Assembly: GCA_000182565.2 (NCBI GenBank) | Contig: KQ257452.1 | Source: Spizellomyces punctatus DAOM BR117 | Lineage: Eukaryota | Reading direction: 5' to 3' (one strand) | DNA length: 64,000 bases | In this document: one piece after another, positions 1 through 64,000 of the stretch | Layout: each line of letters starts with the position of its first letter | How positions within the stretch are numbered: the stretch's first letter is position 1 | Made by a program: the position numbers and the translations under genes | The notes under the pieces: model-generated | Database searches by the model: none | What the model was told of the DNA's origin: nothing | Seen by the model: only the letters and a program-made list of their open reading frames with translations

Positions 1-893
1 CAAAGATCCGTTCTACACCATCCTTTGTAATAACCGCCAACCGAATGACACCTCCCGAAGATCCATCCCTCGACATTGCAAGCGCGATAGCTGGATGATG
101 AGATGCACAATTAGATCAATACCTTCAAGAATCAAAAACCATGGGCGATTGCATACCTTTTTTGGTGAAGTCTATGGCTTCGTCTCGGTCCATTCCCTCC
201 CGATATGCTGCATCACAGTACCCGTAGATATAGGTTGACCCAGATCCACCGATCGAGAAAGGTTGTTTGTGAATGGATCCGCCCAAAGGGATGGCGTACA
301 CGGAGGGTCCGTCATACTTGTCCCATCCGGCGACGATAATACCCGCTTGCAGTGCGTCCTTGTTCTGGTAGCAAAGTTCTTGGAAGAGGGAGGCTGCTGT
401 GTGGACGCGAGGGCGTTCGCCTTCCTGGACACTGTGAAAGAAACGGCAGCGTTAGAGCCTTGTGATTGAATCTCGGCAACATGATCTCTAGCCACTCTTA
501 CGCGTAGAGTTGCAAGTAGTAGTGCACAATATCTGCCACAGCCTGTGTATCTGCAGCACTTCCACTTCGGCAGCAGTAAATCAAGTCGTGGACGGACGTC
601 AGCTTGTCGGTAACACGATTGGCTGTTTGAAAACCAAGTCAGATAAAGGTCAATGCTAGAAAGACAAACAAAAAACAAGTCTATGAGGGGGTTGAGTGGC
701 ATACCAATATACGAGCCGGTTGTTGTCCGTGAGTCGGCACCAATGATAACACCATCTGCAAATTGGACGGCCATGATGGTTGTCTGTCGTAAACCAACAA
801 TTGAGCTCCTTTGGCATCAATTAAACCTTTTGAGATTCCAGGACTCACCCCGAGGTCCACCTCTCCCGGCTTCAAGCGAGACGTTACTTCCAT
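1..893 (-). CDS. PRE3: 20S proteasome subunit beta-1 (multi-exon; 3' end beyond window start)
   Basis: Exon 1 [15 protein letters not shown], then [26 protein letters not shown]; later exons include [26 protein letters not shown] and [14 protein letters not shown] introns. Confidence 0.93.
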
Positions 894-1172
894 TGTAAAG
901 AACTTTTAAGAGTCTTGTCCGTCGTTTTGTCCTTTTGATGAGTTTGCGAAACGAGAAAAAGATTGCGAAAAACGAACGCGCTCTTCTAAGTGACGAATGG
1001 CCCTCTTGAAATGCGGAGGGGGCATGTTGAATGTGCTAAGCAATAACTTGGCACCTTTGTCTCGCCCAATTCATTTCACCGAATTTATTCAAAACAACTC
1101 AAGCATCTCGCAGCGGGAGGTAATTAATTGGACCATAACGGCAAGCAGGCGTGCAGTCTTGGACCCTCCAAC

Positions 1173-4100
1173 ATGGACGACCTTGGAGACCTTGCGTGGA
1201 AGTCGGCGGGGCTCGCCACAAAACCATCTGCAAGGTCAAACACTCCCCTCAGCCAACTCTCCGCCTCACAATCCGGCTCAAGCACTCCACAAAACCGAAC
1301 ACCACCTTCCTTCTCTCCATCCTCGACTCCTCGAATGGCTGCCGCTACGAGCCCTTTCATTCCTCCTTCTAGCGGACAATATCACAACGGCCTGTCTCCG
1401 AGAACTGTGGGTGGAGTCCCAGGCATGGGAACCAGTGGACTGAAACCTGCTGCACCTTTAAATAGCCGCTCGGCGTCTCCGGTACCTCCAGCAGGCGTAA
1501 GGCCTGACGACGTTTTCGGTAACTTGGTGTCATTTGGGAGTGGAGCCAAACAGAGTATGGCAAACGTGTCGTTGGAGCAACAGCGACGTGCTCAAGAACA
1601 GCAGAGACAACAGCAAACGGCAGCTGGTGGAGTGTCAAACTTTCAACAACCGCATCAGCGGTCTTTTACACCACCTGCACCTGGCGGACAATCATTGAAG
1701 GGACAAAGTACGGCCAATCCGTCAACAGCAGCCTTTCTTGATGCTCTTGGGCCAGGACTACCAACAGGATCCGGCAGGAGTAGTGGAGCAAGTACTCCGA
1801 GTGGACACAAAACATATGCTGGGGTTCCAACAAAGCATGATTTCTCCGACTTGTTCGGAGATACGTTGAATAAGCCTTCATCGCCCACAGCTCTTCCTGC
1901 GCAGAAGTCATCAGGCATGCCAAGTATGAACGTGGGGTTGACTAATGCACAGCCGCACCAACAGCATATTGCAAGCATGAATCTGCAGAGTGGAAATGGT
2001 ACTGGACAATGGGACCTGGATTTCCTTGCACGCGGACCTTCTTCTAGTCCTGCGAATGTTAATGCAGCTGACGATCCGTTTGACTTGGCATATCTGTCGC
2101 AACCCGTATCTACTGGAACTACATCCCGATATGTCACGGAAGATGATAATCCACTTGGTTTACTGGCCCAGCCCGTGTCTGCCATGGCAAAGCCTGTGAG
2201 TAAACCGGTACCTGTTTCCGAAGCACCATCGCCGCCCCCAGTGCAAGCACGACCATTATCACCTCCATTATCAACCCCGTCGAATGATAACACCTCACTA
2301 GATTTTGGTATTGCTCAGATTATGGACATGGGCTTTGATGATCAGTCCGCCAAGGCCGCGTTGGATGCTACGGGAAACAATGTGTCAGCGGCCATTGACA
2401 TGCTAGTGCAAAATCGTGAAGCAGAGCAGCAATTGAAGCGGGGATCTCCAACTCGGCAGCAGGGATTACCCTCGCAAAGCGGTGAAGGGCGACCAAATGC
2501 ACACCGAGTGGCCAAATTTCGCGATGACTATGAAGACGAATCGTCCGACTCGGATTATCCAGGGTCACGTCGTAAAACCCAGGCAGATCACGGTCGCGCA
2601 CCTAGTGCAGGATCAGACCGGACTGGCTTGACGCAGGAGAAACTTGTGCAGACTGCTACTGCTATTGGTGCGTCCGTTATCAGCAATGCGAAATCCATGC
2701 TAGCCTTTTCAAAAAAGAAAATATCGGAGGCGGTTGAACGAGCCCAGTTAGAAAGAGAGAATGCTGCAATTGGGAGGTCAAGGAAGGAAAGCTTTGGACG
2801 TGATGGGGATGAGAGCGAATACTACGCAGCGCGAGAAAGGGAAGGTCACCAGCGTTTTAGGGACGAGAGTGACGAGGAGGACGATCTCCGACGACATTCT
2901 CCCTACCAGCGGGGGGCAGATGCCCCACTCAGCCGCTTCCGTGATGATTCTTCGGATGAGGAAAATGTGCCAAAGTCGCGTCCACAACCCGCCAAGTCAG
3001 CTTCTCCCGCAACCACCCTCTTTCAGCAACATCCACAGTCATCGAGCACTCCTCGAAGACCTTCTACACCCCAGCCCGTGTTTCAAAATCCACCACCTCG
3101 CCAACCAACCCCGCCACCACCAGCAGTTGTGGCAACACAGCAGCAACTTAGTGAATCGGACATGCATAAGACGAAAGGGAATGAGTTCTTCAAGCAAGGA
3201 CAATTTGCAGATGCCGAGACATCCTACTCTGCCGCCATCAATTGTCTTCCTGCTCGCCATTTGAACCTAGTCGCCTTGTACAACAATCGCGCAGCGGCAC
3301 GCCTGAAAACTGGAAATTATAGAGAAGCGGTGGAAGACTGCAACCAAGTGCACGAATTGGATAAAAAGGACCTGAAGGCCCTGTTGCGGAGAGCCACTGC
3401 TTGGGAAGCGTTGGAAAGGTGGGAAAGTGCCCGCGACGATTATCGAATGGTGATGGCGATCGATTCAAGTGTGAAAGCGGCTAGCCAAGGGCTGGCGAGG
3501 GCCAACAAAGCGCTACAACCTCCTGAGGTGGCCGCCAAATCGACTCCACCCCCAGCAGTTTCTACTGCATCGAAACCGCAACGAAATGCTTTGGCAGATA
3601 TGGCTGGTTTCGAAGGTTCATCAAAGTGAGTATCGATCTATCTCGCGCTTCGCAGTCATGCTTGTAAATTAACAGTTACTGTAGACCCATGGATCCGTAC
3701 GTTGCGAATGCGGTGAATACAGCCGTCCAAAAACTACGCGAACAAAATCAGCAATCCGAAGATGAGGAAGCTATGAAGCTCGCTCTTAAGGACCAAATTG
3801 ACGATCAGGTAGCATTTAATGGGTATGGTATATATAGAGTGGACATGTATTCATTCTTTATAACTCCACTTAGATTAATCGTTGGAGACGCGGTAAAGAG
3901 GATAATCTCCGAGCGCTTCTCTCATCCCTCGACTTGGTTCTCTGGCCTGAACTCCAGTGGAAAACAATCAACCTCTCAGAGTTGATAACCCCTCAACAGG
4001 TCAAAGTGAAGTACATGAGAGCAGTTGGGAGGGTTCATCCTGACAAGGTGACTACAACTTTTCTTTTGGTCCTGGGTTGAGCCGGTCTCTAATTGTTATC

Positions 4101-4215
4101 TTTACTCCAGTTAAGCCAAGATTCTTCAGTTGAGCATCGATTGATTGCGAATGCGGTATTTAGCACGTTGAATAAAGGGTGGGATGCGTTTAAAGCGCAG
4201 AATGGGATAAATTAG
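1173..4215 (+). CDS. SWA2: Auxilin-like clathrin-uncoating factor (UBA + TPR + C-terminal J domain), SWA2-like
   Basis: UBA (IAQIMDMGFDDQSAKAAL), TPR (KTKGNEFFKQGQF..ALYNNRAAARLK), terminal exons RWRRGKEDNLRALLSSL and VHPDK; stop TAG at 4213-4215. Confidence 0.85.
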
Positions 4216-4359
4216 ATGTGATTGATTGTGCAAAATATTTTTATTGGACCTCGCCAAAGGATCAATGGCCTTTGTGTTTCTTCGATTCATTTATACGGTT
4301 CAGTCACAGCGATGCAAGAAGGTCTGATATAAAAGTACAAATATTACATGAAGAACCCA

Positions 4360-7300
4360 TCACACCACCTGAACACCGTCCCTTCGCAGAAACACAGAAT
4401 CGCCATCGTTTGTCCCCTGCAACCTAGATCCAGTCCAAGTCCTGCCGCGACGGTCGTTCGAAGTCACCAGATAGTGCAATTGGTCGTCCAGAATTGCTTC
4501 TGACTGTTTAGACAATTAACAAATTGTCAAAATTAAGCAACAGTATGATGATAGATTACGTACATCTCTGAGGCCACCAACAAATCGATTGAGTTTTGAA
4601 AAGAGCTGCCGTGCAGACGTAAGATTGATGTTCGTTGGGAGATTGGGGGGCTGGCTTGACATATTGTATGAAGGTTTTACTGTGGAGGAAGTCGGAGCGG
4701 AGTCTGTCCGCATATTATTGGTCGTTTCGTGGGCGCTGGGCAATGGATTCGTTGGCGACGTTGTCCATTTTGATGGTGGGACCTGGAGTTGCTATACCAA
4801 ACAATAGCAGCATCAGATTCGTATGCAAGGAAATCGGGCATAGTCGAATAGGGCCATCCTACCTCTTGATCCGATTTGCCTAACATGGTTCGGATCTGGC
4901 TTTTACGTCTTTCGTCAGCCAATGCCACTCGCTCCTCAAGGAAGCGTTTACGTTCTTGCTCTAAACGTTTGCGTTCGGCTTCGAGCTGCGTGAATCAACC
5001 ATCAAAAATAAAATTCGCTTATTGACCATTCCTTCAGAGCGCAAACCTCGGTTTTTTTGGCTTCTAAAGCTAACTTGGCTTCTTCTGCTTCCGAATGGAA
5101 TTGGTGGGCTTGCTGCCGTTCCTTCACTGTGAAAATCTTCAGATGGCTGGTAGTGACGGCTCGCTCAAAAGCTAATATACCTGCAACATCCCTCATGCCT
5201 ACCGCCTCCCTTACGGCTCGCTCAGTAGCATCCCGTCCTGCCTCGAACAAACTTCTTTCTGCATCCAATTGGGCTCTAAGGGCATCTAATCGTAATCTTT
5301 CTGCTCTGAGAGCGGCAGCTTCTTTGTGAATATCCGTGAGGCGCGAATGCAGGTTGTGAGTTTCGCGATCGAGAATCAACCGATCTGCCGGTGCAGCGTG
5401 AGAGGTATGTCTTAGATGAGAAATGCGTTCACGGACTCACCAGCGTGTAGTTGGGTTTCTTCTCGCGCACGTAATTGCTCTACCTCGCGCTCAAGCTCCA
5501 CCACTGCGTGCTTTTGGGATTCTATGGTTGCTCTTTCCATAGCCAGAACTTTTCGTTCCTATTTGCACAACAAATGTGAGTACCTCAGCAAGCGCTCATC
5601 GGCCATATGCCGACTGACCTCTGCGATTTGTTGCGTGATTCTGCGCCTCTCTAACGCCCATTCTTCCTTGGATTTCAGGAATTCTACGCGTTCGGTATGG
5701 AGTTGCGCAAGTGTCTCGTCTTTATCCGCTTTGAGTTCTGCCTAAAAAGCAGCACACAAATCTGTCATGTCTCCCGCGTCAACTTCACATCAGGAATGTT
5801 CTAAATACCATGTGGGCCTCCAATCTCGCTCTTTCCTCAACAATCCGTCTTCGCTCTTCTTCCTGATGCTTTTTCGCCTCCCACATGTTGTTCTCCATGG
5901 TTTTAACCAGATCTTGGATCTATGTTGAATTTTAGTCATTGTCAAGTGCAAAAAGGGTAGCGGTGGATACAACCTTGACTCGTTCTTCATCAAGTTCGCG
6001 TTGTTGGTCAATCAAGTGCTTTTGCATCTGTCACAAGAATAGACGTTAATGCTAAAGGGATGATACTGGACGATATTTATATCATACTTCATTGATCTGA
6101 CGCTCCCGTGCTTGGAAAGATGCTTCACGTTCCTGGCCGTGAAGGGGAATAACATTAGGCATTCGCTCACCAAACCGAAAAGTGATCTGACACGCCATGT
6201 ACCTTTACACTATAGGAATGATCGCTTTCTAGTCGCTGCTGCATAGAGTCCACGAATCGAGAGCTATCCGCAATCTTTTCAGCCAGCATCTCCAATTGCC
6301 GTGCGCCTTCTGCATTGGAAATCACTTTGGACATCTAGATCCACCTGTCAGTGTGCGCCTTTTTGGATTGTAAACTGAGTAGCCAAATGCGACCTCTTTA
6401 AGATGCTCCTGTTTTATATCTGCAAGAGCTCGGTCATGTTCTACAGCTGCCTTTTGAAGTTCCAATACCACGCGCCTATCCATCTGCACATGAAGGTGAG
6501 AACAGCGGAATAATGAAGATTATAATAAGCTACGCACATCTTCCTTCAATACAGCTTTGATCCGGTCAATCTCAACCGCATGTGCTTCTTTGATGCTGGA
6601 TACAAGCGCGGCATTCTCTTCTTCGATCTTTTTCTTTTCTGCAGAGCATTGATCGTACAAGGTCGCGCGCTCCTCGCAAAACTATCATTTCTTTTAGGAT
6701 ATTTGATGATTTAGCATTCTGGTAGGTCACGCTCGCAACTAACCTTGGTCTGTATCTCTTTTAACTGGAGAGTCTTGTCTTGGAGCTCATTTTGTGTTGA
6801 TTGAAGCTAAACGAAAGCGTTCAGCGTCGGGGTTGGGCCGTAGGCATTCAGCATAATGAAGCGATCACCTTTGTCTTTAAATCTTCTTCCACCGATTGAC
6901 GCTCCCTTTCTACCTCCTTTAAGCGGGTCTCTGCTTCTGCCAACTGCTGTCTCAGTTGGCTGACTTCTTCTGTCGCACGAGAAGCCCACTATGTATTAGA
7001 TGTGAATCAGAACAGCGCCAGCAACAGTGGTACCTTGTCCTAAAGAGGATCTGCCCCCTTCCTTGCCCCTCGATTTTGTTCTGTCACGGTCAACCAGCGT
7101 CGTGGACGCTGTCCGCGCCATTGGCTTTCTCGCCAGTATAGGTTCAGACGTCGTTGCATCTGTTTCACTCAATTCTACATCCTGGACTTCGCTCTCTTCT
7201 ACACTTTCTAGGGGAGAGGATTCTTCCTCCTCTTCTTCATCGTTGGCTTTGTCATCTATTGCACTTAGATCAGCGATAGAAGAAAGGGAGGTGTCGGTGC

Positions 7301-9330
7301 GGACGAGCTTGTGCTGGTTGATGGATGGCGCAGATTTTGGTGCGGGCTGCGTTTGCAAACGATCAGCACCCCAGTTTATTAGCACTGTGAAGAGAATAAT
7401 CACCTGTTGTGATAAAGGTTTTGATTCTGTGGAAGTACTACTTTGTGTCAAGCGTGGCTCCTTTGTTGTGACCGGAATGGTTTTCTATCCATCTTGTGCG
7501 TAAGTAAACTGATAAGAAAAACTGCTGCTTTAGTAGGTACCTTTGGCGAGGATGGAATAGAAGTATCCACATCATGTTGTTTCGCTGGATTCAAAGCAGC
7601 TATAAATCGATTGGTGATTACCGGAAACGCTACCATCTAGAGCAAAATTGTAAATACCAGATGATGGGGTTGCTGGTGGTAGATGCGCTGGAACCGCTGC
7701 TCGCGGTACTGCAGGATTTGGCTCCTGCTTAACTATACTGGGCTTCGCGTCCAAAACTGCATGGCATGACCATTAGTTGCAATCAATGATGAGATCTACG
7801 AAAGATCTACCCACACGGAAGATTGATACGACGTGGTTCGGGTGCTGATGATAGTCCAAAATTAGCACATTTGCATTAGCCATTCCTCAATGACCTACTC
7901 AAATGAAAGATGCCCACCTGTTTCTGCAATGATGGGAGTGGGTGGCTCCTCTGCGAGTGTGACTTGGTTAGTCACCGTTCAACAGTACTGTCGGAATACT
8001 GAAACACACCTCTACGAGGCCTCCCTGCTCGACGAGGTCCAGATGCTTCTAAAAGAAAGGCAGGGACAAATTCATCGTCATCGCTGGCTGCCGCTTTTGG
8101 TTTTGACGTTGTGCCTTGCTGGGTTGCTGATACTGGACGAACTGGGTCTGGCATAGCGGCAGGAACAGTTTTCGTAACTGGTGTAGCGTTCCTACCAGTG
8201 TCTGCCATAGCAGGGACAGTTTTCACAACTGGAGTAGCGTTCCTACCAGTGTCTACCATAGCGGCAGGGACAGTTTTTATAACTGGTGTAGCGCTCCTAC
8301 CAGTGTCGGCGACTGTTGTGGAAGCACTACTTGCGGCAGCCCTTTTCTCCCAGGGTAAGAGGGGCTTTCGTGCCGCACCGGTATTCACCGCATTTTTTGA
8401 CAGGTCAGCTTGTTCATCGTTCTGTGGCTTCTCTTCCGCACGCTGCCGTGGGCGACCGGCAAATCCCATGGAATCTCCCGCAAGACCTGTGGATAGCACT
8501 TTTTGACTGGGCGGAAATCCGACACCTGACTCATTTTGGCTAGATGGAGCAGTCAAGGGTTCTGTTCGCTTAAAAGCTGTGGTCAAATCCGGAGCTAAAG
8601 AGGGTAATAAAGAAGACTAATGAGCTGGGAAAACGTACGGAGACGCCTTTGCAAAACCCTTTCCTACCTTCTTTTGGTATGGGAGAGTTAGTTCTTGGGT
8701 TTATTGTTACACCCGTGGATTCCTTTATTGCGTTTCCCGCAGGTTGTTTTGAAATTTTGAACAAATCAGCATCCAAATCATCCATATCCTCCAATCCCTT
8801 AAGAATATCATCAACATTATTCGCATCGGTTGACGCTAAAGGCTTATTTGTGGCTAATGAAACAGGTTGAGGAATGGAAAACGAAGGTCTCGCATGATTT
8901 CCCGAGCTGGCGCTTGATGAAGGCCGCGGCGATGACGTTGATGCCGACGGCAAGGATGTTTTGGCAGCCGGAAATGAAGACGTCGCTGCCTTGCCATCAA
9001 AATGCTCAGCTGAATATGTCCCGTTAGACCGCAAAACGCAAACCCCTCCTTACTGGGGCTGTTTCCCCTGATTTGAATGCTCCATGTTCTAATGAACAAA
9101 AAGTTTATACATGTCCATAAATGAATTGAAACCTCCATTAGGTCACCTTTATTGTCTTTCTTGGCGGTTACGCTATTTGGCTTTCGTTTTCTCTCTTCAT
9201 TATCGCTGCTGAGCAGCAAGTCATCCAGATCCTCGTCATCAAAATCAAAGTCCAAGCCGGATTTCTTCTTATTTTCTCCTTCAGATGACTGCTTTCCAAT
9301 CGGTGGAGGTGGCCAGCTCATGGTGCTCAT
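4360..9330 (-). CDS. Large multi-exon protein with low-complexity N-terminus and coiled-coil C-terminus, FBF1-like (basal-body transition fibre)
   Basis: Chain of minus-strand exons; motif DDILKGLEDMDDLDADLF and a long heptad-rich C-terminus recall FBF1; family assignment from memory and boundaries approximate. Confidence 0.55.
8160..8315 (-). repeat. Coding tandem repeat, 3 x ~51-54 bp
   Basis: Encodes (A/V)DTGR(S/N)ATPVxKTVPA(A)M three times. Confidence 0.85.
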
Positions 9331-9539
9331 CTACACATGTAAGCAGGTGGATAGGATTGAAGCCTGATATGATCAAGTTTTGTTATGTAAGATCTACGCG
9401 TGAAATCGCGTGCTTAGCAACATCGGTGGCTGTGCAATCTCTTTTTCCAGTTGAGGAGGCCCTCAGCCTTTCAGCACAGCGTCTACCAAAGTCATCCTTT
9501 AAGCAAAGGGCAAACCGAATCAACTCAAATGCAACAACG

Positions 9540-10578
9540 ATGGAACAAACGACGATAATAATAATACTATCGACAGGATGCGGCATCCTTCTCCTCGTCC
9601 TCATAGTACTGGCGGTTCTCTTGCGCAAGAGAAACGCTTCTTCAGCTGCGAAATCACAACGTTACGTCCATCTCGAGGACGCATCCACGCTCCCTATGGA
9701 TAAAGTGCGAGTTGTGGCTGAAGAGGACGATGTGAAAGAAGCAGGACATCGCTCAGGTGCAAATTCGCAATTACCGTCGTTTTTAGTGGATCAGGAAGAA
9801 CTACCGAGCTATACGGTGATCAAAGCCTTTGAGAAGCGAAAGAGGGATGACATGATATTAACGGTGGGAGACAAGGTCACTATCTCAATGGTAAGCTCAG
9901 CTCTAAAGTCTTTGAGAAAAGTCGAATAACTGTATCATTGTGTCTTACAATATCCTCATTTCAAAGACATTCACTGATGGCTGGTGTCATGGCTACAATC
10001 ATACCACGCATACAATGGGCATGTTTCCAATCTCTTCTGTTGCGGTAATTGATAGAAAGCATAGTAAATCCAAGCCGCGGCAAGCATCAAATGAAGAAGC
10101 AAATTCTCCTGAGAGTAATAGTTCTGCCACCCTTACGTCTCCCGAAACGCCATCATCAGTTAACGAAGTTCACCCGCCGACCCAAAAACCGGAGAAGGGC
10201 AAGCTGTTGTTCTCAATGGTGCCCCCAGAGCAAGCCATGGAGATTGTAGCTGAGTCATTGAGTGCCGAGCGGCGAGCACATTACTTTGAAACTATGCTCC
10301 GGGATGCGAAAGCAACTCCATCGCCGAAAAGTGAAGAGTTGGACCCGTTGGAAAATCAACTTCGTGCATCGATGGAGGGAGCCGCTGGTCAGGAAAGCCG
10401 GGCCAAGCTGGCGTGGCGTAAGCTCAGAGTGGGCTGGAAAGATGCTGTTCGCAAACAATTAAGTGATGGTTATGATGATTGGCTTGCTCAAAAGGAGAAG
10501 TTTGATATTTGGGGTTTCATGGCGGACAACTACAGAGTTGACAACGGTGAAGGGTGGAGCGGCTCAGATGATGCATAA
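9540..10578 (+). CDS. Single-pass membrane protein with SH3 domain (2 exons)
   Basis: N-terminal TM segment (IIIILSTGCGILLLVLIVLAVLL-RKR); SH3 YTVIKAFEKRKRDDMILTVGDKV / DGWCHGYNHTTHTMGMFP across an intron at ~9891-9967. Confidence 0.8.
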
Positions 10579-11215
10579 GACGGGCAGGCAGTACTGACCT
10601 TTTATTTTGTGTTATATATATATCGGCGTTGTATAGTTCAGCTTTATAGCCGAGGCCGTTTTGTAGAACATTCGTGTACCCACGTACGTGATAGGTTTGT
10701 CGAAGGCGTACGGTTTACCATCGTGTGGGTAGCCTCCTTTGGGTGTAGTGCTTCGTCGGCTTCGGCCGGTCCTTGATCGAAATTTGGCTTGAACGCGAAT
10801 GTACTGTACATGTTGACTCGATTGATCCAGTGCTATGAAGGGATAATTGAGGGCGAGTTCCGGATTGGGCCGTCCAGTAGAGAAGGTTAAGAAGTGTAGT
10901 GAGGGTGACTTATCATTTTTAAGCCAGTAGAATAGTCTCCTTTATCGTGTATTCCATAGCCGCAGTTCATGCAGTTCAACTGTTCAAACGTTATAAAGGC
11001 CGGGTAGTGTAAACATTGTGACTACAGTACATGCCCTGCACCCAGGAAAACGCGCTCAAAGAAACAGTTGGCAGGATTCTTTGTCTCCATCCTCTTAACC
11101 GGCCCGTAACATGAACCAAATACCTCTGACCTCCTGGACCAAAGACGAATGTGAGAGCACTCGTAATCACGACGTCCGCTCTCCATCCTATCACTTAACC
11201 CCCATTTACACATCA

Positions 11216-11460
11216 AATGATGTCGTCGTGGTCAACAAGCCCTAGTGATCTCTGCTTGGGCGGGGAGTATAGCCACAGCTGAGAAGTCTAGTTGAGAGTT
11301 GACAAGCGCATGTAGAGATCGAAGATTTTGCCATACACTGGACCACGAAACCAGTGGTATTACACACAAGGCCGCTCGTGCAATAAGCCGGGTGTTCAAA
11401 GCTAGCAGAACCTTCAAACCGTATTTGGCGTTTAATATGGGGAACAATCGACGAATTTTC
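11216..11460 (+). pseudogene. Degenerate RluA-family pseudouridine synthase fragment
   Basis: NDVVVVNKP* at 11216 followed, in another frame, by CHTLDHETSG (cf. HRLDxxTSG); stop and frameshift. Confidence 0.45.
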
Positions 11461-12375
11461 AACATGCACAAACAACTTGATGCAAAAAGAGAAGAGATCG
11501 TTGATTCGGAACTTCACACATTCGTAAAACAACAACGAAAGAAGAATCAGTCAGTGAAAAGTTTTCGTTGCATTGACAAGACAAAGTAGCTACTGCTCCG
11601 GACATGCATCTCTAATAAAGCGGAGAACGCTGATTATTCGCACCACTCATTCAATCCTTTACCTGGCAAAAAAGCCCTACCTCAGTAATCGTGTTGGGAA
11701 AGCGCGACTGGTGATAGATTAACATTCCAAGCTGATCCTGATCCCTTTGAAAACATGCTGGCGGAATGGAAATTGCTCTGACCTTTGACAGGCTTGAGTA
11801 GTCGTCGGAAATCATTGAAGGGACGCCGTTAATAACTATGATATAACACCCTTGGTAAGGATATATAATATTAGTGTAATTTGAAGAACAATGGCTTTTG
11901 TGCGGCGAGCTGCTGTCGAAGTCTGAGCGATGCAGACGATGAGAGACATGACTCGTATACAGACTTTGTCTAACCAGCTTCGATGGTGCGCACTGTAGCG
12001 TATGAGCCTCTTACTAAAGGAGAAACGTAGTTGGCAACTGCAAAACATTGGGTTTGTGTAATCCATGACCTCGTCAGAATATTTTCCACTCGAGCCCCCT
12101 CTCCTTTCATCGTTCCAGTTCGATTAAGAGGGCGACGACGACTACAAGGAGAAATGTAGTAAGGCGGTAGAAAACTATCGTAATGGGACCTAGATGTCAA
12201 AAAAAAGGAAAAAAACCTCAGAGTAATGGCAGTTTCGCTGTCTGCAACCGTTTAAATTCAAACCCATCTTGGTAGTCGTAATTACACCTGCATATAAACT
12301 GAATGTGAGGTAAATTTAACCTTAATTTGATCGCTTTAATATGTCCTTTAAAGGCTAATCCCTAATTAATCTTAT

Positions 12376-12465
12376 TTTCAGCAGTTTCTTTAGTGCGGAG
12401 CCGATGGGTATTGGCACTAGCACCCGCACCAGGGATTGAACCGGCGACAACCAGTTCGGAAAAGC
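12376..12465 (-). ncRNA. Fanzor omegaRNA (scaffold ~12465-12391 plus flank-derived guide AAGAAACTGCTGAAA...)
   Basis: Segment between ORF stop and element end is conserved in both copies and resembles the SpuFz1 omegaRNA as remembered; RNA ends inferred. Confidence 0.75.
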
Positions 12466-13448
12466 TAATCTAACTAAACTACGCTACGCTACCGCTGGAA
12501 CACCCCTGCTGAACACCTCTGGTCTACCGTGCCCATCCAACATTGATTGCACGATCGTTAGCATATTACAGGTTGCCAGCGTATCTCGGTTCCAGTAGCG
12601 CATTCTCGACGTCCAGTCTTGCTGCAAACAGTTAGGGTTGGTACAACCCAGCAATCCATGGACTTTTTCAATCTTGCCTTCGCGTCACCGCCAAGGTCTT
12701 GAATGAGGTCATTCTTTGAAGCCTTTCTCGACAAACTCAGATGAGGAACAGCGAGGGCAAACAGATGAGGTCTTGTATTCGTCGAGAAGAAAGCAGTTGA
12801 TCCTGTTCCACTTAAAGAGGGTGCGCCAACCTTTCATCTTTGATGAGGTCTGAAATCTCGCAGTTCGACCGGCATCACTCCAATCACCCATCACAATGGT
12901 AAAGTTCCCAAACTTGTTGCGCATGTTGCTTATGAGGTCTGATTCACTCTTCTGACGGTTTATAAATGCATGCCACTTCCACCGCATGTGGGCAGGATGC
13001 AAATAGAAGTCCTTGCGGCAGTTCCAGTCGGCACGGCGAACGAGGAGATAGCGAGTAAAGTCCATGAGGTTCATCGTCTTGTGAGATGGTATTCGTGATT
13101 CTATGAGGTCAATACCGCCGGCTTTCATCTGCTGCCGTTCTTTTGCAAATCGACGGCTTCCGGTCTCCATGGCTCGCTGGTTGGCAGTGTAGCGAAACGT
13201 ACCATTGCCGTCTTGGCAGTAGAGAATGTCATGCTTGTTTGGGTCGATAACAATGACATTCTCTGCTGCTCGACAAGCAGGTAAGTTTTTCTCCACATAA
13301 AGTGCTGTCACCTCAGCTGTAAGAGTTGTTGCTGACTTTTTCCCACCACTGCGCTTCCCATACTTGTCTGCTTCTGGGTGCTTTAGGTATACAGACACCG
13401 AGGTTCCATCCATGGTGATCGAGCCTTCAAACTGCATACCGCGGCGAG
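12391..13448 (-). mobile_element. Fanzor1 element (Spu-1-like), 5'-truncated, right end intact
   Basis: RuvC-type ORF remnant plus conserved end ...GTGCTAGTGCCAATACCCATCGGCTCCGCAC-TA, shared with the copy ending at 38328. Confidence 0.9.
12484..13448 (-). pseudogene. Fanzor1 nuclease C-terminal half (RuvC I/II/III + zinc finger), two in-frame TGA stops
   Basis: IVIDPNK (RuvC-I), VMGDWS, LDEYKTSSVCPRC (RuvC-II/ZnF), GLLGCTNPNC, WNRD (RuvC-III); TGA at 12709-12711 and 12685-12687; natural stop at 12484-12486. Confidence 0.9.
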
Positions 13449-13486
13449 TGATACAGTGCATCAGATAAGTCATATGCACTGTATCA
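13449..13486. repeat. Perfect 13-bp inverted repeat (hairpin) at the Fanzor/virus junction
   Basis: TGATACAGTGCAT (13449-13461) / ATGCACTGTATCA (13474-13486), 12-nt loop. Confidence 0.9.
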
Positions 13487-13487
13487 G

Positions 13488-13558
13488 CCGGCTTATAATA
13501 TGATATACCCAGCTTATAATATGATATACCCGGCTTATAATATGATATTAATAAGCCG
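13488..13558. repeat. ~3 x 21-bp tandem repeat ending in a quasi-palindrome
   Basis: CC(G/A)GCTTATAATATGATATAC x3; last unit CGGCTTAT...ATAAGCCG is self-complementary. Confidence 0.9.
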
Positions 13559-13874
13559 TATTGAAGTGTTTGCCCAATGCATTGGAGTGTTTCAAAGTGT
13601 TTCAAAGTGTTTCGAGTCTTCCAAGGTGTTTGTCCAAGTCCGGGACTATTGATGAAGGGATGTGCGCATCTACGCCGAAAATTTTCTCTGACATACATGT
13701 AAAGTTTTATGCATCTAATATTTCGCGTGTCCAAACTCCACCTAATTCAAAGTCAACACTGGTTCTAACTTGACATTCACTTCTTCTCAAGACTCCATGG
13801 TTCGTTTCCCTTGGGCGGTTCATTTGGTGATTTTACTTGAGCAAATTCTTGCCACTAGGTTCAAATGCCACACT

Positions 13875-14273
13875 TTATGAAATCACTTTATCTTGGGACT
13901 CCATCTCTCCACCTTCCTTTACTGATGGTACTCGGGAGACCTTCAGTCTCAACACTTTTCGTTGTTTGCGGTAGATTGTGGAAATCTCCATCACTTGGTC
14001 TTCTGTATATCCTGCCTCCATCAGCCCCTGCTTGACGTCATCCACCAAAGCACTTAGCTTCTCCTCTACTAGTGATGCCACATACATATTTGAACCATCT
14101 TCGCCTATGATTGTCCTCACATCCTTCTTAACCATTTTCCTTTCAATTGCCTCCTTTCTACGGCGATTCGTTGTTACGACTGCTTGGTGCATCTCATTGT
14201 CAACTGTGAGTTGGTAGAACCTCTTCATCTCATTTAGCTCTTCTTCACTTGCTCGCCTCATCATTTTCTCCAT
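13875..14273 (-). CDS. Viral hypothetical protein, 132 aa, helical/charged
   Basis: Intronless ATG ORF with upstream TTTATAAAA, inside the viral island. Confidence 0.6.
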   Translation of the reverse strand: MEKMMRRASEEELNEMKRFYQLTVDNEMHQAVVTTNRRRKEAIERKMVKKDVRTIIGEDGSNMYVASLVEEKLSALVDDVKQGLMEAGYTEDQVMEISTIYRKQRKVLRLKVSRVPSVKEGGEMESQDKVIS

Positions 14274-15265
14274 TGTTAATTGCAGCTGTATTCGAATGTT
14301 GTATATGGAATCATTTTTGAAAAGAAGGCTTCGAGCTGGGGAGACCGGTGACCCTCTTTTATAAACGGAAAAGGAACTCTCCCATCTTATCGATATGATG
14401 GCCTTCTTTTATGTCCCATCTGATCCATATGTTTCCTTATGTTTCCTTTGAAGAATAATGATTCTATCGATACTTTCCCTCATATTTCATGTGACCTTTC
14501 TATCAACAGTAACCTTTCGCAAAAAAGGGAAACTAATGGAGATGCTGGAAAAAATCCTAGAACTAGGGCTTTTTCGCAACATGCCCATTTTCGCTCACTG
14601 CTCCACAAAAACAGCTCTAGAATCCTAGCCCTTTTTTTGCCCGGTCTTCTCTACTTTTCAAAAAATTTTCATTTTTTTTTTTCAAAATTGAAATTTGATT
14701 CCATTTGTGAGATTTGACCCGGGAAATGGGCTAGAATGGCTAGGATTCTTGTCTTTCGCTATGTAGGGTATTTTATACTACTAATAAATAAATATATATN
14801 NNNNNNNNNNNNNNNNNNNNNNNNNNNNNNNNNNNNNNNNNNNNNNNNNNNNNNNNNNNNNNNNNNNNNNNNNNNNNNNNNNNNNNNNNNNNNNNNNNNN
14901 NNNNNNNNNNNNNNNNNNNNNNNNNNNNNNNNNNNNNNNNNNNNNNNNNNNNNNNNNNNNNNNNNNNNNNNNNNNNNNNNNNNNNNNNNNNNNNNNNNNN
15001 NNNNNNNNNNNNNNNNNNNNNNNNNNNNNNNNNNNNNNNNNNNNNNNNNNNNNNNNNNNNNNNNNNNNNNNNNNNNNNNNNNNNNNNNNNNNNNNNNNNN
15101 NNNNNNNNNNNNNNNNNNNNNNNNNNNNNNNNNNNNNNNNNNNNNNNNNNNNNNNNNNNNNNNNNNNNNNNNNNNNNNNNNNNNNNNNNNNNNNNNNNNN
15201 NNNNNNNNNNNNNNNNNNNNNNNNNNNNNNNNNNNNNNNNNNNNNNNNNNNNTTCACAAAACAGT

Positions 15266-15667
15266 ATGACGAGTTTCAAGGAATTCTTCAATATCACATT
15301 CAGCGCGCCTACGGATGGCTCTCTTCTTATTCCTACAATGGGCTACAATGCTAACTCGGATGAGGAAAGACGAATCGTAGCAATTGTCTTAGACATCATT
15401 AATTTCATCGTGACAAACCCAGAGAAGAGTCCTTATACGAGGGTTCCTTTTGTTGACAACAAAGAAAAAGTGAGAAAATATGGAGAAGAACTTGACGAAG
15501 TTGGAGAGGAAATCGGTGTTGTTGACATGTTGTTCAGCGTCCATAGTTTTCTGATGGAGTGGATAGCTGAATGCAGTCAGCTAGGGAATCCCGACTGGCA
15601 AGCATATCGAGTAGATTTATGTAGTCTGGAGTACCACTGGGATGGGATTGGAGGATGGCAGGCTTAA
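15266..15667 (+). CDS. Viral hypothetical protein, 133 aa (C-terminal WDGIGGW motif)
   Basis: Intronless ATG ORF with protein-like composition. Confidence 0.65.
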   Translation: MTSFKEFFNITFSAPTDGSLLIPTMGYNANSDEERRIVAIVLDIINFIVTNPEKSPYTRVPFVDNKEKVRKYGEELDEVGEEIGVVDMLFSVHSFLMEWIAECSQLGNPDWQAYRVDLCSLEYHWDGIGGWQA

Positions 15668-15802
15668 GAAAAGTAGAATGGAAGCTGTGGGCATCTGTAT
15701 CGATGATAGCAATGGCCACATGATGTAGAACACGATGTAAAGCGTCATTATTATATAAAGTATCTTAACGTTCACATGTTGGCAGTATTGTATAACTAAA
15801 AA

Positions 15803-16156
15803 ATGTCGTCTGACCAAGAACCTAAACATACAAAGCAGTTCCGATGTGCTTTTTATTCCCAGACTATTTACCGAGCGATAGATGGAATACTCTCTGCGGC
15901 GGATGATGAAGAAGACCATCTCAAGGCTGCACTTGAGGCACTTCAATGGGCGGCTCAACATATTTTCGAATATCCTACACATTTTGAAACTAGTTGGCCT
16001 GGTATGATTCTCTTACTATCTACCACTATAGGAACATATCGTCAAATGCAGCATAAGAGTGAAAAGGAATCATTTGTTGTCGAACAATTAGACTTAATCC
16101 TTCATTGTACTAAGAGTCTATCTAGTTCGATGGATAATGAGGTTGTTGTGTGTTGA
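15803..16156 (+). CDS. Viral hypothetical protein, 117 aa
   Basis: ATG preceded by TATAACTAAAAA; intronless. Confidence 0.55.
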   Translation: MSSDQEPKHTKQFRCAFYSQTIYRAIDGILSAADDEEDHLKAALEALQWAAQHIFEYPTHFETSWPGMILLLSTTIGTYRQMQHKSEKESFVVEQLDLILHCTKSLSSSMDNEVVVC

Positions 16157-16379
16157 ATAGAACTGCGGATGAAACATTAGTTTCCAGACCCGTGCATTGC
16201 TGCACAAAAAGCTGTGTTGGCATCTGTGTTTCAGATGCGTGTGGTTTCTTTTTCGTTTCTTTTTGTGGTCAGTCCAACGAAAGAAGCCATGAAAAGGAAA
16301 GGACTGTATGACCCAATGGGGATACAGTTCTCCATCTGCATCCCCATCTTTTTATAGAGAAAAAAAAGGGAAGCCGCGT

Positions 16380-16694
16380 TCACGCACTTTCCATCCGCAT
16401 TTCTAGAACAAAGAGCCTTTCATTATGATTGTGTCCTAAGAGAACGCAATCCTGCAAGATGGCCAAGTAGCCGGAATTTCGAAAGCAGATTTCATCCAGT
16501 TTCTTCAAGTGGACGATTGACAAAATCTCTTTGAAGATGTGTTCATTCTGGTCTGTTTTCGGAAGAAACAATATGATACGTTTTTTATCTCCTGTCATCA
16601 TACCTCGACAGTACCTCCAGAATTTATCCATGTCACCCTTCACAGCGTCCTTGATGTTCAATACTGAATGACCTTCAATATCCGCGTGTCGCAT
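16380..16694 (-). CDS. Viral hypothetical protein, 104 aa
   Basis: Intronless ATG ORF directly after the fibre gene. Confidence 0.5.
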   Translation of the reverse strand: MRHADIEGHSVLNIKDAVKGDMDKFWRYCRGMMTGDKKRIILFLPKTDQNEHIFKEILSIVHLKKLDEICFRNSGYLAILQDCVLLGHNHNERLFVLEMRMESA

Positions 16695-16746
16695 TCTTAT
16701 CTTGCATAGCTTCTTTTTTAAATGATGGCAAATGAAGTTCCTTTCT

Positions 16747-19700
16747 TTAAGACCCTAATTCCATTACCTCTATAATGGTTACATCTGCGCTTGTGTCCAG
16801 TGCTGCATTTACTGCTGAAAAATTGGTAAAATATGCTACATCAGGAACTAACCCCGACACAATGAATGAGGCATAAATTGTTCTGTTCACTCCAGCATTA
16901 TAGTTAAAATCACTGGAAAAGACTGACGGCATCGAACTGGCATTAGTTCCTAGATACACATTGAGCGTTCCTCCTGCATTATTGGTGCCATGCAAGTTGA
17001 TGGTATAGCGTATCAACGCCCGGCCGGCTGTAGAAACATAGAACGTCTTTGTTCCGCTACCAGTTGTGATTACATCTTTAGTTAGCATTTTGAACACCTG
17101 AACCTTAGGAAACTGTACTTGAGATGACACCCATGCTTGAGTAGCGCAGACCTGTCCGTTGCTATACACAGCACCATTTGAATACAGATTCCCACCTGAT
17201 ACGACATGGGCACCGACCGCAATTCCACCTGCAACAACCAAAGCGCCAGTTGTACTCGATAACGCTGGAGTGGTGCTTTCAACAACGACATTACCTGTGT
17301 TAGGATAAACGTAAATACCTTTTGCTCCCTGAGATTGAAGGCGTACGGCACCAACGTCATTCCTGAGTGTGAGTGTATTAGCGCCTCCATCTACTGTTCG
17401 ATTTGAGCCATTCATAAAAAGAACGGAAGAACCCACGGCCGTCGTTAAATAGTAAATTGGTGCTGCATTCGAACCGAGGTCTACATTCTTGACCTGAATG
17501 CTTCTTAAACCATTTACACTGGTGTTTCCGATGATGACATCTCTATCAAAATAAGCATTTCTGGTTGCTCCATTAAGCGACATACTTCGAATAGATGCGT
17601 TGCTTTGTCCGACATAGAAATTCAGGTCAACATTGTTACTACCAGGCAAATAGGATTGTATAGAACATATATTTTGTGTTGCGTGTGAAAACATGAGGGT
17701 ATTGGTTTGGCCAACACTATAGTTAGTATTTTGGACGGTCATTTGTGCACCAGAAACCCATAGTTTCTTAGCGATTCCTGCTCCACCCTTCACTTGAAGT
17801 GCTCCAGTGATGGCTGATGTGGAATCAGTTATGTCATTTACAACAAGTGTTCCTGTTGATAATGCGGTACTACTGGATATGGTATCCTGCTTTGATGATA
17901 CTGATGTTTGTAGGGTTGCAACGCTTCCTTGCAGTGCTGATATGCTGGGGGCATAGTCGACAATGTTTAAAATGCTTCGTACTTCGATGTCATTTGTGAG
18001 AGTGAATCCTTGGACATCATCTCCCATGAGAAACATATTGCTCATTGGTGACATCGCAGCGAGAGTAGAGAGTAAAGGACTAGCATTTTGCTTCCCTGAG
18101 ATGTCGACATTCATAACTCCTAGAATTGACTTCACCTCTTCAACGGTTTTCGTGGAGAATGATGTAGCAGAACTTCCAACAATAAATGAATTTGCAGATA
18201 TTGCGAGTCCACTGATAGAATCTAGGAGCGGACTCAATGTCTGTTTTGAAGCAATGGCTGTACCTACATAACTCTCGGTTGCTAGTTTTATACCATTTGA
18301 GAAAACATTTCCACCGACATAAAGCGCTTTACTAATTCCAACTCCCCCTTTGACTTGGAATGCGCCAGTTGTTGTGGAAGTACAATCTGTCGTCGTATTG
18401 ATAATAACATTCCCAGATGAGAGAATATCTAATTGAGATGAACTATTTGTAACACCAAATCTCATGTTAGTATTCCATGCCCGCAGGCAGACATCGTTAA
18501 TCTGATCGTTGAAGAAGGCTTGTCCATTCAAAGATGGGGAGAAGAATGTCATGTCACCAGTATTGACATTTCCACCGATGCTACCCCATCCAAAACCATA
18601 GCCAGTCCCTTTTCCACTGGTTACCTTATTACCAACCCACAGAGTCTTCGCAATTCCAACACCCCCAGATACCTGCAAGGCTCCTGATGTCGCAGACGAG
18701 GAGTCTGTAGCAGTCAACACCTTAACTTCATTCGAAATGGATACAATCTGTAGACCTAATCCTAGACCAGATTTTCCTTGGATGTTCATGTCTCCACAGT
18801 CATTCCAAAGTGTAGCGTTGTTCCCGGCTCCATCTGCAGTCCTTGTAGAAGAGTTGAGGAAAAGTAACGCACCATTGCCGCTGTCATTGGCACAACCAAT
18901 GGCTGTGTAGGCATTAACGCCAGACGAAACGTTTCGAGATTGAACCCAGTTTGGAGCATCCACAGAGGAGTTACCAATTACATTTCCTCCAGCATACAAG
19001 TCCTTTGCAACACCTAAACCACCACTTACTAGAAGTGCTCCTGTAGTCAAACTAGTTGACTGTGTGGTATTTGTAATATATGTAATACCAGTATTAGAAA
19101 TCTTTAACACATAACCGACGTTGTTATATGAAGAGTTGATCCCAAACCCACCTGCTGGGTTAGAGCCATCGGCTGAAGAACCTGCTACTCGAAGACCCCA
19201 AGTGATATTCGATGAAGAGTTGACCAGGGACATATATGTTGGATTGGCACCATTAATTACTGTTACATAACCACTAGCCGTAACTGAGGCAAGACTCAAA
19301 TTAGTTGATGTGGTGATGTTGTTCTGTTTACCAGAAAGGAGTGTATTCACGTTAGCATTGGTTGCTATATTGAGGATGCCTTTCACTTGAGTGGAAGTAA
19401 CATTCTCGAACGTAGTCCCAGCAGAAGAATAAAGCCAACTGTCAGGCTGTACCGTCATTGTGTACAGAGAGTTGGTAGCGCTGTTCATTGGTTGCTTCGA
19501 TGCGAGTGCAGTATTAATGGCATTATTGTTATTAGTAACAGTTGTTGATAGTGAAGACAAGGTTTGACTTATTGGAGCGGTGTTATCAATTACAAATTTT
19601 TGAGATGCAACTTCGAGACCTCCGATGTAAGCCATTCCACCGATATATGCATCAGTTGATACTCCTAGGCCGCCACTCACGACCATATTACCTGATGGGT

Positions 19701-22700
19701 CAATTCAGAACACGTATCCTTTATCTTGGTATGACGAGTAAAAGCCTAATGCTCCAGAAAGTAGGTTTCCATTTGAAGTACCGGAAACATGAACGCCCCA
19801 TGTCTGTGCAGTGCTAGTGTTCCCTAGTGTGAATGCTGTAGCATTGGTGTTTGAATTTTGTACCGTTAAACCGCTCAGGTTAAGCGAACTCGCAGGTGTA
19901 ATCAGGGGCTGATATGTGCTGAGGATTTCATCTTTAGGTACGATCCGGAAAAAACCACCATTTCCCATTAAAAAAGTACCATCGGTCGGGGTCAGACTAC
20001 TTATATTGTCGAGCAAAGGAGATAAGTTTTGCTTCGATGCTAATCCTGTTGTTACAAAGGATTCTGTGGCTACCTTCATATTGGTGGAGGCGAAGATATT
20101 ACCACCAATGAATACATCCTTTGCAATACCAACACCACCAGGACTTACTAGGGAACCGGTTGTTGGAGAGGTTGATACGCTTGTGCTATCCAGTGTAATG
20201 ATACCAGTGTTTGCCTGTATTGTTAGTCCTCTAGCAGTCTGTGCTTGAAGCCGAAGACTGCCTGCATCATTCCTTAATGTCATTGTTGATGCTCCTCCAT
20301 CCACTGTTCGCGAGGCACCGTTCAAAAACATCACTCCAGAACCTCCTGAGGCCGTAAGATAAAGAATGCTACAAGCATTGCTTCCTGAAGAAAGGTTGGA
20401 TACAACCAGCGAACGTAGACCGCTCACAGAAGATGATCCGATAGTAAGGTCACCCCCTACAACGCACGAACCATTTGTGTCCACTCTTAGACCTAGAGTA
20501 GGCATGCTAGATGTCCTAGGATATATGAACATTGGTAAATCCTGAGCACCGAGCCATGTTGAAGCACCGGGGTTGTATCCTAAAAAGCCTGTGCCATCGA
20601 GCCTGAACCAGGTGCTTTTTGTTGAATCAAAACTGTTCGAAATAAAGACAGATGATTGTCCTGCTGATGAGGCGGTAGTTTGAACTCTGCTTCCTGTAAT
20701 GACTTTCCCTGATATATTCACTCCAAATACAACATTATTTGAAGTCAAATTAGTTATCTGTGATGTTGTCCATGGCTGTATCACTTCCATGTTAAAGTCT
20801 CTTAACATTCCCAAGTTGATTGCTTGCTGAGGGTATTCATATTTGATGCCTCGATAACATGAAGGCGTATCAAACAAGAGACGAGTACAACCTCCTATTG
20901 GATCAGAAGCAATTGCGACATTGCTCCCGGGTTCAAGTGGTGGCATGAAGGTAACAGGGTCTATTGGTTCGTAAACGGGGTTTCCATTGCCATCGAGTAT
21001 AGGTTGGCCTTCCGCATCTCGTTGAACCTTACGTTTGCGTGACCCTCCGAAAATCATAGCCCATGGAAATGCACTTGTAATAGGAAGAATTGAATTGACA
21101 GCCATGGGAACCGTAAGAGGAGGACTAGCCATGGCTGGAAAGGGTATAGTTGAAAGAGGGGTAATACTGCTTGCCACCACCACATTTCCATCCGGGATAT
21201 CAGTTTTCAAGATTTCAGCCGTGTCAGTTTGCTCTGTATTGTCTGTATCCCTTTGCTTCGATAATGGCGTAGGGTCAATGAGGGTAAAGTTATAAAGCGG
21301 ATACGAACCTGTAATGATGAGATTTGGACTGTTACTTACAAATTGAGGAGGAATCATGTTATACTGAATCGTATTTCCAACAACAATAATACTTCCATAT
21401 GAGTTGGTACTGCCCACATAATTACCTCTTAAGGAATCGCCTACGCAAAGAACGGTATCACTTCCTGTAAGTGAACATGAAATCAAGTCGCCGCTGACTT
21501 GTACACCATTTATACCTCGGAGATTAGTAGATAGAATGGCACCGTTCTTCTGGAGGCCTATCCCGGCTGCTATATTAGAACTTAAAACCCTGTTGTTGAG
21601 GGTTAAATCTGGAGACTGGGCTGTTAACGACAGCCTATAATTGTTGCCCACCCGTGTTACCCCTTGGGAGGCTGTGAATGTATCCCGTATGGTACCCCTG
21701 TTTACCATGGCCAAACCGCTGTTAGCATCAACTTTTAGATCGAGTTGAAGGTCATTCTGTACTCTCTCGATACCATTGCTGCAAGTCAGTACATCTTTAA
21801 TGGTATCTGCTTTGACCATTTGGAGACAACTGCCAGCCTTGCATTTAAGAGATAATACCACATCATTGGTCGTTCCAGGTCGAATAGATACGCCATTAAA
21901 GTCCTGAAAAATGTACCCACCTGTGAGTGCATTTCCAACAATTCTGATGGTCTGATTATCGACCAAACAGCCTATCTCTCGACGTCCAGCAGCCTCCGGA
22001 CTCACGGCGATTGCTCCTGTTTGAGAGCCTTGATAAAATTGTGAAAGATAGTCTTTACTTACAGCATACGAGCCACCTCCAATCGCAGGCAATGTTCCGC
22101 TTAACTTTACATTGGGTACACGCAACTCCTGAAGCGTGGACGAATAGGTGAATGAAGAACTTCCCGAGTAGCCATAAGTAAGGTTCCCATACATGATTTG
22201 TTCATATCCGGGTGATTTCAGGGACAATCTCGATCCCGCTTGACTGAATGTCGAAGAATCGACCATTAAGCGTATTGCTGTGGTGTCTACCTCTCCTAAC
22301 ACATTAGTCATTTCGGTCAGACTACCAAATCCAAAGTCGAGCCATGAAGACCTGATGTCTAACAGCGTATCCGCACTGCTGGATGTCTTTATAGCCCCAA
22401 ATGCTTTGAACAGTTGGCTTGAGTTTGTTTCGAGTTCATCTGAACTATTCACCTTCAAACTCTTGTGAAGTTTGACACCAATTCCATTATCCCGATATAG
22501 AGGTTTCTTCAGTGTTTCTAGAGGCGGCGGTGGTGGAAAGTTCACTGAAAGTCCGTTTTCGTTAATGGATAATGTCTCATCCACTCTAATACCAACCGTC
22601 CATGATTCATCATCATGGTACATTGGGAACTCATAATTTTCGGGAATCACTTTCAGTTTTTCTTCTTCTACAGATAAAGATGAATCATCAAACTGAAGTT

Positions 22701-23049
22701 GGATATCATGACCCTCTTTTGAGTAGACAAGAGGTTGATGCGCAGATATGTCGATTGTGGTCAACTGACTCTCCTCATCAATTTCAAGCCTCTTGTTATC
22801 AACATTTAATCCAATGGATATGACGCCATGTTCATTCATACAAGGTAAGCATTCAGAGGTGGTTTCAACCTCGTTGACTTTAAGTTCACCATTTTCATTA
22901 GATAAATGCTTAAATTCTCCAACATCGAACCCCTTTATCTTGGCTCCAGCATCGAAGCCAACCATTTCGCCTGTCACATATGGAGATAAGAGATTTGTGT
23001 TATCTACGGTATGTAACCCCGTAGAAGTTCTACTATTAATTCCAGACAT
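16747..23049 (-). pseudogene. Viral fibre/spike protein, ~2100 aa, split by a single in-frame TGA (19705-19707)
   Basis: ORFs 19705..23049 and 16747..19686 are in the same frame (GYVF*IDPSGNMVVSGG); beta-spiral-like N-terminal repeats; repeated TSxTTGALxVxGGxGIAKxLYVGG units. Confidence 0.8.
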
Positions 23050-23106
23050 GTTATATTGTAGCTAGGAAGTAAAATTTGAGGAGCTTGGCAAAAGTGCTCG
23101 AGGGTG

Positions 23107-23128
23107 CCCATCTTATCGATAAGATGGG
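23107..23128. promoter_or_regulatory. Perfect 22-bp palindrome CCCATCTTATCGATAAGATGGG
   Basis: Self-reverse-complementary and intergenic; near-copy at 14381-14401; function inferred. Confidence 0.6.
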
Positions 23129-23139
23129 ATGATAAAACC

Positions 23140-24572
23140 TTACGATATCTTCTGTTTCTTCCTCGGTGGAAGTGTGACATCCTCTGCTCCTTTTCTCCTT
23201 CTACTTCGAACTGTAGGTTCCACACGCAGTGTCGATTGTGTTTGTGCAGGAGGGACAACATATTCCGCTTCACGTTGTCCTCGCAATCTTGTGAGTGGAC
23301 GTACTTCACTTCCCAAGTCCGCGGTTAGCGGTACTAACGTTGGAGGATTGACAGCAACATTCGGAGGTGCTGGTGCAAAATTGACTTTTCTCCTATTTTT
23401 GGCTCATATATGTTTTTCAACTTCTTCAGGGGATGTTAATCTAATTTCCTCTACTTCCTCTCGTTCGGGTATAGAAGAATCTATTCTTTGTCTTTTTACC
23501 GTGGTCTGCTTATCATCTGGTTGTTTGTACTGTCTTCTTTTGGTTCCATGAGGAGCAACTCCAGCAAAAATCACATCCGGTGGTGGAGTTACTGGCTCTG
23601 TTTTTTGCTTCTTTTTGTTTAATCGAGGAATCGGCGGGGGTGCATTTGCTTTCCTTTTGGAACCTGCTAATATGGTTGCTTCCTTACCTTTGAAGTGAAA
23701 TGGAGTTCTAGCAGGAACCAGGATAAATTTTTCATTGACGGAGTTCTCTCTAAAACATCCGCTACACCAGACGGATCATGGCGGTCATTCAGGAGTACTG
23801 TATCATGCGGAATTGGTGCGGCACTACGAGGCATTGTTTCCATGGAGGCATCGATTTGAGGAGATTCCACATGAACCTCTGGAGTCAAGCCAGGGAAACT
23901 GCCTGGAATCGGTGGAATATAAGCATCGGCCATTGTCATCGCATCCAATGGAACAGCAGCGCCAGTCCCATGATTGACATGGTCATTTCCAACTGCATCT
24001 CGTCTAATTTCTGTCTCCCTTGTTAGAATTACAGGTTCTAGGGGAGTAGAATTTACATTACGTGGCTGTGCTGGAATCTCATTTCCATTAGGTGGTGCTT
24101 CAAACATTAAGCCCGTTTGGGAAGTCACTGATGCGGGATAGGAAAACACATGCCCCGATTCATCAGGAATCGGTAATCCTGAAAGGGAATTTTGCGTTCC
24201 AACAGTTAGAGCGTTCCCTCGACGACTTGGTGTAATAGAATCAAGATACTTCTGTTTCTTCCTGTAATCTTCCTCTGCTTTAACATATTCAAGACCGTCC
24301 CTGTAAGCCTTGGTAGTTCGTTGGGCAGCCGATAATTTCAGAACATCAGAAGATGAGAGCCTCGGTTCATATTTCGGTGCTGCATAGTTCGTCTTTGTTG
24401 CTAGGTCTTTCTCATGGACATTGCGGTTCCACGAATAGACAACTTGTGGTCGTCCGAGGATATCAATCTTTGAATAGTCTAGTGCGACACCCACTTGACG
24501 TTTTTGCAGATTTGGAATCGGTGGCGAAATAGCATATGTATCACTCAAGTAATTGGCTCGGTAATATGCCAT
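23140..24572 (-). pseudogene. Viral Pro-rich/basic protein (~475 aa), frameshift near 23745 and TGA at 23404-23406
   Basis: The 301-aa ORF continues in another frame as NEKFILVPARTPF..AGSKRKAN..KHI*AKNRRK..PPRKKQKIS*. Confidence 0.6.
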
Positions 24573-24637
24573 ACTAGGTTTTTTCCTTTGCTATGTAGAG
24601 CTGAAAAAATAATATCTCTTCTGTTCTATAAATCAAG

Positions 24638-24934
24638 ATGCCTAATTGGTTTTCTAAAGCGAAAGCAAAGGCAAATGTTCTGTGGAATAACGCACCGTCA
24701 TATGTTGCCAAAGCAAGGAACTTTGCTAATCAAGCAGTCCGGCACGCCACCACATTGAATAAACACGTGCAGCACGTAAATCGCCAAGTACAAGAGTCAC
24801 CACTTTTCTCAGCAGGAGTCCGAGAGAAAAGTCAAAAGATTTCTAGTCATGGAGACACTGGGCTGAGGAAACTTACAGAACTTCACAAGAACGCTGACGA
24901 CTTTGTTGAAAGAGTGACTGGGAAAATTGAATGA
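24638..24934 (+). CDS. Small basic viral protein with N-terminal amphipathic helix, 98 aa
   Basis: MPNWFSKAKAKANVLWNNAPSYVAKARNFANQA; ATG preceded by TCTATAAATCAAG. Confidence 0.7.
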   Translation: MPNWFSKAKAKANVLWNNAPSYVAKARNFANQAVRHATTLNKHVQHVNRQVQESPLFSAGVREKSQKISSHGDTGLRKLTELHKNADDFVERVTGKIE

Positions 24935-25048
24935 ACATATTTGTTTAGGCTGGTTGTTCAAGAAGCAGTAAGAAGCTAGAGCTTTATGTAGACGACAAGC
25001 TGGGAATTAAAACATCTCAAAAAGATGGGAAAAAATGCCAAGGCAGCC

Positions 25049-26302
25049 TTAGACCACAGTCACGACCACACCAATGCTTAAAGTGACATTTTCGTGGTAG
25101 CACGTTACCATACGCACCTTTTGCGTAGGTGCAACAGCATGTTGCATATGTACTCTTAATAAACCGTCTGTCCCTGTAAAACTCAATGCCGCCTGACTGC
25201 CTTCATCCTTGCTGGCAAAACTCCATCCAAATGAAAAGGCTTTTGAATCATAGTCGGCGAACGACATATCCATCTCCCCGAGTTGGTCAAAGTTGTTATT
25301 TGATAACTGTGTGACCAGTAACGTTTGATTATCAGATGGGCTATGGCTGAACCCTTGCGTTCCACTTGGAATGGTAAGATTTGCCCCCAATTGAATTCGC
25401 CACTCGCGAAGCCCTTGTGAAGAATACATTAGCGCCTTATCTTTCGTCTGGTCATTGAGAACATCATCGTCCACAAACGACATTTCGATCCCTTGAAGTG
25501 ACCTTACACCACTCATATGAAGCAAAAATGTATTCCGGTTTCCGCCACTACATGCGTTTTCCGTTTGGGTTGAGCGCACATAGTCATAGAATATTGGCTT
25601 TCCATCACTTATAGCGCGTGTTGAATTGATGACACTGCTTGGTGGTGGTGTCACATACGAAATCAAAGTCCTGATATTTGATACTCTAATCTCTCCAACT
25701 CCAGCCGATGTAAAGACGGTTGAAGGATCCGCAAGCGTGATTATGATTTCGAGTGCTTGATTTGGAAGTGCCCAAACAGGGAAGAACTGGTCATTTGTCA
25801 GATGAAAGAAACCCACAAAAGGGTGATGGTTGATGGAGATGGTACTCGATGTTGCAAAGATATTGGTGTTTCCATATCCGGAAAGTTGGCTCAACAATTT
25901 CTTACTACCAGCAGATAGATTGCGGTACGTTTGTACTAGATAAAGAGGATAGTTTGGTATATTGACAACTGTTTCTCCTCCTGCTTTGATGGTCAATGAT
26001 TGAATAATGGATTCCAAGCCAAGATACGTGTTTTTAACACCTGTACCAGGAGTTATCAGGTTCCCTGCATTATCATATGCAGAAACATCCATTGACAGAA
26101 TTAGTTTCTGCAAAATGAAAGAGACCGAATTCGAGTTGCAAGTGATCTTAATCGGAGTCAGGTTTCTTGACTTTGTCGTATATGTACTTTGACCTATCGG
26201 AGAATAGATTGACACCCCCTCACCGCGAGGATCGGAGTAACTTTTGGCGAAGGAATTTGTTGAGAAGATCCAGTTACGTGGTACAGCAACTTCTTCTGAC
26301 AT
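25049..26302 (-). CDS. Double-jelly-roll major capsid protein (Polinton-like virus type), 417 aa
   Basis: GLESIIQSLTIKAGGETVVNIPNY, FFPVWALPNQALEIIITLADP and IRVSNIRTLISYV match remembered PLV MCP patterns; size; adjacent to minor capsid and ATPase. Confidence 0.85.
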   Translation of the reverse strand: MSEEVAVPRNWIFSTNSFAKSYSDPRGEGVSIYSPIGQSTYTTKSRNLTPIKITCNSNSVSFILQKLILSMDVSAYDNAGNLITPGTGVKNTYLGLESIIQSLTIKAGGETVVNIPNYPLYLVQTYRNLSAGSKKLLSQLSGYGNTNIFATSSTISINHHPFVGFFHLTNDQFFPVWALPNQALEIIITLADPSTVFTSAGVGEIRVSNIRTLISYVTPPPSSVINSTRAISDGKPIFYDYVRSTQTENACSGGNRNTFLLHMSGVRSLQGIEMSFVDDDVLNDQTKDKALMYSSQGLREWRIQLGANLTIPSGTQGFSHSPSDNQTLLVTQLSNNNFDQLGEMDMSFADYDSKAFSFGWSFASKDEGSQAALSFTGTDGLLRVHMQHAVAPTQKVRMVTCYHENVTLSIGVVVTVV

Positions 26303-26344
26303 CTTTGTTTACTGATTGCAGGAAAAAAAAAAATGGAAGATTTT

Positions 26345-26885
26345 TCAGCCAAAAATACCACCATAGTTGTCCTCCTCAACATTGTCCTCCTCAAAGAATG
26401 GTGATCTAGAGTCAAAGAATGGTTCATCATCACCGAATTTCAAAATTACGCTCTTTTTTTTAGATGGACGTATTGCTGCTGGCTGCGCCTTTGCTGCTGG
26501 TTTGGATCTCTTGCTCCTAGTTGGTGTTGGTGTTGGTGTTGGTGTTGCCTTCTTTCCTCGCTTCGTGTTTTGTCGTTCTTCCCTCGCCAACCGCTTCTGT
26601 TCCTTCTCCTCTTCAAGGATGCGTTTGGCCTCATCGATCCTCCTTTGTTTATCCTGCTCCTTCCGTTCCTTCTCGCGTTTTGCTTGCATTAGGCGCAATT
26701 GTTCAGCCCTCGCTTTCTGCGCCTTCTCCAATGCAGCCCGTTGCTTGTCCGTCATCGGGCGTTTCACCTTTTGCTTTGGAGGCTGTTCTGGTATAATTTC
26801 TGCTTTTTGAACAGGTGCTTGTTCAGCGGGTGGTTCTACATTATCTTGTGGAACGGCACTCGATTCTTGATGATTTTGATTTTAC
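26345..26885 (-). CDS. Basic coiled-coil viral protein (start probably within the N gap)
   Basis: KRPMTDKQRAALEKAQKARAE.., PTPTPT repeat, acidic tail; frame stays open upstream of 26767 to the gap. Confidence 0.7.
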
Positions 26886-27054
26886 NNNNNNNNNNNNNNN
26901 NNNNNNNNNNNNNNNNNNNNNNNNNNNNNNNNNNNNNNNNNNNNNNNNNNNNNNNNNNNNNNNNNNNNNNNNNNNNNNNNNNNNNNNNNNNNNNNNNNNN
27001 NNNNNNNNNNNNNNNNNNNNNNNNNNNNNNNNNNNNNNNNNNNNNNNNNNNNNN

Positions 27055-27681
27055 GAATTCGATTTTGGAGATAGTGTCATCAACAGGGAGCCATTCACCT
27101 CTGTCGTTAGTCCACGTGACTACATCGCCGAAACTATCAGGGACAACCGCAGCAATTACGGATTGGGCGGAATCATTGAAGTCACTGAGGAAACGGCTTC
27201 CTTGGACTTGGATGTTGCTTGTGACAAGCATTGGATACGAACCGGACAAATTGACAGCATTCTTCAGTGTGATAGTCTTGTAATATCCCGTTTCACTCCA
27301 TCTTGACATTCCTGTTAGAAGATAAGAGGATGTTCCTCTCGAAGCGGCAAGAACCTTGAAGTTCTTGCTACCAGATGTGGAAAGTGTCAATCTCCTCATA
27401 ACAGAGTTGTATGTGGCATTGTAGGCTTGTGTCCCGGCTGAACTCAACGCTTGAGCAATGGCATTTGGAAAATTTGCTATGCTGTAGTTACCATTAGGTA
27501 TTTTCGCAGATAAGATGGTTGGATCGCCTTCTTCAACAAAATTAATCGTGTTATTAGAATCGTTGACCAGATCCCAATCTTGAAGGAAAGAAACCGAGAG
27601 AACCTTCATCATTTCCATCCTCCGAGGAGGTATTGAGAATGATCGAGACTTTAAGGAGCAGTATGTCACTTCGTTAATCAT
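27055..27681 (-). CDS. Minor capsid (penton-like single jelly roll) protein; 3' end in N gap
   Basis: SNNTINFVEE..AKIPNGNYSIANFPNAIAQAL motif typical of PLV/virophage minor capsids; beta-rich; ends ISKIEF at the gap. Confidence 0.75.
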
Positions 27682-27722
27682 GATATTTCCTTACCTTTAT
27701 GTAAAGACAAAGGAAAATTTAA

Positions 27723-28323
27723 ATGTCCTATAAACCACGCCCAATCTTTCCCGTAGGGAAAAAGAAGAGAGATCCTCGTGTTCCACGTGACCTGGCATCA
27801 CTGCCTCTATGTACAACTCTTGTCGCTCCGAGGAAAAGTGGTAAAAGTGCATTAGTCTGCGGTCTGATTGAGGATGTCTATGCTAAATTACACGATCGAG
27901 TCATTATCATGTCCGACACAGTTGAATATGATGCTTCTGTGAAGGTACTGGCCGAAACCACAAAACATAAAAATATCTACTTTACAGACGAGGTTTCCAA
28001 TGCATCCATCGCTAAAATAGTAGAAGAACAGAAGAAAACGCCTGAGAAGTCACTTCTATTATTCATTGACGACGCTGGTGATTCTGCGCAAAGTAAAGAA
28101 CTCAACAAGGAGTTATCGAAACTCTATACAAAAGGGAGGCATTTCAATATAGGAAATATTGTAGCCATCCAGAGTGTAACCGGACAACTTTCATGTAAAA
28201 TGAAGAACTGCACCACTGAGTGGGTGGTGTTTAAAAACAATGCAGAGGACATGAAACTTTCAGCAAAGTTACTTGCTTCCGCCTACAAAGATGATAAAGA
28301 AGTTCTAACATTTCTCACCGAGT
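27723..28323 (+). pseudogene. A32-like (FtsK-HerA) genome packaging ATPase, C-terminally truncated by an LTR
   Basis: Walker A APRKSGKS, Walker B LLLFIDD, KGRHFNIGNIVAIQ motif; the stop codon is supplied by the LTR start. Confidence 0.9.
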
Positions 28324-28923
28324 TGTAGCGGATTTTTTGTTGGTAGACTACGGTAAAGACAACTTGGGTCTCCTAGCAGGTTGTGTGGGTGTCCGTACTA
28401 GGAATCGTAGTCTCCAAATCCTTTCTTTGGGCGTCGGTAGCGACTTGGGGGCGAGAGGCAAGGAGAGTCGGTTAGTTGTGAACCGAGCAGGATTTAGAGG
28501 CTTCGGTACGGGTGATCAGGCCGTTGAAGCGCTCTGTTAGGTTCCTGTTAACCTAAGATTGGAGTTGAGAAGCGAGTTATGGGGATTTTGTGTCGCTACG
28601 GCTTCTGCCCCCGACTTATTTTATTGAATACCTCCTTTTTATACAAGATTCTTGGATAAACTGTTAAACTAAACTAAACTAATGGGTGTCGCTGCACCGC
28701 AACTGATTTATTGGTGGCGGTACCGATCTCTTCCTTTTCCGCACTGGCTCGGGCCTCCACAGGTTGTACGAGGCACGCTGAAATCTAATGCGCCAATTGC
28801 CATTCTCCGAACCGGTTTTTTCGGTCGCGGTAACCCAATCGGTGGAGTTGGTCACGCGATTCGTGCTTCCCGCGTCCGATTTGGGCTTACTCGCGATCTC
28901 TCGAAGACGTCCTCGTCGTTACA
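28324..28923 (-). repeat. 3' LTR (600 bp)
   Basis: TGTAGCG...CGTTACA; 7 mismatches to the other LTR by eye. Confidence 0.95.
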
Positions 28924-28934
28924 TCCCCCCTTTG
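28924..28934 (-). other. Polypurine tract
   Basis: Minus strand CAAAGGGGGGA abutting the 3' LTR. Confidence 0.85.
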
Positions 28935-28980
28935 AAGAGCCAACACACCGGCGCTCCGAGCGGGGGTGTTGGGACGTCAA

Positions 28981-31900
28981 TTACCAGGTCGGTACCGGAT
29001 CTGTGGGGTCCGCTTCATCTGCATCTTGGTTCACGACCCAGATGATACTGGCACGGCCACCGACGTTGCAACAAAACCAGATTTGATCTGTTGCGGTACG
29101 AACGATGGTACCCGGGGTCACGTCGGGGCCAGTTCTGGTTACGTAGAGGGCCGTAAAGGTCTCCGCGGCCCTTTTCAGGTTTGTCGCGCGGAAATGGTAC
29201 TCCGCGTGCTCGTGATGTCGGGGTCTGGTGAGCCTTGCAGAGGCTTCCGCTGCGTTCGCCGTCCTTAGGAGCACCGTCCTAGCTGCTTCAATGACGGCGG
29301 ACGCAAACTCGTGGGCGTCGTCGTTCGGCCAATCGGTGAACGGAGCCGTTTTTCGGCTTCCCGCCTCGTGTTGGGGAACCCCGCGGTCGAGCCAAGCGGC
29401 GCACGGAGCTGGGCGCCCTCTTTTTCCGGGTTTTTTCGCGTCGGCAACTATTCCGACCGCTGCTTCACCACCATCGGTGGCCTTGCTGTAGGGGTCCGCG
29501 ATGTGGTTTGTGAGGGGCTGGCCCACCGCGTAAGGTTTCGGAGCGTCGACTCCCAGCCAAAACTCATGCCCTGGAGTCTGCAGCGGCGCGTTGGGGTTGG
29601 TCCGAAGCTGATGAACCCAGGAGTGAACCCAGGTAGCGATCGCAACCCCAAGGCGATCCAGCATGCCCTCGGCCTCGAAGTCGCCCGAGTCTTCCTCCCA
29701 AGGGTAGCCGGACATGTACGTGGAAGGTACGCTCACTCCTGCTTGTCCTCTGAGATCGGTGTTCATTGTGTTAGAAATGGAAGTTTTAGTTTCGGTGTCG
29801 ATAGAAGGGGTTTGCGAAGCAGAGTGAGTGTGTAAGGGAAGTAGGTCGTGGGCGGTTGAAGAAGAAAAAAGAGGGGGAGCGTGCAGGGGCGTCCTTTTAA
29901 GGTCGTCGCCGGCTGATTTTGACAGCTCGGACGCGCGTAAGCGTGATCGGGAGGCTTGGTGTGGCGTTCTCGACTGGTGAGGTAAGCCACGCGAAACTGG
30001 TTTTCTTTCTGGTGAGAGGGCGTGATTATCACGTGAGCTATCGTCCGGATAAACCGCGAAGCATTGGTGGTCGGAAGCATAAGCCGTATCTTCCGGGGCG
30101 TCGCCTGCAAGGCTGACTACCAAAGAGTCCTCTACTAGCGCGCTAGTGGGAGCTCTGGATCTCCAGTACTCTTCTAAGGCTTCGGAAGCCTCTGTTAGGG
30201 CTTCCTCTGGTTCCCAGGTATCCTCATGGGGTGGGTATCCGGACCAACGTATTCGAAATTGACGTTTTCCGCGCCTGGTTCGATGGTCTACTATCGCTTC
30301 CACTTCAAACTCGCCATCTGAAGCGTCGGAATCCTCCGCTTGTGCTTCCGCGACCTTTTCCTCAGTTTCGGCGTCGACAGGCTTCTGGTACGGACGTAAT
30401 TTCGATATGTGAAACCATGGATGAAGTCGTCTCATCTTGTCTGGCAGTTTTAACTCGTAGTTGTCGCGGAGAGGGTTACAGTCGGTCACCGTGACTGGTC
30501 CCAGCCATTTCGGAGCGATCTTGGACTCATACCCTGCTAGGTTTTTCGTGCTCAGAAGCACCTTATCTCCTCTCCGGAACTCCAAATGTCGTCGCGATAA
30601 ATCGTAATATCTTTTCTGCGAATCCTGGGCTTCGATCATCAGATCTCGGATAAGGATGTTTAGGTCGCCGAGGTGTTTACAGAGCTCCTCCGCATCTGCA
30701 TTTCTGGTTTCTGACGGCCTTTCGACGATGTCCGCCAGTGGATTGTGGGGCTCATAGCCTAGGTCCATTCTGAATCGCGTCATTTTTGTCGCCTCGTGTA
30801 CCGTATCGTTGATAATGAATTCCGCAACCGGAAGAAAGGTGTCCCAGTCGTCTAATCGGGTGTTGACCATTGTGGTAAGGACCTGCAAGACCGTTGCGTT
30901 GTCTCTTTCTGATTGTCCATCACCTTGAGGGTGGTAGGCTGTGGTGAGCTCTTGATTAATCTTTAGGTTTTTGCAGACCTCCTGCCAAAATCGACTCGTA
31001 AATTTGGAGTCGCGGTCCGAGATAATGGTCTCCGGGATGCCGTGCAATGGGACGTAGCGCTCTATAAAGAGTTCCGCGACCTGAATAGCTGTCGCAGTGC
31101 TCTTGAGGGGCCATACGTGGATCCTCTTTGAGCATTTACATGCTATTAACCAAAAGGCGTCGTACCCTCTGGAAGTAAGTGGGAGCTTGGTTACGAAGTC
31201 AGTCGTGATGACTGTCCAGCGTCCCGGAGCTGGTGGTATGGGTTTCAGCAACCCCGGAATCAGTTGCGGTACCCTTTTTGAGCGTTGACAGGTTTCACAT
31301 CCTGCGCAGTGTTTTCTGAAATCTTGTGCCATTTTCGGCCACCAGACTTGCGCTGCAGCTCTAGCGTAGGTTCTTTCGAATCCGAAGTGTCCTCCCCCCT
31401 CGTGAAAAAGCTTGCGCACCTCAGGGGTGCAAGCAGGGGGCACGTAAAGGCGCCAAAGGTCTTCGGAGACTGAAAAACGGTGCCACAGCAGGTTATCTGC
31501 ACGTTGCCAGTCCTGAAGAAAGCGCGTGTCGGCGGTAGTGTACGTGTCGGGGCTGGTCTCCCATAGAAGGGTGCGGGCCTGTTGGGCGATGGGGTGGAGT
31601 GGGCCGGTGAGGCCAGCGCGGATGGCGGTGATGAGTGCGGGCTGTAACGCCAAACGAAAGATGGCATCTGCCAGTGTTGAGGAGGGTGCGGGACCGGCTG
31701 GCGGGGTGCGCGGCCGTCGTCCTTTGCGTTCCGACACCCATATTTCGGTCCCGGTAGAGCAAAGAAGAGTTTCCGCGCCAAGTAGCCGCGAAAGTGTATC
31801 AGCGACTATGTGGAAGCGTCCTGGTTTGTGTACGATTGTCATCCATTCGGACCAGTAACTAAGATTGAGGGCCCAGCGGAGGAGCTTTCGGTTCTCGCCT

Positions 31901-34900
31901 TTGTATTTGGCGAGCCACAAAAGAGCTCGGTGATCGGTAATGACCGTGAAAGGCAGGCCTTCGAGGTATGGGCGGAGTTTTCCGAGGCCCCAAATGAGGC
32001 ATCCGGCCTCGAGTTCGACAGGTGGGGCCTTCTTTTCCGAGGTGGTGGTGCCTCGGGAATGGTAGCACAGCGGGCGTTTAGAAGCATCCGGCTGTAACTG
32101 TTCGAGCGTGACATTAAACGCTGTGTAGGAAGCGTCACTGTGAAGGGTGTAGGGGAACCCTTTTCTGGGTGCCGCAAGCACTGGAGCTGTTGTCAGAGCC
32201 TGCTTGGCGGCTGCGAAGGCAGAGTTTCGGGAGTCGGTCCATGAAACTTCACGCTTCGCGACGAATCTGCGCAGACCTTGGTCGGGGCGCTTGCGAGCAA
32301 GGCGTCCGACACAAAAGGGGTCAATGGGCAAGTCGGCCAGCGATGATTGGCGTAGATTGACCGCCGGTAGGTCTGAGGAGCTAGATTTAAGATGTTGCGA
32401 AACCTCAAATCGGGCTCCGGTTGCTGTGATTGTTGGGGCCACTGCCGTGTCAAGCATGGACGGTGAATTGAGCTTTTCAGCTCCTTTCCTTGGGTCAGCG
32501 CGACCCTTTTTAAGGTCTCGATATTCACGAACGCCCTCTTGGATAGCGTCTTGCAGGGGTCGGACGAGTTCCGCGTAGCGAGGGATGAATTGGGCATAGA
32601 ACCCAAGGAGACCCACGAAGGACCATAGGTCACCAATAAATTTAGGTCGTGGCCAATCGACTATGGTTGCGACCTTGTCTGGATCGGTAGCGAGGCCCTG
32701 GGAAGAGGCAACGAAACCGAGGGCCGTGAGCTGGTGAAAGAGCCATTGACACTTGTCGAGCCTTAGGGTGAGTTTGGCCCTGGAAAAGCGGTCGAGCCAG
32801 TCCGCGATGGCATCTAGGGCTTCCGCGGCTGTCTCCGCTCGTGTATGGATATCGTCGACGAAGTTGTTGATATTTCGCCATTTGGAGGGACCCAAGGTGT
32901 CGTCCATCACCCGACAGAAGTGCGAGGGGGCAGTCTTGGGTCCGAAGGGCATGAAAAGTGGTTCGTAGATGCCATCGTGGAGTCTGATCGCGAGCCATTT
33001 GCGTACCGACGTATCAGTGATGGCGATTTGGTAAAATCCTTTGTTTGCGTCACCTCCCGATATGTATCGGAATGGGACTGCAACGATCCAGTTCAGGATG
33101 TCGAGCATGATGGGAAAGGGATATGGATCCCAGGCCATGCAGTCGTTGGCTCGGCGATAGTCGAAGGCTACCCGCGGGGGTTTGTCTGCGTAGCGAATAA
33201 TAACAGGATCGCTGGCGAAGGTTACTTCGGTGGTTCGTTTCCACCTCTGAAGCCCCATCATGGTGTCTCGCTCCGTCTCGAGGGCTGTCCGCTCCAACGG
33301 AGAGTACGACCGTGGCCTCGAAAGGGGTGGCGGAGCCGAGATAAATCGAGGCGCATAAGGAATCTTGGTGTAGTTCCCTATGAGATGACCCTCATAGCTG
33401 AAGGCTTGATGGAAGTGTCGTAGAATGTTGATTAGGGCCCAGACCACGGGTTTGGGTCGTTTGAGATCGACGTGGAAACGTTCCGCGTCTTTTAATTGGG
33501 CTTCGAAGGCCCCTGGAGCCTTCTCTGTAGAGTTGAGGTTCCATTTGTTCCGAAGTGTCTGCCATTCTTCTTCGGAAATGTTCTCTTCGGGGTCCGCGAC
33601 CGAATTATGGGTCGCGGTGGACAGTTTGAGGCCTAACGGGGCCGTTGTGCTAGCTGCGGTGGCATCAAGAGGGTTTTCGATGAGGAAAGTTTGGGCTGCC
33701 ACGCGCGTCTGTCCCGTGATTAACATGGTTAATCTAGACTTCTGAGCTTTGGCTTTGGTCAGCCGTGGCATTGACACATCCTTCATGAATTCACCCTGCT
33801 TGGTTTTGTATGGCGTGCCGCGCATGTGATCGGTATCCAGCTCATCCGTTATGGAGCAGGGGATAAGGATGTCTGGATTCTTGAGCGTCACCGCGAAACT
33901 GGGTAACGGGGGTTCCTGAACCAAGGTTTGGAGTTTCAAATGTCCCAAAACGTCGTTGGCTAGGATGATGAGAGGTTTCCCGTACGCGATGACCCGAAAG
34001 TAGGCGCGGAAAGTCAGGTATTCTCCGCCGCGGCCTCTGAGGGAAGTTTCGAGGCATACTGTCTTGGTAGATGAGATACGTCCACCAATGCCGTTGAAAG
34101 CCATCGTTTCCGCATCCTGCAAATCGGTTTCGGAGAACAGAAGGCCTTGGTACGTGTCGGAAATCAGAGACTCGCAGGCCCCTGTGTCTAGTACCACAGG
34201 TGCCCAGAGCTGCGCGATGACGGCTAGCGTCCAGCAAGGCTGCGTTTGGGTCTTAGTCTGGCTTTTGAGTACATCGCCTAAATCTACTGAGTAGAAGGCG
34301 TTGATAGAAGGCACCGCGATCTCGAAATGGGGCGCGATGTCGTTAATTGTTGCTTCCGTAGCCTTGATCACACTCTCAAAGTGTTCTCTAGTTTTGTCGT
34401 TTTGTGGTTTTGTTGTTTTATTCTGGCGAGCAACTTGTTCGATAGCCAGCATGACTATACGCGTCCGTTCGCTCTCTTCGTGTCTTTGGAGACGTGGATG
34501 GTCTTTAACGTGCCGAAATTTGGGGTTTCCGCGACGATAATAATAGTCTGAGCGAACGATATTGCCTGTCAGGAGAAATGCCACCAGTTGCAGGTTGGCG
34601 TACGCATCAAAGATAACAGGATCTTCAGAGCTCCACATCAAGAATTTCTCGCGCTCGTCGAGCTTTATCCAGGCAAGGAGAATCAAACGAGGGGTACCGT
34701 CTTCTCGGACCTTTCGCAGGATTCGATCCTTGTCAGCTTCGGCTGCGGCAGCGATGTAGAGGTGGTGGGAACTCCACGCGACTGCGTAGGGGTCGTTCCC
34801 GAGGTGCCCGGCGCCTCGCTTCGGTTCTTTGGCGAAGAAGCTGAGCGCGCGGGGGTTGTTGCCCATCATCAGAGCCACTTGCGGGGTGCCCCAGATGATG

Positions 34901-36540
34901 GCTATGTTGTCCCAGACTCGGTCCCAGCCCTGCGTGGGCGTGCGGGGGTCCTCTTCCTTGGTCACCGTGACCTTGGAAAGAGGTGCGGTCATCAAAATTG
35001 TTGATTCCGAGTGCTTGGGTGAATGAAAGAACCCGATGGTGTGGAATCCTTGATTAGCGGCTTCCGTTCTTTCCAGTTCCGAAGCCGAAAAAAGAGTTTC
35101 GGTGGTAGCGGACGTCGAGTCCAGCTCCACTATGTACGCCTTCTTCGATTCCTGTTTGGGTTTCCAACCTGAGGGCATGGGTGCTCCATATGGTCCTTTC
35201 TTTCCATCTTCAGGATCTTTTCGGTTCGGGTTCTGCCAGCAGAAAACATTCCAATGCTTTTTCTGACAGAATTTGCAGGGTGCCGGTGGTTCCTTGTTGG
35301 GGTCCGGAACCATCTTCTGAGGACCATCGCGACCCTTTTCGGGGTTTCCGGTTTTATGCGGAGCCGTCTGCTTAGGGCCTTTGTCGGTTCCGGTCTTTTG
35401 TGACTTCTTCTGAGCTTCTGCAGCACCGCTGTAGCAAGGGTCTCGTTTTCTGGTGTCATCAGAGCCGAAATAAAGGCGCAGGAAGTCTTTTAATTTGGTC
35501 AGGTTCGTGACGTTACAGGATTTGACCATGATTTGGATGTCGCTGGGCAATTGTTCGACTATTAGGTCGAAATGCTGGTCAGCGGGACATTCTATGTTTG
35601 CCCGGTCGCCATAAGCGAGGCGCCGGAGATGAGTTTTGTGGTCGATGAACGCGAGAAAGCTGCGAAATTCTTTGGGGTTCGCATGGCAGCGCACATATTC
35701 GGTTTTGCGCTTGGACTCGGTTAGGGGATCTCGGAACTCTCGAAGCAGTTCCTCTTTCCACCTTTTCCAGGTCCATGAGCGAGTTTCCTGGGCTTCCAGA
35801 GTGTAAAACCAAGCGTCAGCAGGGGTTTTCTCGGCTATCATGGCTGGTAGGAGCTGTACCATCCTGGCATCCGACGTTGCGCTAACGTTTTGAAGAAGTT
35901 GGACTTTGTTAAGCCATTCTTCAACGTCTTGGTTTCTTCTGCCCGTAAACTCGGGTACGTCCTTTGCTTTCAAGGAATCGACCTTGGTGTCGCTGGCCCA
36001 CGGGGCCGCTGGCACTTGGATTGGAGGCACCGCACCTGAAAAACTTGGTTCGGTACGCTCCCTTGGTGTGTCCGCCGTTTCCCACGGGGTTGCGGACCGT
36101 TCTCTTGTAGCTCGTGCTATGGGAGGTTGTTCAGGCAGCGGGCGATGCGCTAGGGCTTCTAAGGCTCGTGCGAGGCGCTCATCCGCCGCTGTCTGACGTT
36201 CGGAAAGCCTATGAAGCTGTTCCGTAAGGTTTTGAGTTGCCAACTGCGTTGCAGCAGTCGAGCGGGCAATGTCTTCTTTTAACGCTGCCACTTCAGAGGC
36301 CATCGTGGCCAAGTTAGGGGCTTCCGGTTCGACGGAAGTGGTCCCTGAACGCCTTGGGCGTGTTGCGGGAGGGACTTCGACGTCCTCCGCAGGACCCTGA
36401 CTACGAGTCTGGATCACAGGTGAGCGGCCTCGCGTTGGTGAGCGTTCGACCGGCATCATTCTCGGTTTCGTGAAGTTCTGTCTCCGAAACGAGAGAAAAG
36501 GTTTCCGAGTAGCTACCTGAGCGGATCTCGGTTTGCGCAA
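28981..36540 (-). CDS. Gag-Pol polyprotein, ~2500 aa, uninterrupted (first ATG ~36459)
   Basis: Gag knuckle CKFCQKKHWNVFC; protease LDTGA; RT PFGPKTAP/FVDD; RNase H LHSDAS; integrase H..H..CETC and DRDSKF; chromodomain FEVEAIVDHR..IRWSGY..DTWEP. Confidence 0.96.
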   Translation of the reverse strand: MRKPRSAQVATRKPFLSFRRQNFTKPRMMPVERSPTRGRSPVIQTRSQGPAEDVEVPPATRPRRSGTTSVEPEAPNLATMASEVAALKEDIARSTAATQLATQNLTEQLHRLSERQTAADERLARALEALAHRPLPEQPPIARATRERSATPWETADTPRERTEPSFSGAVPPIQVPAAPWASDTKVDSLKAKDVPEFTGRRNQDVEEWLNKVQLLQNVSATSDARMVQLLPAMIAEKTPADAWFYTLEAQETRSWTWKRWKEELLREFRDPLTESKRKTEYVRCHANPKEFRSFLAFIDHKTHLRRLAYGDRANIECPADQHFDLIVEQLPSDIQIMVKSCNVTNLTKLKDFLRLYFGSDDTRKRDPCYSGAAEAQKKSQKTGTDKGPKQTAPHKTGNPEKGRDGPQKMVPDPNKEPPAPCKFCQKKHWNVFCWQNPNRKDPEDGKKGPYGAPMPSGWKPKQESKKAYIVELDSTSATTETLFSASELERTEAANQGFHTIGFFHSPKHSESTILMTAPLSKVTVTKEEDPRTPTQGWDRVWDNIAIIWGTPQVALMMGNNPRALSFFAKEPKRGAGHLGNDPYAVAWSSHHLYIAAAAEADKDRILRKVREDGTPRLILLAWIKLDEREKFLMWSSEDPVIFDAYANLQLVAFLLTGNIVRSDYYYRRGNPKFRHVKDHPRLQRHEESERTRIVMLAIEQVARQNKTTKPQNDKTREHFESVIKATEATINDIAPHFEIAVPSINAFYSVDLGDVLKSQTKTQTQPCWTLAVIAQLWAPVVLDTGACESLISDTYQGLLFSETDLQDAETMAFNGIGGRISSTKTVCLETSLRGRGGEYLTFRAYFRVIAYGKPLIILANDVLGHLKLQTLVQEPPLPSFAVTLKNPDILIPCSITDELDTDHMRGTPYKTKQGEFMKDVSMPRLTKAKAQKSRLTMLITGQTRVAAQTFLIENPLDATAASTTAPLGLKLSTATHNSVADPEENISEEEWQTLRNKWNLNSTEKAPGAFEAQLKDAERFHVDLKRPKPVVWALINILRHFHQAFSYEGHLIGNYTKIPYAPRFISAPPPLSRPRSYSPLERTALETERDTMMGLQRWKRTTEVTFASDPVIIRYADKPPRVAFDYRRANDCMAWDPYPFPIMLDILNWIVAVPFRYISGGDANKGFYQIAITDTSVRKWLAIRLHDGIYEPLFMPFGPKTAPSHFCRVMDDTLGPSKWRNINNFVDDIHTRAETAAEALDAIADWLDRFSRAKLTLRLDKCQWLFHQLTALGFVASSQGLATDPDKVATIVDWPRPKFIGDLWSFVGLLGFYAQFIPRYAELVRPLQDAIQEGVREYRDLKKGRADPRKGAEKLNSPSMLDTAVAPTITATGARFEVSQHLKSSSSDLPAVNLRQSSLADLPIDPFCVGRLARKRPDQGLRRFVAKREVSWTDSRNSAFAAAKQALTTAPVLAAPRKGFPYTLHSDASYTAFNVTLEQLQPDASKRPLCYHSRGTTTSEKKAPPVELEAGCLIWGLGKLRPYLEGLPFTVITDHRALLWLAKYKGENRKLLRWALNLSYWSEWMTIVHKPGRFHIVADTLSRLLGAETLLCSTGTEIWVSERKGRRPRTPPAGPAPSSTLADAIFRLALQPALITAIRAGLTGPLHPIAQQARTLLWETSPDTYTTADTRFLQDWQRADNLLWHRFSVSEDLWRLYVPPACTPEVRKLFHEGGGHFGFERTYARAAAQVWWPKMAQDFRKHCAGCETCQRSKRVPQLIPGLLKPIPPAPGRWTVITTDFVTKLPLTSRGYDAFWLIACKCSKRIHVWPLKSTATAIQVAELFIERYVPLHGIPETIISDRDSKFTSRFWQEVCKNLKINQELTTAYHPQGDGQSERDNATVLQVLTTMVNTRLDDWDTFLPVAEFIINDTVHEATKMTRFRMDLGYEPHNPLADIVERPSETRNADAEELCKHLGDLNILIRDLMIEAQDSQKRYYDLSRRHLEFRRGDKVLLSTKNLAGYESKIAPKWLGPVTVTDCNPLRDNYELKLPDKMRRLHPWFHISKLRPYQKPVDAETEEKVAEAQAEDSDASDGEFEVEAIVDHRTRRGKRQFRIRWSGYPPHEDTWEPEEALTEASEALEEYWRSRAPTSALVEDSLVVSLAGDAPEDTAYASDHQCFAVYPDDSSRDNHALSPERKPVSRGLPHQSRTPHQASRSRLRASELSKSAGDDLKRTPLHAPPLFSSSTAHDLLPLHTHSASQTPSIDTETKTSISNTMNTDLRGQAGVSVPSTYMSGYPWEEDSGDFEAEGMLDRLGVAIATWVHSWVHQLRTNPNAPLQTPGHEFWLGVDAPKPYAVGQPLTNHIADPYSKATDGGEAAVGIVADAKKPGKRGRPAPCAAWLDRGVPQHEAGSRKTAPFTDWPNDDAHEFASAVIEAARTVLLRTANAAEASARLTRPRHHEHAEYHFRATNLKRAAETFTALYVTRTGPDVTPGTIVRTATDQIWFCCNVGGRASIIWVVNQDADEADPTDPVPTW

Positions 36541-36596
36541 GAGTTTCGGTACGACCGAATAAGGTTTTCAGCTGAATTTGAGAGGGGAAGGCGGTT

Positions 36597-36614
36597 CGTC
36601 GCGCTTCTCCACCA
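36597..36614 (-). other. Primer-binding site, probably tRNA-Ala
   Basis: Minus strand TGGTGGAGAAGCGCG directly after the 5' LTR, complementary to a ...UCUCCACCA tRNA end. Confidence 0.75.
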
Positions 36615-37214
36615 TGTAACGGATTTTTTGTTGGTAGACTACGGTAAAGACGACTTGGGTCTCCTAGCAGGTTATGTGGGTGGCCGTACTAGGAATCATA
36701 GTCTCCGAATCCTTTCTTTGGGCGTCGGTAGCGACTTGGGGGCGAGAGGCAAGGAGAGTCGGTTAGTTGTGAACCGAGCAGGATTTAGAGGCTTCGGTAC
36801 GGGTGATCAGGCCGTTGAAGCGCTCTGTTAGGTTCCTGTTAACCTAAGATTGGAGTTGAGAAGCGAGTTATGGGGATTTTGTGTCGCTACGGCTTCTGCC
36901 CCCGACTTATTTTATTGAATACATCCTTTTTATACAAGATTCTTGGATAAACTGTTAAACTAAACTAAACTAATGGGTGTCGCTGCACCGCAACTGATTT
37001 ATTGGTGGCGGTACCGATCTCTTCCTTTTCCGCACTGGCTCGGGCCTCCACAGGTTGTACGAGGCACGCTGAAATCTAATGCGCCAATTGCCATTCTCCG
37101 AACCGGTTTTTTCGGTCGCGGTAACCCAATCGGTGGAGTTGGTCACGCGATTCGTGCTTCCCGCGTCCGATTTGGGCTTACTCGCGATCTCTCGAAGACG
37201 TCCTCGTCGTTACA
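36615..37214 (-). repeat. 5' LTR (600 bp)
   Basis: TGTAACG...CGTTACA with perfect 7-bp terminal inverted repeats. Confidence 0.95.
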
Positions 37215-37440
37215 TTAGGATGACATGTATGAGTTCTGATTGGTTGCAAATGGTGCAATAGGCTGACAAATAGTTTAGGATGATGTGGGTGAGATCTGAT
37301 TGGGTAGTTAGGATATAGCATTTGTCAGCCCCTTTGTCTATAAAAAGAGGACCTCTCTGAGGCCGCTCAAAGGGAGAACAAGTAGTAACCAAGTCTTCCC
37401 TAGTTTTCTGTTGTCTTCTTGTCCCTGCTAGCCTGTTACA
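37215..37440 (+). mobile_element. Truncated LTR of a second, unrelated retroelement family
   Basis: Two CTGATTGG boxes, 11-bp inverted repeat GGCTGACAAAT/ATTTGTCAGCC, TATAAAAAG, and an end ...TGTTACA exactly where Fanzor homology begins. Confidence 0.6.
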
Positions 37441-38328
37441 TACCTGCTTGTCAAGCAGAGAATGTTGTCGTTATCAACCCAAACAAGTGCAACATTCTCT
37501 ACTGCCAGGACAGCAATGGTACAACATTTTGCTACACCACAAACCAGCAAGCCATGGAGACAGGCAGCTGTCGGCAGCAAAAGGAACGACAGCAGATGAA
37601 GAAGGAAGCGGGAATGGACATCATAGAATCATGAATACCATCTCACAAGACAATGAACCTCAGGGACTTCACTCACTACCTTCTCATTCACTGCGCAGAT
37701 TCAGATCATCACAAGGAATTCTACTCCCATCCCGCCCACACATGGTGGAAGTGGCATTCCTTCATCAGTCAGCAGCGAAGCGAATCAGACCTCATAAGTG
37801 CCATGCACAACAAATACAGTGAAAACTTTACCATTGTGATGGGTGATTGGAGCAATGCCGGTTGAACTGCGAGATTTCAGACCTCATCAAAGATGAAAGG
37901 TTGGCACACCCTGTTCAAGCGCAACCACATTGATTGTTTTCTTCTTGATGAACACAAGACCTCATCTGTTTGCCCTCACTGTTCATCCTCTGAGTTTGTC
38001 GAGAAAGAATTCAAAGAACAACCTCATTCAAGACCTTGGCACCATCACGAAGGCAAGATGGAAAAAGTCCACGGATTGCTGGGTTGTACCAACCCTAACT
38101 GTTTGCAGCAAGCCTGGACGATGCGCTACTGGAACCGAGATATGCTGGCAACCTTTAATATGCTGACAATCGTGCAATCAATGTTGGATGGGCACGGTAG
38201 ACCAGAGGTGTTCAGCAGGGGTGTTCCAGCCGTAGCGTAGATTGGTTAGATTAGCTTATCCGAACTGGTTGTCGCCGGTTCAATTCCTGGTGCGGGTGCT
38301 AGTGCCAATACCCATCGGCTCCGCACTA
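37441..38328 (+). mobile_element. Fanzor1 element (Spu-1-like), 5'-truncated and heavily mutated, right end intact
   Basis: PACQAENVVVINPNK..VMGDWS..LDEHKTSSVCPHC..GLLGCTNPNC..WNRD..PAVA* (stop at 38240); TGA at 37632 and 37863; end ...GGCTCCGCAC-TA. Confidence 0.9.
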
Positions 38329-38343
38329 TGAGCAGCATACACA
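38254..38343 (+). ncRNA. Fanzor omegaRNA (scaffold to 38328 plus guide TGAGCAGCATACACA...)
   Basis: Near-identical to the reverse complement of 12391-12465; RNA ends inferred. Confidence 0.72.
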
Positions 38344-38419
38344 GATTGCCTTGTTCAACAACAGGTGGAATACCAAAATCAAAAGCACAATTTTCCTGCT
38401 GCAGTGGCATTAACAATTG

Positions 38420-39994
38420 CTATACAATCTCAAACGCCAGCTGGATGGGACTCTTCAAACCAAACAAGCCCTCTGAATAATACATCAAATCCGCAATGTG
38501 GAGAGCATTCATCAGTTCCTTTCCTGCGTAGAAATCCTTGCATCGCTTCCACAGAGCCCTAATTTCGGGGGTAGCTTCATGAATTCGACAATGCTCGATG
38601 TTGAGGTAATCAAGACGATCCAGACATAAGTGCACCGGTACCAGGGCTTCAGCAGTTAGACCTTGGCAATCGTAAAGGCACAAGCGCTCTAGACGCCGAC
38701 AGCTGGTTGCAATGCGTGAAACTCCCGTATTTGTGACATTAGGAGATGAGAATATTCCTAGCTCCACAAGGTTGGGAAGGTATTTAGAGATGGATATGAG
38801 TGAAGCGTCGGTTATGTGGCGAAGAAGAGCCAGGGTGAGACCCGTAAGGTTACGACAGTGGGTAGCGAGGGTATAAATGGAAGGGTCACGAATATGCTCG
38901 CTGAGCCCGATGGTAAGCTGTGTGAGTCGAGTGCCGATATTGTGTGCAATATACTCGATCGTCGCATTCGTACACTAGAGATATTGCCATATGTCAGGGA
39001 GAGTCATACGAGTGAAGATTGGACGTGGGGCTTACCTGTCTACAATCAAGTAACGACAAGTCCGTTAATTGGGGACAGGATTTTAGCAGTCCAGCTATTG
39101 TATCGTCGCGGAGCATGTCACAGTGCTGAATCCATATTCGTTCCACGTTTGGAAGAGCAGACAAGGCCCGCACTAATCCAGGCCCCGTCACCTCAGGAGA
39201 AAGTGTTAAGGATATGTTCTTCACATTCGGTCGGAGCTCAGGAAACATCTCTCGGAGAGCTTCATCATTCAGAGTCCGAATTCCCGTCAAGTCCATTTGT
39301 TCCAATGATAAACATCGCACAACGATCCTCCCTATTCCATGGGCAGTGGCCCTCTGACATCGTTCGACATTGAGAACCCGCAGGCTGGGACAAGCCTCAG
39401 CAATGCTTATCAACATCCGATCTGTGACGTTATCGGCAATGTCCGACAGATGCAATGTCCTGACAAAACTTCCATACACTATCGGACATGGAACGCTCCG
39501 AAGAACACGCCGTCGAATGGGTGACACTGCAGTATCCGAGACGTTTCCGCCACGCCGTAAGACGTACAGGAAGTCTTGCCAAGTGTCTGGTCGCAGCGGA
39601 GGTTTGCGCTATACAGATAACAAATGGGTTGGTCTTAAACTCTGGCTTTAGGCCCTGTCATTCCCATACCACCTACCCAAAGCAGTCGGACTGCAGCATG
39701 GAACCATGCCCGGTTGACTCTCGCTGGACTAAGAAGGTCACGCTCTGACCCTACTCGGACAAGAAAGTTAAGGATATGATTCAAAAGCTCTGGTGCCAAC
39801 GTCGCAGCCAGTGCGGGGAATGTCCCAGTTGTATGCGGCTGGCACGGCTCCCGCATTTTCGCTTTTGAGCGCCGTTTGTTGTGCTTGTGCGTTGGGCTTT
39901 CTGGACGGCTTGAAGCAGATAGCGGTGACTGTATGAGTTCCGGTGCAGCAGCAAGAAGGCGCTCTCGCCTGCGCAGACCAGCCGACGACGACAT
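38420..39994 (-). CDS. F-box/LRR-repeat protein (multi-exon)
   Basis: F-box LAPELLNHILNFL..ARVNRAW; cysteine-containing LRRs (IAEACPSLRVLNVERC, SCRRLERLCLYDC). Confidence 0.85.
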
Positions 39995-40209
39995 TTTCTT
40001 AATGCCGCAAACTATTTCCTACGGTGCCTTGCCAGCTTAACGCGTCCAAAAACTTGCAACAAAGAGATCGCACGGGGCAAAGCCTGCAGCGATCAGTCAC
40101 CAGCAACAGTCCTTCCTCCCCAGCAGGCCCGGCTCATCACTTCCACATTCTTTCGCAGGCTTCTGGCCGACTCGCTGTGCCTTGTTCAGCGCACTAGCCC
40201 CAGCACAAC

Positions 40210-42448
40210 ATGTCACCACCGTTGAACGAATCTACCAACAGTCTCGCTGGGAGTCACTTATTCGGAAGCAGTGAAGGGCTTACTGGACGGGATCTCGAGA
40301 ATGGAGGCATATGGGCGTCCATCCTAAAGAGCGTATCATCTTCAAAGACCGTCCAGTCAAAGAATGTCCTGGTCATTGGTAAATGACTGTGCTCTACAGA
40401 TCACACACTTGGATGCTACCCACTAGCTGACCCAAACCATTCATGCCTCAGGGGCTCCACAATCGGGGAAGACAACCCTTATCAACAGCATTCGTCAGCA
40501 AACAGTGGCCACTCAGGAAGTGGACGAGGAAGACACAGGGTTAGCGCTGTCCTACTCATACACGGAGGTCGCGGACGAAGAGCATGAAGGTTAGTTCCGG
40601 GCGGTGGTGGGCGTAGTTGAGATCGCTAACCCGCTACTACTGTTGCAAAACATAGACATTGTCGCCAGGATAGGCTTCTACCATTTAGCGAGTGAGACGG
40701 CGTTTGGAAACCTCTTCCGTTTTGCATTGAAAGCGGACACATTAGCGGATAGTTTGGTTATTCTGGTTCTTGATTGGGCTCGGCCATGGACGTTTCTCAA
40801 AACATTGGAAGATTGGCTTAGCATTCTGGAGAAGCACATTGCCACATTGGAAGAGCGGAATCCCGAACTGCTCGAGGAGCTGAAAGACCGAGGTGCGTGA
40901 TGCAAAGATTCTTCGCTTTTGGAGGGGGCTGGGCAGAATCGCTCATCGTGGTGAGAATGGACTATAGGTCAGGCCTATGTACGCAATTACGCTGAGCCGC
41001 TAGATCAAACGACTCTATCGGGCAAAGAGGGAGTGGAAGGAAAGCATGCGGGAGGCGTTGGTCCTCAGCACTCGGTAGCATTGCCATTAGGTTCCGGAAC
41101 ATTGACTAAGAATCTCGGCATACCCATTGTTGTAGTAGCTGCCAAGGTAATTGTCTGTCGTCTATCATCTTCTCATCTTCACTTAACGGGAAACTTTTCG
41201 CTGCAGTCGGATGCCACCTTTTTGCTGGAACGGGAGCGGGATTACAAGGAGGAGCAGTTCGATTTTATACAACAAAGCCTGCGAACCATCTGTTTGAAAT
41301 GTAAGTATCGCTATGCTCTTGTAATGGTTTACCATTTTTGTTTACGGTGAAATATTTTCTCTCTCACAGACGGAGCCGCCCTTTTTTACACATCCACCCA
41401 TCGACAGCAAACACTTGAAGATCTCCGAACGTATGTTATCCATCGACTGCTCGGACCGCCGAGCACAGCAGGGGCACCAGTATCTGCACAATCTGCCGCA
41501 AATCCTTTCGTCTCCAGTCTGCGGGCACAGGTTGTCGATCGGGATACTGTATTTGTTCCCAGCGGGTGGGACAGTTGGGGGAAGATCAAGGTCCTAAGGG
41601 ACGGGTTCAATTGTAGTGCCATGGCTGGGGAAGCAAATAACGACGGAGATGTTAAGGACGGAGGCTTGTCCAGTGCCCGCGCCTTGTATGAGAGCGTAAT
41701 AGTCAACCCGTTCACGGAAGCGGTAAGAGCCGCACTAGCAGTCTTGTGCGAACTAGAAGCTTCGTACGTACTAACTGTTCCCAATAGGCTTTCTCCGTGG
41801 AACCCATAGTAACTGCAGAGAGTGAGCAATCATTCTTGGAAAGACAACTGGAACTTTTGCAAAATGCGGCTCGATCGCCACAGTCGCCACATGTAAGCCC
41901 TGCATCGCCTGCAGGCGGGGACCCAAGCGCGGCTTTGAAAGCTCGGCTTGGTGGAGCGCAAGTGACTTCGTCCGCTAATTCTCTAGAAGATGTCGCGTCC
42001 AAGGTGGCCAAGTTGACAAAAGCCAAGGTATGTTGATCGCTTCATCCCGTTGCAAAACTGGACCATGGTCCAGATGAGGCATCGTCTGACGACAAACGAC
42101 TCTTCCTAGGAACAAAGTGCACTAGCCGCATCGCGTGACAAAATAAAATCTCCCACTGGTGACATTCCATTGCCAGCAAGTCTTATATCTTCAACCGCGG
42201 TATCGCGGGCAGCTGGTGCTCTTGGGGCTGGAAGTGGACCACCCGCAAGTCAAAACGAGGTGCTCGCCAATTTCTTCCAATCTTTACTGGCCAAAAAGAC
42301 CACCGTTCCTGCTGCACCTGCGGTCGGCACGTCCTCCCCCGCCAGCGTTCCAAGCCGAACTTCACCGGCAGGGTCCGTTGAGAATGCGGGGGCTGCTGCG
42401 GCCGACAAATCAAAAAGTGCTCCTTCGTCAGGAGACACCGGTAAATGA
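40210..42448 (+). CDS. DYNC1LI: Cytoplasmic dynein 1 light intermediate chain
   Basis: IWASILKSV, SGKTTLI, NLGIPIVVV, EEQFDFIQQSLR, FVPSGWDSWGKI, C-terminal EVLANFFQSLL. Confidence 0.9.
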
Positions 42449-42552
42449 TAATCTACTGTCTTTCGTGGGCTTCTTCATTTTACAGTGCCAGAGATGAAGG
42501 TAACTATATATTCATATGTAATTGTAAACTATTGTACAAAATGTGACTGGTA

Positions 42553-44591
42553 TTATATCAACGAGCGACCTGCATATCGCATGATTTGAGCCTAAATTTT
42601 AAAATGCGTAAGGGATGAGGGGCAGTTGCGCGTAATCCTCAAGCAAAATTCTTTTACCTTCACCGGAGACAGAGAGTTTGTCAGGTTGAGGCCAAATGAC
42701 CGCAGGGCGGCCACGGGGCCCAGGTCAGTCCCGAATAGACGTCCGATACTATCTATTGCCTTCATCATGGCCAAATTTGGTACATACCGCGATTGGGCGT
42801 ACTTCTCCAAAAGATGTATGTGACCTGTCCGTTATAACAAATAAGAATGCGCGTCATGATTTCCCGCACGAAGCGGACTTACCAATGTCCTGCCCTACTT
42901 GCAGACCATCAGTAATGGCCTGCGCCAAACTTTCAACATCTGCTAAACCCAGATTTAATCCCTGTCCTGCCAACGGATGAACCGTATGTGCAGCATCTCT
43001 GTAACAATTTTGGATATGAGAAGATGAAAAAGGGACGATACGGTGCCGTGACAGGCAGAGTGACAGGCAGAGCTCACCCTATCAAGGCGACCCGGCTCTT
43101 CACATAAAACTCGGAATTCCTCAATCGTAAAGGAAAAGCAGCCCGGCTGCCTGCCTGCACACCAACAACCTGTGGGGGAATTGGTTGTGAGGATGGATCA
43201 TAGGCAGCCTCACGTTGACGTCCCCAAGTCGATTCCTCCTTGAAATCAACCAACGGCTTTCCGTCAGGCGAAATGTGAGCGCAGAGATATTGGATATCAG
43301 CCGACGGTGAGGTGCACGCGGCGTTGAGGAGCTCAACAAATTCTGCTTCAGGTAAAGAGCAGACACGTGATGCGAGGGTAGGAGTGATTGACCAGACTAA
43401 TGAACTGTAGCCGTTGTTCAACTACGAAGTGGTCAGGACGGTGATACTACCTTGTGATTGTTCTGAGGTTTACTTACAGGGAGGAGAGCAATCGGACCGG
43501 TAGGTAGAAACCGTTGCCACGCAGTATCATTTTCAACACCGGGAGCCAGCTTGAGCGTTGCTACCACGCCCATTTGCGAGTAGTCCCATCCAATAGAATC
43601 GATGCCAGCAAACGTCCGAACTTTGGAATTCGCGCCATCTGCGCCCACCTTTACATCACGTTTAGCATAACGTTGGTGCGCCTGGTAAAGGAGCACGATT
43701 GAGTGCATGCTCACCAAGAGTCTACTTTGAATGGTCCGACCATCCTCTAACTGAACAATTGGCCAGCCGGTTGCGCTCTTCCCTTCGTCAGTCACAATAG
43801 ATTGCACCTTGGCGCGATTGAACACACTGACTGAGTTTCCCGCCTCTTGGAGTCTTTCAACCAGAGCTGCTTGGAGATGGTTGTTTTCTACAATGTACGC
43901 AATAGAATTTGCGCCAATCGTAGCTGCATCAAAGGCTATCTTGCCCTTTCCAATGGCATCCCACACCTGCAGATCTCGCGTTAGGTTAAATGGAATACGG
44001 CGATCCTTTCTTGGAAAGTTTTTCATCAACCTGCATTTTCTTGTATGGCCATCGTCGTGACGCTTCAATTCGCTCCCACACCTGCAAATCTTGAGGACGT
44101 TCAGCGAATCATTCTGAACCAGAAAATGGCCCACATGTAAAAAATGACCAAGAACCTTGGAGGAGACCAACTGTTCCTTGAGTCAGGGAACTAACGCGAT
44201 TGGAATAGATGCCTTCTTGAGCATTTAGAGGACGATACAGATCACCCGCCTCCACCAAGGCAACGTTCAAGGAGGATGCAGCTGGAGATGACGCTAATAT
44301 TTCACACAAACAAAGCAAGATGAGATGACATTTATGGACATGTATTCCAGCTCACCAATGTCACATACCCAGCGCACATGCAAGTGCTGTGCCCACAGTG
44401 CCCCCTCCTACGATGCAAACGTCGCAACTGTGCGATTCACCGGCGGGCAACGCATGTGTTGACGTGGAGAGGCTGCTGCAGGACGTGGGAGGAAATGGCC
44501 GGTTCCCAGCGGCGATTGACAGAAAGGGCCATCCCACCAGACGTCGCCCTCGCAGGGATCTGACGCCGCGTGCCAAGGCGATTGGCGTCAT
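42553..44591 (-). CDS. COQ6: Ubiquinone biosynthesis monooxygenase
   Basis: DVCIVGGGTVG, SNRVSSL, VGADGANSKVR, AWQRFLPTGPIALLP, FPLRL, DAAHTVHPLAGQGLNLG. Confidence 0.92.
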
Positions 44592-44777
44592 TTTTCCAAA
44601 CGGAATTCGTTTTGTGATCTCGATAACTTGGCAATTTCAACCTGCCACACACACATCCCGTCAAGTGATGATCCCAAATGTCACTTGTTGCCATAACAGG
44701 ACAATAATACCGCGTCTGGGTGAACTTGGCAAGTTCGCTCCCCCCCCTTCCTTTTGTTCGCAGTTTCTTTTTATCAG

Positions 44778-46521
44778 ATGGCCGACGACGCTTCATTGGC
44801 AAACGACAACAACGGTATCGCATCGTCTGCTGCTGCTTCTGCATCACCCTCTACACCCACCACCAGCGAGCTCGGTTCCACCGCTTCTTCCAACCGACCG
44901 CGCATCATTGTCGCAAGCCCAGAACCCATGAGAATGGCAGAAGCTGGCCACAAGTTTCCCAAAGGCACAGACTCGTCGTCGTCGCCATTCTTGCAAATCA
45001 GGTCCACGGACGATAAACACATTGTTTCCTCTTCGGCCCCATCCACCACTATGCTAGACGAGCTAGATGAACCTGTGGGGGCAACCTTAGCAGAAACACC
45101 TACTGGCTCCGAAACCCAAAGTACGAGCCCGCTGAACACACCGGATGAACGATCAATGGTCTATAGCCCGGGTGAAAGCGAAGTGGAGGATGAAAAGTAC
45201 ATACAGAGCCCGGATAGTGTTCATAGTCCGCTGACGTTTGACGACGAGGTTTCTCGCTCGAACGGCTTCAAAATTGGATTTGCAGAGGATAAGAACAAAA
45301 AGTACCGACGAACGATGGAGGTAAGGGGTCAATCTGTTTAGCTTTGAGAGAGGCTGTTTGTAAATCGACTCTACGCGCTGGTTGGCAGGATGCGCATGCT
45401 TACATTTATAATTTCACCAATACAAATGGATCAGGTGAGAACATTTGTACAAGGTGCTTGGCTATTCGTGTTATTGACCGTTTTATAGGGTGGTTTGCCA
45501 TTTATGACGGCCATGCAGGGAAAACGGCCGCTGAATGGTGCGGAGAGCATCTCCATGAGGTGGGTTACATGACACTGAATGAGAAGCAATTGCCCAGACA
45601 GGGTGGGATCTAACGACCTTGCTGTTTGTGCCGCGAAAGAATTTTGAGAAACTGCTACAAGAACGTCCATCGACGGCTGTTCCAGAACTGCTAAATGATT
45701 CATTCCTCGTTACCGACTCACAACTGGGCGAAAGAAAAGCCTCGTACTCTGGTTGTACAGCAGTAGTCGGTTTCATACGAACAGAAGATCGACCAAGTCC
45801 AAATGCAAGCAGCGACAGCGGAGCAAAGACACGAAAGCGAGTAGGTACCTTCTCGAACGTTGCATTACTGGTATTTTAATAACGCGACACTCCACAGAGA
45901 ATATTATATACTGCAAATGTGGGGGATGCAAGAGCCGTATTAGGGTGAGTCACAAATGCAAGAACCTACATGTCAACGACGTCGTCTCAAATGAGCCCCA
46001 TGCAGTCGAGACGGAAAGGCTATTCGATTATCGTACGATCATAAAGGATCTGATCCATTAGAAGCAAAACGGATCGTTGATTCCGGCGGATTCGTTATGA
46101 ATAACCGAGTCAACGGTACGTCATAAATTGGTTCAATTAGAGGGACCTACAATTGATTAGCGGGCATTGTTTAGGTGTTTTGGCGGTCACTCGTTCCTTA
46201 GGAGATATCACAATGAAAGACTGGATTATTGGGAGCCCGTATACAGCAGAAACGATATTAGACGAGAAAGACACATGTCTGATATTAGCTTGTGATGGCG
46301 TAAGTCCGATTGGTCCCCTCCGACATTAAGCAACGCCTGACGCATTCCTGTAGATATGGGACGTTTGTTCCGACCAAACTGCAATTGATCTGATAAAGGA
46401 TGTGACAGATCCGCAGCAGGCTGCGGAAGACCTTTTGGACTATGCGCTGGAGAACTTTTCGACGGACAATTTGAGTGTGCTAGTTGTCCGATTCGATCAA
46501 GAATATCTCTCACGATCGTAG
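44778..46521 (+). CDS. PTC1: Protein phosphatase 2C (PTC1-like)
   Basis: [57 protein letters not shown]. Confidence 0.9.
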
Positions 46522-46672
46522 TCTCAGCCCTTGTACAATAGTAATCCACACAGACACCACACACACACAATTCGTTTGCAGTTCATAAAGATGCCCGAGA
46601 GAGATGCTTCACAGGATCATATTAAATCCAACACATGCTACGCAACATTTAGCACATCAGAGGCATTAACGC

Positions 46673-47160
46673 TTAAGCGTTCTGAATGGTGACCTCAACC
46701 TCGACTCCGGGTTCAATGGAGATGGAAGTCTACAAGAATTAGACATTAGACAGATAGTTTCAAATCCGTGCCAGAAATATACATACAATCTGCTTGACAA
46801 TCTCCGAGGGGCTGTGGAGATCGATGAGACGCTTGTGGATACGCATCTCGTAACGGTCCCAGGTCTTGGAACCCTCACCACAAGGCGATTTGCGGGTGGT
46901 GATGCGGAGCACCTTGGTGGGAAGACGGACGGGTCCCTTGACCTTGAGCTGCTTGTCCTTGGCACGGTGGATCAAGTCAGCGCAGACTGTATTGAGAAAC
47001 AAGTCAGACATTTGCTCGGTTTATATGAAGCACGCTTTTGGTACGTACCCTTCTCGAGGTTCTTGACGTTGCGGCTAGTGAGGGTAATACGAATGCGGTG
47101 GATCTTGGGCTCAACAGCCTCCTCGTAACCAGCCTTTCCCTTGGGAGCGACGTAAGCCAT
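46673..47160 (-). CDS. RPS20: 40S ribosomal protein S20 (uS10)
   Basis: [57 protein letters not shown]. Confidence 0.97.
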
Positions 47161-47434
47161 TTTGTCTTTTGTTGGAATGGACGGAGATGGACTCAGCGGT
47201 GACTCCCTTAAAATGAGCAGAAGGAAGAACGAGAAAAGCACGACGACGACACATCCTTAAGTTGCGAACGAACAAGAAATTTTCAACTGAAGGCACAGTC
47301 ATCAAAACCGTCCAATCAGCGCCTTAGGTTAACACTATATCCGGCTTATAGCTGACGTAAGCGAACTCATCGTTGAGTTGGTGGAGCTTCCAGTTGCGCA
47401 TTTACAACAACACGGTGGGAATAGGAGGGACGCC

Positions 47435-49918
47435 ATGGCAGATAGGTCGCACGATCTCATACAGGCTGCTTTGGTGGGTACCGTCTCTGTATCACGACGT
47501 GAAGATCACGTTTATAACGTTTGCTGAATATCAGCTGCTGGCGATAGCAAAGCATAAGCCGGACCAGGTGTCTGCACTAGGTAGGAAGCGGGTAACAGCT
47601 GACGATCCCACCAAACTAATCAATGTCAAAGACTTTGTTGATCTGTTATCGCAACCGAATGTTTTGAACGAGCGGCTGACGAGAATAACGGCGGATACTC
47701 GTCTACTGGCGAAATCCGAGTTGGCTCGAAACGTTGGCGAAAACTTAGGGAAGGGGCAGGATCTGGAGTCCGCCCTTGCTAGTCTGCAAGTCAATAAGAA
47801 GGCGCGAGACGTCCGTAGGCAGACGGAACTGGAACAACGCGTGGAAGAGCTCGAGCAGGAGTTACTCGAGAAGAACAGGAAACTTTGTCAGGCAGAACTA
47901 GGTCGAGATTTGTTGATGATAATGGCCCTCAGGCAATCTTTGGATGCTATTAGCTGCTGACAACGCTTGCGTCTCATGCACCGGGGACTGGTGCGTTTTT
48001 GTAGAAGTCAGATCACTTTTTCTAAAACAACAAGAAGCAACTGGTAATGGGAAACGCAAGCAAAAGGCCCACAAGTATCAGAAGGCGAAAGCCGCAGAGG
48101 CAGCCAAAGCAGGTACAACGCGTACAAAGTCTGTAGTCTGTGTGATAGCTGAACACGCGGTGCTAACATCATCACGATCGATCAGAGTGTTCACCGTTCG
48201 AAGGGGAGACTGGCCTACGCGAGCGGGTAGAGTTTCTTGAGCTTGTCAGACTGCTTGTGAGGAGTTGCGGAGATGGGATGGGGAAAGGTACTGGTAAATG
48301 CTGAGGCGCCTGCCCGTATCTCATCGTAATAGCTGTGCTGAGTGAAGTCAATCTGTTGAAGGTATCATGAGCGACTATGGCGATACAATCGCAACGACAA
48401 TTAAACAGACCGCTGGACTCGTTATGGAGAATTTTCGACGTAAAATAGAATTGTTGCAAATGTCGGTAGAGCGAGAAGCCAATGGTGACGAAGAAGGATG
48501 TAGTCAACCTTCACTGCAGTCCTTGGAGAGGGTGATCTCTGTAGCATCCGAACTTCTATTAAAACTCCTAGGTTTGTACTGAGGGTTTATTTCTCGTATC
48601 CTATTTCAGCTGCTCAATTGTTTCAGGCTTCGCGTCGACAAAGTACCTTTTACCAAATCAACAAGAAGAGCTCATCATCGTCTTTAGCAGCGTTGTGCGG
48701 CAGATTACCGAATCAATCTACGTTGTCGGGCAGGTAGTGAATGATATTCGCTTGTTGCAAGGGACCACAGACGGAAACGAGCTTCCGGAGAACACCACAG
48801 TCTCTGAAGCGGTCCAAAAGCCGTTCGACCTTCGTCAGCAGTTGTGCAATATCATTGTCAATTTGTGTAAGGAGCAAACGATGATTGTTCCCTCGGCTCT
48901 TCTCGTAATGGCGAGGGGATGCGCTGCGATGGCTTCTTTTTTGCGGCCTACGACAACTGTATTGCCCAAGGTTTTTTCCGATCCACTGGCTGAGGATCAG
49001 AACGAACAGGCACGATTGCCTTTTCACTCTTGGCAATCACCTCTCGCAAGAGATAATGAGGAATATGCGACCGCATCGGCATTGGATACCGCCTATTATT
49101 ACCTTCTTGGACTGGATGAGCTTCTGAAGCTCGCAGAACTGAATACATTTGACAGCGCCCTTTATGGGGGTCTTATTACAGGTGCGCTAATATTGGGTAT
49201 CAAAATTTGCGCACTCCAGAAATTGTGATCATCTGCCGCACTTTCCACAGAGAAACTTGCGAAAACCTGCTATTCATTGCTCGAAGACTGCCTGGTACGG
49301 ACGCCACTCGAGTATTCCACGTATGCGTTTCGTGTGTGTATTCGTTTCCAGGAGCTCTTGGGACGTGGACAGTTTTGCGTAGACACTACGGTGATTGCAT
49401 TGATAGATCGCTGTCTCAGAGCAAATAGGTTGGATGATGGGCACGATATTGGCTATTCGAACCTGTCAGATTCGAGGACTATAGACTCGTATGAAACGGT
49501 CTCCAGCAACACCAATCGGATGGACCTGGACATGTATTGGCCTGCCGCAAATACATTGGGCCGCGAGGACGACTCGTCTATACTAGGACCCGTAAATAAT
49601 GAGGAGCATCGAGTTGCTCAGGTGTCATGTTATTGTCAACAGGTGAGTGAGCTTATTCCTGTAAAACACATCCAATAACTTTTCATCCGATCAATGTCCA
49701 CCAGCCGGCTTCAGGGAACATGATTGCCTGCAGCGGACTGGTGAGTACAGCATGCCGGATTAGCGAACGGCGTACCGATTAGAATTTTCATAACATTTTC
49801 GCGGATGTAGAGGTGTCCTATTAATTGGTTCCATTATGGTTGCGTGGGCTTAACCACACCTCCTATTACTCAATGGTTTTGTCCGAATTGTGCGTGCGTT
49901 AATACCCAGGAAAGATAG
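47435..49918 (+). CDS. Multi-exon protein with coiled coil and C-terminal ING-type PHD finger (may be two genes)
   Basis: Spliced terminal exons give [37 protein letters not shown]; start and exon linkage uncertain. Confidence 0.55.
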
Positions 49919-50086
49919 GACCCTATAAAGTAATTTACTTGATGTTCGATGCTCTCAAATGCCTTTGTTTGCTCAAATGAAAAATATATTAAGCGTGCGA
50001 TAAATCCTTTACAGTGTATACTTTTGTGGTGGCAGTCCTTCTGGCAAACTGTCATGGGTCATAGGATCTCAATGTCCCACATATTC

Positions 50087-51223
50087 CTACTCTTCTGGCT
50101 TCTTCCCTTTGTCGGCCGATCCTTCCGCAGGGGTTGCATCCGCTGCTGCTGCTTCTGCCTGCTGCTGCAGCTGCCAAGCAGGAATGGTAGGCTTACTCGG
50201 GATGTTAACCAGGCCCCCTCGTGCAAAGGGACCTGGCTCTGTCACGGGTGTTGTCGAGCCGTCATTCGTTCCAGGCAATGAGGTAGACGGGGTAGGTGCA
50301 GATACAGGTAGGCGACGGTTAAGGAGGAGATTCTTCAGGGATTTGATTTCGGTTTGCAGATCGGATATGACGGCGGTTTGAGATTCTTTGGTCTTGTCCA
50401 GCATCTACCAGGGATAAAAATCAGTAAGATAGTTGCATTTTGTTGCAAATTGGCACCCATTCAATCACCTTGGGAATCATGTCTCTAATGCTGTCAATAT
50501 CGCCTTTTAGTTCCTCCAATTCCTTATCTCTTCGCTCATCTTTTTCACGAAGAGCTTTCAAAGTATCCACCATGCCTTCCAAGGCCTTGCTCACTTTGAC
50601 AGCCTGTGCGTCAACTGCTTTCATAACTTCACTAGTCTCTTCTTTTACCACTTCCAAAACTGAAGACGTGGACTCAAGTTGTGAAGCGATCTGCGCGTTT
50701 GAGGCTTCCAGTGACTTTTCACTGGGGAAACTCAAGAGCGGCAGAAGATAGCGCTAGGTAAACCATGAGTGTTGAGATTTTCAGGACTAAAGACGATGCC
50801 GGTCATTGATCGGCTTACCTTTGCCAATGTATATACGCCATATCCGGCTCCGATCGCGCCCACAGCTCCAAGAGTGTAGTCCTTCCATGTGTAGGGCTGT
50901 ACAACTGCCTGTGGTGGTCCATATGCTACCGGCTGGGGATAGCCAGCGGCATTATAGACCACTGGATAGGCACCAGACTGGGCGTAGCCAGCTGGACCAC
51001 TCGGTGGCAGTGGTGGAGCTCCGTTGGCCACTGCTGCTGACGTCGCGCCAGAAGATGAAGAGCCCGATGTTCGGCTCATAGCTTCCTCAATTTCGTCCGC
51101 ACTGAGTCCCTTGGTTTCGAGAAAGGCTATTCGTTTGGCGAGAGGGGACTCTTGAACTTTGGGATCTTTCAGAAAGCGCACCGCGCTTTGCACAATGTCT
51201 TCTCGCACCCCGGGTTTCACCAT
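50087..51223 (-). CDS. PEX14: Peroxisomal membrane anchor protein Pex14
   Basis: REDIVQSAVRFLKDPKVQESPLAKRIAFLETKGLSADEI, TWKDY, coiled coil, IPAWQL; start uncertain. Confidence 0.92.
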
Positions 51224-51501
51224 TCTAAGAAAAGGGAGCAATGAGGGACATGCCCGTCATAATAACTGTTCCTGGAAATGTTGAGTCGTTCATATACCTG
51301 TCTTGTCAGCAAGGTGGATTGGGCAAAATGCCAGATGTAGATCAGAAACTTGCAGTCTGCCCGGTTGGATTTTCCTCCCGAAAGTTAGTCATGCATTTAG
51401 CTGTAAAGGGAAAGTTTATGCACAGTCATGGAAGCCAACATGCGTTCACGGCCAGTTGGGCTTTTTCGCCGTTTACCCTTGTAAACGATTTCATTTTGAC
51501 G

Positions 51502-52560
51502 ATGGCAGGCCCCAAAGAAGGAGCGAAAAGAGGTATGCGCTTTACAACCGGGAACTCTTGTCATGAAGCAAACTCAATCCTTTCCGTCGACAGGCCCGTC
51601 TGCCCTTGTGCAGCTATATCTCACTCTTTATAACTTCGCGTCTGCCACGGCCTGGGGATTTACACTGTTCTTGCTCGTTAAAAGTGTTCTAGAGACAAAT
51701 GTAAAACAGTCTTATGACGCTTGTGGATGGACGGTGACTGTTGTCCAATCTGTGGCGATTCTAGAGGTACGTTGCATAGGGAAAGTTGATCGGTTTGAAG
51801 TTTTAGATTGCTAAACATCGCGCATGTCCACAGGTCCTTCATGCCATATTTGGTCAGCCTCCACTGTTGTGAAAGCGTTTTTTTGCACACATTCAAATAT
51901 GCTTTGTCTACAGGATTGGTGAAAACCCCGGTCGTAACGACCGTGATCCAAGTCTCGTCGCGTTTGCTTCTCGTATGGGGCGTTACCTATCCTTTCAATA
52001 TCCCCGAGGTACATACTCTGTCCAAAGGGATACATATATAGATGCGGAGCTCTGATACTTGATGTCATCTGTCTCCTAGGTTCGGGAGCACTGGGCGTTC
52101 ACCACGATGGTTGGAGCATGGTGTGTTGCCGAGATTGTTCGTTACCTCTATTATGGATTCAATCTTGTGGGATCCCAACCTGCATGGCTCATCTGGTGCC
52201 GGTAAGCAATCTCATTTTCAAGTAATGTTTTGCCCTGGCCGGTGCTCACATGTTGCATCATTTAGGTACAACTTCTTCTTTATTCTCTACCCCGTTGGTG
52301 CTGGAAGTGAATGGATCTTGCTCATCCAATCCCTGTCCGCCGTCCGACAATTTGATGAACGCCTTTGGGCCCTCTATGTCATCATTGCTGGCTTATATCC
52401 TCCTGGTATGTTCACAAGGCAATTCGTTAAGCTTGGATGCGGCTGTTTCTCATTACATCTGGTTGTTCCAGGTCTGTTTAAAATGTATTCTCATATGATG
52501 GGACAGCGGAGAAAGTACTTGAAAGGAACACAAGAGTCCAAAACCAAAAAGCGCGCATAG
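51502..52560 (+). CDS. PHS1: Very-long-chain 3-hydroxyacyl-CoA dehydratase (HACD/PTPLA)
   Basis: YLTLYN, VQSVAILE, IQVSSR, AWCVAEIVRY, RYNFFFILYPVG, YSHMMGQRRK, di-lysine C-terminus. Confidence 0.9.
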
Positions 52561-52767
52561 AGACTATATCATACATAATGTAGTATTAGAGTTTTCGACG
52601 TTCTCATCTGTATGGATCTTCAATGACATTTGGGAAGGCAAACACCAACTTTTGAAGCCCAACCTCCTCGAGTGGTTCAAACCAAAACATGGGCACGTTG
52701 CATGACGCGTTCTGGACTTTGAGCTCAACCGACCGTTGTTCACACCTTTTTTCGCGGATATGCAACG

Positions 52768-53667
52768 ATGATCTTTCTAAGTCTTCTGACTTACCTAGGG
52801 GGTTTACTTGGGTTTGCCTTTATCACGTTGAGTTTGGGTGAGTTCGTGTCGCCAAGTTGCCGTGGAACATGCATTTCATTTATTTGCGTGATGTGACGGC
52901 CAGCCTGTGGATTGTATTACCTGGCAGAATTAGTCGAGGTACGCATTGGATCTTGTCAAAAGCGGGTATACCTGCTGGTCTAATGAATTTGCAGGAACAC
53001 ACAGTCTTGACAAAGCGGGTCATCAAATATGCGACAATAGTGCGTAGTTGATCACGCCGTCCGGGCCGCCATGTTGAACTCACAAAGACCATTGTACAGG
53101 CAACGATGGCAGCACACGTTCTGCTATGGCTAGTAGACGGCCTCCCATTTCTCCGAATACTCTTTTCGCTGTCTTGTCACCTCTGGTACAGCCAACTCCT
53201 GCGAACTTTCCCAACCATTGAGCTGTCAAGTGTCGCGTTCGTTCTCAGTTGCGGTATGATTGACTACCCCGAGGCAGAAACGAGATACTGGATGGTCGGC
53301 ACTTACATGACCAATGTCTCACTTTAGTTCTCGTAATCGTTGATCATTTTGTGTGGTTCTTTTATTTCACGGATCACTACCACACTTTCATGGAAATAGC
53401 AACGTTCTTTGGACTTATTGTGTGGTTGATTCCGTTCATGTACTTTATTTCGTTGAGTGCCAATGAATATACACTACCGGCCTTTGGTAAGTTCGGATGC
53501 ATACCTGGTCCTTACGAAAGCGAACTTCTCACCATGCTTGCACAGACACTGCCGCACGGGAAACACCACAGAGAAAAAAGACAAATCTGGTGAAGACTAT
53601 CGCTAGTTATTTGGGAGTCATCAAGGGAACCGTCCTTCCAGACGCAAATTCTCGTAAGCCTTTCTAG
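52768..53667 (+). CDS. SVP26: SVP26/TEX261 family membrane adaptor
   Basis: GLYYLAELVEEHTVLTKR, HFVWFFYF, VWLIPFMYFISLSANEYTLP. Confidence 0.88.
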
Positions 53668-53902
53668 GTCGATTTGCACTTCTGGTGGAGGGTGGAGTTT
53701 ATCTGTTTTTAGCCTGCTATATAGCAATAATTTATAGTATCCAATTTACTGGCACTGAAGATCCACAAGAAACTTTCTATTACCGGTCCCCATCAGATTG
53801 GCGCAAGTGGCCCCATCAAGCAGATACCCGCATATAAACCAAAATTACAATGACACTGAACAATGAAAATGAATTATGCACATCATAGGAAACAGTAGGT
53901 CC

Positions 53903-55503
53903 TCAGTTTGACGACAGAGGGTTGGTAAATTTCCGGTACGATCCCGGTCCGGTCCAGTGGCCCTTCACCATTCCGTGCCAGTAGATCGCAGGGATTACCT
54001 ATAAAATGATGAAAATTCATGTTGGTAAAGTCCTCGTCGCGGTGCGCCAAGGTCAGACCAAGAACTTACGTCAGACGTGAGATAGTATGAAAATGCGGAT
54101 TCCTTGCCCTGGTTGAACGGGAAGGTCTAGATGACAATATTAGCACTGGACTGCTGGCTGTGGGGCTGACCCATATGGTTGACCTACCTCTTGAGGTTGG
54201 CCTGTGTATCCAGAGAACTCGGCCAGGATGAGCTTGCCACGTCCAGTAATTAGTGGGCAGCTAGTGTATCCACCATATGTGCTTGGCGTTTCTTTCGCGG
54301 CCTTGATAGTGCTAAGAAGATTGTGACTGGTCACAGCAGATTGGGCAGCGGCAGCAGCAGCCGTCTTTGATGTTGGAAGACTACTAGAGTCACCAAGAGC
54401 GAAAATGTTGGAGTACTTATTGTGCTGCGTTGTTTCCTTGTTCACGTCGACCCATCCGTCAGCATTGGCGAGGCCGCTCTCCTTGATGAACTTAGGAGCA
54501 CTCATGGGTGGAGTCACGTGCAGAAGGTCATACTTGATGGTCTTCTCCCCTCCTTGAGGACCCAGGTTCTTGAACACGGCCTCCTTACGGTCTGGACGAA
54601 TCTCAGCAAGATTGGAGAGGAGATTCACATCGATGTTACGACTTTGGCAGACCTTTGTCAATTCGGCCGCATACTTGTCAATGGCAAAGATTTTCCCCAT
54701 CCCGGTATGGAACTGGACATTCGTCTTATCCCGGATTCCGTTCTGTCTAAAAATCTCTTCGGCAAGATAAGCGATCTTTTGAGGGGCCCCCGCACATTTG
54801 ATGGGCGTGGCAGGTTGAGTAAATATGGCGTTTCCTCCTTTAAACGCGCGAATGAACTCGTTCGTCTTCTCCACAGATTCCGCAGAGTAGTTGCTAGTGA
54901 CACCATCTTTTCCCAGCGTTTCTTGCAGTCCAGGGATTTTGTCCCAGTCCACATTGATACCCGATGCAACAACTAGGAAATCGTACTTGATTTCCTTTCC
55001 GTCGGTCAGCACGACCTTGTTTTCTGGATCAATCTTTGTCACACGCTTTTGAAGCAACTCGGCCTACAAGTACGCGATGGTAAGGATCTGTCACATTGTT
55101 CACCGTGTACACTCTGCAGCAGACTAACCTCCTCGGGCACCAACTCGCTCATGGGCTTCTCACTGTCACTGAAAGGTTTCAAGCCCGCTCCAACAAATGT
55201 CCATAGAGGTTGATAGTAGTGCTTCGCGCTGGGATCCACAACAAGAATGTCCTTCTTTCCTTTGAACAAAGGATCCCGCGCCAACTGAGCCGTCACGGCC
55301 ATACCAGCTGAGCCACCACCGACAACAACAACCTATACAGCCGGTGATAAGAGTATTGCACAAACAAGCAAAGCCAACCGAGTGAGCGACATGTGTGTGT
55401 CGCTGATCTATACCTTATATTTGTCAGCAGGGTTCGCAGAAGCTACGGTTGCAAACCCTCGGAGTGCTGACCGTGAAAGAGGACGAGAGAGTGAGGAAAG
55501 CAT
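53903..55503 (-). CDS. SQOR: Sulfide:quinone oxidoreductase, mitochondrial
   Basis: VVGGGSAG, HYYQPLWTFVGAG, PIKCAGAPQK, LHVTPPM, ALGDSSSLPTSKTAAA, YGGYTSCPL. Confidence 0.93.
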
Positions 55504-55776
55504 GTTGACGACTCCAGATATCTTCTTTGATGATATAACAAAAGCAAGGCTACTCTGTAGATCGCAAAGATCTCTCCTTGAGCAAATGGGATGGCAGAAA
55601 CAAGGACGTCCTCGGCGGCGGGCTGCTGAGGAAGAATGCTCAATGGATTGGCTCGAAATGGCGCGATACAGGTGGCGCAGCCGATCGCCTCGGTGGCACA
55701 GTCGTAAAAGCCATGTTGGTGACAAACGCGGACATTTGGCGAAAGACTTTAGCCATGGCGTCGAGGCGATTGAACG

Positions 55777-56889
55777 ATGCGGTCCATGACGGCGAACGAC
55801 GACGAGACGTGGGCGAACTGGCAGGGGGGTCTGGTACCCGAATTGAAAGAAAAGGCGACGTTCAAGGACCTGGTCTTCCCTGGGTGTCATGATGCGGGCG
55901 CGTATGGTTCTGCCGACCTTGTGCACACAAGTGAAAATAAACCCATTCCAATCCTGCTTCCATACTTCCGCTGGCTTCCCGGAATAAGGGATTTGGTTGA
56001 AGGAATGACAAGGATGCAAGAAACGGACATTAGGACCCAGCTACTTCACGGCAGTCGATATTTTGACCTGCGCTTTGCTCGACCGAATGGCCTGAACGAA
56101 CTGCACGTCGCCCATGCGGTCGCATATCAATCTGCAGTGGCCGTCCTCGAGCAAATTCAAACCTTTTTGGAGGGGCATCCTACCGAGATATTGATTTTAC
56201 TGCTGCGAAATGCATATACGCAAAACACTGACACAGCGGAAATTGCAAGGCTCGTGCTAAGCTACGTCAAGCCATATGTTCATCGTAACCTGGCGCAACA
56301 CAAAACCTATGCCAGTGTATCGGAGATGATTGCCAAGAACGAGCGAGTCATTTTGGTATACGAGGGAGCTCGTGCTGAGGATGACACTATCCGCAACAGC
56401 GATTGGTGGTGGCAAGCTGAGAAGCTCTTCTCTTGGACCTGGATCGTCAACAATGGTGATTGGAAGGAAAGGACGGACTGGATGGTCGAACACTGTCGGA
56501 GATGGAAGTCAGAATTTGGGAGCTGGGATGCTGCTCGACATAACGATCCGCACACACCTAAAAAGATGCTCATTTGGTCACACGAAATATCCCTCAACGG
56601 GGGAGTGGCGGTACGGAATCATTTGAGGCAACGGTGGTTTGGCCGTCCCAACCCCGCCGACCCCAGCCAAATGACATTCCGTCAGCATGCAGCTCAATAC
56701 AATCAACTTTTCCGTGGTCACTTTTTGGAGACGAGTCCTTTCATTCCCCCAGATCTGCGTGACGACATTGGAATCGTACACGTGGACTTTGAGTGGGAGG
56801 TATATCGGCAAGTAATGGAGTATACGATAAAGACCATGGCAGCAAGGTTTTTAGAAATACGAAAGAGGTCAGGCCCGGTGTATGGATAG
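55777..56889 (+). CDS. PI-PLC X-domain-containing protein (intronless)
   Basis: LVFPGCHDAGAY, QLLHGSRYFDLR, FLEGHPTEILIL. Confidence 0.85.
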   Translation: MRSMTANDDETWANWQGGLVPELKEKATFKDLVFPGCHDAGAYGSADLVHTSENKPIPILLPYFRWLPGIRDLVEGMTRMQETDIRTQLLHGSRYFDLRFARPNGLNELHVAHAVAYQSAVAVLEQIQTFLEGHPTEILILLLRNAYTQNTDTAEIARLVLSYVKPYVHRNLAQHKTYASVSEMIAKNERVILVYEGARAEDDTIRNSDWWWQAEKLFSWTWIVNNGDWKERTDWMVEHCRRWKSEFGSWDAARHNDPHTPKKMLIWSHEISLNGGVAVRNHLRQRWFGRPNPADPSQMTFRQHAAQYNQLFRGHFLETSPFIPPDLRDDIGIVHVDFEWEVYRQVMEYTIKTMAARFLEIRKRSGPVYG

Positions 56890-57003
56890 CGTCTCGCACA
56901 CAGTCTTGCCTCTCTTTTTTTAACTGTCACAGTACATATCACAACGCTACTCTAAGCAACCGCTTCCTTATTAGACAACTTTCATGTTGTGTGCTCCTGC
57001 CAG

Positions 57004-57136
57004 AACGTTTTCTGTTACCAATATTTGTATTGGAAGATGTACGAGTGTTTTCGACATTAAACATTATACCAACGTTTTCTGTTACCAATATTTGTATTGG
57101 AAGATGTACGAGTGTTTTCGACATTAAACATTATAC
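57004..57136. repeat. Perfect tandem duplication, 67-bp period, 2 copies
   Basis: AACGTTTTCTGTTACC...CATTATAC at 57004 and 57071. Confidence 0.92.
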
Positions 57137-57220
57137 AAAAAAGCCAAGTATGTACAACATTTGCCATCGCCAAAGCACAACCGCTCGCGGTGCATGCTAC
57201 AGGGAAAGGCGGAGGACTCT

Positions 57221-58166
57221 TCATTCAGGCAGGTCTAGAATATCCCGAAGAGCCTCATCCAAACCATATTCTGCCGCTAGCTCTCGGGCACGGTAGAGGG
57301 GAATCCTGGTAAATAAAGGTTACCACCAGGCTCTACTGTAACTGGTACTACCCAGCATTCACCGATAACGTGCGACCATCAACTTACCAAGTGCCTTGGT
57401 ACTTCCCATATCCCCCTTGAATCTTTTCATGTTCACCCTGATGTATCTCTCGCTCGAGAACCTTTGTTCGTCGACTCTTTTCCATCCCAGCAGCTTTGAG
57501 GATATGTGTGGCATTCATCCACGAGTCATGCCGACGTCTCATTACACCAACGCCGTTTGGTGATGCCATTTCATATACAGGCACGTTTGAGTATGTCGCT
57601 TCGTATAAGCCTTTGCGGGCGGGGACTGGCATCCTTGGCGGAAGTGAAGGTGTAGGGCGCTTCGCTGGTGTTCCCATATGGCTGGAATTGTTTCGACGAA
57701 GAGCCGGTATGGGGAAGTTTGACGGACGGAAAACAGGGACGTTCACAGGAGGCTGTGCTTGCATGGAGTAGTAGTGCAATTGTTGCTGGTGCATGAGATG
57801 CTGCGGTGGCATCATGTACGAGGACGTCGGAGCTTGAGGTAGTATGTTTTGGAGAGTAGAGGCGGTTGATGAAGGTGACGCAGCCGGAGGTGTGTAGTAC
57901 TCTGGGGCCGGTGGTGCAGGCTGTGGTACGTGCGCTTGATGTTGTTGTACATAAACGGGTTTATAGTGAGGCATGGGACCAAGAGCATATCTGGGGTCTT
58001 CCCATGGTTGGTAAGGTGGACCCACTGGAGGGACTAGCGCCGTCGGATAGGAGGGCGGAGGAGGGGGAGGAGGTGTAGGAAGCACCAATTCAGCCGGGTC
58101 GACAGCGTCTTCCGCGTCGTCCTTTAGGCTCGCCAAAAAGTTTGGTTCATACAGTGAAGTCGACAT
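57221..58166 (-). CDS. APSES/KilA-N (Mbp1/Swi4-like) DNA-binding protein, 2 exons, no ankyrin repeats
   Basis: [48 protein letters not shown] / [19 protein letters not shown]. Confidence 0.88.
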
Positions 58167-58494
58167 GCTTGCAAAAACTTCCGCGTGTCCTCTGCGCGGA
58201 AAACCAGGAATGAAAATGGTATCCGTTTAAAAAAAAATGCAAAATGCCAATGTCCAAAACGAACAATGAGCCCAAGGGCAAAAGGAAGAAGCGGGAAAAG
58301 GTTGCTTAAAACGGACGCAACTTTTTCTGAATGGGCTGCGACTGTGCCACTACTGTGCCATTGTTGGAACGGCACAGTCATGTATTGTCTCAAATCCAGG
58401 AACTGCTTCTGGTGGGCTTTCTGTGGGTTGGGTGGTTGTGTGTGTGCGTGTTGGTGGGGTTTTGCGATGAACAGGAGACTTGAACCATATCGGG

Positions 58495-61400
58495 ATGCAC
58501 CACGGGAACGGATTGTTCACAGCGCTCGACACAGACCGGAAAGGTATGCGCTTCTCTGATGTAGGGAGCATTGGCAGAATGTCCTTGACGCCTTTGTCCG
58601 TTTTCAGTCAGTACGGACAGCGACCGGCGATAGAACGGCCATTTGAGTATGAGGAGGACGACCTGCAGAGACGACATCGCCGCTCCCTCCCAAACGAATC
58701 GCACCTGAGGGATGGAGCTCTTGAAAGGCCTTTGGCTCACCGTGAGTCGGAACCTGGTAGACTCGACGTGGACTATGCGAGATCGTTTAGCGAGGGAAGA
58801 ATGGGCGACGTTAGCAGATATGGTGCACCAGTAGGACGCAATGACGTCGAGTTTGGAAGAAGTAATGATCGTACTGTTCCCGCAACGTTTCGGGAAGGAG
58901 GAGAACGTGAATTTACAACGCCCGTCGCTCCAAGTGCCCATCCAAGAGAGCATGATTCCGGTTATTCGCGTGGATACCCATCATCCTCTTACAGGGACCC
59001 ACGGGACATGGAACATGGAAGAGAGCCCTATAGATACCGAGAGCCAGTTGGGGGGACTCTTTTGCGTGACACACGAGATGTGAGAATGTTTCCCTCGAAA
59101 AGGCCATCTTTGGAGTTGAAGCCAAGGGAATTTCCTGTGGGGCATCCAGAGAGAGAGGTATGTTCGGAAAATTATGTTTTTTAAGAAGCAATGTGATTGA
59201 CGATCTTCTTAGAGCCGTTATCGAGACTATCCCCAACCATTTCCAGATGCACGGACGCGCCCAGCACCTTCCGATGTCATAAATCCCTTTCGAGAATATC
59301 CACACCCGTGGGACAGAGCAGAAATTCCTGAAGACGTTCGTGGCTGGTCCAGAAATGAGGCTCAGGATTTGGAACGACATGAACTGTGGGATGATTACCG
59401 AGGGGACAAGTTTGGTGGATATCGGTCGATGGCTGATCCTCCTGAACGTGGACGAGATATTCGACCCGATGTAGAACGAGAAAGGGAGGCCGCGTTTCGT
59501 GGGTACGTGTGAGTCCTTCAAAATTAACACGATATCAGACCAGCCGACTCAAAATGCTCTATAGATACAGCCGAGAGCGAGTTCAAAGTCACCGTTTCCA
59601 AAGTCATCCTGCTTCAATTCGAGAAGCACACAATGATCCACTGAACTCTGAATTAGACAAGCATCTTCCTATGACGCCAAATGCTAATTACCGATCTGGC
59701 ACTGATTTTCGCTCAGTGCGACCAAGTCCCTATCAACCTCGAACAGAAACTACCGTGTCGCCGGGCAGTGCGCATGATATATGGCAGCCAACTGAACGTC
59801 CTCCCTTTACGTCAAGAGGGTCAAGTGATCGTTCACAGGAAGGGTCCTTACGGGGTGAGGTTGGCTTTAGGGCTGGATTTGGCGGACCACCTCCCAAGGT
59901 CTACGATCCTTCACCTGAAAAGTCGGACGACAAAACGGCCCCGGTGTTGACATCACCACATCCTGCCAATCCAGCATGGCAGAAACCTACAAGCGAAAAC
60001 AGGTTCAGTTACTTCTCGCGAGATGTACCAGAGTTGCCCCTAGACCGCGCACAACCCAGGCGGGCTGACAAAGGAGTGGAACAAAATGAGGAGGAAGAGG
60101 CGTCACTTCCGAGAGATCGCCATGCGGTTGAAGAAACGGCCTCGTCCGTTATCACACCTGACACGCCGTCGGCGACCAGGAAGGCAAGTCTCAACGAAAG
60201 TAGCCAGAGTTTGGAACGATTAGCAAGACTTGAGGATGAAATTGCAGAGTACAAAGAGCTATTGGCGTTAGTGAAGGAGCAAGCCGGCACAAAGCGAGAT
60301 GACAACGTTGCGGGACCGAATATCAAGACTGAAAATGATGATGAGCCCGCGTGGGAAAGCGATACACATCAAAGGTCGGGTAGTCCCGCAGCTAATGAAG
60401 ATGGAATGGACGTTGATTTTTCGGTAGAAGAGAATGATGGGGAATCAGGGAGTGACGGTGATGTAGGGGAAAGGGATACCGACAAGGAGTTGCAACTATG
60501 GGAGAGGATTACGAGAAAGAATCGAAGAAGAGCACGGCAGGTTCGGAAAAACATGTGCAAAAGGACAGATGCAAAGGTTTTCTATCTTCCGATCAAAGGC
60601 CTGTATACTGAACCATGCGACTACAATTTCTACCTACCGAACACGGAGATACACGCAACTATACGGGCACTTGTTTCACAGAAAATCTGCCATAGATTCT
60701 CGCAAAATGGAGAAAAGCGAGCGTCGTTACGGCAGGAATACAAGGAGCGACTTGGAGAGTGGCGTCGAACATCAGAACTAATCGAACAGGACGAGGCTAG
60801 AAAGAAGAGAAAACTCGGAAAGACTGGAGGAACCGTGCTAGGGAATACATCGACGACTGTCACATTCGCTGCAACTAGTTCCGGATCTAATGCTGGAGGA
60901 CTTTATACCAGAGGATCTCGCCGCACCGCAACTTTCACATCCGATACTGTTAGGACCGAAGCAGAATTTCAATACGCGCTTGCGCTTCTTGGCAATGTTG
61001 ATGACGATCCTACGGATCATGACCCAGCGAGATCCGCCGTAGAACCACCTATGGTTATGGATCCTCTCCAACGAAAGCTCCTTTGTTTTCGAAATTACAA
61101 TGATCTAGTGTACGACCCTGTGAGGGATTTGGAGCGCTACAATGCAAGGTTGACAATGACGTGGACGGACACGGAGCAGCGGATTTTCAAAGAAAAGATA
61201 TTGCAATATGGCAAGAACTTTCATTCTATATCCACCCATTTGCCGCACAAAACTCCTCGACAATGTGTCGACTACTATTACCGCGAAAAGAATCACCTTA
61301 ATCTCAAGCATGCTATAAAGCGGGCAATGAGTCGAGCAAAGCGTCGAGCGGCTGCTGCCCGAAAAGCTGGGAAAGAGATTGGCACAGAAGGGCCATCTTA

Positions 61401-62928
61401 CCTATTACTCCCAACCGGTGCCGCTTCCGCTAAGGATTCACCAACGTCGGCTGGTGGTCGACGAGGAGCAGGTCGGCCAAAGGAAGCTCCGCCTGGTAGG
61501 GTCGTAAAGATGGCGGACGAAACTACAGGGGATAATGGGCGCCGAGGCTCACGCAGTCGAATAAGGGTGGATGGGCAAGAAATACCTGGGGATCAGTCGG
61601 ACATTGAAGACGCCAGTAAACGGAGAAAGGGACCGCCATCAACGAAAGTGATGCACAGTGGTGAAGTCACTGAGCTTGGTTCTGGTCGCGCATTCGAGAA
61701 AAGCAGAAAAGAGGTTGTTTTTGAAATTACCCCTGATGCAGGCAAATATGATACGCCTGATGTGACCAGAACTCCCGCAACGACGCACCACAAGACCAAG
61801 GCACGCACTGTCCCCGCTGCTGACTTGGAGTTACCAGATGTGATAGAGGGGGATGACAGCACGACTGAGCGAGGTGTTGAAGATTTCGGTGAAGCCAGTC
61901 CATATGGATCGCTGGACTCACCGATGCCATCGCCGCGGACGGCTCTCAAGGGTTTAGCTCAAAGTGAAGACGTAGCCCTCTCGGACATGAAACAGCGAAA
62001 ACGCCATGGTCGACGAAGAGAGACTGAAGACACTGTCAAAAGCAGCTCTGGAGATTTGTTGGATGCGGACGTGGTTGACGTAGGCCGTTCGTCCCCGCAA
62101 CCAAAGCGAACCATATCGTACTGGAATAGTGAAGAAACAGTGGCCTTCAAGGATGCATATAAGGAGTATGGTACCAATTGGGAGCTGGTTGCGCGCCATG
62201 TTGGAAGCAAATCCGCCAAACAAGCACAGAACTATTACAAGAAGAATCAACTTGAACTGGATAGGCTTCTGGAGGAGACTCGCGCCCGATCTGTGGACGC
62301 GTTCAGAGTTGATGAACTGGGCTCTCGCTCTTATTTCACCGCTCGCCATCGGTTGCTGCATGAAAGTGCACAGCGAGGCTCTCCGGCAATCTTGGACCTG
62401 TCGCCACCTTCGTTCCAGAGAGTAGCTGATATGCTGTCATTGGACGATTCCAGTGAAGAGGCACAGGAGCCAGTTATCCGAAGAACAAAGACAGGAGGTC
62501 TACTCGATGCTGTGCCAAAAACCACAAATGTGCATGTGAAGACCAGCGGTTCGATGGACAACATTGACGAGGTTGCAGCCCAATTGGACATTAAAGCCGA
62601 GGTTATGCTTCAATCCATGTCGCTCCCAGATCACTTACCTCTAGCACCAGTGTACTATCATCCCTCGCTTACTCGAGAAAACCGCCCTCATCCTCAACAA
62701 GCTGCTGCCGCTGCTGCCGCGCAACGTGTCGCCAAAGCCGTGCAGCACAGCGTACATCCGTACGTTGAAAATTTTGTGCGCATGCAAAGACAGCAAGGCC
62801 CGCCTACATCCCCATCATCGAATACACATAGTGTGCCGGTACCTCAAGCAACGACTCCTGGGTCCCAACTCGGGAACATTGGCAACATTGCAATTACACG
62901 GTTTTTGAGGCCCTTTGCTAGTGAATAA
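58495..62928 (+). CDS. Two-SANT-domain corepressor (Snt1/NCoR-like)
   Basis: WTDTEQRIFKEKILQYGKNF..KTPRQCVDYYY and SYWNSEETVAFKDAYKEYGTNW..KSAKQAQNYY; start uncertain. Confidence 0.82.
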
Positions 62929-63366
62929 CATCCTATAGAGGTCGTTCTCTTTGTATTTTACTTGTTTAATTTTTTTTCCTTTTGTTGTTTATACTTTTTG
63001 GAATATGTGTAAATTTAAATAACGAAATGATCACCATAAGTCCAACTTGTGTGAAAACATTGAAACCGTTTTGGTAAATGAAACGCGGTTCGATAATCCG
63101 CAATATGTCCAAAAAAGGCAAAGTTGCCGCATAACGGATCAGGAGTGACGGGCGGACTGGCGTTTCATTTTTTTGGTCAGAAAGGCGGAGGCTCCTTTTG
63201 AAGGCTTTTCTCCCAAAGGGCCAAAAAAACGAGGCTGGTGCTTGTTGGTGGTTTGAAATTCCTTCTTTTTTGTGCTTTTGACTTTAATCTTTCGAGACCA
63301 CCTTCCCGCCTCCTTCAAGTCAAGTCTCTACGTTCCCGTCCACTTTCATTTCGTCAACTGCATCCA

Positions 63367-64000
63367 ATGTCGCGCGACCGCACGCAAGATCTCCGTCGCC
63401 CTACCAACAATGCTCCCCGCTACCCGTCGCCCGCAATGACGCAAACTCGCCCCGGTGGTTCATACAGTTCTTACGGTGGGAACGGTGGTTACGGTGAGAG
63501 CGACATGGAGATGGGTCGCTACGCTTCGTCATACGGAGGAGGAGGTGGAAACTCGTATGGACGGTCAAACAGCGGGTCTCAGTTGGACAGTTTCTTTGCC
63601 GACGTGGAGCAGGTTCAAAAGGGGATTGAGCGTGTACGACAGAATGTCAGAACCATTGAGCAATTGCACCAGCGGGCTCTCCTTGCAACGAGTCCAGATG
63701 AACAAGCTCGTGAGTAAAGAGAGACTCTTAGTGGCTCTTGCGTGTGAAAAGTGTGTTGATTGTTTTTTTGTTGTTGTTTGGCGTTAGGTTACACTCGCCA
63801 AGTGGACGATGTGCAGGACGAAACAAGCGACCTCATTCAAAGTCTGCGTGCAACAGTGAAAAAGATGGCTGCCGGAACAAAGAATGCATCACAGGCAGAT
63901 GCTGGTATCCGACAGCAACAGCAAGCAGGACTCGCCAAGCGACTCATGGAAGTAGCCCAAGAGTACCAGGACGTTCAAATGAAATCAAAACAAAAGTATC
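63367..64000 (+). CDS. Plasma-membrane syntaxin (Sso1/2-like), 5' part
   Basis: MSRDRTQDL N-peptide; Habc region LDSFFADVEQVQKGIERVRQNVRTIEQLHQRAL. Confidence 0.85.

Follow-up and report, generated by a model that had tools for sequence, protein, structure and literature searches.

Fanzor ends, virus genes and a Ty3/Gypsy element in one island

The window analysed here, i.e. the whole stretch of 64,000 nucleotides from contig KQ257452.1 of Spizellomyces punctatus DAOM BR117, contains an island of 25.9 kb (12391-38328). Its layout resembles that of a composite element, with two inverted element copies, their outer ends intact, placed around a cargo. The island and its immediate flanks comprise the following features:

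12376-12390, minus strand: left omegaRNA guide (AAGAAACTGCTGAAA on the minus strand), host flank
12391-12467, minus strand: left arm terminus with TA (12391-12392), terminal inverted repeat and omegaRNA scaffold of about 75 nt
12487-13449, minus strand: left Fanzor1 pseudogene, residues 316-638 only, two in-frame stops, both at Arg positions
13450-13874, no strand: AT-rich junction segment with a palindrome of 12-nt perfect arms (13449-13486) and short tandem repeats (13488-13548)
13875-14400, minus strand: 132-aa ORF (13875-14273) with a TATA-like box upstream and a motif, probably part of the virus
16747-23049, minus strand: two fibre-like ORFs of 979 aa (16747-19686) and 1114 aa (19705-23049)
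25049-26302, minus strand: major capsid protein, double jelly-roll, 417 aa, assigned by homology and model
26836-27681, minus strand: 281-aa ORF, by its position a candidate minor capsid or penton protein, with an N run (26886-27054)
27723-28323, plus strand: A32-like packaging ATPase (PF04665, E 3.6e-7), cut after residue 201
28324-37214, minus strand: Ty3/Gypsy chromovirus, 8.9 kb, with LTRs (28324-28923 and 36615-37214) and one ORF (28981-36459, 2492 aa)
37215-37437, no strand: segment of 222 nt from LTR to right arm, with a TATA-like box
37440-38237, plus strand: right Fanzor1 pseudogene, residues 370-638, two in-frame stops, heavy CpG decay
38252-38328, plus strand: right arm terminus with omegaRNA scaffold, terminal inverted repeat and TA (38327-38328)
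38329-38343, plus strand: right host flank with TG (38329-38330) and the right omegaRNA guide, a 15-mer unique in the window

The arms were recovered in a repeat search of the window as six collinear inverted matches (12391-13267 versus 37454-38328). Gapped blastn aligned 12391-13286 with 38328-37438 at 83.8% identity over 906 columns, and 753 of the 882 aligned columns were identical in the MAFFT alignment. The terminal 18-mer TAGTGCGGAGCCGATGGG occurs exactly twice in the window, at 12391-12408 on the plus strand and at 38311-38328 on the minus strand (0.01 expected), which is why both edges end in TA. Repeat search, blastn and 18-mer agree and confirm the edges 12391-13286 and 37438-38328 as inverted copies of the 3' part of a Spu-1 Fanzor1 element, each ending with omegaRNA scaffold, terminal repeat and TA; inverted Fanzor right ends finishing in TA had been described in the preliminary description. 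The identical inverted 18-mers at 12391 and 38328 correspond to the terminal repeats of a Spu-1 element, both of right-end type. A Spu-1 left end, in which the 5' region of the gene lies behind the repeat, is absent from both arms, and tblastn with 30 proteins recovered no Fanzor 5' halves in the window. No third copy of the 18-mer was present in the window within three mismatches, and a 12-mer of the terminal repeat matched only at chance level inside the Gypsy element and nowhere else between the arms.

The two omegaRNA scaffolds have remained intact, with 2 differences in 77 positions. Each is predicted to fold into two stem-loops, with -33.1 kcal/mol (z -3.5) on the left and -32.5 kcal/mol (z -2.4) on the right. 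A tRNA gene was considered for the scaffold on account of its T-arm-like appearance and was rejected, as the tRNA scan of the window was empty; the Rfam scan of the window gave no match either. According to Saito et al. 2023 (PMC10432273), the 14-15 nt that follow the scaffold serve as the guide. The left guide 15-mer had no second match in the window when up to two mismatches were allowed. No reads with the omegaRNA guide were seen in the RNA run examined, and a presumed small-RNA run (X21) had no reads placed on 11400-28400.

The virus between the arms is a truncated polinton-like (MELD-type) fragment consisting of a morphogenesis module and fibres only. Its capsid protein is 68% identical to 'hexon [Powellomyces chytrid fungus MELD virus 5]', and the AlphaFold model (pLDDT 70, pTM 0.74) had its best Foldseek matches in PBCV-1 Vp54 (E 2.9e-16, TM 0.62), Sputnik and PRD1 P3. 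No capsid relatives were found in IMG/VR viral contigs. The 1114-aa ORF matched the avian adenovirus fibre N-terminal family (PF06536, E 2.1e-5), and adenovirus-like fibres have been described in Powellomyces MELD viruses (Starrett et al. 2021, PMC8502044). For the first 209 aa of the 281-aa ORF there was no Pfam match. The packaging ATPase is interrupted by the Ty3/Gypsy element; its closest relatives are 227-241 aa long, and their C-terminal tails had no match anywhere in the window. The 132-aa ORF is without a Pfam family. The palindromic motif CATCTTATCGATATGATG occurs only at 14383-14400 and at 23109-23126, upstream of a fibre gene (0.08 expected). A TATA-box motif tried as a common virus promoter was discarded, since its two matches within one mismatch were not above chance; the right-hand TATA-like box (~37340) lies outside these two matches.

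No Pfam family of a replicase or an integrase was detected in the 13 island ORFs scanned, the Ty3/Gypsy polyprotein excepted, and an N run of 453 nt (14800-15252) could conceal little. Virus terminal repeats were not found at the inner ends of the arms, where the best inverted local score was 28 versus 27 for shuffles. The unique virus part had about single- to double-copy depth in a DNA run, and almost no RNA was placed on it in one RNA run (X15, of which about 6% was read). The island thus does contain a virus, as the preliminary description stated, in the form of a capsid, fibres and an ATPase, yet what remains is a truncated fragment beside an 8.9-kb Ty3/Gypsy element. The further proposal that an omegaRNA protects a provirus finds no support in this cargo: with neither replicase nor integrase, no terminal repeats, a truncated ATPase and almost no RNA in the run examined, it is not a viable provirus to protect.

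The Ty3/Gypsy polyprotein carries RT, RNase H, integrase and chromo domains in a single uninterrupted ORF of 2492 aa. Its LTRs match over about 600 nt and differ at seven positions, six of which fall within about 93 nt (28328-28416). The element has no target-site duplication and its two flanks are unlike; therefore, either these flanks were not neighbours before its arrival or the assembly was mis-joined there. The segment between its LTR and the right arm had no significant match elsewhere in the window.

Lineage and age of the two arms

Fanzor1 proteins of full length comprise about 633-638 aa, and the arms are fragments of members of this family rather than whole members. The left pseudogene aligned to SPPG_07727 (638 aa) with 276 of 324 residues identical (tblastn, 13449 to 12487, minus strand) and to the SpuFz1 chain 8gkh with an E value of 8.6e-138. 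The right pseudogene shared 212 of 269 residues with SPPG_07727 (tblastn, 37440 to 38237, plus strand) and was 87.1% identical to SPPG_02771, a gene elsewhere in the genome, over 249 aa. When 20 Fanzor C-terminal sequences were placed in a tree, SPPG_02771 came out as sister of the right arm (support 100/99) and the left arm fell outside this pair, which contradicts an inverted duplication in place. The two arms were 77.0% identical to each other at the protein level in their common region. Among the copies listed in a comparison of 23 S. punctatus proteins, the left arm was 84-87% identical to eight others, and the right arm was closer to four copies than to the left arm. In sequencing-run data, contigs of other copies part from the window exactly at 13448.

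Nucleotide differences between the arms numbered 31, 32 and 64 at codon positions 1, 2 and 3, and owing to this third-position excess part of the divergence is taken to have arisen with both lineages under selection. Decay is also unequal. The right arm retains 5 of ~25 CGN codons for Arg relative to SPPG_02771, and 20 of its 32 differences from that protein replace Arg by His, Gln, Cys, Trp or a stop; the left arm retains 27 of 33 relative to SPPG_00355. The observed/expected CpG ratio was 0.53 in the right arm and 0.87 in the left. The arms are different Spu-1 sublineages that differ in age, and not a matched pair. Independent Fanzor insertions had been raised as a caveat in the preliminary description, and both the tree and the identities point the same way.

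The CpG decay of the right arm stops short of its terminus. In the outermost 165 nt all ten aligned CpG sites were kept, versus 5 of the 38 sites in common with the left arm over the inner 600 nt. All six CpGs of the right scaffold were likewise kept, whereas the coding part retained 12 of 43 (Fisher p 0.0013). This retention hints that the end was preserved for a function, something for which a dead relic would have no use. Gene conversion from the left arm into the right terminus found no support: about 215 nt in from its end the right arm still carries the two-residue deletion of the SPPG_02771 type, and the arms also differ by a 5-nt indel at ~100 nt.

The reconstructed empty site

Spu-1 elements have terminal inverted repeats of 30-33 nt and putative TA duplications, and upstream of their left ends a CA is conserved (Saito et al. 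2023, PMC10432273; Bao and Jurka 2013, PMC3627910); the TAM of SpuFz1 is 5'-CATA (PMC10432273). The repeats and the TAM had been given correctly in the preliminary description, according to which removal of the island yields a TAM directly followed by the left guide. Positions 38327-38330 read TATG, i.e. CATA on the minus strand as claimed, and 12371-12390 is the reverse complement of AAGAAACTGCTGAAAATAAG, so that the reconstructed site is arithmetically right from the flank letters. The minus-strand order is canonical as well, running CA-TA-repeat, Fanzor 3' part, omegaRNA, repeat, TA and guide, and the conserved CA upstream of a Spu-1 left end has its counterpart here in the minus-strand CATA (38330-38327). 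Given this order and the intact scaffolds, the island-free site would by the published rules be a valid target of the left omegaRNA, with Fanzor supplied in trans.

The arms and their TA are far beyond chance, yet any Spu-1 right end would be expected to have both. The TA flanks are therefore uninformative on transposition of the whole unit, since the TA would be there anyway. The sole feature beyond this guaranteed end structure is the TG at 38329-38330, and the TAM match thus rests on two bases. Within the host flanks of the window, 118 of 1632 TA dinucleotides were followed by TG (0.072); the preliminary description had put this chance at roughly 1/16. The chance that at least one edge passes the TAM test is about 0.13, and this second figure applies if either edge counts. 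At the other edge the mirror test fails, where the site reconstructed for the right omegaRNA has TTTA and not CATA. The TAM and guide match is accounted for by the normal end structure of Spu-1, in which TA follows the right end and the guide starts in the flank, together with a TG that may be there by chance.

No empty allele was seen in sequencing runs of the same organism label. The left flank was present in three sequencing-run rows, all from one sample and none of them listed as RNA, and among the reads and contigs listed none joined it to non-arm sequence; read placement covered 11400-28400. Nothing in these data shows the unit moving as one, or 12390 and 38329 as former neighbours. A possible association of Fanzor with other capsid copies was addressed through the two further S. 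punctatus capsid paralogs, SPPG_08707 and SPPG_05090. Judged by locus tags and contig sizes, SPPG_04925 and SPPG_05193 are the annotated Fanzor genes closest to SPPG_05090, while SPPG_08707 lies on a contig of 151,846 nt without any annotated Fanzor. This check is weak because unannotated relics like the present arms would be missed.

Origin of the island

With a little more confidence than doubt, we regard the island as a transposable-element nest that was built up and rearranged in place, and not as one mobile self-protecting unit. In an intergenic stretch of a genome of the Spizellomyces punctatus type, two Spu-1 (Fanzor1) elements, unlike in sublineage and age, would have entered TA sites in separate events, their right ends facing outward, and both would later have lost their 5' halves and left ends. 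The cargo between them is a polinton-like (MELD-type) fragment and an intact Ty3/Gypsy chromovirus, whose unmatched flanks point to a deletion or recombination that may have removed the rest of the virus. The modules left intact in the arms, terminal repeat and omegaRNA scaffold, are those for which no Fanzor gene in cis is needed, and by analogy with 'ghost' Spu-1 loci the omegaRNAs of the arms could still be made and be used by the Fanzor of intact copies elsewhere. We infer both this order of events and the continued omegaRNA activity. Three observations count against a nest. The far-side CA matches canonical Spu-1 left ends, with an accidental chance of 7-13%; both arms are cut on the inner side at similar depth (residues 316 and 370), which two unrelated truncations would explain by coincidence alone; and the CpGs of the right terminus were spared despite the age of this arm.

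That a single Spu-1-type unit of 25.9 kb is, or once was, delimited by the two outermost repeats appears rather unlikely. Such a unit could have arisen as a composite transposon, or as a Spu-1 with cargo in which an inverted right-end segment took the place of the left end, and it would have been mobilised in trans by the putative Spu-1 transposase. Its left omegaRNA (guide AAGAAACUGCUGAAA), together with a trans-acting Fanzor, would cut the island-free CATA plus guide and so retain the unit. Consistent with this, the terminal 18 nt are identical and inverted, and the left and right repeats of Spu-1 are alike by definition; as at canonical and ghost loci, CA-TA is found on the side away from the Fanzor/omegaRNA arm that is better preserved; and both scaffolds are intact, the right terminus having escaped the CpG decay of its coding part. 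The Spu-1 ends of 134 ghost loci work without a cis Fanzor and ghost omegaRNAs are active with SpuFz1, and Spu-1 loci with extra genes between the repeats have been published (PMC10432273), 11 of them alongside 42 Fanzor loci, with Ty3 among the additional genes; these cargo loci fit a nest as well. Against one unit stand the lack of a second copy and of an empty site, with the virus part at about single- to double-copy depth, and the unlike lineages and ages of the arms, for which reason it would at best have been pieced together from unrelated relics. Moreover, the interior is rearranged, with a Gypsy element without duplication and a lost ATPase tail, which is most easily explained in place; the mirror test gives TTTA, not CATA; the cargo is no viable provirus; and the evidence specific to one unit amounts to two bases. 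Of the composite whose omegaRNA cuts the empty site, as first described, the canonical order and the intact scaffolds thus hold, whereas the arms proved unmatched and the interior rearranged. It is decidedly unlikely that the 26-kb unit with two right ends is a single Fanzor-associated element whose cargo was copied back or kept and whose right-terminus CpGs are a footprint of selection.

In bacterial IS-bounded composite transposons (Tn10/Tn5), movement of the whole unit is proven by multiple copies and unit-spanning duplications. The island shares with them two inverted copies of a small element around unrelated cargo and intact outer ends; unlike in that type, its TA ends would be present regardless, and neither a second copy nor an empty site is known. 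For IS200/IS605 elements, the TnpB nuclease with its omegaRNA cuts the element-free joint, i.e. TAM plus guide-matching flank, and thereby retains the element. This cutting logic carries over to the reconstructed site of the island. In contrast to IS200/IS605, the nuclease would come from other loci, and excision, cleavage or repair of Spu-1 in its host is not known to have been reported.

The arms are 79-87% identical to SPPG Fanzor proteins, and the island shares with Spu-1 the terminal repeat, the TA flanks, a right-end scaffold with two predicted stems, a putative guide in the flank and the CA-TA opposite; like the ghost loci, it has no working cis Fanzor gene (Bao and Jurka 2013, PMC3627910; Saito et al. 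2023, PMC10432273). It differs in that both ends are of right-end type and from different sublineages, with ~890 nt of inverted Fanzor 3' sequence in place of the 30-33-nt left repeat and gene start, and in its size of 25.9 kb compared with about 2.1 kb for Spu-1 and about 0.55 kb for ghosts. The cargo has the capsid, fibre and A32 ATPase of chytrid polinton-like/MELD viruses and, unlike these, is without replicase, integrase, terminal repeats and ATPase C-terminus (Starrett et al. 2021, PMC8502044; Bellas and Sommaruga 2021, PMC7805220). An integrated polinton-like virus in S. punctatus has been published already and was counted as one element (PMC8502044/PMC7805220), to which the present data add the two further capsid paralogs.

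An assembly artefact is a highly doubtful source of the island. The contig would be mis-joined inside the high-copy 8.9-kb Ty3/Gypsy element, and its halves would stem from different loci: flank, left arm and virus fragment on one side and the 222 nt, right arm and flank on the other, with no island at all. The missing duplication of the Gypsy element and the clustering of its LTR differences at one end are in line with a mis-join. In the DNA run, the depth over LTR-bearing sequence exceeded that of unique sequence many times over, and the bin 27843-28400, which holds 77 nt of LTR, had a depth of about 39 versus about 7 for the virus part. The window contains two N runs and so represents a scaffolded draft, and at least 16 listed single positions in the virus part differ between the DNA runs and the window. 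However, recombination between two real Gypsy copies yields the same picture, and the Gypsy element is complete with its one long ORF. It is barely credible that the arms belong to the virus as its terminal inverted repeats, or are an in-place inverted duplication, so that the virus genome would include the Fanzor ends. Long inverted repeats are common at the termini of polinton-like viruses (PMC7805220), and the arms measure ~890 nt. Against this, the tree places the right arm nearer to SPPG_02771 than to the left arm; identity between the arms is only 85%, with an excess of differences at third codon positions, whereas the virus ORFs between them stay open for up to 1114 codons; and, in a weak comparison from two word-based searches, the capsid contigs of relatives (Spizellomyces 'palustris', 22 kb; Powellomyces, 6-25 kb) came from species without a Fanzor match.

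If the island were one unit, it would be the first eukaryotic element with an RNA-guided nuclease seen to carry and hold large foreign cargo. As a composite, it would mean that large cargo, even viruses, could travel with Fanzor systems and have its inheritance biased by them, which would bear on the open question of Fanzor's use to its host elements. Read as a nest, the locus shows that dead Spu-1 copies retain intact modules of omegaRNA and repeat, and that chytrid polinton-like viruses end as fragments in transposon nests. It also illustrates that a neat match of TAM and guide can arise free from the normal end structure of an element. The sharp boundary of CpG decay in the right arm offers a small, testable lead on selection, or on the limits of methylation, at omegaRNA modules.

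Inverted Fanzor ends at the edges of the island

The island at 12391-38328 is bordered by two 3' parts of Spu-1 Fanzor1 elements, the left arm (12391-13286, minus strand) and the right arm (37438-38328, plus strand). A repeat search of the window returned six collinear inverted pairs between 12391-13267 and 37454-38328, and blastn joined 12391-13286 and 38328-37438 in a single gapped alignment with 83.8% identity over 906 columns. In a MAFFT alignment of both arms, 753 of 882 aligned columns were identical; 89 transitions, 40 transversions and 23 gap columns were counted. The terminal 18-mer TAGTGCGGAGCCGATGGG was present exclusively at 12391-12408 (plus strand) and 38311-38328 (minus strand), with 0.01 occurrences expected. 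The inverted alignments and this common 18-mer agree with the preliminary description of both edges as inverted Fanzor right ends finishing in TA. The minus strand at the right edge reads CATA-GTGCGGAGCC, the right flank beginning with TG, and the left flank is the reverse complement of AAGAAACTGCTGAAAATAAG. The flanks, joined after removal of the island, would read CAGCAGTTTCTT-TA-TGAGCAGC. The neighbouring genes are a left-flank gene at 9.2-10.6 kb and an F-box/LRR gene at 38.4-39.6 kb. The CATA at the right edge, the left-flank or guide sequence and all other sequence statements made previously were correct.

Among the 19 longer relatives of the Fanzor-like ORF at 12709-13698 (minus strand) were ten named proteins from S. 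punctatus DAOM BR117, and the ORF matched the solved SpuFz1 chain 8gkh with an E value of 8.6e-138. In tblastn searches with SPPG_07727 (638 aa) the following gene remnants were aligned:

13449->12487, minus strand: left Fanzor, residues 316-638 only, 276/324 identical, two in-frame stops
37440->38237, plus strand: right Fanzor, residues 370-638 only, 212/269 identical, two in-frame stops

Neither a Fanzor 5' half nor terminal repeats beyond the two arm ends were found in the window. At 13448 exactly, the contigs of other genomic copies part from the left arm. Where the left Fanzor gene breaks off (13449-13548), a perfect palindrome of 12 nt, spaced by 12 nt, precedes short tandem repeats; palindrome and tandem repeats may represent a repair scar or the virus terminus. 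Two further partial Fanzor genes, SPPG_09012 and SPPG_08957, are apparently located on the same contig, judged by its length of 1,895,877 nt, and are absent from the window.

Origin and age of the two arms

In a maximum likelihood tree computed from 20 C-terminal sequences, SPPG_02771 and the right arm were sisters (support 100/99) and the left arm fell outside this pair. SPPG_02771 is placed elsewhere in the genome because the window does not contain its N-terminal half. In a comparison of 23 S. punctatus proteins, the arms were 77.0% identical to each other over their common region, the right arm was 87.1% identical to SPPG_02771, and the left arm showed 84-87% identity to the eight other copies among those listed. 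The differences between the arms were distributed over codon positions 1, 2 and 3 as 31, 32 and 64, and the excess at the third position indicates that part of the divergence predates the death of the copies, under purifying selection. Judged by their sequences, the arms are thus two unrelated relics of separate origin. Independent insertions, previously mentioned as a caveat, are borne out by the tree, the identities and the codon positions, which also exclude that the arms arose by inverted duplication in place or as terminal repeats belonging to the virus.

The arms also differ in age. Relative to SPPG_02771, 20 of 32 amino-acid changes in the right arm were replacements of arginine by His, Gln, Cys, Trp or a stop, and only 5 of ~25 CGN arginine codons survive. 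The left arm kept 27 of 33 arginines compared to SPPG_00355. The observed-to-expected ratio of CpG was 0.53 in the right and 0.87 in the left arm.

Guide match and omegaRNA modules

SPu-1 was described as an element of ~2.1 kb that contains a single 633-aa ORF, has terminal inverted repeats of 33 bp and is flanked by putative TA duplications (Bao & Jurka, PMC3627910). For S. punctatus, the text of Saito et al. (PMC10432273) gives 42 Fanzor loci, 19 of them at full length, along with 134 gene-less 'ghost' loci, Spu-1 repeats of 30 nt and a CA that is conserved upstream of the left repeat. According to the same text, the omegaRNA consists of a scaffold of ~75 nt and a 14-15-nt guide extending into the flank, SpuFz1 depends on the TAM 5'-CATA, with cleavage abolished by mutation of any base, and works with ghost omegaRNAs, and 11 Fanzor loci enclose further genes between the repeats, including Ty3/Gypsy. 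Together the two texts bear out the terminal inverted repeats and the CATA TAM given in the preliminary description. In insect-virus Fanzor1 elements of the TIR/TSD type the duplication is described as part of the scaffold (Yoon et al.), which fits the start of the guide after TA.

Given these published end features, the island read on the minus strand shows the canonical Spu-1 order CA-TA-repeat ... Fanzor 3' part-omegaRNA-repeat-TA-guide. With their guides, the putative omegaRNAs would span 12376-12467 (left, minus strand) and 38252-38343 (right, plus strand). A TAM followed by a guide match at the empty site is a property of every canonical or ghost Spu-1 locus, and at the reconstructed site the two bases TG (38329-38330) alone decide it. 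Of the TA dinucleotides in host sequence of the window, 118 of 1632 (0.072) were followed by TG. The occupied junction has ACTA at the TAM position. At the other edge the reconstructed site offers TTTA to the right omegaRNA, so that the mirror test fails; the chance that at least one of the two edges succeeds is ~0.13.

The right arm (37438-38328) shows a sharp boundary of CpG decay. Its inner 600 nt have 5 of 38 CpG sites in common with the left arm, 22 having been lost on the right via transitions, compared to 14 of 21 in the outer 300 nt and all ten aligned sites in the last 165 nt, which comprise the omegaRNA scaffold and the terminal repeat. The two 77-nt segments of scaffold plus repeat differ at 2 positions, against 125/786 in the coding part (Fisher p 0.0006), and kept 6/6 CpGs, against 12/43 (p 0.0013). 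This pattern could come from selection on the omegaRNA/repeat module, as in ghost loci, from a limit of methylation or from conversion through other copies. Retention of the island by its omegaRNA does not explain it, since in the reconstructed site the right omegaRNA finds no valid TAM.

In the RNA run X15, thousands of 60-nt reads covered 12427-12472 (depth ~405), nearly all in one direction. They matched only the 45-nt scaffold core, continued into unlike sequence on both sides and carried two fixed differences, at 12436 and 12438. They probably derive from other loci, possibly as ghost-type omegaRNA precursors.

The support for a composite, self-retaining unit is limited to the CA dinucleotide, the truncation of both arms at a similar depth and the shielding of the right terminus. 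As the arms have separate origins, two separate insertions would have been needed to assemble such a unit, and we regard it as doubtful.

Virus fragment, Ty3/Gypsy element and assembly of the locus

The 417-aa ORF at 25049-26302 shared 68% identity with the protein 'hexon [Powellomyces chytrid fungus MELD virus 5]'. Its structural model (pLDDT 70, pTM 0.74) resembled the double jelly-roll capsid proteins of PBCV-1 (E 2.9e-16, TM 0.62), Sputnik and PRD1, and a 1114-aa ORF contained an adenovirus fibre N-terminal match. The palindromic 18-mer CATCTTATCGATA(T/A)GATG, a candidate virus promoter or operator motif, was present only at 14383-14400 and 23109-23126, each time upstream of a virus gene, which links the surroundings of the 132-aa ORF with the virus. 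The virus genes belong to the chytrid MELD/polinton-like group as presented by Starrett et al. (PMC8502044). The text of Bellas and Sommaruga (2021, PMC7805220) counts one integrated element in S. punctatus, whereas two further capsid paralogs were found in this species, SPPG_08707 (93%) and SPPG_05090 (91%); relatives also occur in Spizellomyces 'palustris', Powellomyces, Phlyctochytrium and Gaertneriomyces. The remaining features are:

27723-28323: A32-type ATPase
28324-37214: intact Ty3/Gypsy chromovirus, 2492-aa ORF
28324-28923 and 36615-37214: LTRs of the Ty3/Gypsy element, ~600 nt

The provirus assumed earlier is real as regards its genes and incomplete as a copy: the scanned island ORFs contained no replicase or integrase families except those of the Ty3/Gypsy itself, the inner ends of the virus copy had no inverted similarity, and the ATPase ends at residue 201, the closest relatives having 227-241. 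The missing tail had no match anywhere in the window.

Read depths were summed from a ChIP library of 38-nt reads (DNA run) and from ~6% of one RNA run. DNA depth was ~3.4 on the one left-flank bin, mostly ~4-15 (mean ~7) in the virus part, about twice the flank bin, and ~100-570 in the arm-bearing bins, which are repeats. Reads of X16 and X1 (DNA runs) showed near-fixed single-letter differences from the window at at least 16 listed places in 13891-24802 and none in the 745-nt contig of the left flank; these may reflect errors of the assembly, a different strain or a further, nearly identical copy. RNA depth was almost zero over 13.7-27.8 kb, which says little, as it stems from only one library in which the flank was just as silent. 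An island-free joint was seen in neither the DNA nor the RNA run.

The Ty3/Gypsy chromovirus, with RT, RNase H, integrase and chromo domains, interrupts the ATPase. Its flanks have no target-site duplication in common, and six of the seven LTR differences lie within 93 nt (28328-28416), which hints at two copies that recombined or at a mis-join. Together with the absent ATPase tail, these features indicate that the sequences left and right of the element were previously not contiguous. Two Gypsy copies may have recombined, deleting the remaining virus and whatever lay beyond. With either recombination or a mis-join, the former adjacency of 12390 and 38329, implied by the preliminary description, is without basis. 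An assembly mis-join, to which the same missing duplication and clustered differences point, seems quite improbable to us.

Spu-1 repeats around Ty3 and other genes are a locus type already in print; neither the form with two right ends nor the virus cargo is mentioned in the published text covered here, supplements aside, which might list the locus. With modest confidence we favour a transposon nest in which two independent Spu-1 relics lie tail-out and enclose both a truncated fragment of a polinton-like virus and a Ty3/Gypsy element. At least one rearrangement would have reshaped the whole nest, in which the omegaRNA/repeat modules are still intact.

What the first reader, a model, noticed from the sequence alone, without database searches (positions are those of the whole stretch)
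13449..28323. Endogenous Polinton-like DNA virus in a chytrid fungal chromosome
Seen: ~15 kb of intronless, tightly packed ORFs between intron-rich fungal genes, including an A32-type ATPase (Walker A/B, GRH motif), a 417-aa MCP-like protein, a penton-like protein and a giant fibre. Established: DJR MCP + penton + A32 ATPase is the morphogenesis module of Polintons, PLVs and virophages, and capsid-encoding dsDNA viruses are rarely reported from fungi. Inference: a fairly recent provirus (MCP still intact) that lost its replication/integration arm. No pPolB, helicase, integrase or protease is visible here.
Basis: partly seen in the sequence, partly recalled or inferred. Interest (0 to 1): 0.9.

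Follow-up and report, generated by a model that had tools for sequence, protein, structure and literature searches.

The report
Defective polinton-like provirus in Spizellomyces
This is a broken, silent copy of a small capsid-forming DNA virus lodged in the chromosome of the soil chytrid Spizellomyces punctatus, a virus group already described from this same genome, so it is real but not new.

Summary
Window 13.4-28.3 kb is a low-GC block of long ORFs. It encodes a double-jelly-roll major capsid protein (fold search, E 6e-14 to PBCV-1 Vp54), a penton protein, an A32/FtsK packaging ATPase (Pfam Pox_A32 above its cutoff) and about 2,100 aa of adenovirus-like fibre.

The closest relatives are annotated "hexon", "penton" and "FtsK" of Powellomyces chytrid fungus MELD viruses. 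Paralogues 91-97% identical carry Spizellomyces punctatus DAOM BR117 locus tags, and the window lies on a scaffold of that genome.

An integrated polinton-like virus in this genome, and an "S. punctatus group" of PLVs, were published in 2021. The Powellomyces MELD viruses were published the same year. The finding is therefore correct but already known.

New details:
- The copy is defective. An LTR retrotransposon cuts off the last ~35 codons of the ATPase, with no target-site duplication, and everything beyond is missing.
- The fibre reading frame contains one TGA.
- No replicase, integrase, protease or viral TIRs are present.
- One RNA-seq run shows essentially no reads over the viral genes.
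- The whole nest is bracketed by two inverted, 5'-truncated Fanzor (SpuFz1-family) copies. These are most likely independent insertions.

The parts
12391..13448 (-). Left flank, not viral: a 5'-truncated Fanzor1 (SpuFz1-family) copy with its 3'/right end facing outward. It forms the left arm of an 84%-identical inverted repeat.
   Evidence: PDB sequence search: 8gkh SpuFz1, E 8.6e-138, ORF residues 84-328 aligned to chain 710-956. Inverted repeat 12391-13286 against 38328-37438. ChIP read depth is ~400 here and drops to ~18 after 13448.
13875..14273 (-). 132-aa ORF of unknown function. It is multi-copy in the genome and may be the leftmost viral gene.
   Evidence: Its 90% cluster has 5 members at 96-98% identity. 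One of them (SPPG_09540) lies 9 accession numbers from the MCP paralogue SPPG_08453 on the same 321,667-bp scaffold. No Pfam, PHROG or Atlas match.
14421..16746 (.). AT-rich stretch (GC 0.40) with an assembly gap (N 14800-15252) and only small ORFs without matches (15266-15667 +, 15803-16156 +, 16380-16694 -). Whether it is viral is undecided.
   Evidence: Pfam and PHROGs gave 0 families.
16747..19686 (-). Fibre, distal 979-aa ORF, in the same frame as the upstream fibre ORF.
   Evidence: Shares repeat modules with the 1114-aa ORF (BLASTP E 9e-33). PHROG 697 'structural protein', E 3.8e-5.
19705..23049 (-). Fibre, proximal 1114-aa ORF with an adenovirus-fibre-like N-terminal motif. It ends in the TGA at 19705-19707, and the same frame continues beyond that stop.
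   Evidence: Pfam Av_adeno_fibre, E 2.1e-5, residues 99-134. Read-through translation and stop codon.
23667..24572 (-). 301-aa ORF of unknown function.
   Evidence: No Pfam, PHROG or Atlas match.
24638..24934 (+). 98-aa ORF of unknown function, divergent from the 301-aa ORF.
   Evidence: Pfam gave 0 families.
25049..26302 (-). Major capsid protein (double jelly roll), full length at 417 aa.
   Evidence: Model pLDDT 72, pTM 0.75. Foldseek PDB: PBCV-1 Vp54 E 6.1e-14, plus Sputnik, SGIV and PRD1 P3. BFVD: NCLDV, virophage and adomavirus MCPs, best E 9.9e-17. 68% identical to 'hexon [Powellomyces chytrid fungus MELD virus 5]'.
26345..26881 (-). Lys/Glu/Arg-rich ORF: 136 aa from the first ATG, 178 codons stop-to-stop. 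It runs up to the assembly gap. A role as a core or DNA-binding protein is inferred from composition only.
   Evidence: Pfam gave 0 families.
27055..27681 (-). Penton protein, N-terminal 209 aa. The C-terminal ~30 aa fall in the N run 26886-27054.
   Evidence: 16 homologues, including 'penton' of MELD viruses 5 and 2 (241 aa; 66% and 55% identity). VIA-align: PBCV-1 capsid chain 8h2i_bG Z 12.4, EhV-201 8rbt_S Z 11.5, mavirus penton 6g41_A Z 6.3.
27723..28323 (+). A32/FtsK-type packaging ATPase, lacking its last ~35 residues.
   Evidence: Pfam Pox_A32. 19 homologues; those covering the whole query are 223-243 aa, and one is named 'FtsK [..MELD virus 2]'. The alignment shows the C-terminal truncation. 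The tail is absent from the rest of the window.
28324..37215 (-). Ty3/gypsy (chromodomain) LTR retrotransposon that truncates the ATPase. LTRs at 28324-28924 and 36615-37215.
   Evidence: The LTRs differ at 7 of 601 positions. The polyprotein carries RVT_1, RNase H, rve and Chromo. The flanks CGAGT and TTAGG do not match, so there is no target-site duplication.
37216..37440 (.). 225-bp spacer ending in ..TGTTACA, possibly the tail of another LTR. It abuts the right Fanzor fragment.
   Evidence: No similarity to the viral block.
37438..38328 (+). Right flank, not viral: a second 5'-truncated Fanzor copy, inverted relative to the left one, with its 3' end facing outward.

Best explanation
The block from about 13.4 to 28.3 kb is a defective endogenous copy of a polinton-like (MELD-type) dsDNA virus of Spizellomycetales chytrids. 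It is integrated in a 1.9-Mb scaffold of Spizellomyces punctatus DAOM BR117.

Shown:
- It keeps the virion module: a double-jelly-roll MCP, a vertex penton, about 2,100 aa of adenovirus-like fibre and an A32/FtsK packaging ATPase.
- It is one of at least five MCP-bearing loci in this genome.

Inferred from what these protein families do in related viruses: in an intact virus, MCP trimers and penton pentamers would build an icosahedral shell, the fibre would sit on the penton, and the ATPase would pump in a 14-25 kb linear genome. That genome would also carry a replicase and often an integrase.

This copy cannot do that:
- A Ty3/gypsy retrotransposon removes the ATPase C-terminus, and all viral DNA beyond it is gone. 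The likely cause is an LTR-associated deletion, because there is no target-site duplication (inferred).
- The fibre frame holds a TGA.
- No replicase, integrase, protease or viral terminal repeats remain.
- The viral genes were not transcribed in the one RNA-seq run examined.

It is best read as a decaying viral fossil in a transposon nest, bracketed by two unrelated partial Fanzor insertions.
For: - MCP fold: Foldseek against PDB gave 184 matches at E<=0.001 among the best 500. The top ones are PBCV-1 Vp54 (3kk5_A, E 6.1e-14, TM 0.60), Sputnik, SGIV and PRD1 P3. BFVD gave 137 matches at E<=0.001, topped by NCLDV, virophage and adomavirus MCPs.
- MCP homologues: 24 proteins at E<=1e-3, one of them the window's own. 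Of the other 23, 17 are named from Spizellomycetales genomes, 1 is 'hexon [Powellomyces chytrid fungus MELD virus 5]' (68% identity), and 5 are unnamed.
- ATPase: Pfam Pox_A32 at 30.3 bits against a cutoff of 22.8. 19 homologues; those covering the whole query are 223-243 aa. The window copy stops ~35 residues early, exactly at the LTR start 28324. Its tail is absent from the window.
- Penton: 16 homologues, two annotated as penton. VIA Z 12.4 and 11.5 to PBCV-1 and EhV-201 capsid chains, and Z 6.3 to the mavirus penton.
- Fibre: Av_adeno_fibre motif.
- Synteny from locus tags: in S. sp. 'palustris' the ATPase, penton and MCP are g08366, g08367 and g08369, on one 22-kb contig. The order is the same in Gaertneriomyces and Phlyctochytrium.
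- Host identity and copy number.
- No replicase, integrase or protease in 17 viral-block ORFs scanned with Pfam. The 10 ORFs were also scanned with PHROGs.
- LTR structure.
- Reads: an independent ChIP DNA run (X16) covers all 30 bins. RNA run X15 has depth 0-0.23 over 13.4-27.9 kb, against 147-227 on the flanking repeats.
- Literature: PMC7805220, PMC8502044, and a 2026 bioRxiv preprint.
Against: - Two assembly gaps lie inside the block. The central contig (15253-26885: fibre, MCP) is joined to both sides only by scaffolding, in a genome with paralogous copies.
- No listed contig piece bridges the ATPase/LTR junction. The nearest one ends at 28308.
- No viral TIRs or integration-site duplication were found, so the true ends are undefined. 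The left limit could lie anywhere from 13449 to 16747.
- The penton jelly roll itself modelled poorly (pLDDT <50 over residues 147-197). Foldseek against PDB gave 0 matches at E<=0.001, the best being 2.4e-3. Only the insertion domain (residues 36-149) carries the structural match.
- ChIP reads differ from the window at a number of viral positions in all or nearly all reads (for example 16523 and 16938). The reads may therefore come from a slightly different isolate or from paralogues.
- The fibre TGA could be a genuine gene boundary between two tandem fibre genes rather than a mutation.
- RNA silence rests on one run, of which about 6% was read.
Confidence: 0.9

Rival explanations
1. The virus is episomal or lies elsewhere in the genome, and was placed here by scaffolding. 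The central contig would belong to another of the paralogous copies or to a free viral genome.
For: N runs at 14800-15252 and 26886-27054 isolate the fibre-MCP contig. At least five MCP paralogues at 91-97% identity exist. Relatives in Powellomyces occur on separate 14-25 kb contigs.
Against: The penton N-terminus and the ATPase are on the same gap-free sequence as the retrotransposon, the right Fanzor copy and the host genes out to 64 kb. Gene order across the second gap (MCP, basic ORF, penton, ATPase) matches the locus-tag order in relatives. The published S. punctatus element was also reported inside a large contig.
Confidence: 0.04
2. The block is a fragment of an endogenous giant virus (Nucleocytoviricota/Mycodnaviridae), not of a small PLV.
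For: The best structural matches of the MCP and penton are NCLDV capsid proteins. Giant viruses of zoosporic fungi are now described (PMC13533422, passages).
Against: All close sequence relatives sit on 14-25 kb contigs or are named MELD virus proteins. The MCP is 417 aa. Pfam found no other giant-virus hallmark gene in the block. The passages returned for PMC13533422 contain no occurrence of Spizellomyces or Powellomyces.
Confidence: 0.03
3. The retained capsid module is a co-opted or stand-by element, for example a virophage-like defence that is induced only on infection by a giant virus, rather than a decaying fossil.
For: The MCP ORF is full length and several paralogues are kept at 91-97% identity. 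PLVs are widely hypothesised to parasitise giant viruses (abstracts listed).
Against: This copy has a truncated ATPase, a stop in the fibre frame and no replicase. There were no RNA reads in the run examined. Induction was not tested.
Confidence: 0.03

Closest known systems
Integrated PLV of Spizellomyces punctatus and the 'S. punctatus group' of polinton-like viruses (Bellas & Sommaruga 2021, PMC7805220)
   Same: Same host genome, judged from named paralogues on the same scaffold. An integrated capsid-encoding PLV inside a large contig, with a new MCP type (passages).
   Different: The paper reports one element. At least five MCP loci appear in the protein data here. I could not see its Table S4 because supplements are closed. 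I therefore cannot say whether this locus is the published one, or whether that copy is complete. Chitinase, reported in 52% of the group, is not present in this copy.
Powellomyces chytrid fungus MELD viruses 1-6 (Starrett et al. 2021, PMC8502044)
   Same: Hexon 68%, penton 66% and FtsK ATPase 69% identical. Adenovirus-like fibre motif.
   Different: Those are complete 14-25 kb genomes with PolB or other replicases (S1H, PolA, S3H) and in some cases a tyrosine recombinase (section 3.4). This copy has none of these and is chromosomal and broken.
Polintons/Mavericks and virophages (for example mavirus)
   Same: The DJR MCP + penton + A32/FtsK ATPase morphogenesis module, and integration into eukaryotic chromosomes. 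The mavirus penton is a structural match at Z 6.3.
   Different: No pPolB, RVE integrase or adenain-type protease. No TIRs: the only inverted repeat is made of Fanzor copies.
SpuFz1 Fanzor (Spu-1) elements with embedded Ty3/gypsy (Saito et al. 2023, PMC10432273)
   Same: The flanking ORF matches SpuFz1, E 8.6e-138. The paper reports 42 Fz loci, 134 ghost loci and 11 loci with embedded genes including Ty3 (passages).
   Different: Here two 5'-truncated copies lie in inverted orientation 25 kb apart, with a provirus between them. No such arrangement appears in the passages I read.

Membership tests
Polinton-like viruses (PLV / MELD viruses of chytrids) | Double-jelly-roll major capsid protein | tested here: met
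   AlphaFold model pTM 0.75. Foldseek E 6.1e-14 to PBCV-1 Vp54, also Sputnik and PRD1 P3. BFVD best E 9.9e-17.
Polinton-like viruses (PLV / MELD viruses of chytrids) | Penton (minor capsid, single jelly roll) protein | tested here: inconclusive
   Sequence homologues are annotated as penton. The insertion domain matches PBCV-1, EhV and mavirus penton-type chains at Z 12.4, 11.5 and 6.3. The jelly-roll strands are poorly modelled and the C-terminus lies in an assembly gap. Foldseek gave 0 matches at E<=0.001.
Polinton-like viruses (PLV / MELD viruses of chytrids) | A32/FtsK-HerA packaging ATPase | tested here: met
   Pfam Pox_A32 at 30.3 bits, above the 22.8 cutoff. Walker A, Walker B and GRH are conserved. 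The gene is 3'-truncated.
Polinton-like viruses (PLV / MELD viruses of chytrids) | Close sequence kinship to described members | tested here: met
   68%, 66% and 69% identity to the hexon, penton and FtsK of Powellomyces MELD viruses. 91-97% identity to S. punctatus paralogues. No tree was built against the published S. punctatus-group sequences, which were not available to me.
Polinton-like viruses (PLV / MELD viruses of chytrids) | Replication module (PolB, primase-helicase or other replicase) and terminal inverted repeats in complete genomes | tested here: not met
   No such domain in 17 ORFs of the block (the 10 ORFs also by PHROGs). The only inverted repeat consists of Fanzor copies. The copy is read as a truncated member, not a complete genome.
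Polinton/Maverick sensu stricto | Protein-primed PolB, RVE integrase and adenain-like protease | tested here: not met
   None were detected in the viral block. The only rve/RT domains belong to the Ty3/gypsy element at 28981-36459.
Fanzor1 (flanking elements) | RuvC nuclease with a C-terminal zinc ribbon, flanked by left and right ends | tested here: inconclusive
   The left-arm ORF aligns to chain residues 710-956 of the 1032-residue MBP-SpuFz1 fusion 8gkh, up to the ..CPRC.. motif. SpuFz1 itself is 638 aa. The N-terminal half and the left end are absent from both arms, so both are partial copies.
Ty3/gypsy chromovirus LTR retrotransposon (inserted element) | Two LTRs (TG..CA) around a gag-pol with RT, RNase H, integrase and chromodomain | tested here: met
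   A target-site duplication was looked for and not found.

The most novel reading that the evidence does not exclude
The two outward-facing, 5'-truncated Fanzor copies that bracket the provirus and retrotransposon are not a coincidence. Under this reading, S. punctatus PLV copies are preferentially targeted by, or carried between, Fanzor/omega-RNA elements. Examples would be RNA-guided homing into viral termini, or a Fanzor-bounded composite that moves viral DNA. That would link a eukaryotic RNA-guided nuclease to a fungal dsDNA virus.
Probability: 0.05. Interest if true: 0.7.

Novelty: already known. Interest (0 to 1): 0.22.

Why it matters
Capsid-encoding dsDNA viruses of fungi are still few, and chytrid PLVs are the clearest case. 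That case has been in print since 2021 for this very genome and for Powellomyces.

This locus adds only anatomy:
- S. punctatus carries several PLV-derived loci, not one.
- Such a copy can be disabled by an LTR retrotransposon.
- It can sit inside a Fanzor-rich transposon nest.

This is useful for annotating the genome and for choosing which copies to test for activity. It does not open a new question.

Tried and rejected
- Whole-genome search for full copies was not possible, because no genome is held for this window.
- Related loci with DNA context were not found. MCP alignment A1 found nothing in viral contigs (30 pattern hits, 0 confirmed) or in metagenome contigs (181, 0). MCP P0080 found nothing in metagenome contigs (102, 0). 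ATPase alignment A2 found nothing in viral contigs (77, 0). A broader MCP alignment (A4) was too divergent for the tool. The gene content of intact relatives is therefore taken from the literature and from locus-tag order only.
- The fibres gave 0 PDB sequence matches.
- ESM Atlas gave nothing usable for the 301-aa and 132-aa ORFs.
- A tRNA at the repeat ends was suspected from the sequence. ARAGORN found 0 genes. Rfam gave 0 matches at gathering score over the whole window, and 0 at E<=1 over 12200-13000.
- The inverted repeat as viral TIRs was rejected. The arms are Fanzor copies only 84% alike, about the divergence reported among genomic SpuFz1 copies.
- The spacer 37216-37437 as a viral terminus was rejected. 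It has no similarity to the block.
- A motif shared by the two divergent intergenic regions (24583, 27687) occurs nowhere else in the window. I derived it from those same two sites, so this is not a test.
- The look-up of sequencing runs listed no RNA holder.
- The earlier-findings index returned nothing.
- Of 10 distant MCP cluster representatives looked up, 1 was named (Powellomyces hirtus) and 9 were unnamed: 7 Logan, 1 JGI/IMG, 1 NCBI.

Full report
**What is there**

Between about 13.4 and 28.3 kb the window changes character.
- GC falls to 0.42-0.43, and to 0.31 around 14-16 kb. The host flanks are at 0.48-0.49 and the adjacent retrotransposon at 0.54.
- The sequence is filled with long uninterrupted ORFs.
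- Two runs of N, at 14800-15252 and 26886-27054, are the only gaps in the window. Both fall inside this block.

ATPase (27723-28328, +):
- It hits Pfam Pox_A32 at E 3.6e-7, 30.3 bits against a curated cutoff of 22.8.
- It hits a PHROG annotated as terminase large subunit at E 3.1e-7.
- Walker A, Walker B and the GRH motif are conserved in an alignment with seven homologues.

MCP candidate (25049-26302, -):
- It has no Pfam or PHROG hit.
- Its AlphaFold model, built on 15 sequences, has mean pLDDT 72.3 and pTM 0.75. Residues 1-24 and 310-345 are of low confidence.
- Foldseek against PDB found 184 matches at E<=0.001 among the best 500. The leaders are PBCV-1 Vp54 (3kk5_A, E 6.1e-14, TM 0.60/0.61), the Sputnik MCP, the SGIV MCP, poxvirus D13 and PRD1 P3.
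- Foldseek against BFVD found 137 matches at E<=0.001, led by NCLDV, virophage and adomavirus capsid proteins with a best E of 9.9e-17.

Penton candidate (27055-27681, -):
- It has 16 homologues at E<=1e-3 among 222 candidates. Two are annotated 'penton [Powellomyces chytrid fungus MELD virus 5]' (66% identity) and '..virus 2' (55%). Both are 241 aa.
- The window copy stops at residue 209 because it runs into the N run.
- Its model is mediocre, with pLDDT 64.1 overall and below 50 over residues 147-197.
- Foldseek against PDB gave no match at E<=0.001. The best were an EhV-201 capsid chain at 2.4e-3 and the mavirus penton at 9.6e-3.
- The exhaustive VIA-align search gave Z 12.4 (rmsd 2.2, 110 residues) to a PBCV-1 capsid chain. 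It gave Z 11.5 to an EhV-201 capsid chain, 6.3 to the mavirus penton and 5.9 to a fowl adenovirus chain. All of these cover only model residues about 36-149, the insertion domain.
- I accept 'penton' on sequence kinship plus this partial structural match. The jelly roll itself is not demonstrated.

Fibre (19705-23049 and 16747-19686, -):
- It consists of two ORFs, 1114 and 979 aa.
- The first carries the avian adenovirus fibre N-terminal motif at E 2.1e-5, 24.8 bits against a cutoff of 22.7.
- The two ORFs share repeat modules (BLASTP E 9e-33).
- They lie in the same frame, separated by a single TGA.
- The order of repeat motifs (..SSY..GYV[FL] followed by ..VSGGLGV..) continues across the stop as it does inside the second ORF.
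- A single fibre gene of about 2,100 aa with a nonsense mutation is therefore likely. Two tandem fibre genes cannot be excluded.

**Whose virus it is**
- The MCP search returned 24 proteins, one of which is the window's own.
- Of the other 23, 17 are named from Spizellomycetales genomes: Spizellomyces punctatus, S. sp. 'palustris', Powellomyces hirtus, Phlyctochytrium arcticum and Gaertneriomyces. One is the MELD virus 5 hexon (68% identity). Five are unnamed.
- The exact window MCP sits on a 1,895,877-bp contig. The 132-aa ORF's paralogues SPPG_01931 and SPPG_01937 of S. punctatus DAOM BR117 sit on that same contig. The window is therefore from that genome.
- MCP paralogues SPPG_08453 (96.9%), SPPG_07203 (95.7%, fused in its gene model to an AP2-domain region), SPPG_08707 (92.7%) and SPPG_05090 (91.5%) lie on four other scaffolds.
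- A more distant penton paralogue, SPPG_07591 (73%), lies on a fifth scaffold other than the window's. The genome thus holds at least five or six loci of this kind.
- A profile search of 1.84 billion representatives found 108 MCP-family clusters at E<=0.001, 58 at <=1e-10 and 22 at <=1e-30. Of 10 looked up, 9 were unnamed metagenome or assembly proteins.
- Locus tags show the same gene order in relatives: ATPase, penton, one gene, MCP.

**What is already in print**
- Bellas & Sommaruga 2021 (PMC7805220; passages only) report one PLV integrated in the middle of a large S. punctatus contig. They describe a new MCP type and an 'S. punctatus group' of 27 PLVs.
- Starrett et al. 2021 (PMC8502044; passages and all of section 3.4) assembled six Powellomyces MELD virus genomes. 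These combine adenovirus-like fibre proteins with PolB or other replicases.
- A 2026 preprint (10.64898/2026.06.19.733378; passages) notes A32 ATPases from presumed viral regions in numerous chytrid genomes.
- The supplements that would give the coordinates of the published S. punctatus element are closed. I cannot say whether it is this locus.
- My searches for Fanzor together with polinton, and for chytrid, polinton-like and endogenous together, listed no paper whose title or abstract describes a Fanzor-flanked PLV.

**How this copy is broken**

ATPase and retrotransposon:
- ATPase homologues that cover the whole query are 223-243 aa. The window copy aligns over its whole 201 aa and then stops about 35 residues short.
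- The stop codon is created by the first bases of a 601-bp LTR at 28324-28924. Its partner lies at 36615-37215 and differs at 7 positions.
- Between the LTRs is a 2,492-aa polyprotein with RT, RNase H, integrase and chromodomain, which makes it a Ty3/gypsy chromovirus.
- The bases flanking the element do not match (CGAGT against TTAGG), so there is no target-site duplication.
- The ATPase tail is not found anywhere else in the window.
- The 225 bp after the right LTR end in ..TGTTACA, like an LTR terminus, and abut a Fanzor fragment.
- I infer that the right part of the virus, where a replicase and integrase would be expected by analogy with complete relatives, was lost in an LTR-associated deletion. 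This step is an inference.

What is absent:
- 17 ORFs of the block were scanned with Pfam. The 10 ORFs were also scanned with PHROGs. Beyond the ATPase and fibre matches reported above, only sub-threshold Pfam hits appeared.
- No polymerase, helicase, integrase or protease was found.

**The flanks**
- The ORF at 12709-13698 (-) matches the cryo-EM construct of S. punctatus Fanzor1 (8gkh) at E 8.6e-138. The match covers only its nuclease half, query residues 84-328.
- The stretch 12391-13286 is an 84% inverted repeat of 38328-37438.
- Both arms are therefore 5'-truncated Fanzor copies with their 3' ends outward, and together they bracket the virus and the retrotransposon.
- Saito et al. 2023 (PMC10432273; passages) report 42 Fanzor loci and 134 ghost loci in this genome. 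They report about 82% identity among the proteins, and Ty3 insertions in or next to Fanzor genes.
- The arms are thus no more alike than unrelated genomic copies. ChIP read depth over them is roughly 60 times that of the virus.
- I read them as independent insertions in a transposon nest, not as viral terminal repeats. The symmetric arrangement remains unexplained.
- Further out lie ordinary host-like genes with TPR/UBA, LRR, oxidoreductase and Myb domains.

**Reads**
- A 2026 ChIP-seq DNA run under the same species label (X16) covers all 30 bins of 12300-29000. Summed depth is about 3-15 over the virus, about 400 over the Fanzor arm and about 235 over the LTR.
- Contigs of runs X1 and X2 include pieces identical to the viral block.
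- No listed piece bridges the ATPase/LTR junction. The nearest ends at 28308.
- Some viral positions differ from the window in all or nearly all ChIP reads.
- An RNA-seq run (X15, about 6% read) has depth 0-0.23 per bin over 13.4-27.9 kb, against 147-227 on the flanking repeats. The viral genes were effectively silent in that sample.

**Verdict**

The observation and the identification are right. The element is a defective member of a virus group already described from this genome and its relatives. The novelty and interest are therefore low.

Noticed in passing
window 12391-13448 and 37438-38328: Two 5'-truncated SpuFz1-family Fanzor copies, 84% alike, lie in inverted orientation with their 3' ends outward. 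Together they bracket the provirus and the retrotransposon. The symmetry is unexplained. They are probably independent insertions in a transposon nest.
   Followed up: partly
window 12391-12472: In RNA run X15, thousands of reads cover just this ~80-nt stretch at the outer end of the Fanzor arm. Their loose ends on both sides are variable (for example 3,413 reads ending at 12472). This fits an abundant small RNA made from many Fanzor or ghost loci (an omega-RNA scaffold?). It cannot be assigned to this locus. ARAGORN and Rfam find no tRNA here.
   Followed up: partly
window 19705-19707: A single TGA separates two fibre ORFs in the same frame, and the repeat pattern continues across it. This is either a nonsense mutation in a ~2,100-aa fibre gene or the boundary of two tandem fibre genes.
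   Followed up: partly
window 24583-24600 and 27687-27706: The two divergent intergenic regions (301-aa/98-aa ORFs, and penton/ATPase) share the motif TTCCTT-N(4-6)-ATGTARAG, found nowhere else in the window. It may be a viral promoter element. The pattern was derived from these same two sites.
   Followed up: partly
protein P0060 (SPPG_07203, another scaffold): In another S. punctatus copy the MCP gene model is fused to a downstream region that UniRef names as AP2/ERF domain-containing. This suggests a homing-endonuclease-like gene next to the MCP in that copy. No such gene follows the MCP in the window.
   Followed up: no
window 37216-37440: A 225-bp stretch between the right LTR and the right Fanzor fragment contains two similar ~30-bp units and ends in ..TGTTACA, like an LTR terminus. 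It may be a remnant of an older LTR insertion into the Fanzor copy.
   Followed up: partly
window 57384-58226 (-): The ORF ends in a KilA-N domain match at E 3.2e-5, 24.2 bits against a cutoff of 23.8, about 19 kb to the right of the nest. The domain is common in viruses and mobile elements as well as fungal proteins.
   Followed up: no
window 13875-14273 (-): The 132-aa ORF has four paralogues at 96-98% identity. Two are on this same scaffold (SPPG_01931, SPPG_01937). One is 9 accession numbers from an MCP paralogue on another scaffold. It may be a conserved left-end gene of the provirus, or a separate repeat.
   Followed up: partly

Follow-up and report, generated by a model that had tools for sequence, protein, structure and literature searches.

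Promoter-like A and B boxes at the guide RNA end of SPu-1 Fanzor elements in Spizellomyces punctatus are probably a by-product of parts with other jobs

How the guide RNA (omegaRNA) of a Fanzor nuclease is transcribed and matured in the eukaryotic nucleus is not settled in the literature cited here. The question is raised by a 64,000-nt stretch of Spizellomyces punctatus DNA (here denoted the window), in which two Fanzor right ends carry motifs resembling the A and B boxes of tRNA genes. An initial annotation, made from the letters alone, proposed that the omegaRNA may be derived from a tRNA or a SINE and transcribed autonomously by Pol III, so that dead or truncated copies could still supply guides. 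Our computational analysis supports this interpretation in part. We give a probability of about 60% to the reading that the boxes are an incidental by-product of parts with other jobs. The A-like box would be the final Val-Ala-stop followed by a TAG-rich repeat, and the B-like box would consist of the stem-loop 1 3' strand and the linker after it, which contacts the protein.

The two right ends belong to two 5'-truncated, broken SPu-1 Fanzor1 elements; the left Fanzor fragment matches SpuFz1 (PDB 8GKH) with an E value of 8.6e-138 in phmmer. Fanzor1 coding sequence lies directly 5' of a 75-nt, two-stem omegaRNA scaffold, which ends in the inverted repeat and is followed by variable flank. The features are as follows.

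37215..37441, + strand: 3' part of the LTR of another retrotransposon, in sense orientation, directly upstream of the truncated Fanzor
37339-37346, + strand: TATA-like box within the LTR fragment
37442..38240, + strand: SPu-1 Fanzor1 coding fragment, 5'-truncated and broken (RuvC/zinc-finger end)
38233-38245, + strand: A-box-like motif TAGCGTAGATTGG, right copy
38238-38240, + strand: TAG stop codon of the right Fanzor fragment
38254..38328, + strand: omegaRNA scaffold of the right copy, 75 nt, 5' end at 38254/5
38262-38281, + strand: stem-loop 1 of the right scaffold
38277-38287, + strand: B-box-like motif GGTTCAATTCC, spanning the stem-loop 1 3' strand and the 6-nt linker
38282-38287, + strand: linker of the right scaffold, 6 nt
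38288-38328, + strand: stem-loop 2 of the right scaffold
38299..38328, + strand: right terminal inverted repeat of SPu-1
38329..38343, + strand: flank-derived guide, 14-15 nt by the published rule
12484..13445, - strand: second SPu-1 Fanzor1 fragment, 5'-truncated and broken, 5' limit approximate
12486-12484, - strand: stop codon of the left Fanzor fragment
12486-12474, - strand: weaker A-box-like motif TAGCGTAGTTTAG, left copy, without GG
12465-12391, - strand: omegaRNA scaffold and right inverted repeat, left copy
12442-12432, - strand: B-box-like motif GGTTCAATCCC, left copy

The element itself is already known: the window copies belong to the same family as SPu-1/SpuFz1 (Bao and Jurka 2013, PMC3627910; Saito et al. 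2023, PMC10432273; PDB 8GKH) and share its 75-nt scaffold, inverted repeat and flank-derived guide, differing in being 5'-truncated and broken. According to the available passages of PMC10432273, the mature omegaRNA consists of the 75-nt scaffold and 14-15 nt of flank, and in the cryo-EM structure stem-loop 1 and the linker contact the protein, with linker residues A29-C34 touching RuvC. Both window scaffold alleles appear in the omegaRNA table of that paper, and the right scaffold folds at -29 kcal/mol (z -2.95). The first 8 nt of the right A-like box fall in the last two codons (Val, Ala) and the stop, and the box lies outside the mature omegaRNA, 9-21 nt upstream of it. The LTR fragment has 40 scored copies at 92-100% identity and ends in TGTTACA, followed in locus L240 by a PBS-like TGG; with its TATA-like box it is a candidate Pol II promoter for the right Fanzor copy.

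Neither window copy has a full-length ORF or a left inverted repeat with CATA, and the two right ends are the only SPu-1 ends found within the window, with assembly gaps between them. The right copy is complementary to the left at 75-96%, and across the box region the two are 91-96% identical. Being near-identical paralogues, they were rejected as independent support, and their boxes count as one observation, not two.

The right ends, at 12391-38328, point away from each other and enclose 26 kb as a pair of inverted repeats. Between them, at 16747-28328, lies an ORF cluster like an endogenous Polinton-like virus, with the following features.

27723-28328: A32-type packaging ATPase, PF04665
19705-23049: weak fibre hit
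25049-26302: 417-aa ORF, at a guess a capsid protein

Next to it, at 28324-37213, is a Ty3/Gypsy element with a chromodomain, a 2492-aa open frame and LTRs 98% identical, which sits inside another element's LTR. Elsewhere in the genome, one locus (L015, C17:397557-397781) joins a left and a right end head to head across a short spacer, all within ~75 nt, and is a rearranged SPu-1 junction.

The motifs reported by the initial annotation were confirmed: TAGCGTAGATTGG with GGTTCAATTCC and TAGCGTAGTTTAG with GGTTCAATCCC lie at the coordinates listed above, with starts 44 nt apart in both copies. The spacing is tRNA-like, as had been claimed, 44 nt being the commonest value (10/29, with 43-45 nt in 23/29) among 29 distinct host tRNA genes, a subset of the full complement drawn from the best 63 Rfam hits and other loci. 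We scored the boxes with matrices built from 13 host tRNA genes, three tRNAs having been excluded by the B-box regular expression. The right copy scored 12.7 for A and 14.1 for B, within the host tRNA ranges of 10.5-14.5 and 12.5-16.0. For the left copy the claimed positions and spacing stood but the A box proved weaker: B scored 13.7, whereas A, which at 44-nt spacing begins at the stop codon within a 5-nt duplication and has no GG, scored 9.7, below the tRNA range. The combined best scores were 26.8 (right) and 23.7 (left), against 24.2-29.2 for host tRNAs; none of 1000 dinucleotide shuffles matched the combined score of either region, and only one other site in the window, on both strands, reached B of at least 12. 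Both copies fit GWTCRAnnC, the B-box consensus of type 2 Pol III genes (available passages of PMC2566860), whereas the A-box pattern TRGYnnAnnnG is matched by the right copy only with one extra base before GG and by the left copy without GG. The motif match is real and beyond naive chance.

That the right copy, with the commonest tRNA spacing, scores like a host tRNA gene counts against an incidental origin and favours a working type 2 Pol III promoter in the ORF-bearing SPu-1 elements, an alternative we consider unlikely. Transcription would then start ~10-20 nt upstream of the A box; removal of the leader, as happens in yeast RPR1, and trimming of the 3' end to the Fanzor footprint would follow. 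Elements without an ORF (ghosts) would have lost the boxes and would use a TATA-driven spliced cassette. Such an element would make its guide without destroying its own mRNA. Precedent exists in yeast RPR1 and snR52, type 2 Pol III genes whose boxes lie in a removed leader (available passages of PMC5095917 and PMC2566860). The Fanzor A box would likewise sit in a leader absent from the mature RNA but, unlike in these genes, it overlaps coding sequence, no terminator follows and the boxes are not conserved in relatives. Also in favour are a native 88-90-nt RNA at four Fz loci (PMC10432273, available passages) and a native 5' extension of 275 nt, within which the A box would fall and which boosts editing in human cells for a reason left unexplained in the available passages of PMC10432273 and PMC13434818.

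The proposed tRNA or SINE origin of the omegaRNA is not supported. ARAGORN found no tRNA gene in the window, and Rfam had no match with E of at most 10 at 38100-38450. The would-be tRNA gave no cloverleaf fold, only 3 of 5 T-stem pairs form, and its middle part is no closer to host tRNAs than shuffles are (63/500). A T-arm within the omegaRNA was rejected, as GGTTC pairs upstream within stem-loop 1 and no T-loop results. tRNA-derived SINEs are mobile elements with A and B boxes at tRNA spacing. Unlike them, SPu-1 ends in the inverted repeat of a DNA transposon, has no A-rich or LINE-derived tail and has no tRNA fold; its flanks diverge right after the inverted repeat, and a tRNA-derived SINE was rejected.

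A narrower likeness exists to host tRNA-Thr(TGT). Over tRNA positions 44-72, 22 of 29 nt are identical to it (the next best tRNA has 18), including all 9 nt after the B box, a match reached by 19 of 200,000 random 9-mers in a post hoc comparison. This match speaks against an incidental origin and would fit an end that is the relic of a captured tRNA-Thr(TGT) gene, with or without present use by Pol III. We think such a relic very improbable: the matching nucleotides form base pairs with the end of the inverted repeat, and in ghosts the two sides covary; a distant Fanzor locus (L210) has the same TGGTGCG/CGCACTA pairing without a B box, and the incomplete T-stem, the lack of a cloverleaf and the middle part that is not tRNA-like count against it as well.

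We next compared the box region across 47 ORF-linked and 115 ORF-less (ghost) ends retrieved from the genome. Ghost Spu-1 elements (available passages of PMC10432273 and PMC13434818) share the scaffold core and stem-loop 1 of SPu-1 but have no ORF and carry their own TATA block and an intron. A strict B box is present in 40/47 ORF-linked ends versus 0/115 ghost ends, and an A core at 41-50 nt in 40/47 versus 1/115, while a full A box with GG at that distance is found in only 23/47 ORF-linked ends, which weakens the case for a Pol III promoter. Since the initial ghost anchor included T at tRNA position 58, the box patterns were recounted across the genome (24.1 Mb, 38 contigs). The intact-box pattern occurs at 37 sites, comprising 35 Fanzor ends assigned by coordinate match, one tRNA-Thr and one unrelated site, and the T58 pattern at 119. 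Conservation of the boxes across right ends, which the initial annotation had asked about, therefore holds for most ORF-linked ends and fails in the ghosts.

Nor are the boxes conserved across homologues more widely. A58 is missing from both copies of the sister family SPu-2 (56-58% amino acid identity to SPu-1), neither of which has a strict B box, and from five SPu-1-type copies, one with an open frame. We collected 21 distant Fanzor1 loci from metagenomes and viral contigs and examined 17, leaving out four whose match falls short of the C terminus (L206, L207, L222, L223); among the distant loci, L209, L211 and L214 end within a few bases of the C terminus and L204 duplicates L203. A B core was found in 1 of the 17 (L208), at another position and without a good A box, and neither strand near the match end has one in the distant or viral loci L212-L221. 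The TCC/stem-loop 1 layout recurs in the four informative distant loci, with changed stems and no box at the homologous place; two Parasitella omegaRNAs, compared by eye in the table of PMC10432273, likewise show the same layout with other stem sequences. B-like motifs occur elsewhere in the RNA in three of the four, matched by 11, 27 and 69 of 1000 shuffles, against 280 of 1000 at the fourth; we count these motifs against an incidental origin. The B core of L208 (2840-2851) is perfect and lies in a hairpin just after stem-loop 1.

This distribution bears on the readings in different ways. The restriction of the strict B box to ORF-linked ends, and its absence at that place from SPu-2, the five SPu-1-type copies and the distant relatives, argue for boxes that are incidental and against a Pol III promoter. 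The same conclusion is favoured by ghost scaffolds, which lack the box and equal extended canonical scaffolds in editing (available passages of PMC10432273 and PMC13434818). On the other side, both boxes accompany the ORF in ~40/47 ends and both are missing from ghosts, a pattern that would suit two promoter strategies as well. Around the stop, a stretch of 12 nt is nearly the same in the two families SPu-1 and SPu-2, in contrast to the synonymous sites before it, so that the A-like 12-mer is conserved at the DNA level. Finally, stem-loop alleles are common to both classes (GCGC in 14/47 ORF-linked and 3/115 ORF-less ends), yet ghosts never have A58. As promoter evidence this last point is weak, because homology breaks off shortly downstream, after a few bases, and exchange could have run either way.

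Other stem-loop 2 types are also common to Fanzor-bearing and ghost elements (L226-L228, L264-L281), which suggests, from sequence comparison, that ends may have been exchanged; two of the shared types are abundant in RNA run X9, as loose ends of 4,328 and 4,497 reads. By eye, the published ghost scaffolds of the large second clade (among them gst3, gst7, gst73 and gst98, in the available passages of PMC13434818), compared with loci L061 and L062, read as the reverse complement of the ghost left end and not as an omegaRNA, and this may explain their low editing activity. Ghosts also lie near tRNA genes, 8/100 being no more than 2.5 kb from one of the 63 tRNA hits listed, where 1.3 are expected; none of 3000 random draws was as high, a comparison uncorrected for shared intergenic location.

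TFIIIC can bind without directing transcription, at extra-TFIIIC sites. The B box could accordingly be a putative TFIIIC site that forms a chromatin boundary at the element end; strong B boxes in ORF-bearing copies only would fit this, as would ghosts that are highly transcribed by Pol II and never carry one. As the box is lost from SPu-2 and five SPu-1-type copies, we consider such a TFIIIC site highly improbable.

By eye, none of 40 Fanzor ends has a T5 run within 30 nt, and neither has the right omegaRNA of the window, whereas 24/29 host tRNA gene copies have one within 45 nt. Most SPu-1 copies also have a T4 run between the boxes, which counts against Pol III transcription but is ambiguous as a stop: host tRNA-Lys(TTT) reads through one, and 5/29 tRNA copies end with T4 only.

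RNA from four runs was mapped on a locus made of one SPu-1 element and one ghost (L235) at 85% likeness, so that read counts are family-wide. Only X9 had raw reads (~6% read, at most 60 nt, 168,437 mapped); X1 and X2 were excluded as evidence for their small share (5 and 17 contigs). From its depth ramp X9 looks 3'-tagged, and RNA without a poly(A) tail may escape it; upstream depth can also be reduced by divergence, and precursor RNA should not be equated with mature guide. Sense coverage of ghosts is continuous upstream of the scaffold, rising from 1,247 at ~320 nt upstream to 30,688 immediately ahead of the scaffold; within the scaffold it is 27,597. A 58-nt GT-AG intron is skipped by 920 reads from 21 start places, and 81/85 complete ghosts have a TATA block at a median of 492 nt upstream. 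Ghost copies thus supply guide-containing RNA by a Pol II route, as long spliced transcripts that start below a TATA box and reach the scaffold. The prediction that dead copies supply guides is borne out in this respect, by a route other than the one proposed.

Intact-box copies contribute little of this RNA. The SPu-1 A58 position reads T in 7,863/8,418 reads, so that at most 555 of ~36,000 guide-region reads come from intact-box copies and at least 98% from copies without the B box; per copy, this is ~300 reads for T58 and at most 14 for A58. SPu-1 depth, at 13, 62 and 111 through the ORF end, does not exceed 158 immediately after the A box, and read starts do not pile up at the predicted Pol III start, in a library that looks 3'-tag-like. 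By eye, 14/22 SPu-1 left-end rows, some of them rearranged, have a TATA-like motif before the ATG. The predominance of TATA-driven spliced ghost transcripts in the guide region, the lack of an SPu-1 start pile and the lack of a T5 terminator all argue for incidental boxes, and the missing start pile stands against the Pol III promoter; that X9 may not see non-polyadenylated RNA tempers both.

If the boxes are incidental, the omegaRNA would be released by cleavage at the 3' end of a longer precursor made by Pol II, which would be the Fanzor mRNA, a spliced ghost transcript or, for the truncated right copy, possibly LTR-driven read-through. SPu-1 omegaRNA would come from the same kind of long precursor as that of ghosts, and trimming may be performed by Fanzor itself or by host nucleases halted by bound Fanzor, by analogy with TnpB. 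TnpB omegaRNA is processed from its own mRNA in 30/59 bacterial orthologues (Nety et al. 2023, PMC10278001, available passages, in which Fanzor is not mentioned); as in TnpB, the Fanzor guide scaffold lies at the 3' end of the nuclease transcript.

The box resemblance was found in no paper within the literature searched, which excludes subscription papers. Neither tRNA nor Pol III is mentioned in the available passages of PMC10432273, where the boxes are undescribed, and term checks of PMC10432273, PMC11423790, PMC13434818, PMC10530073 and PMC10711439 were negative in the portions of these texts available.

A single linker base decides whether the B box is intact, and ghosts carry a natural allele of this base with which the RNP stays active; promoter and RNA function are therefore separable by one base, and a negative test would close a tempting idea. 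It is doubtful, on our assessment, that the transposon built a tRNA-type Pol III promoter from its last codons and its scaffold while ghosts keep out the B box and rely on a cassette that is transcribed by Pol II and spliced. Were it so, one family would run two guide-biogenesis routes, and the editing gain from the 275-nt extension could partly reflect an internal promoter. A Pol III-driven guide would be the first for an OMEGA system in the literature searched, and would bear on the design of SpuFz1 guide cassettes.
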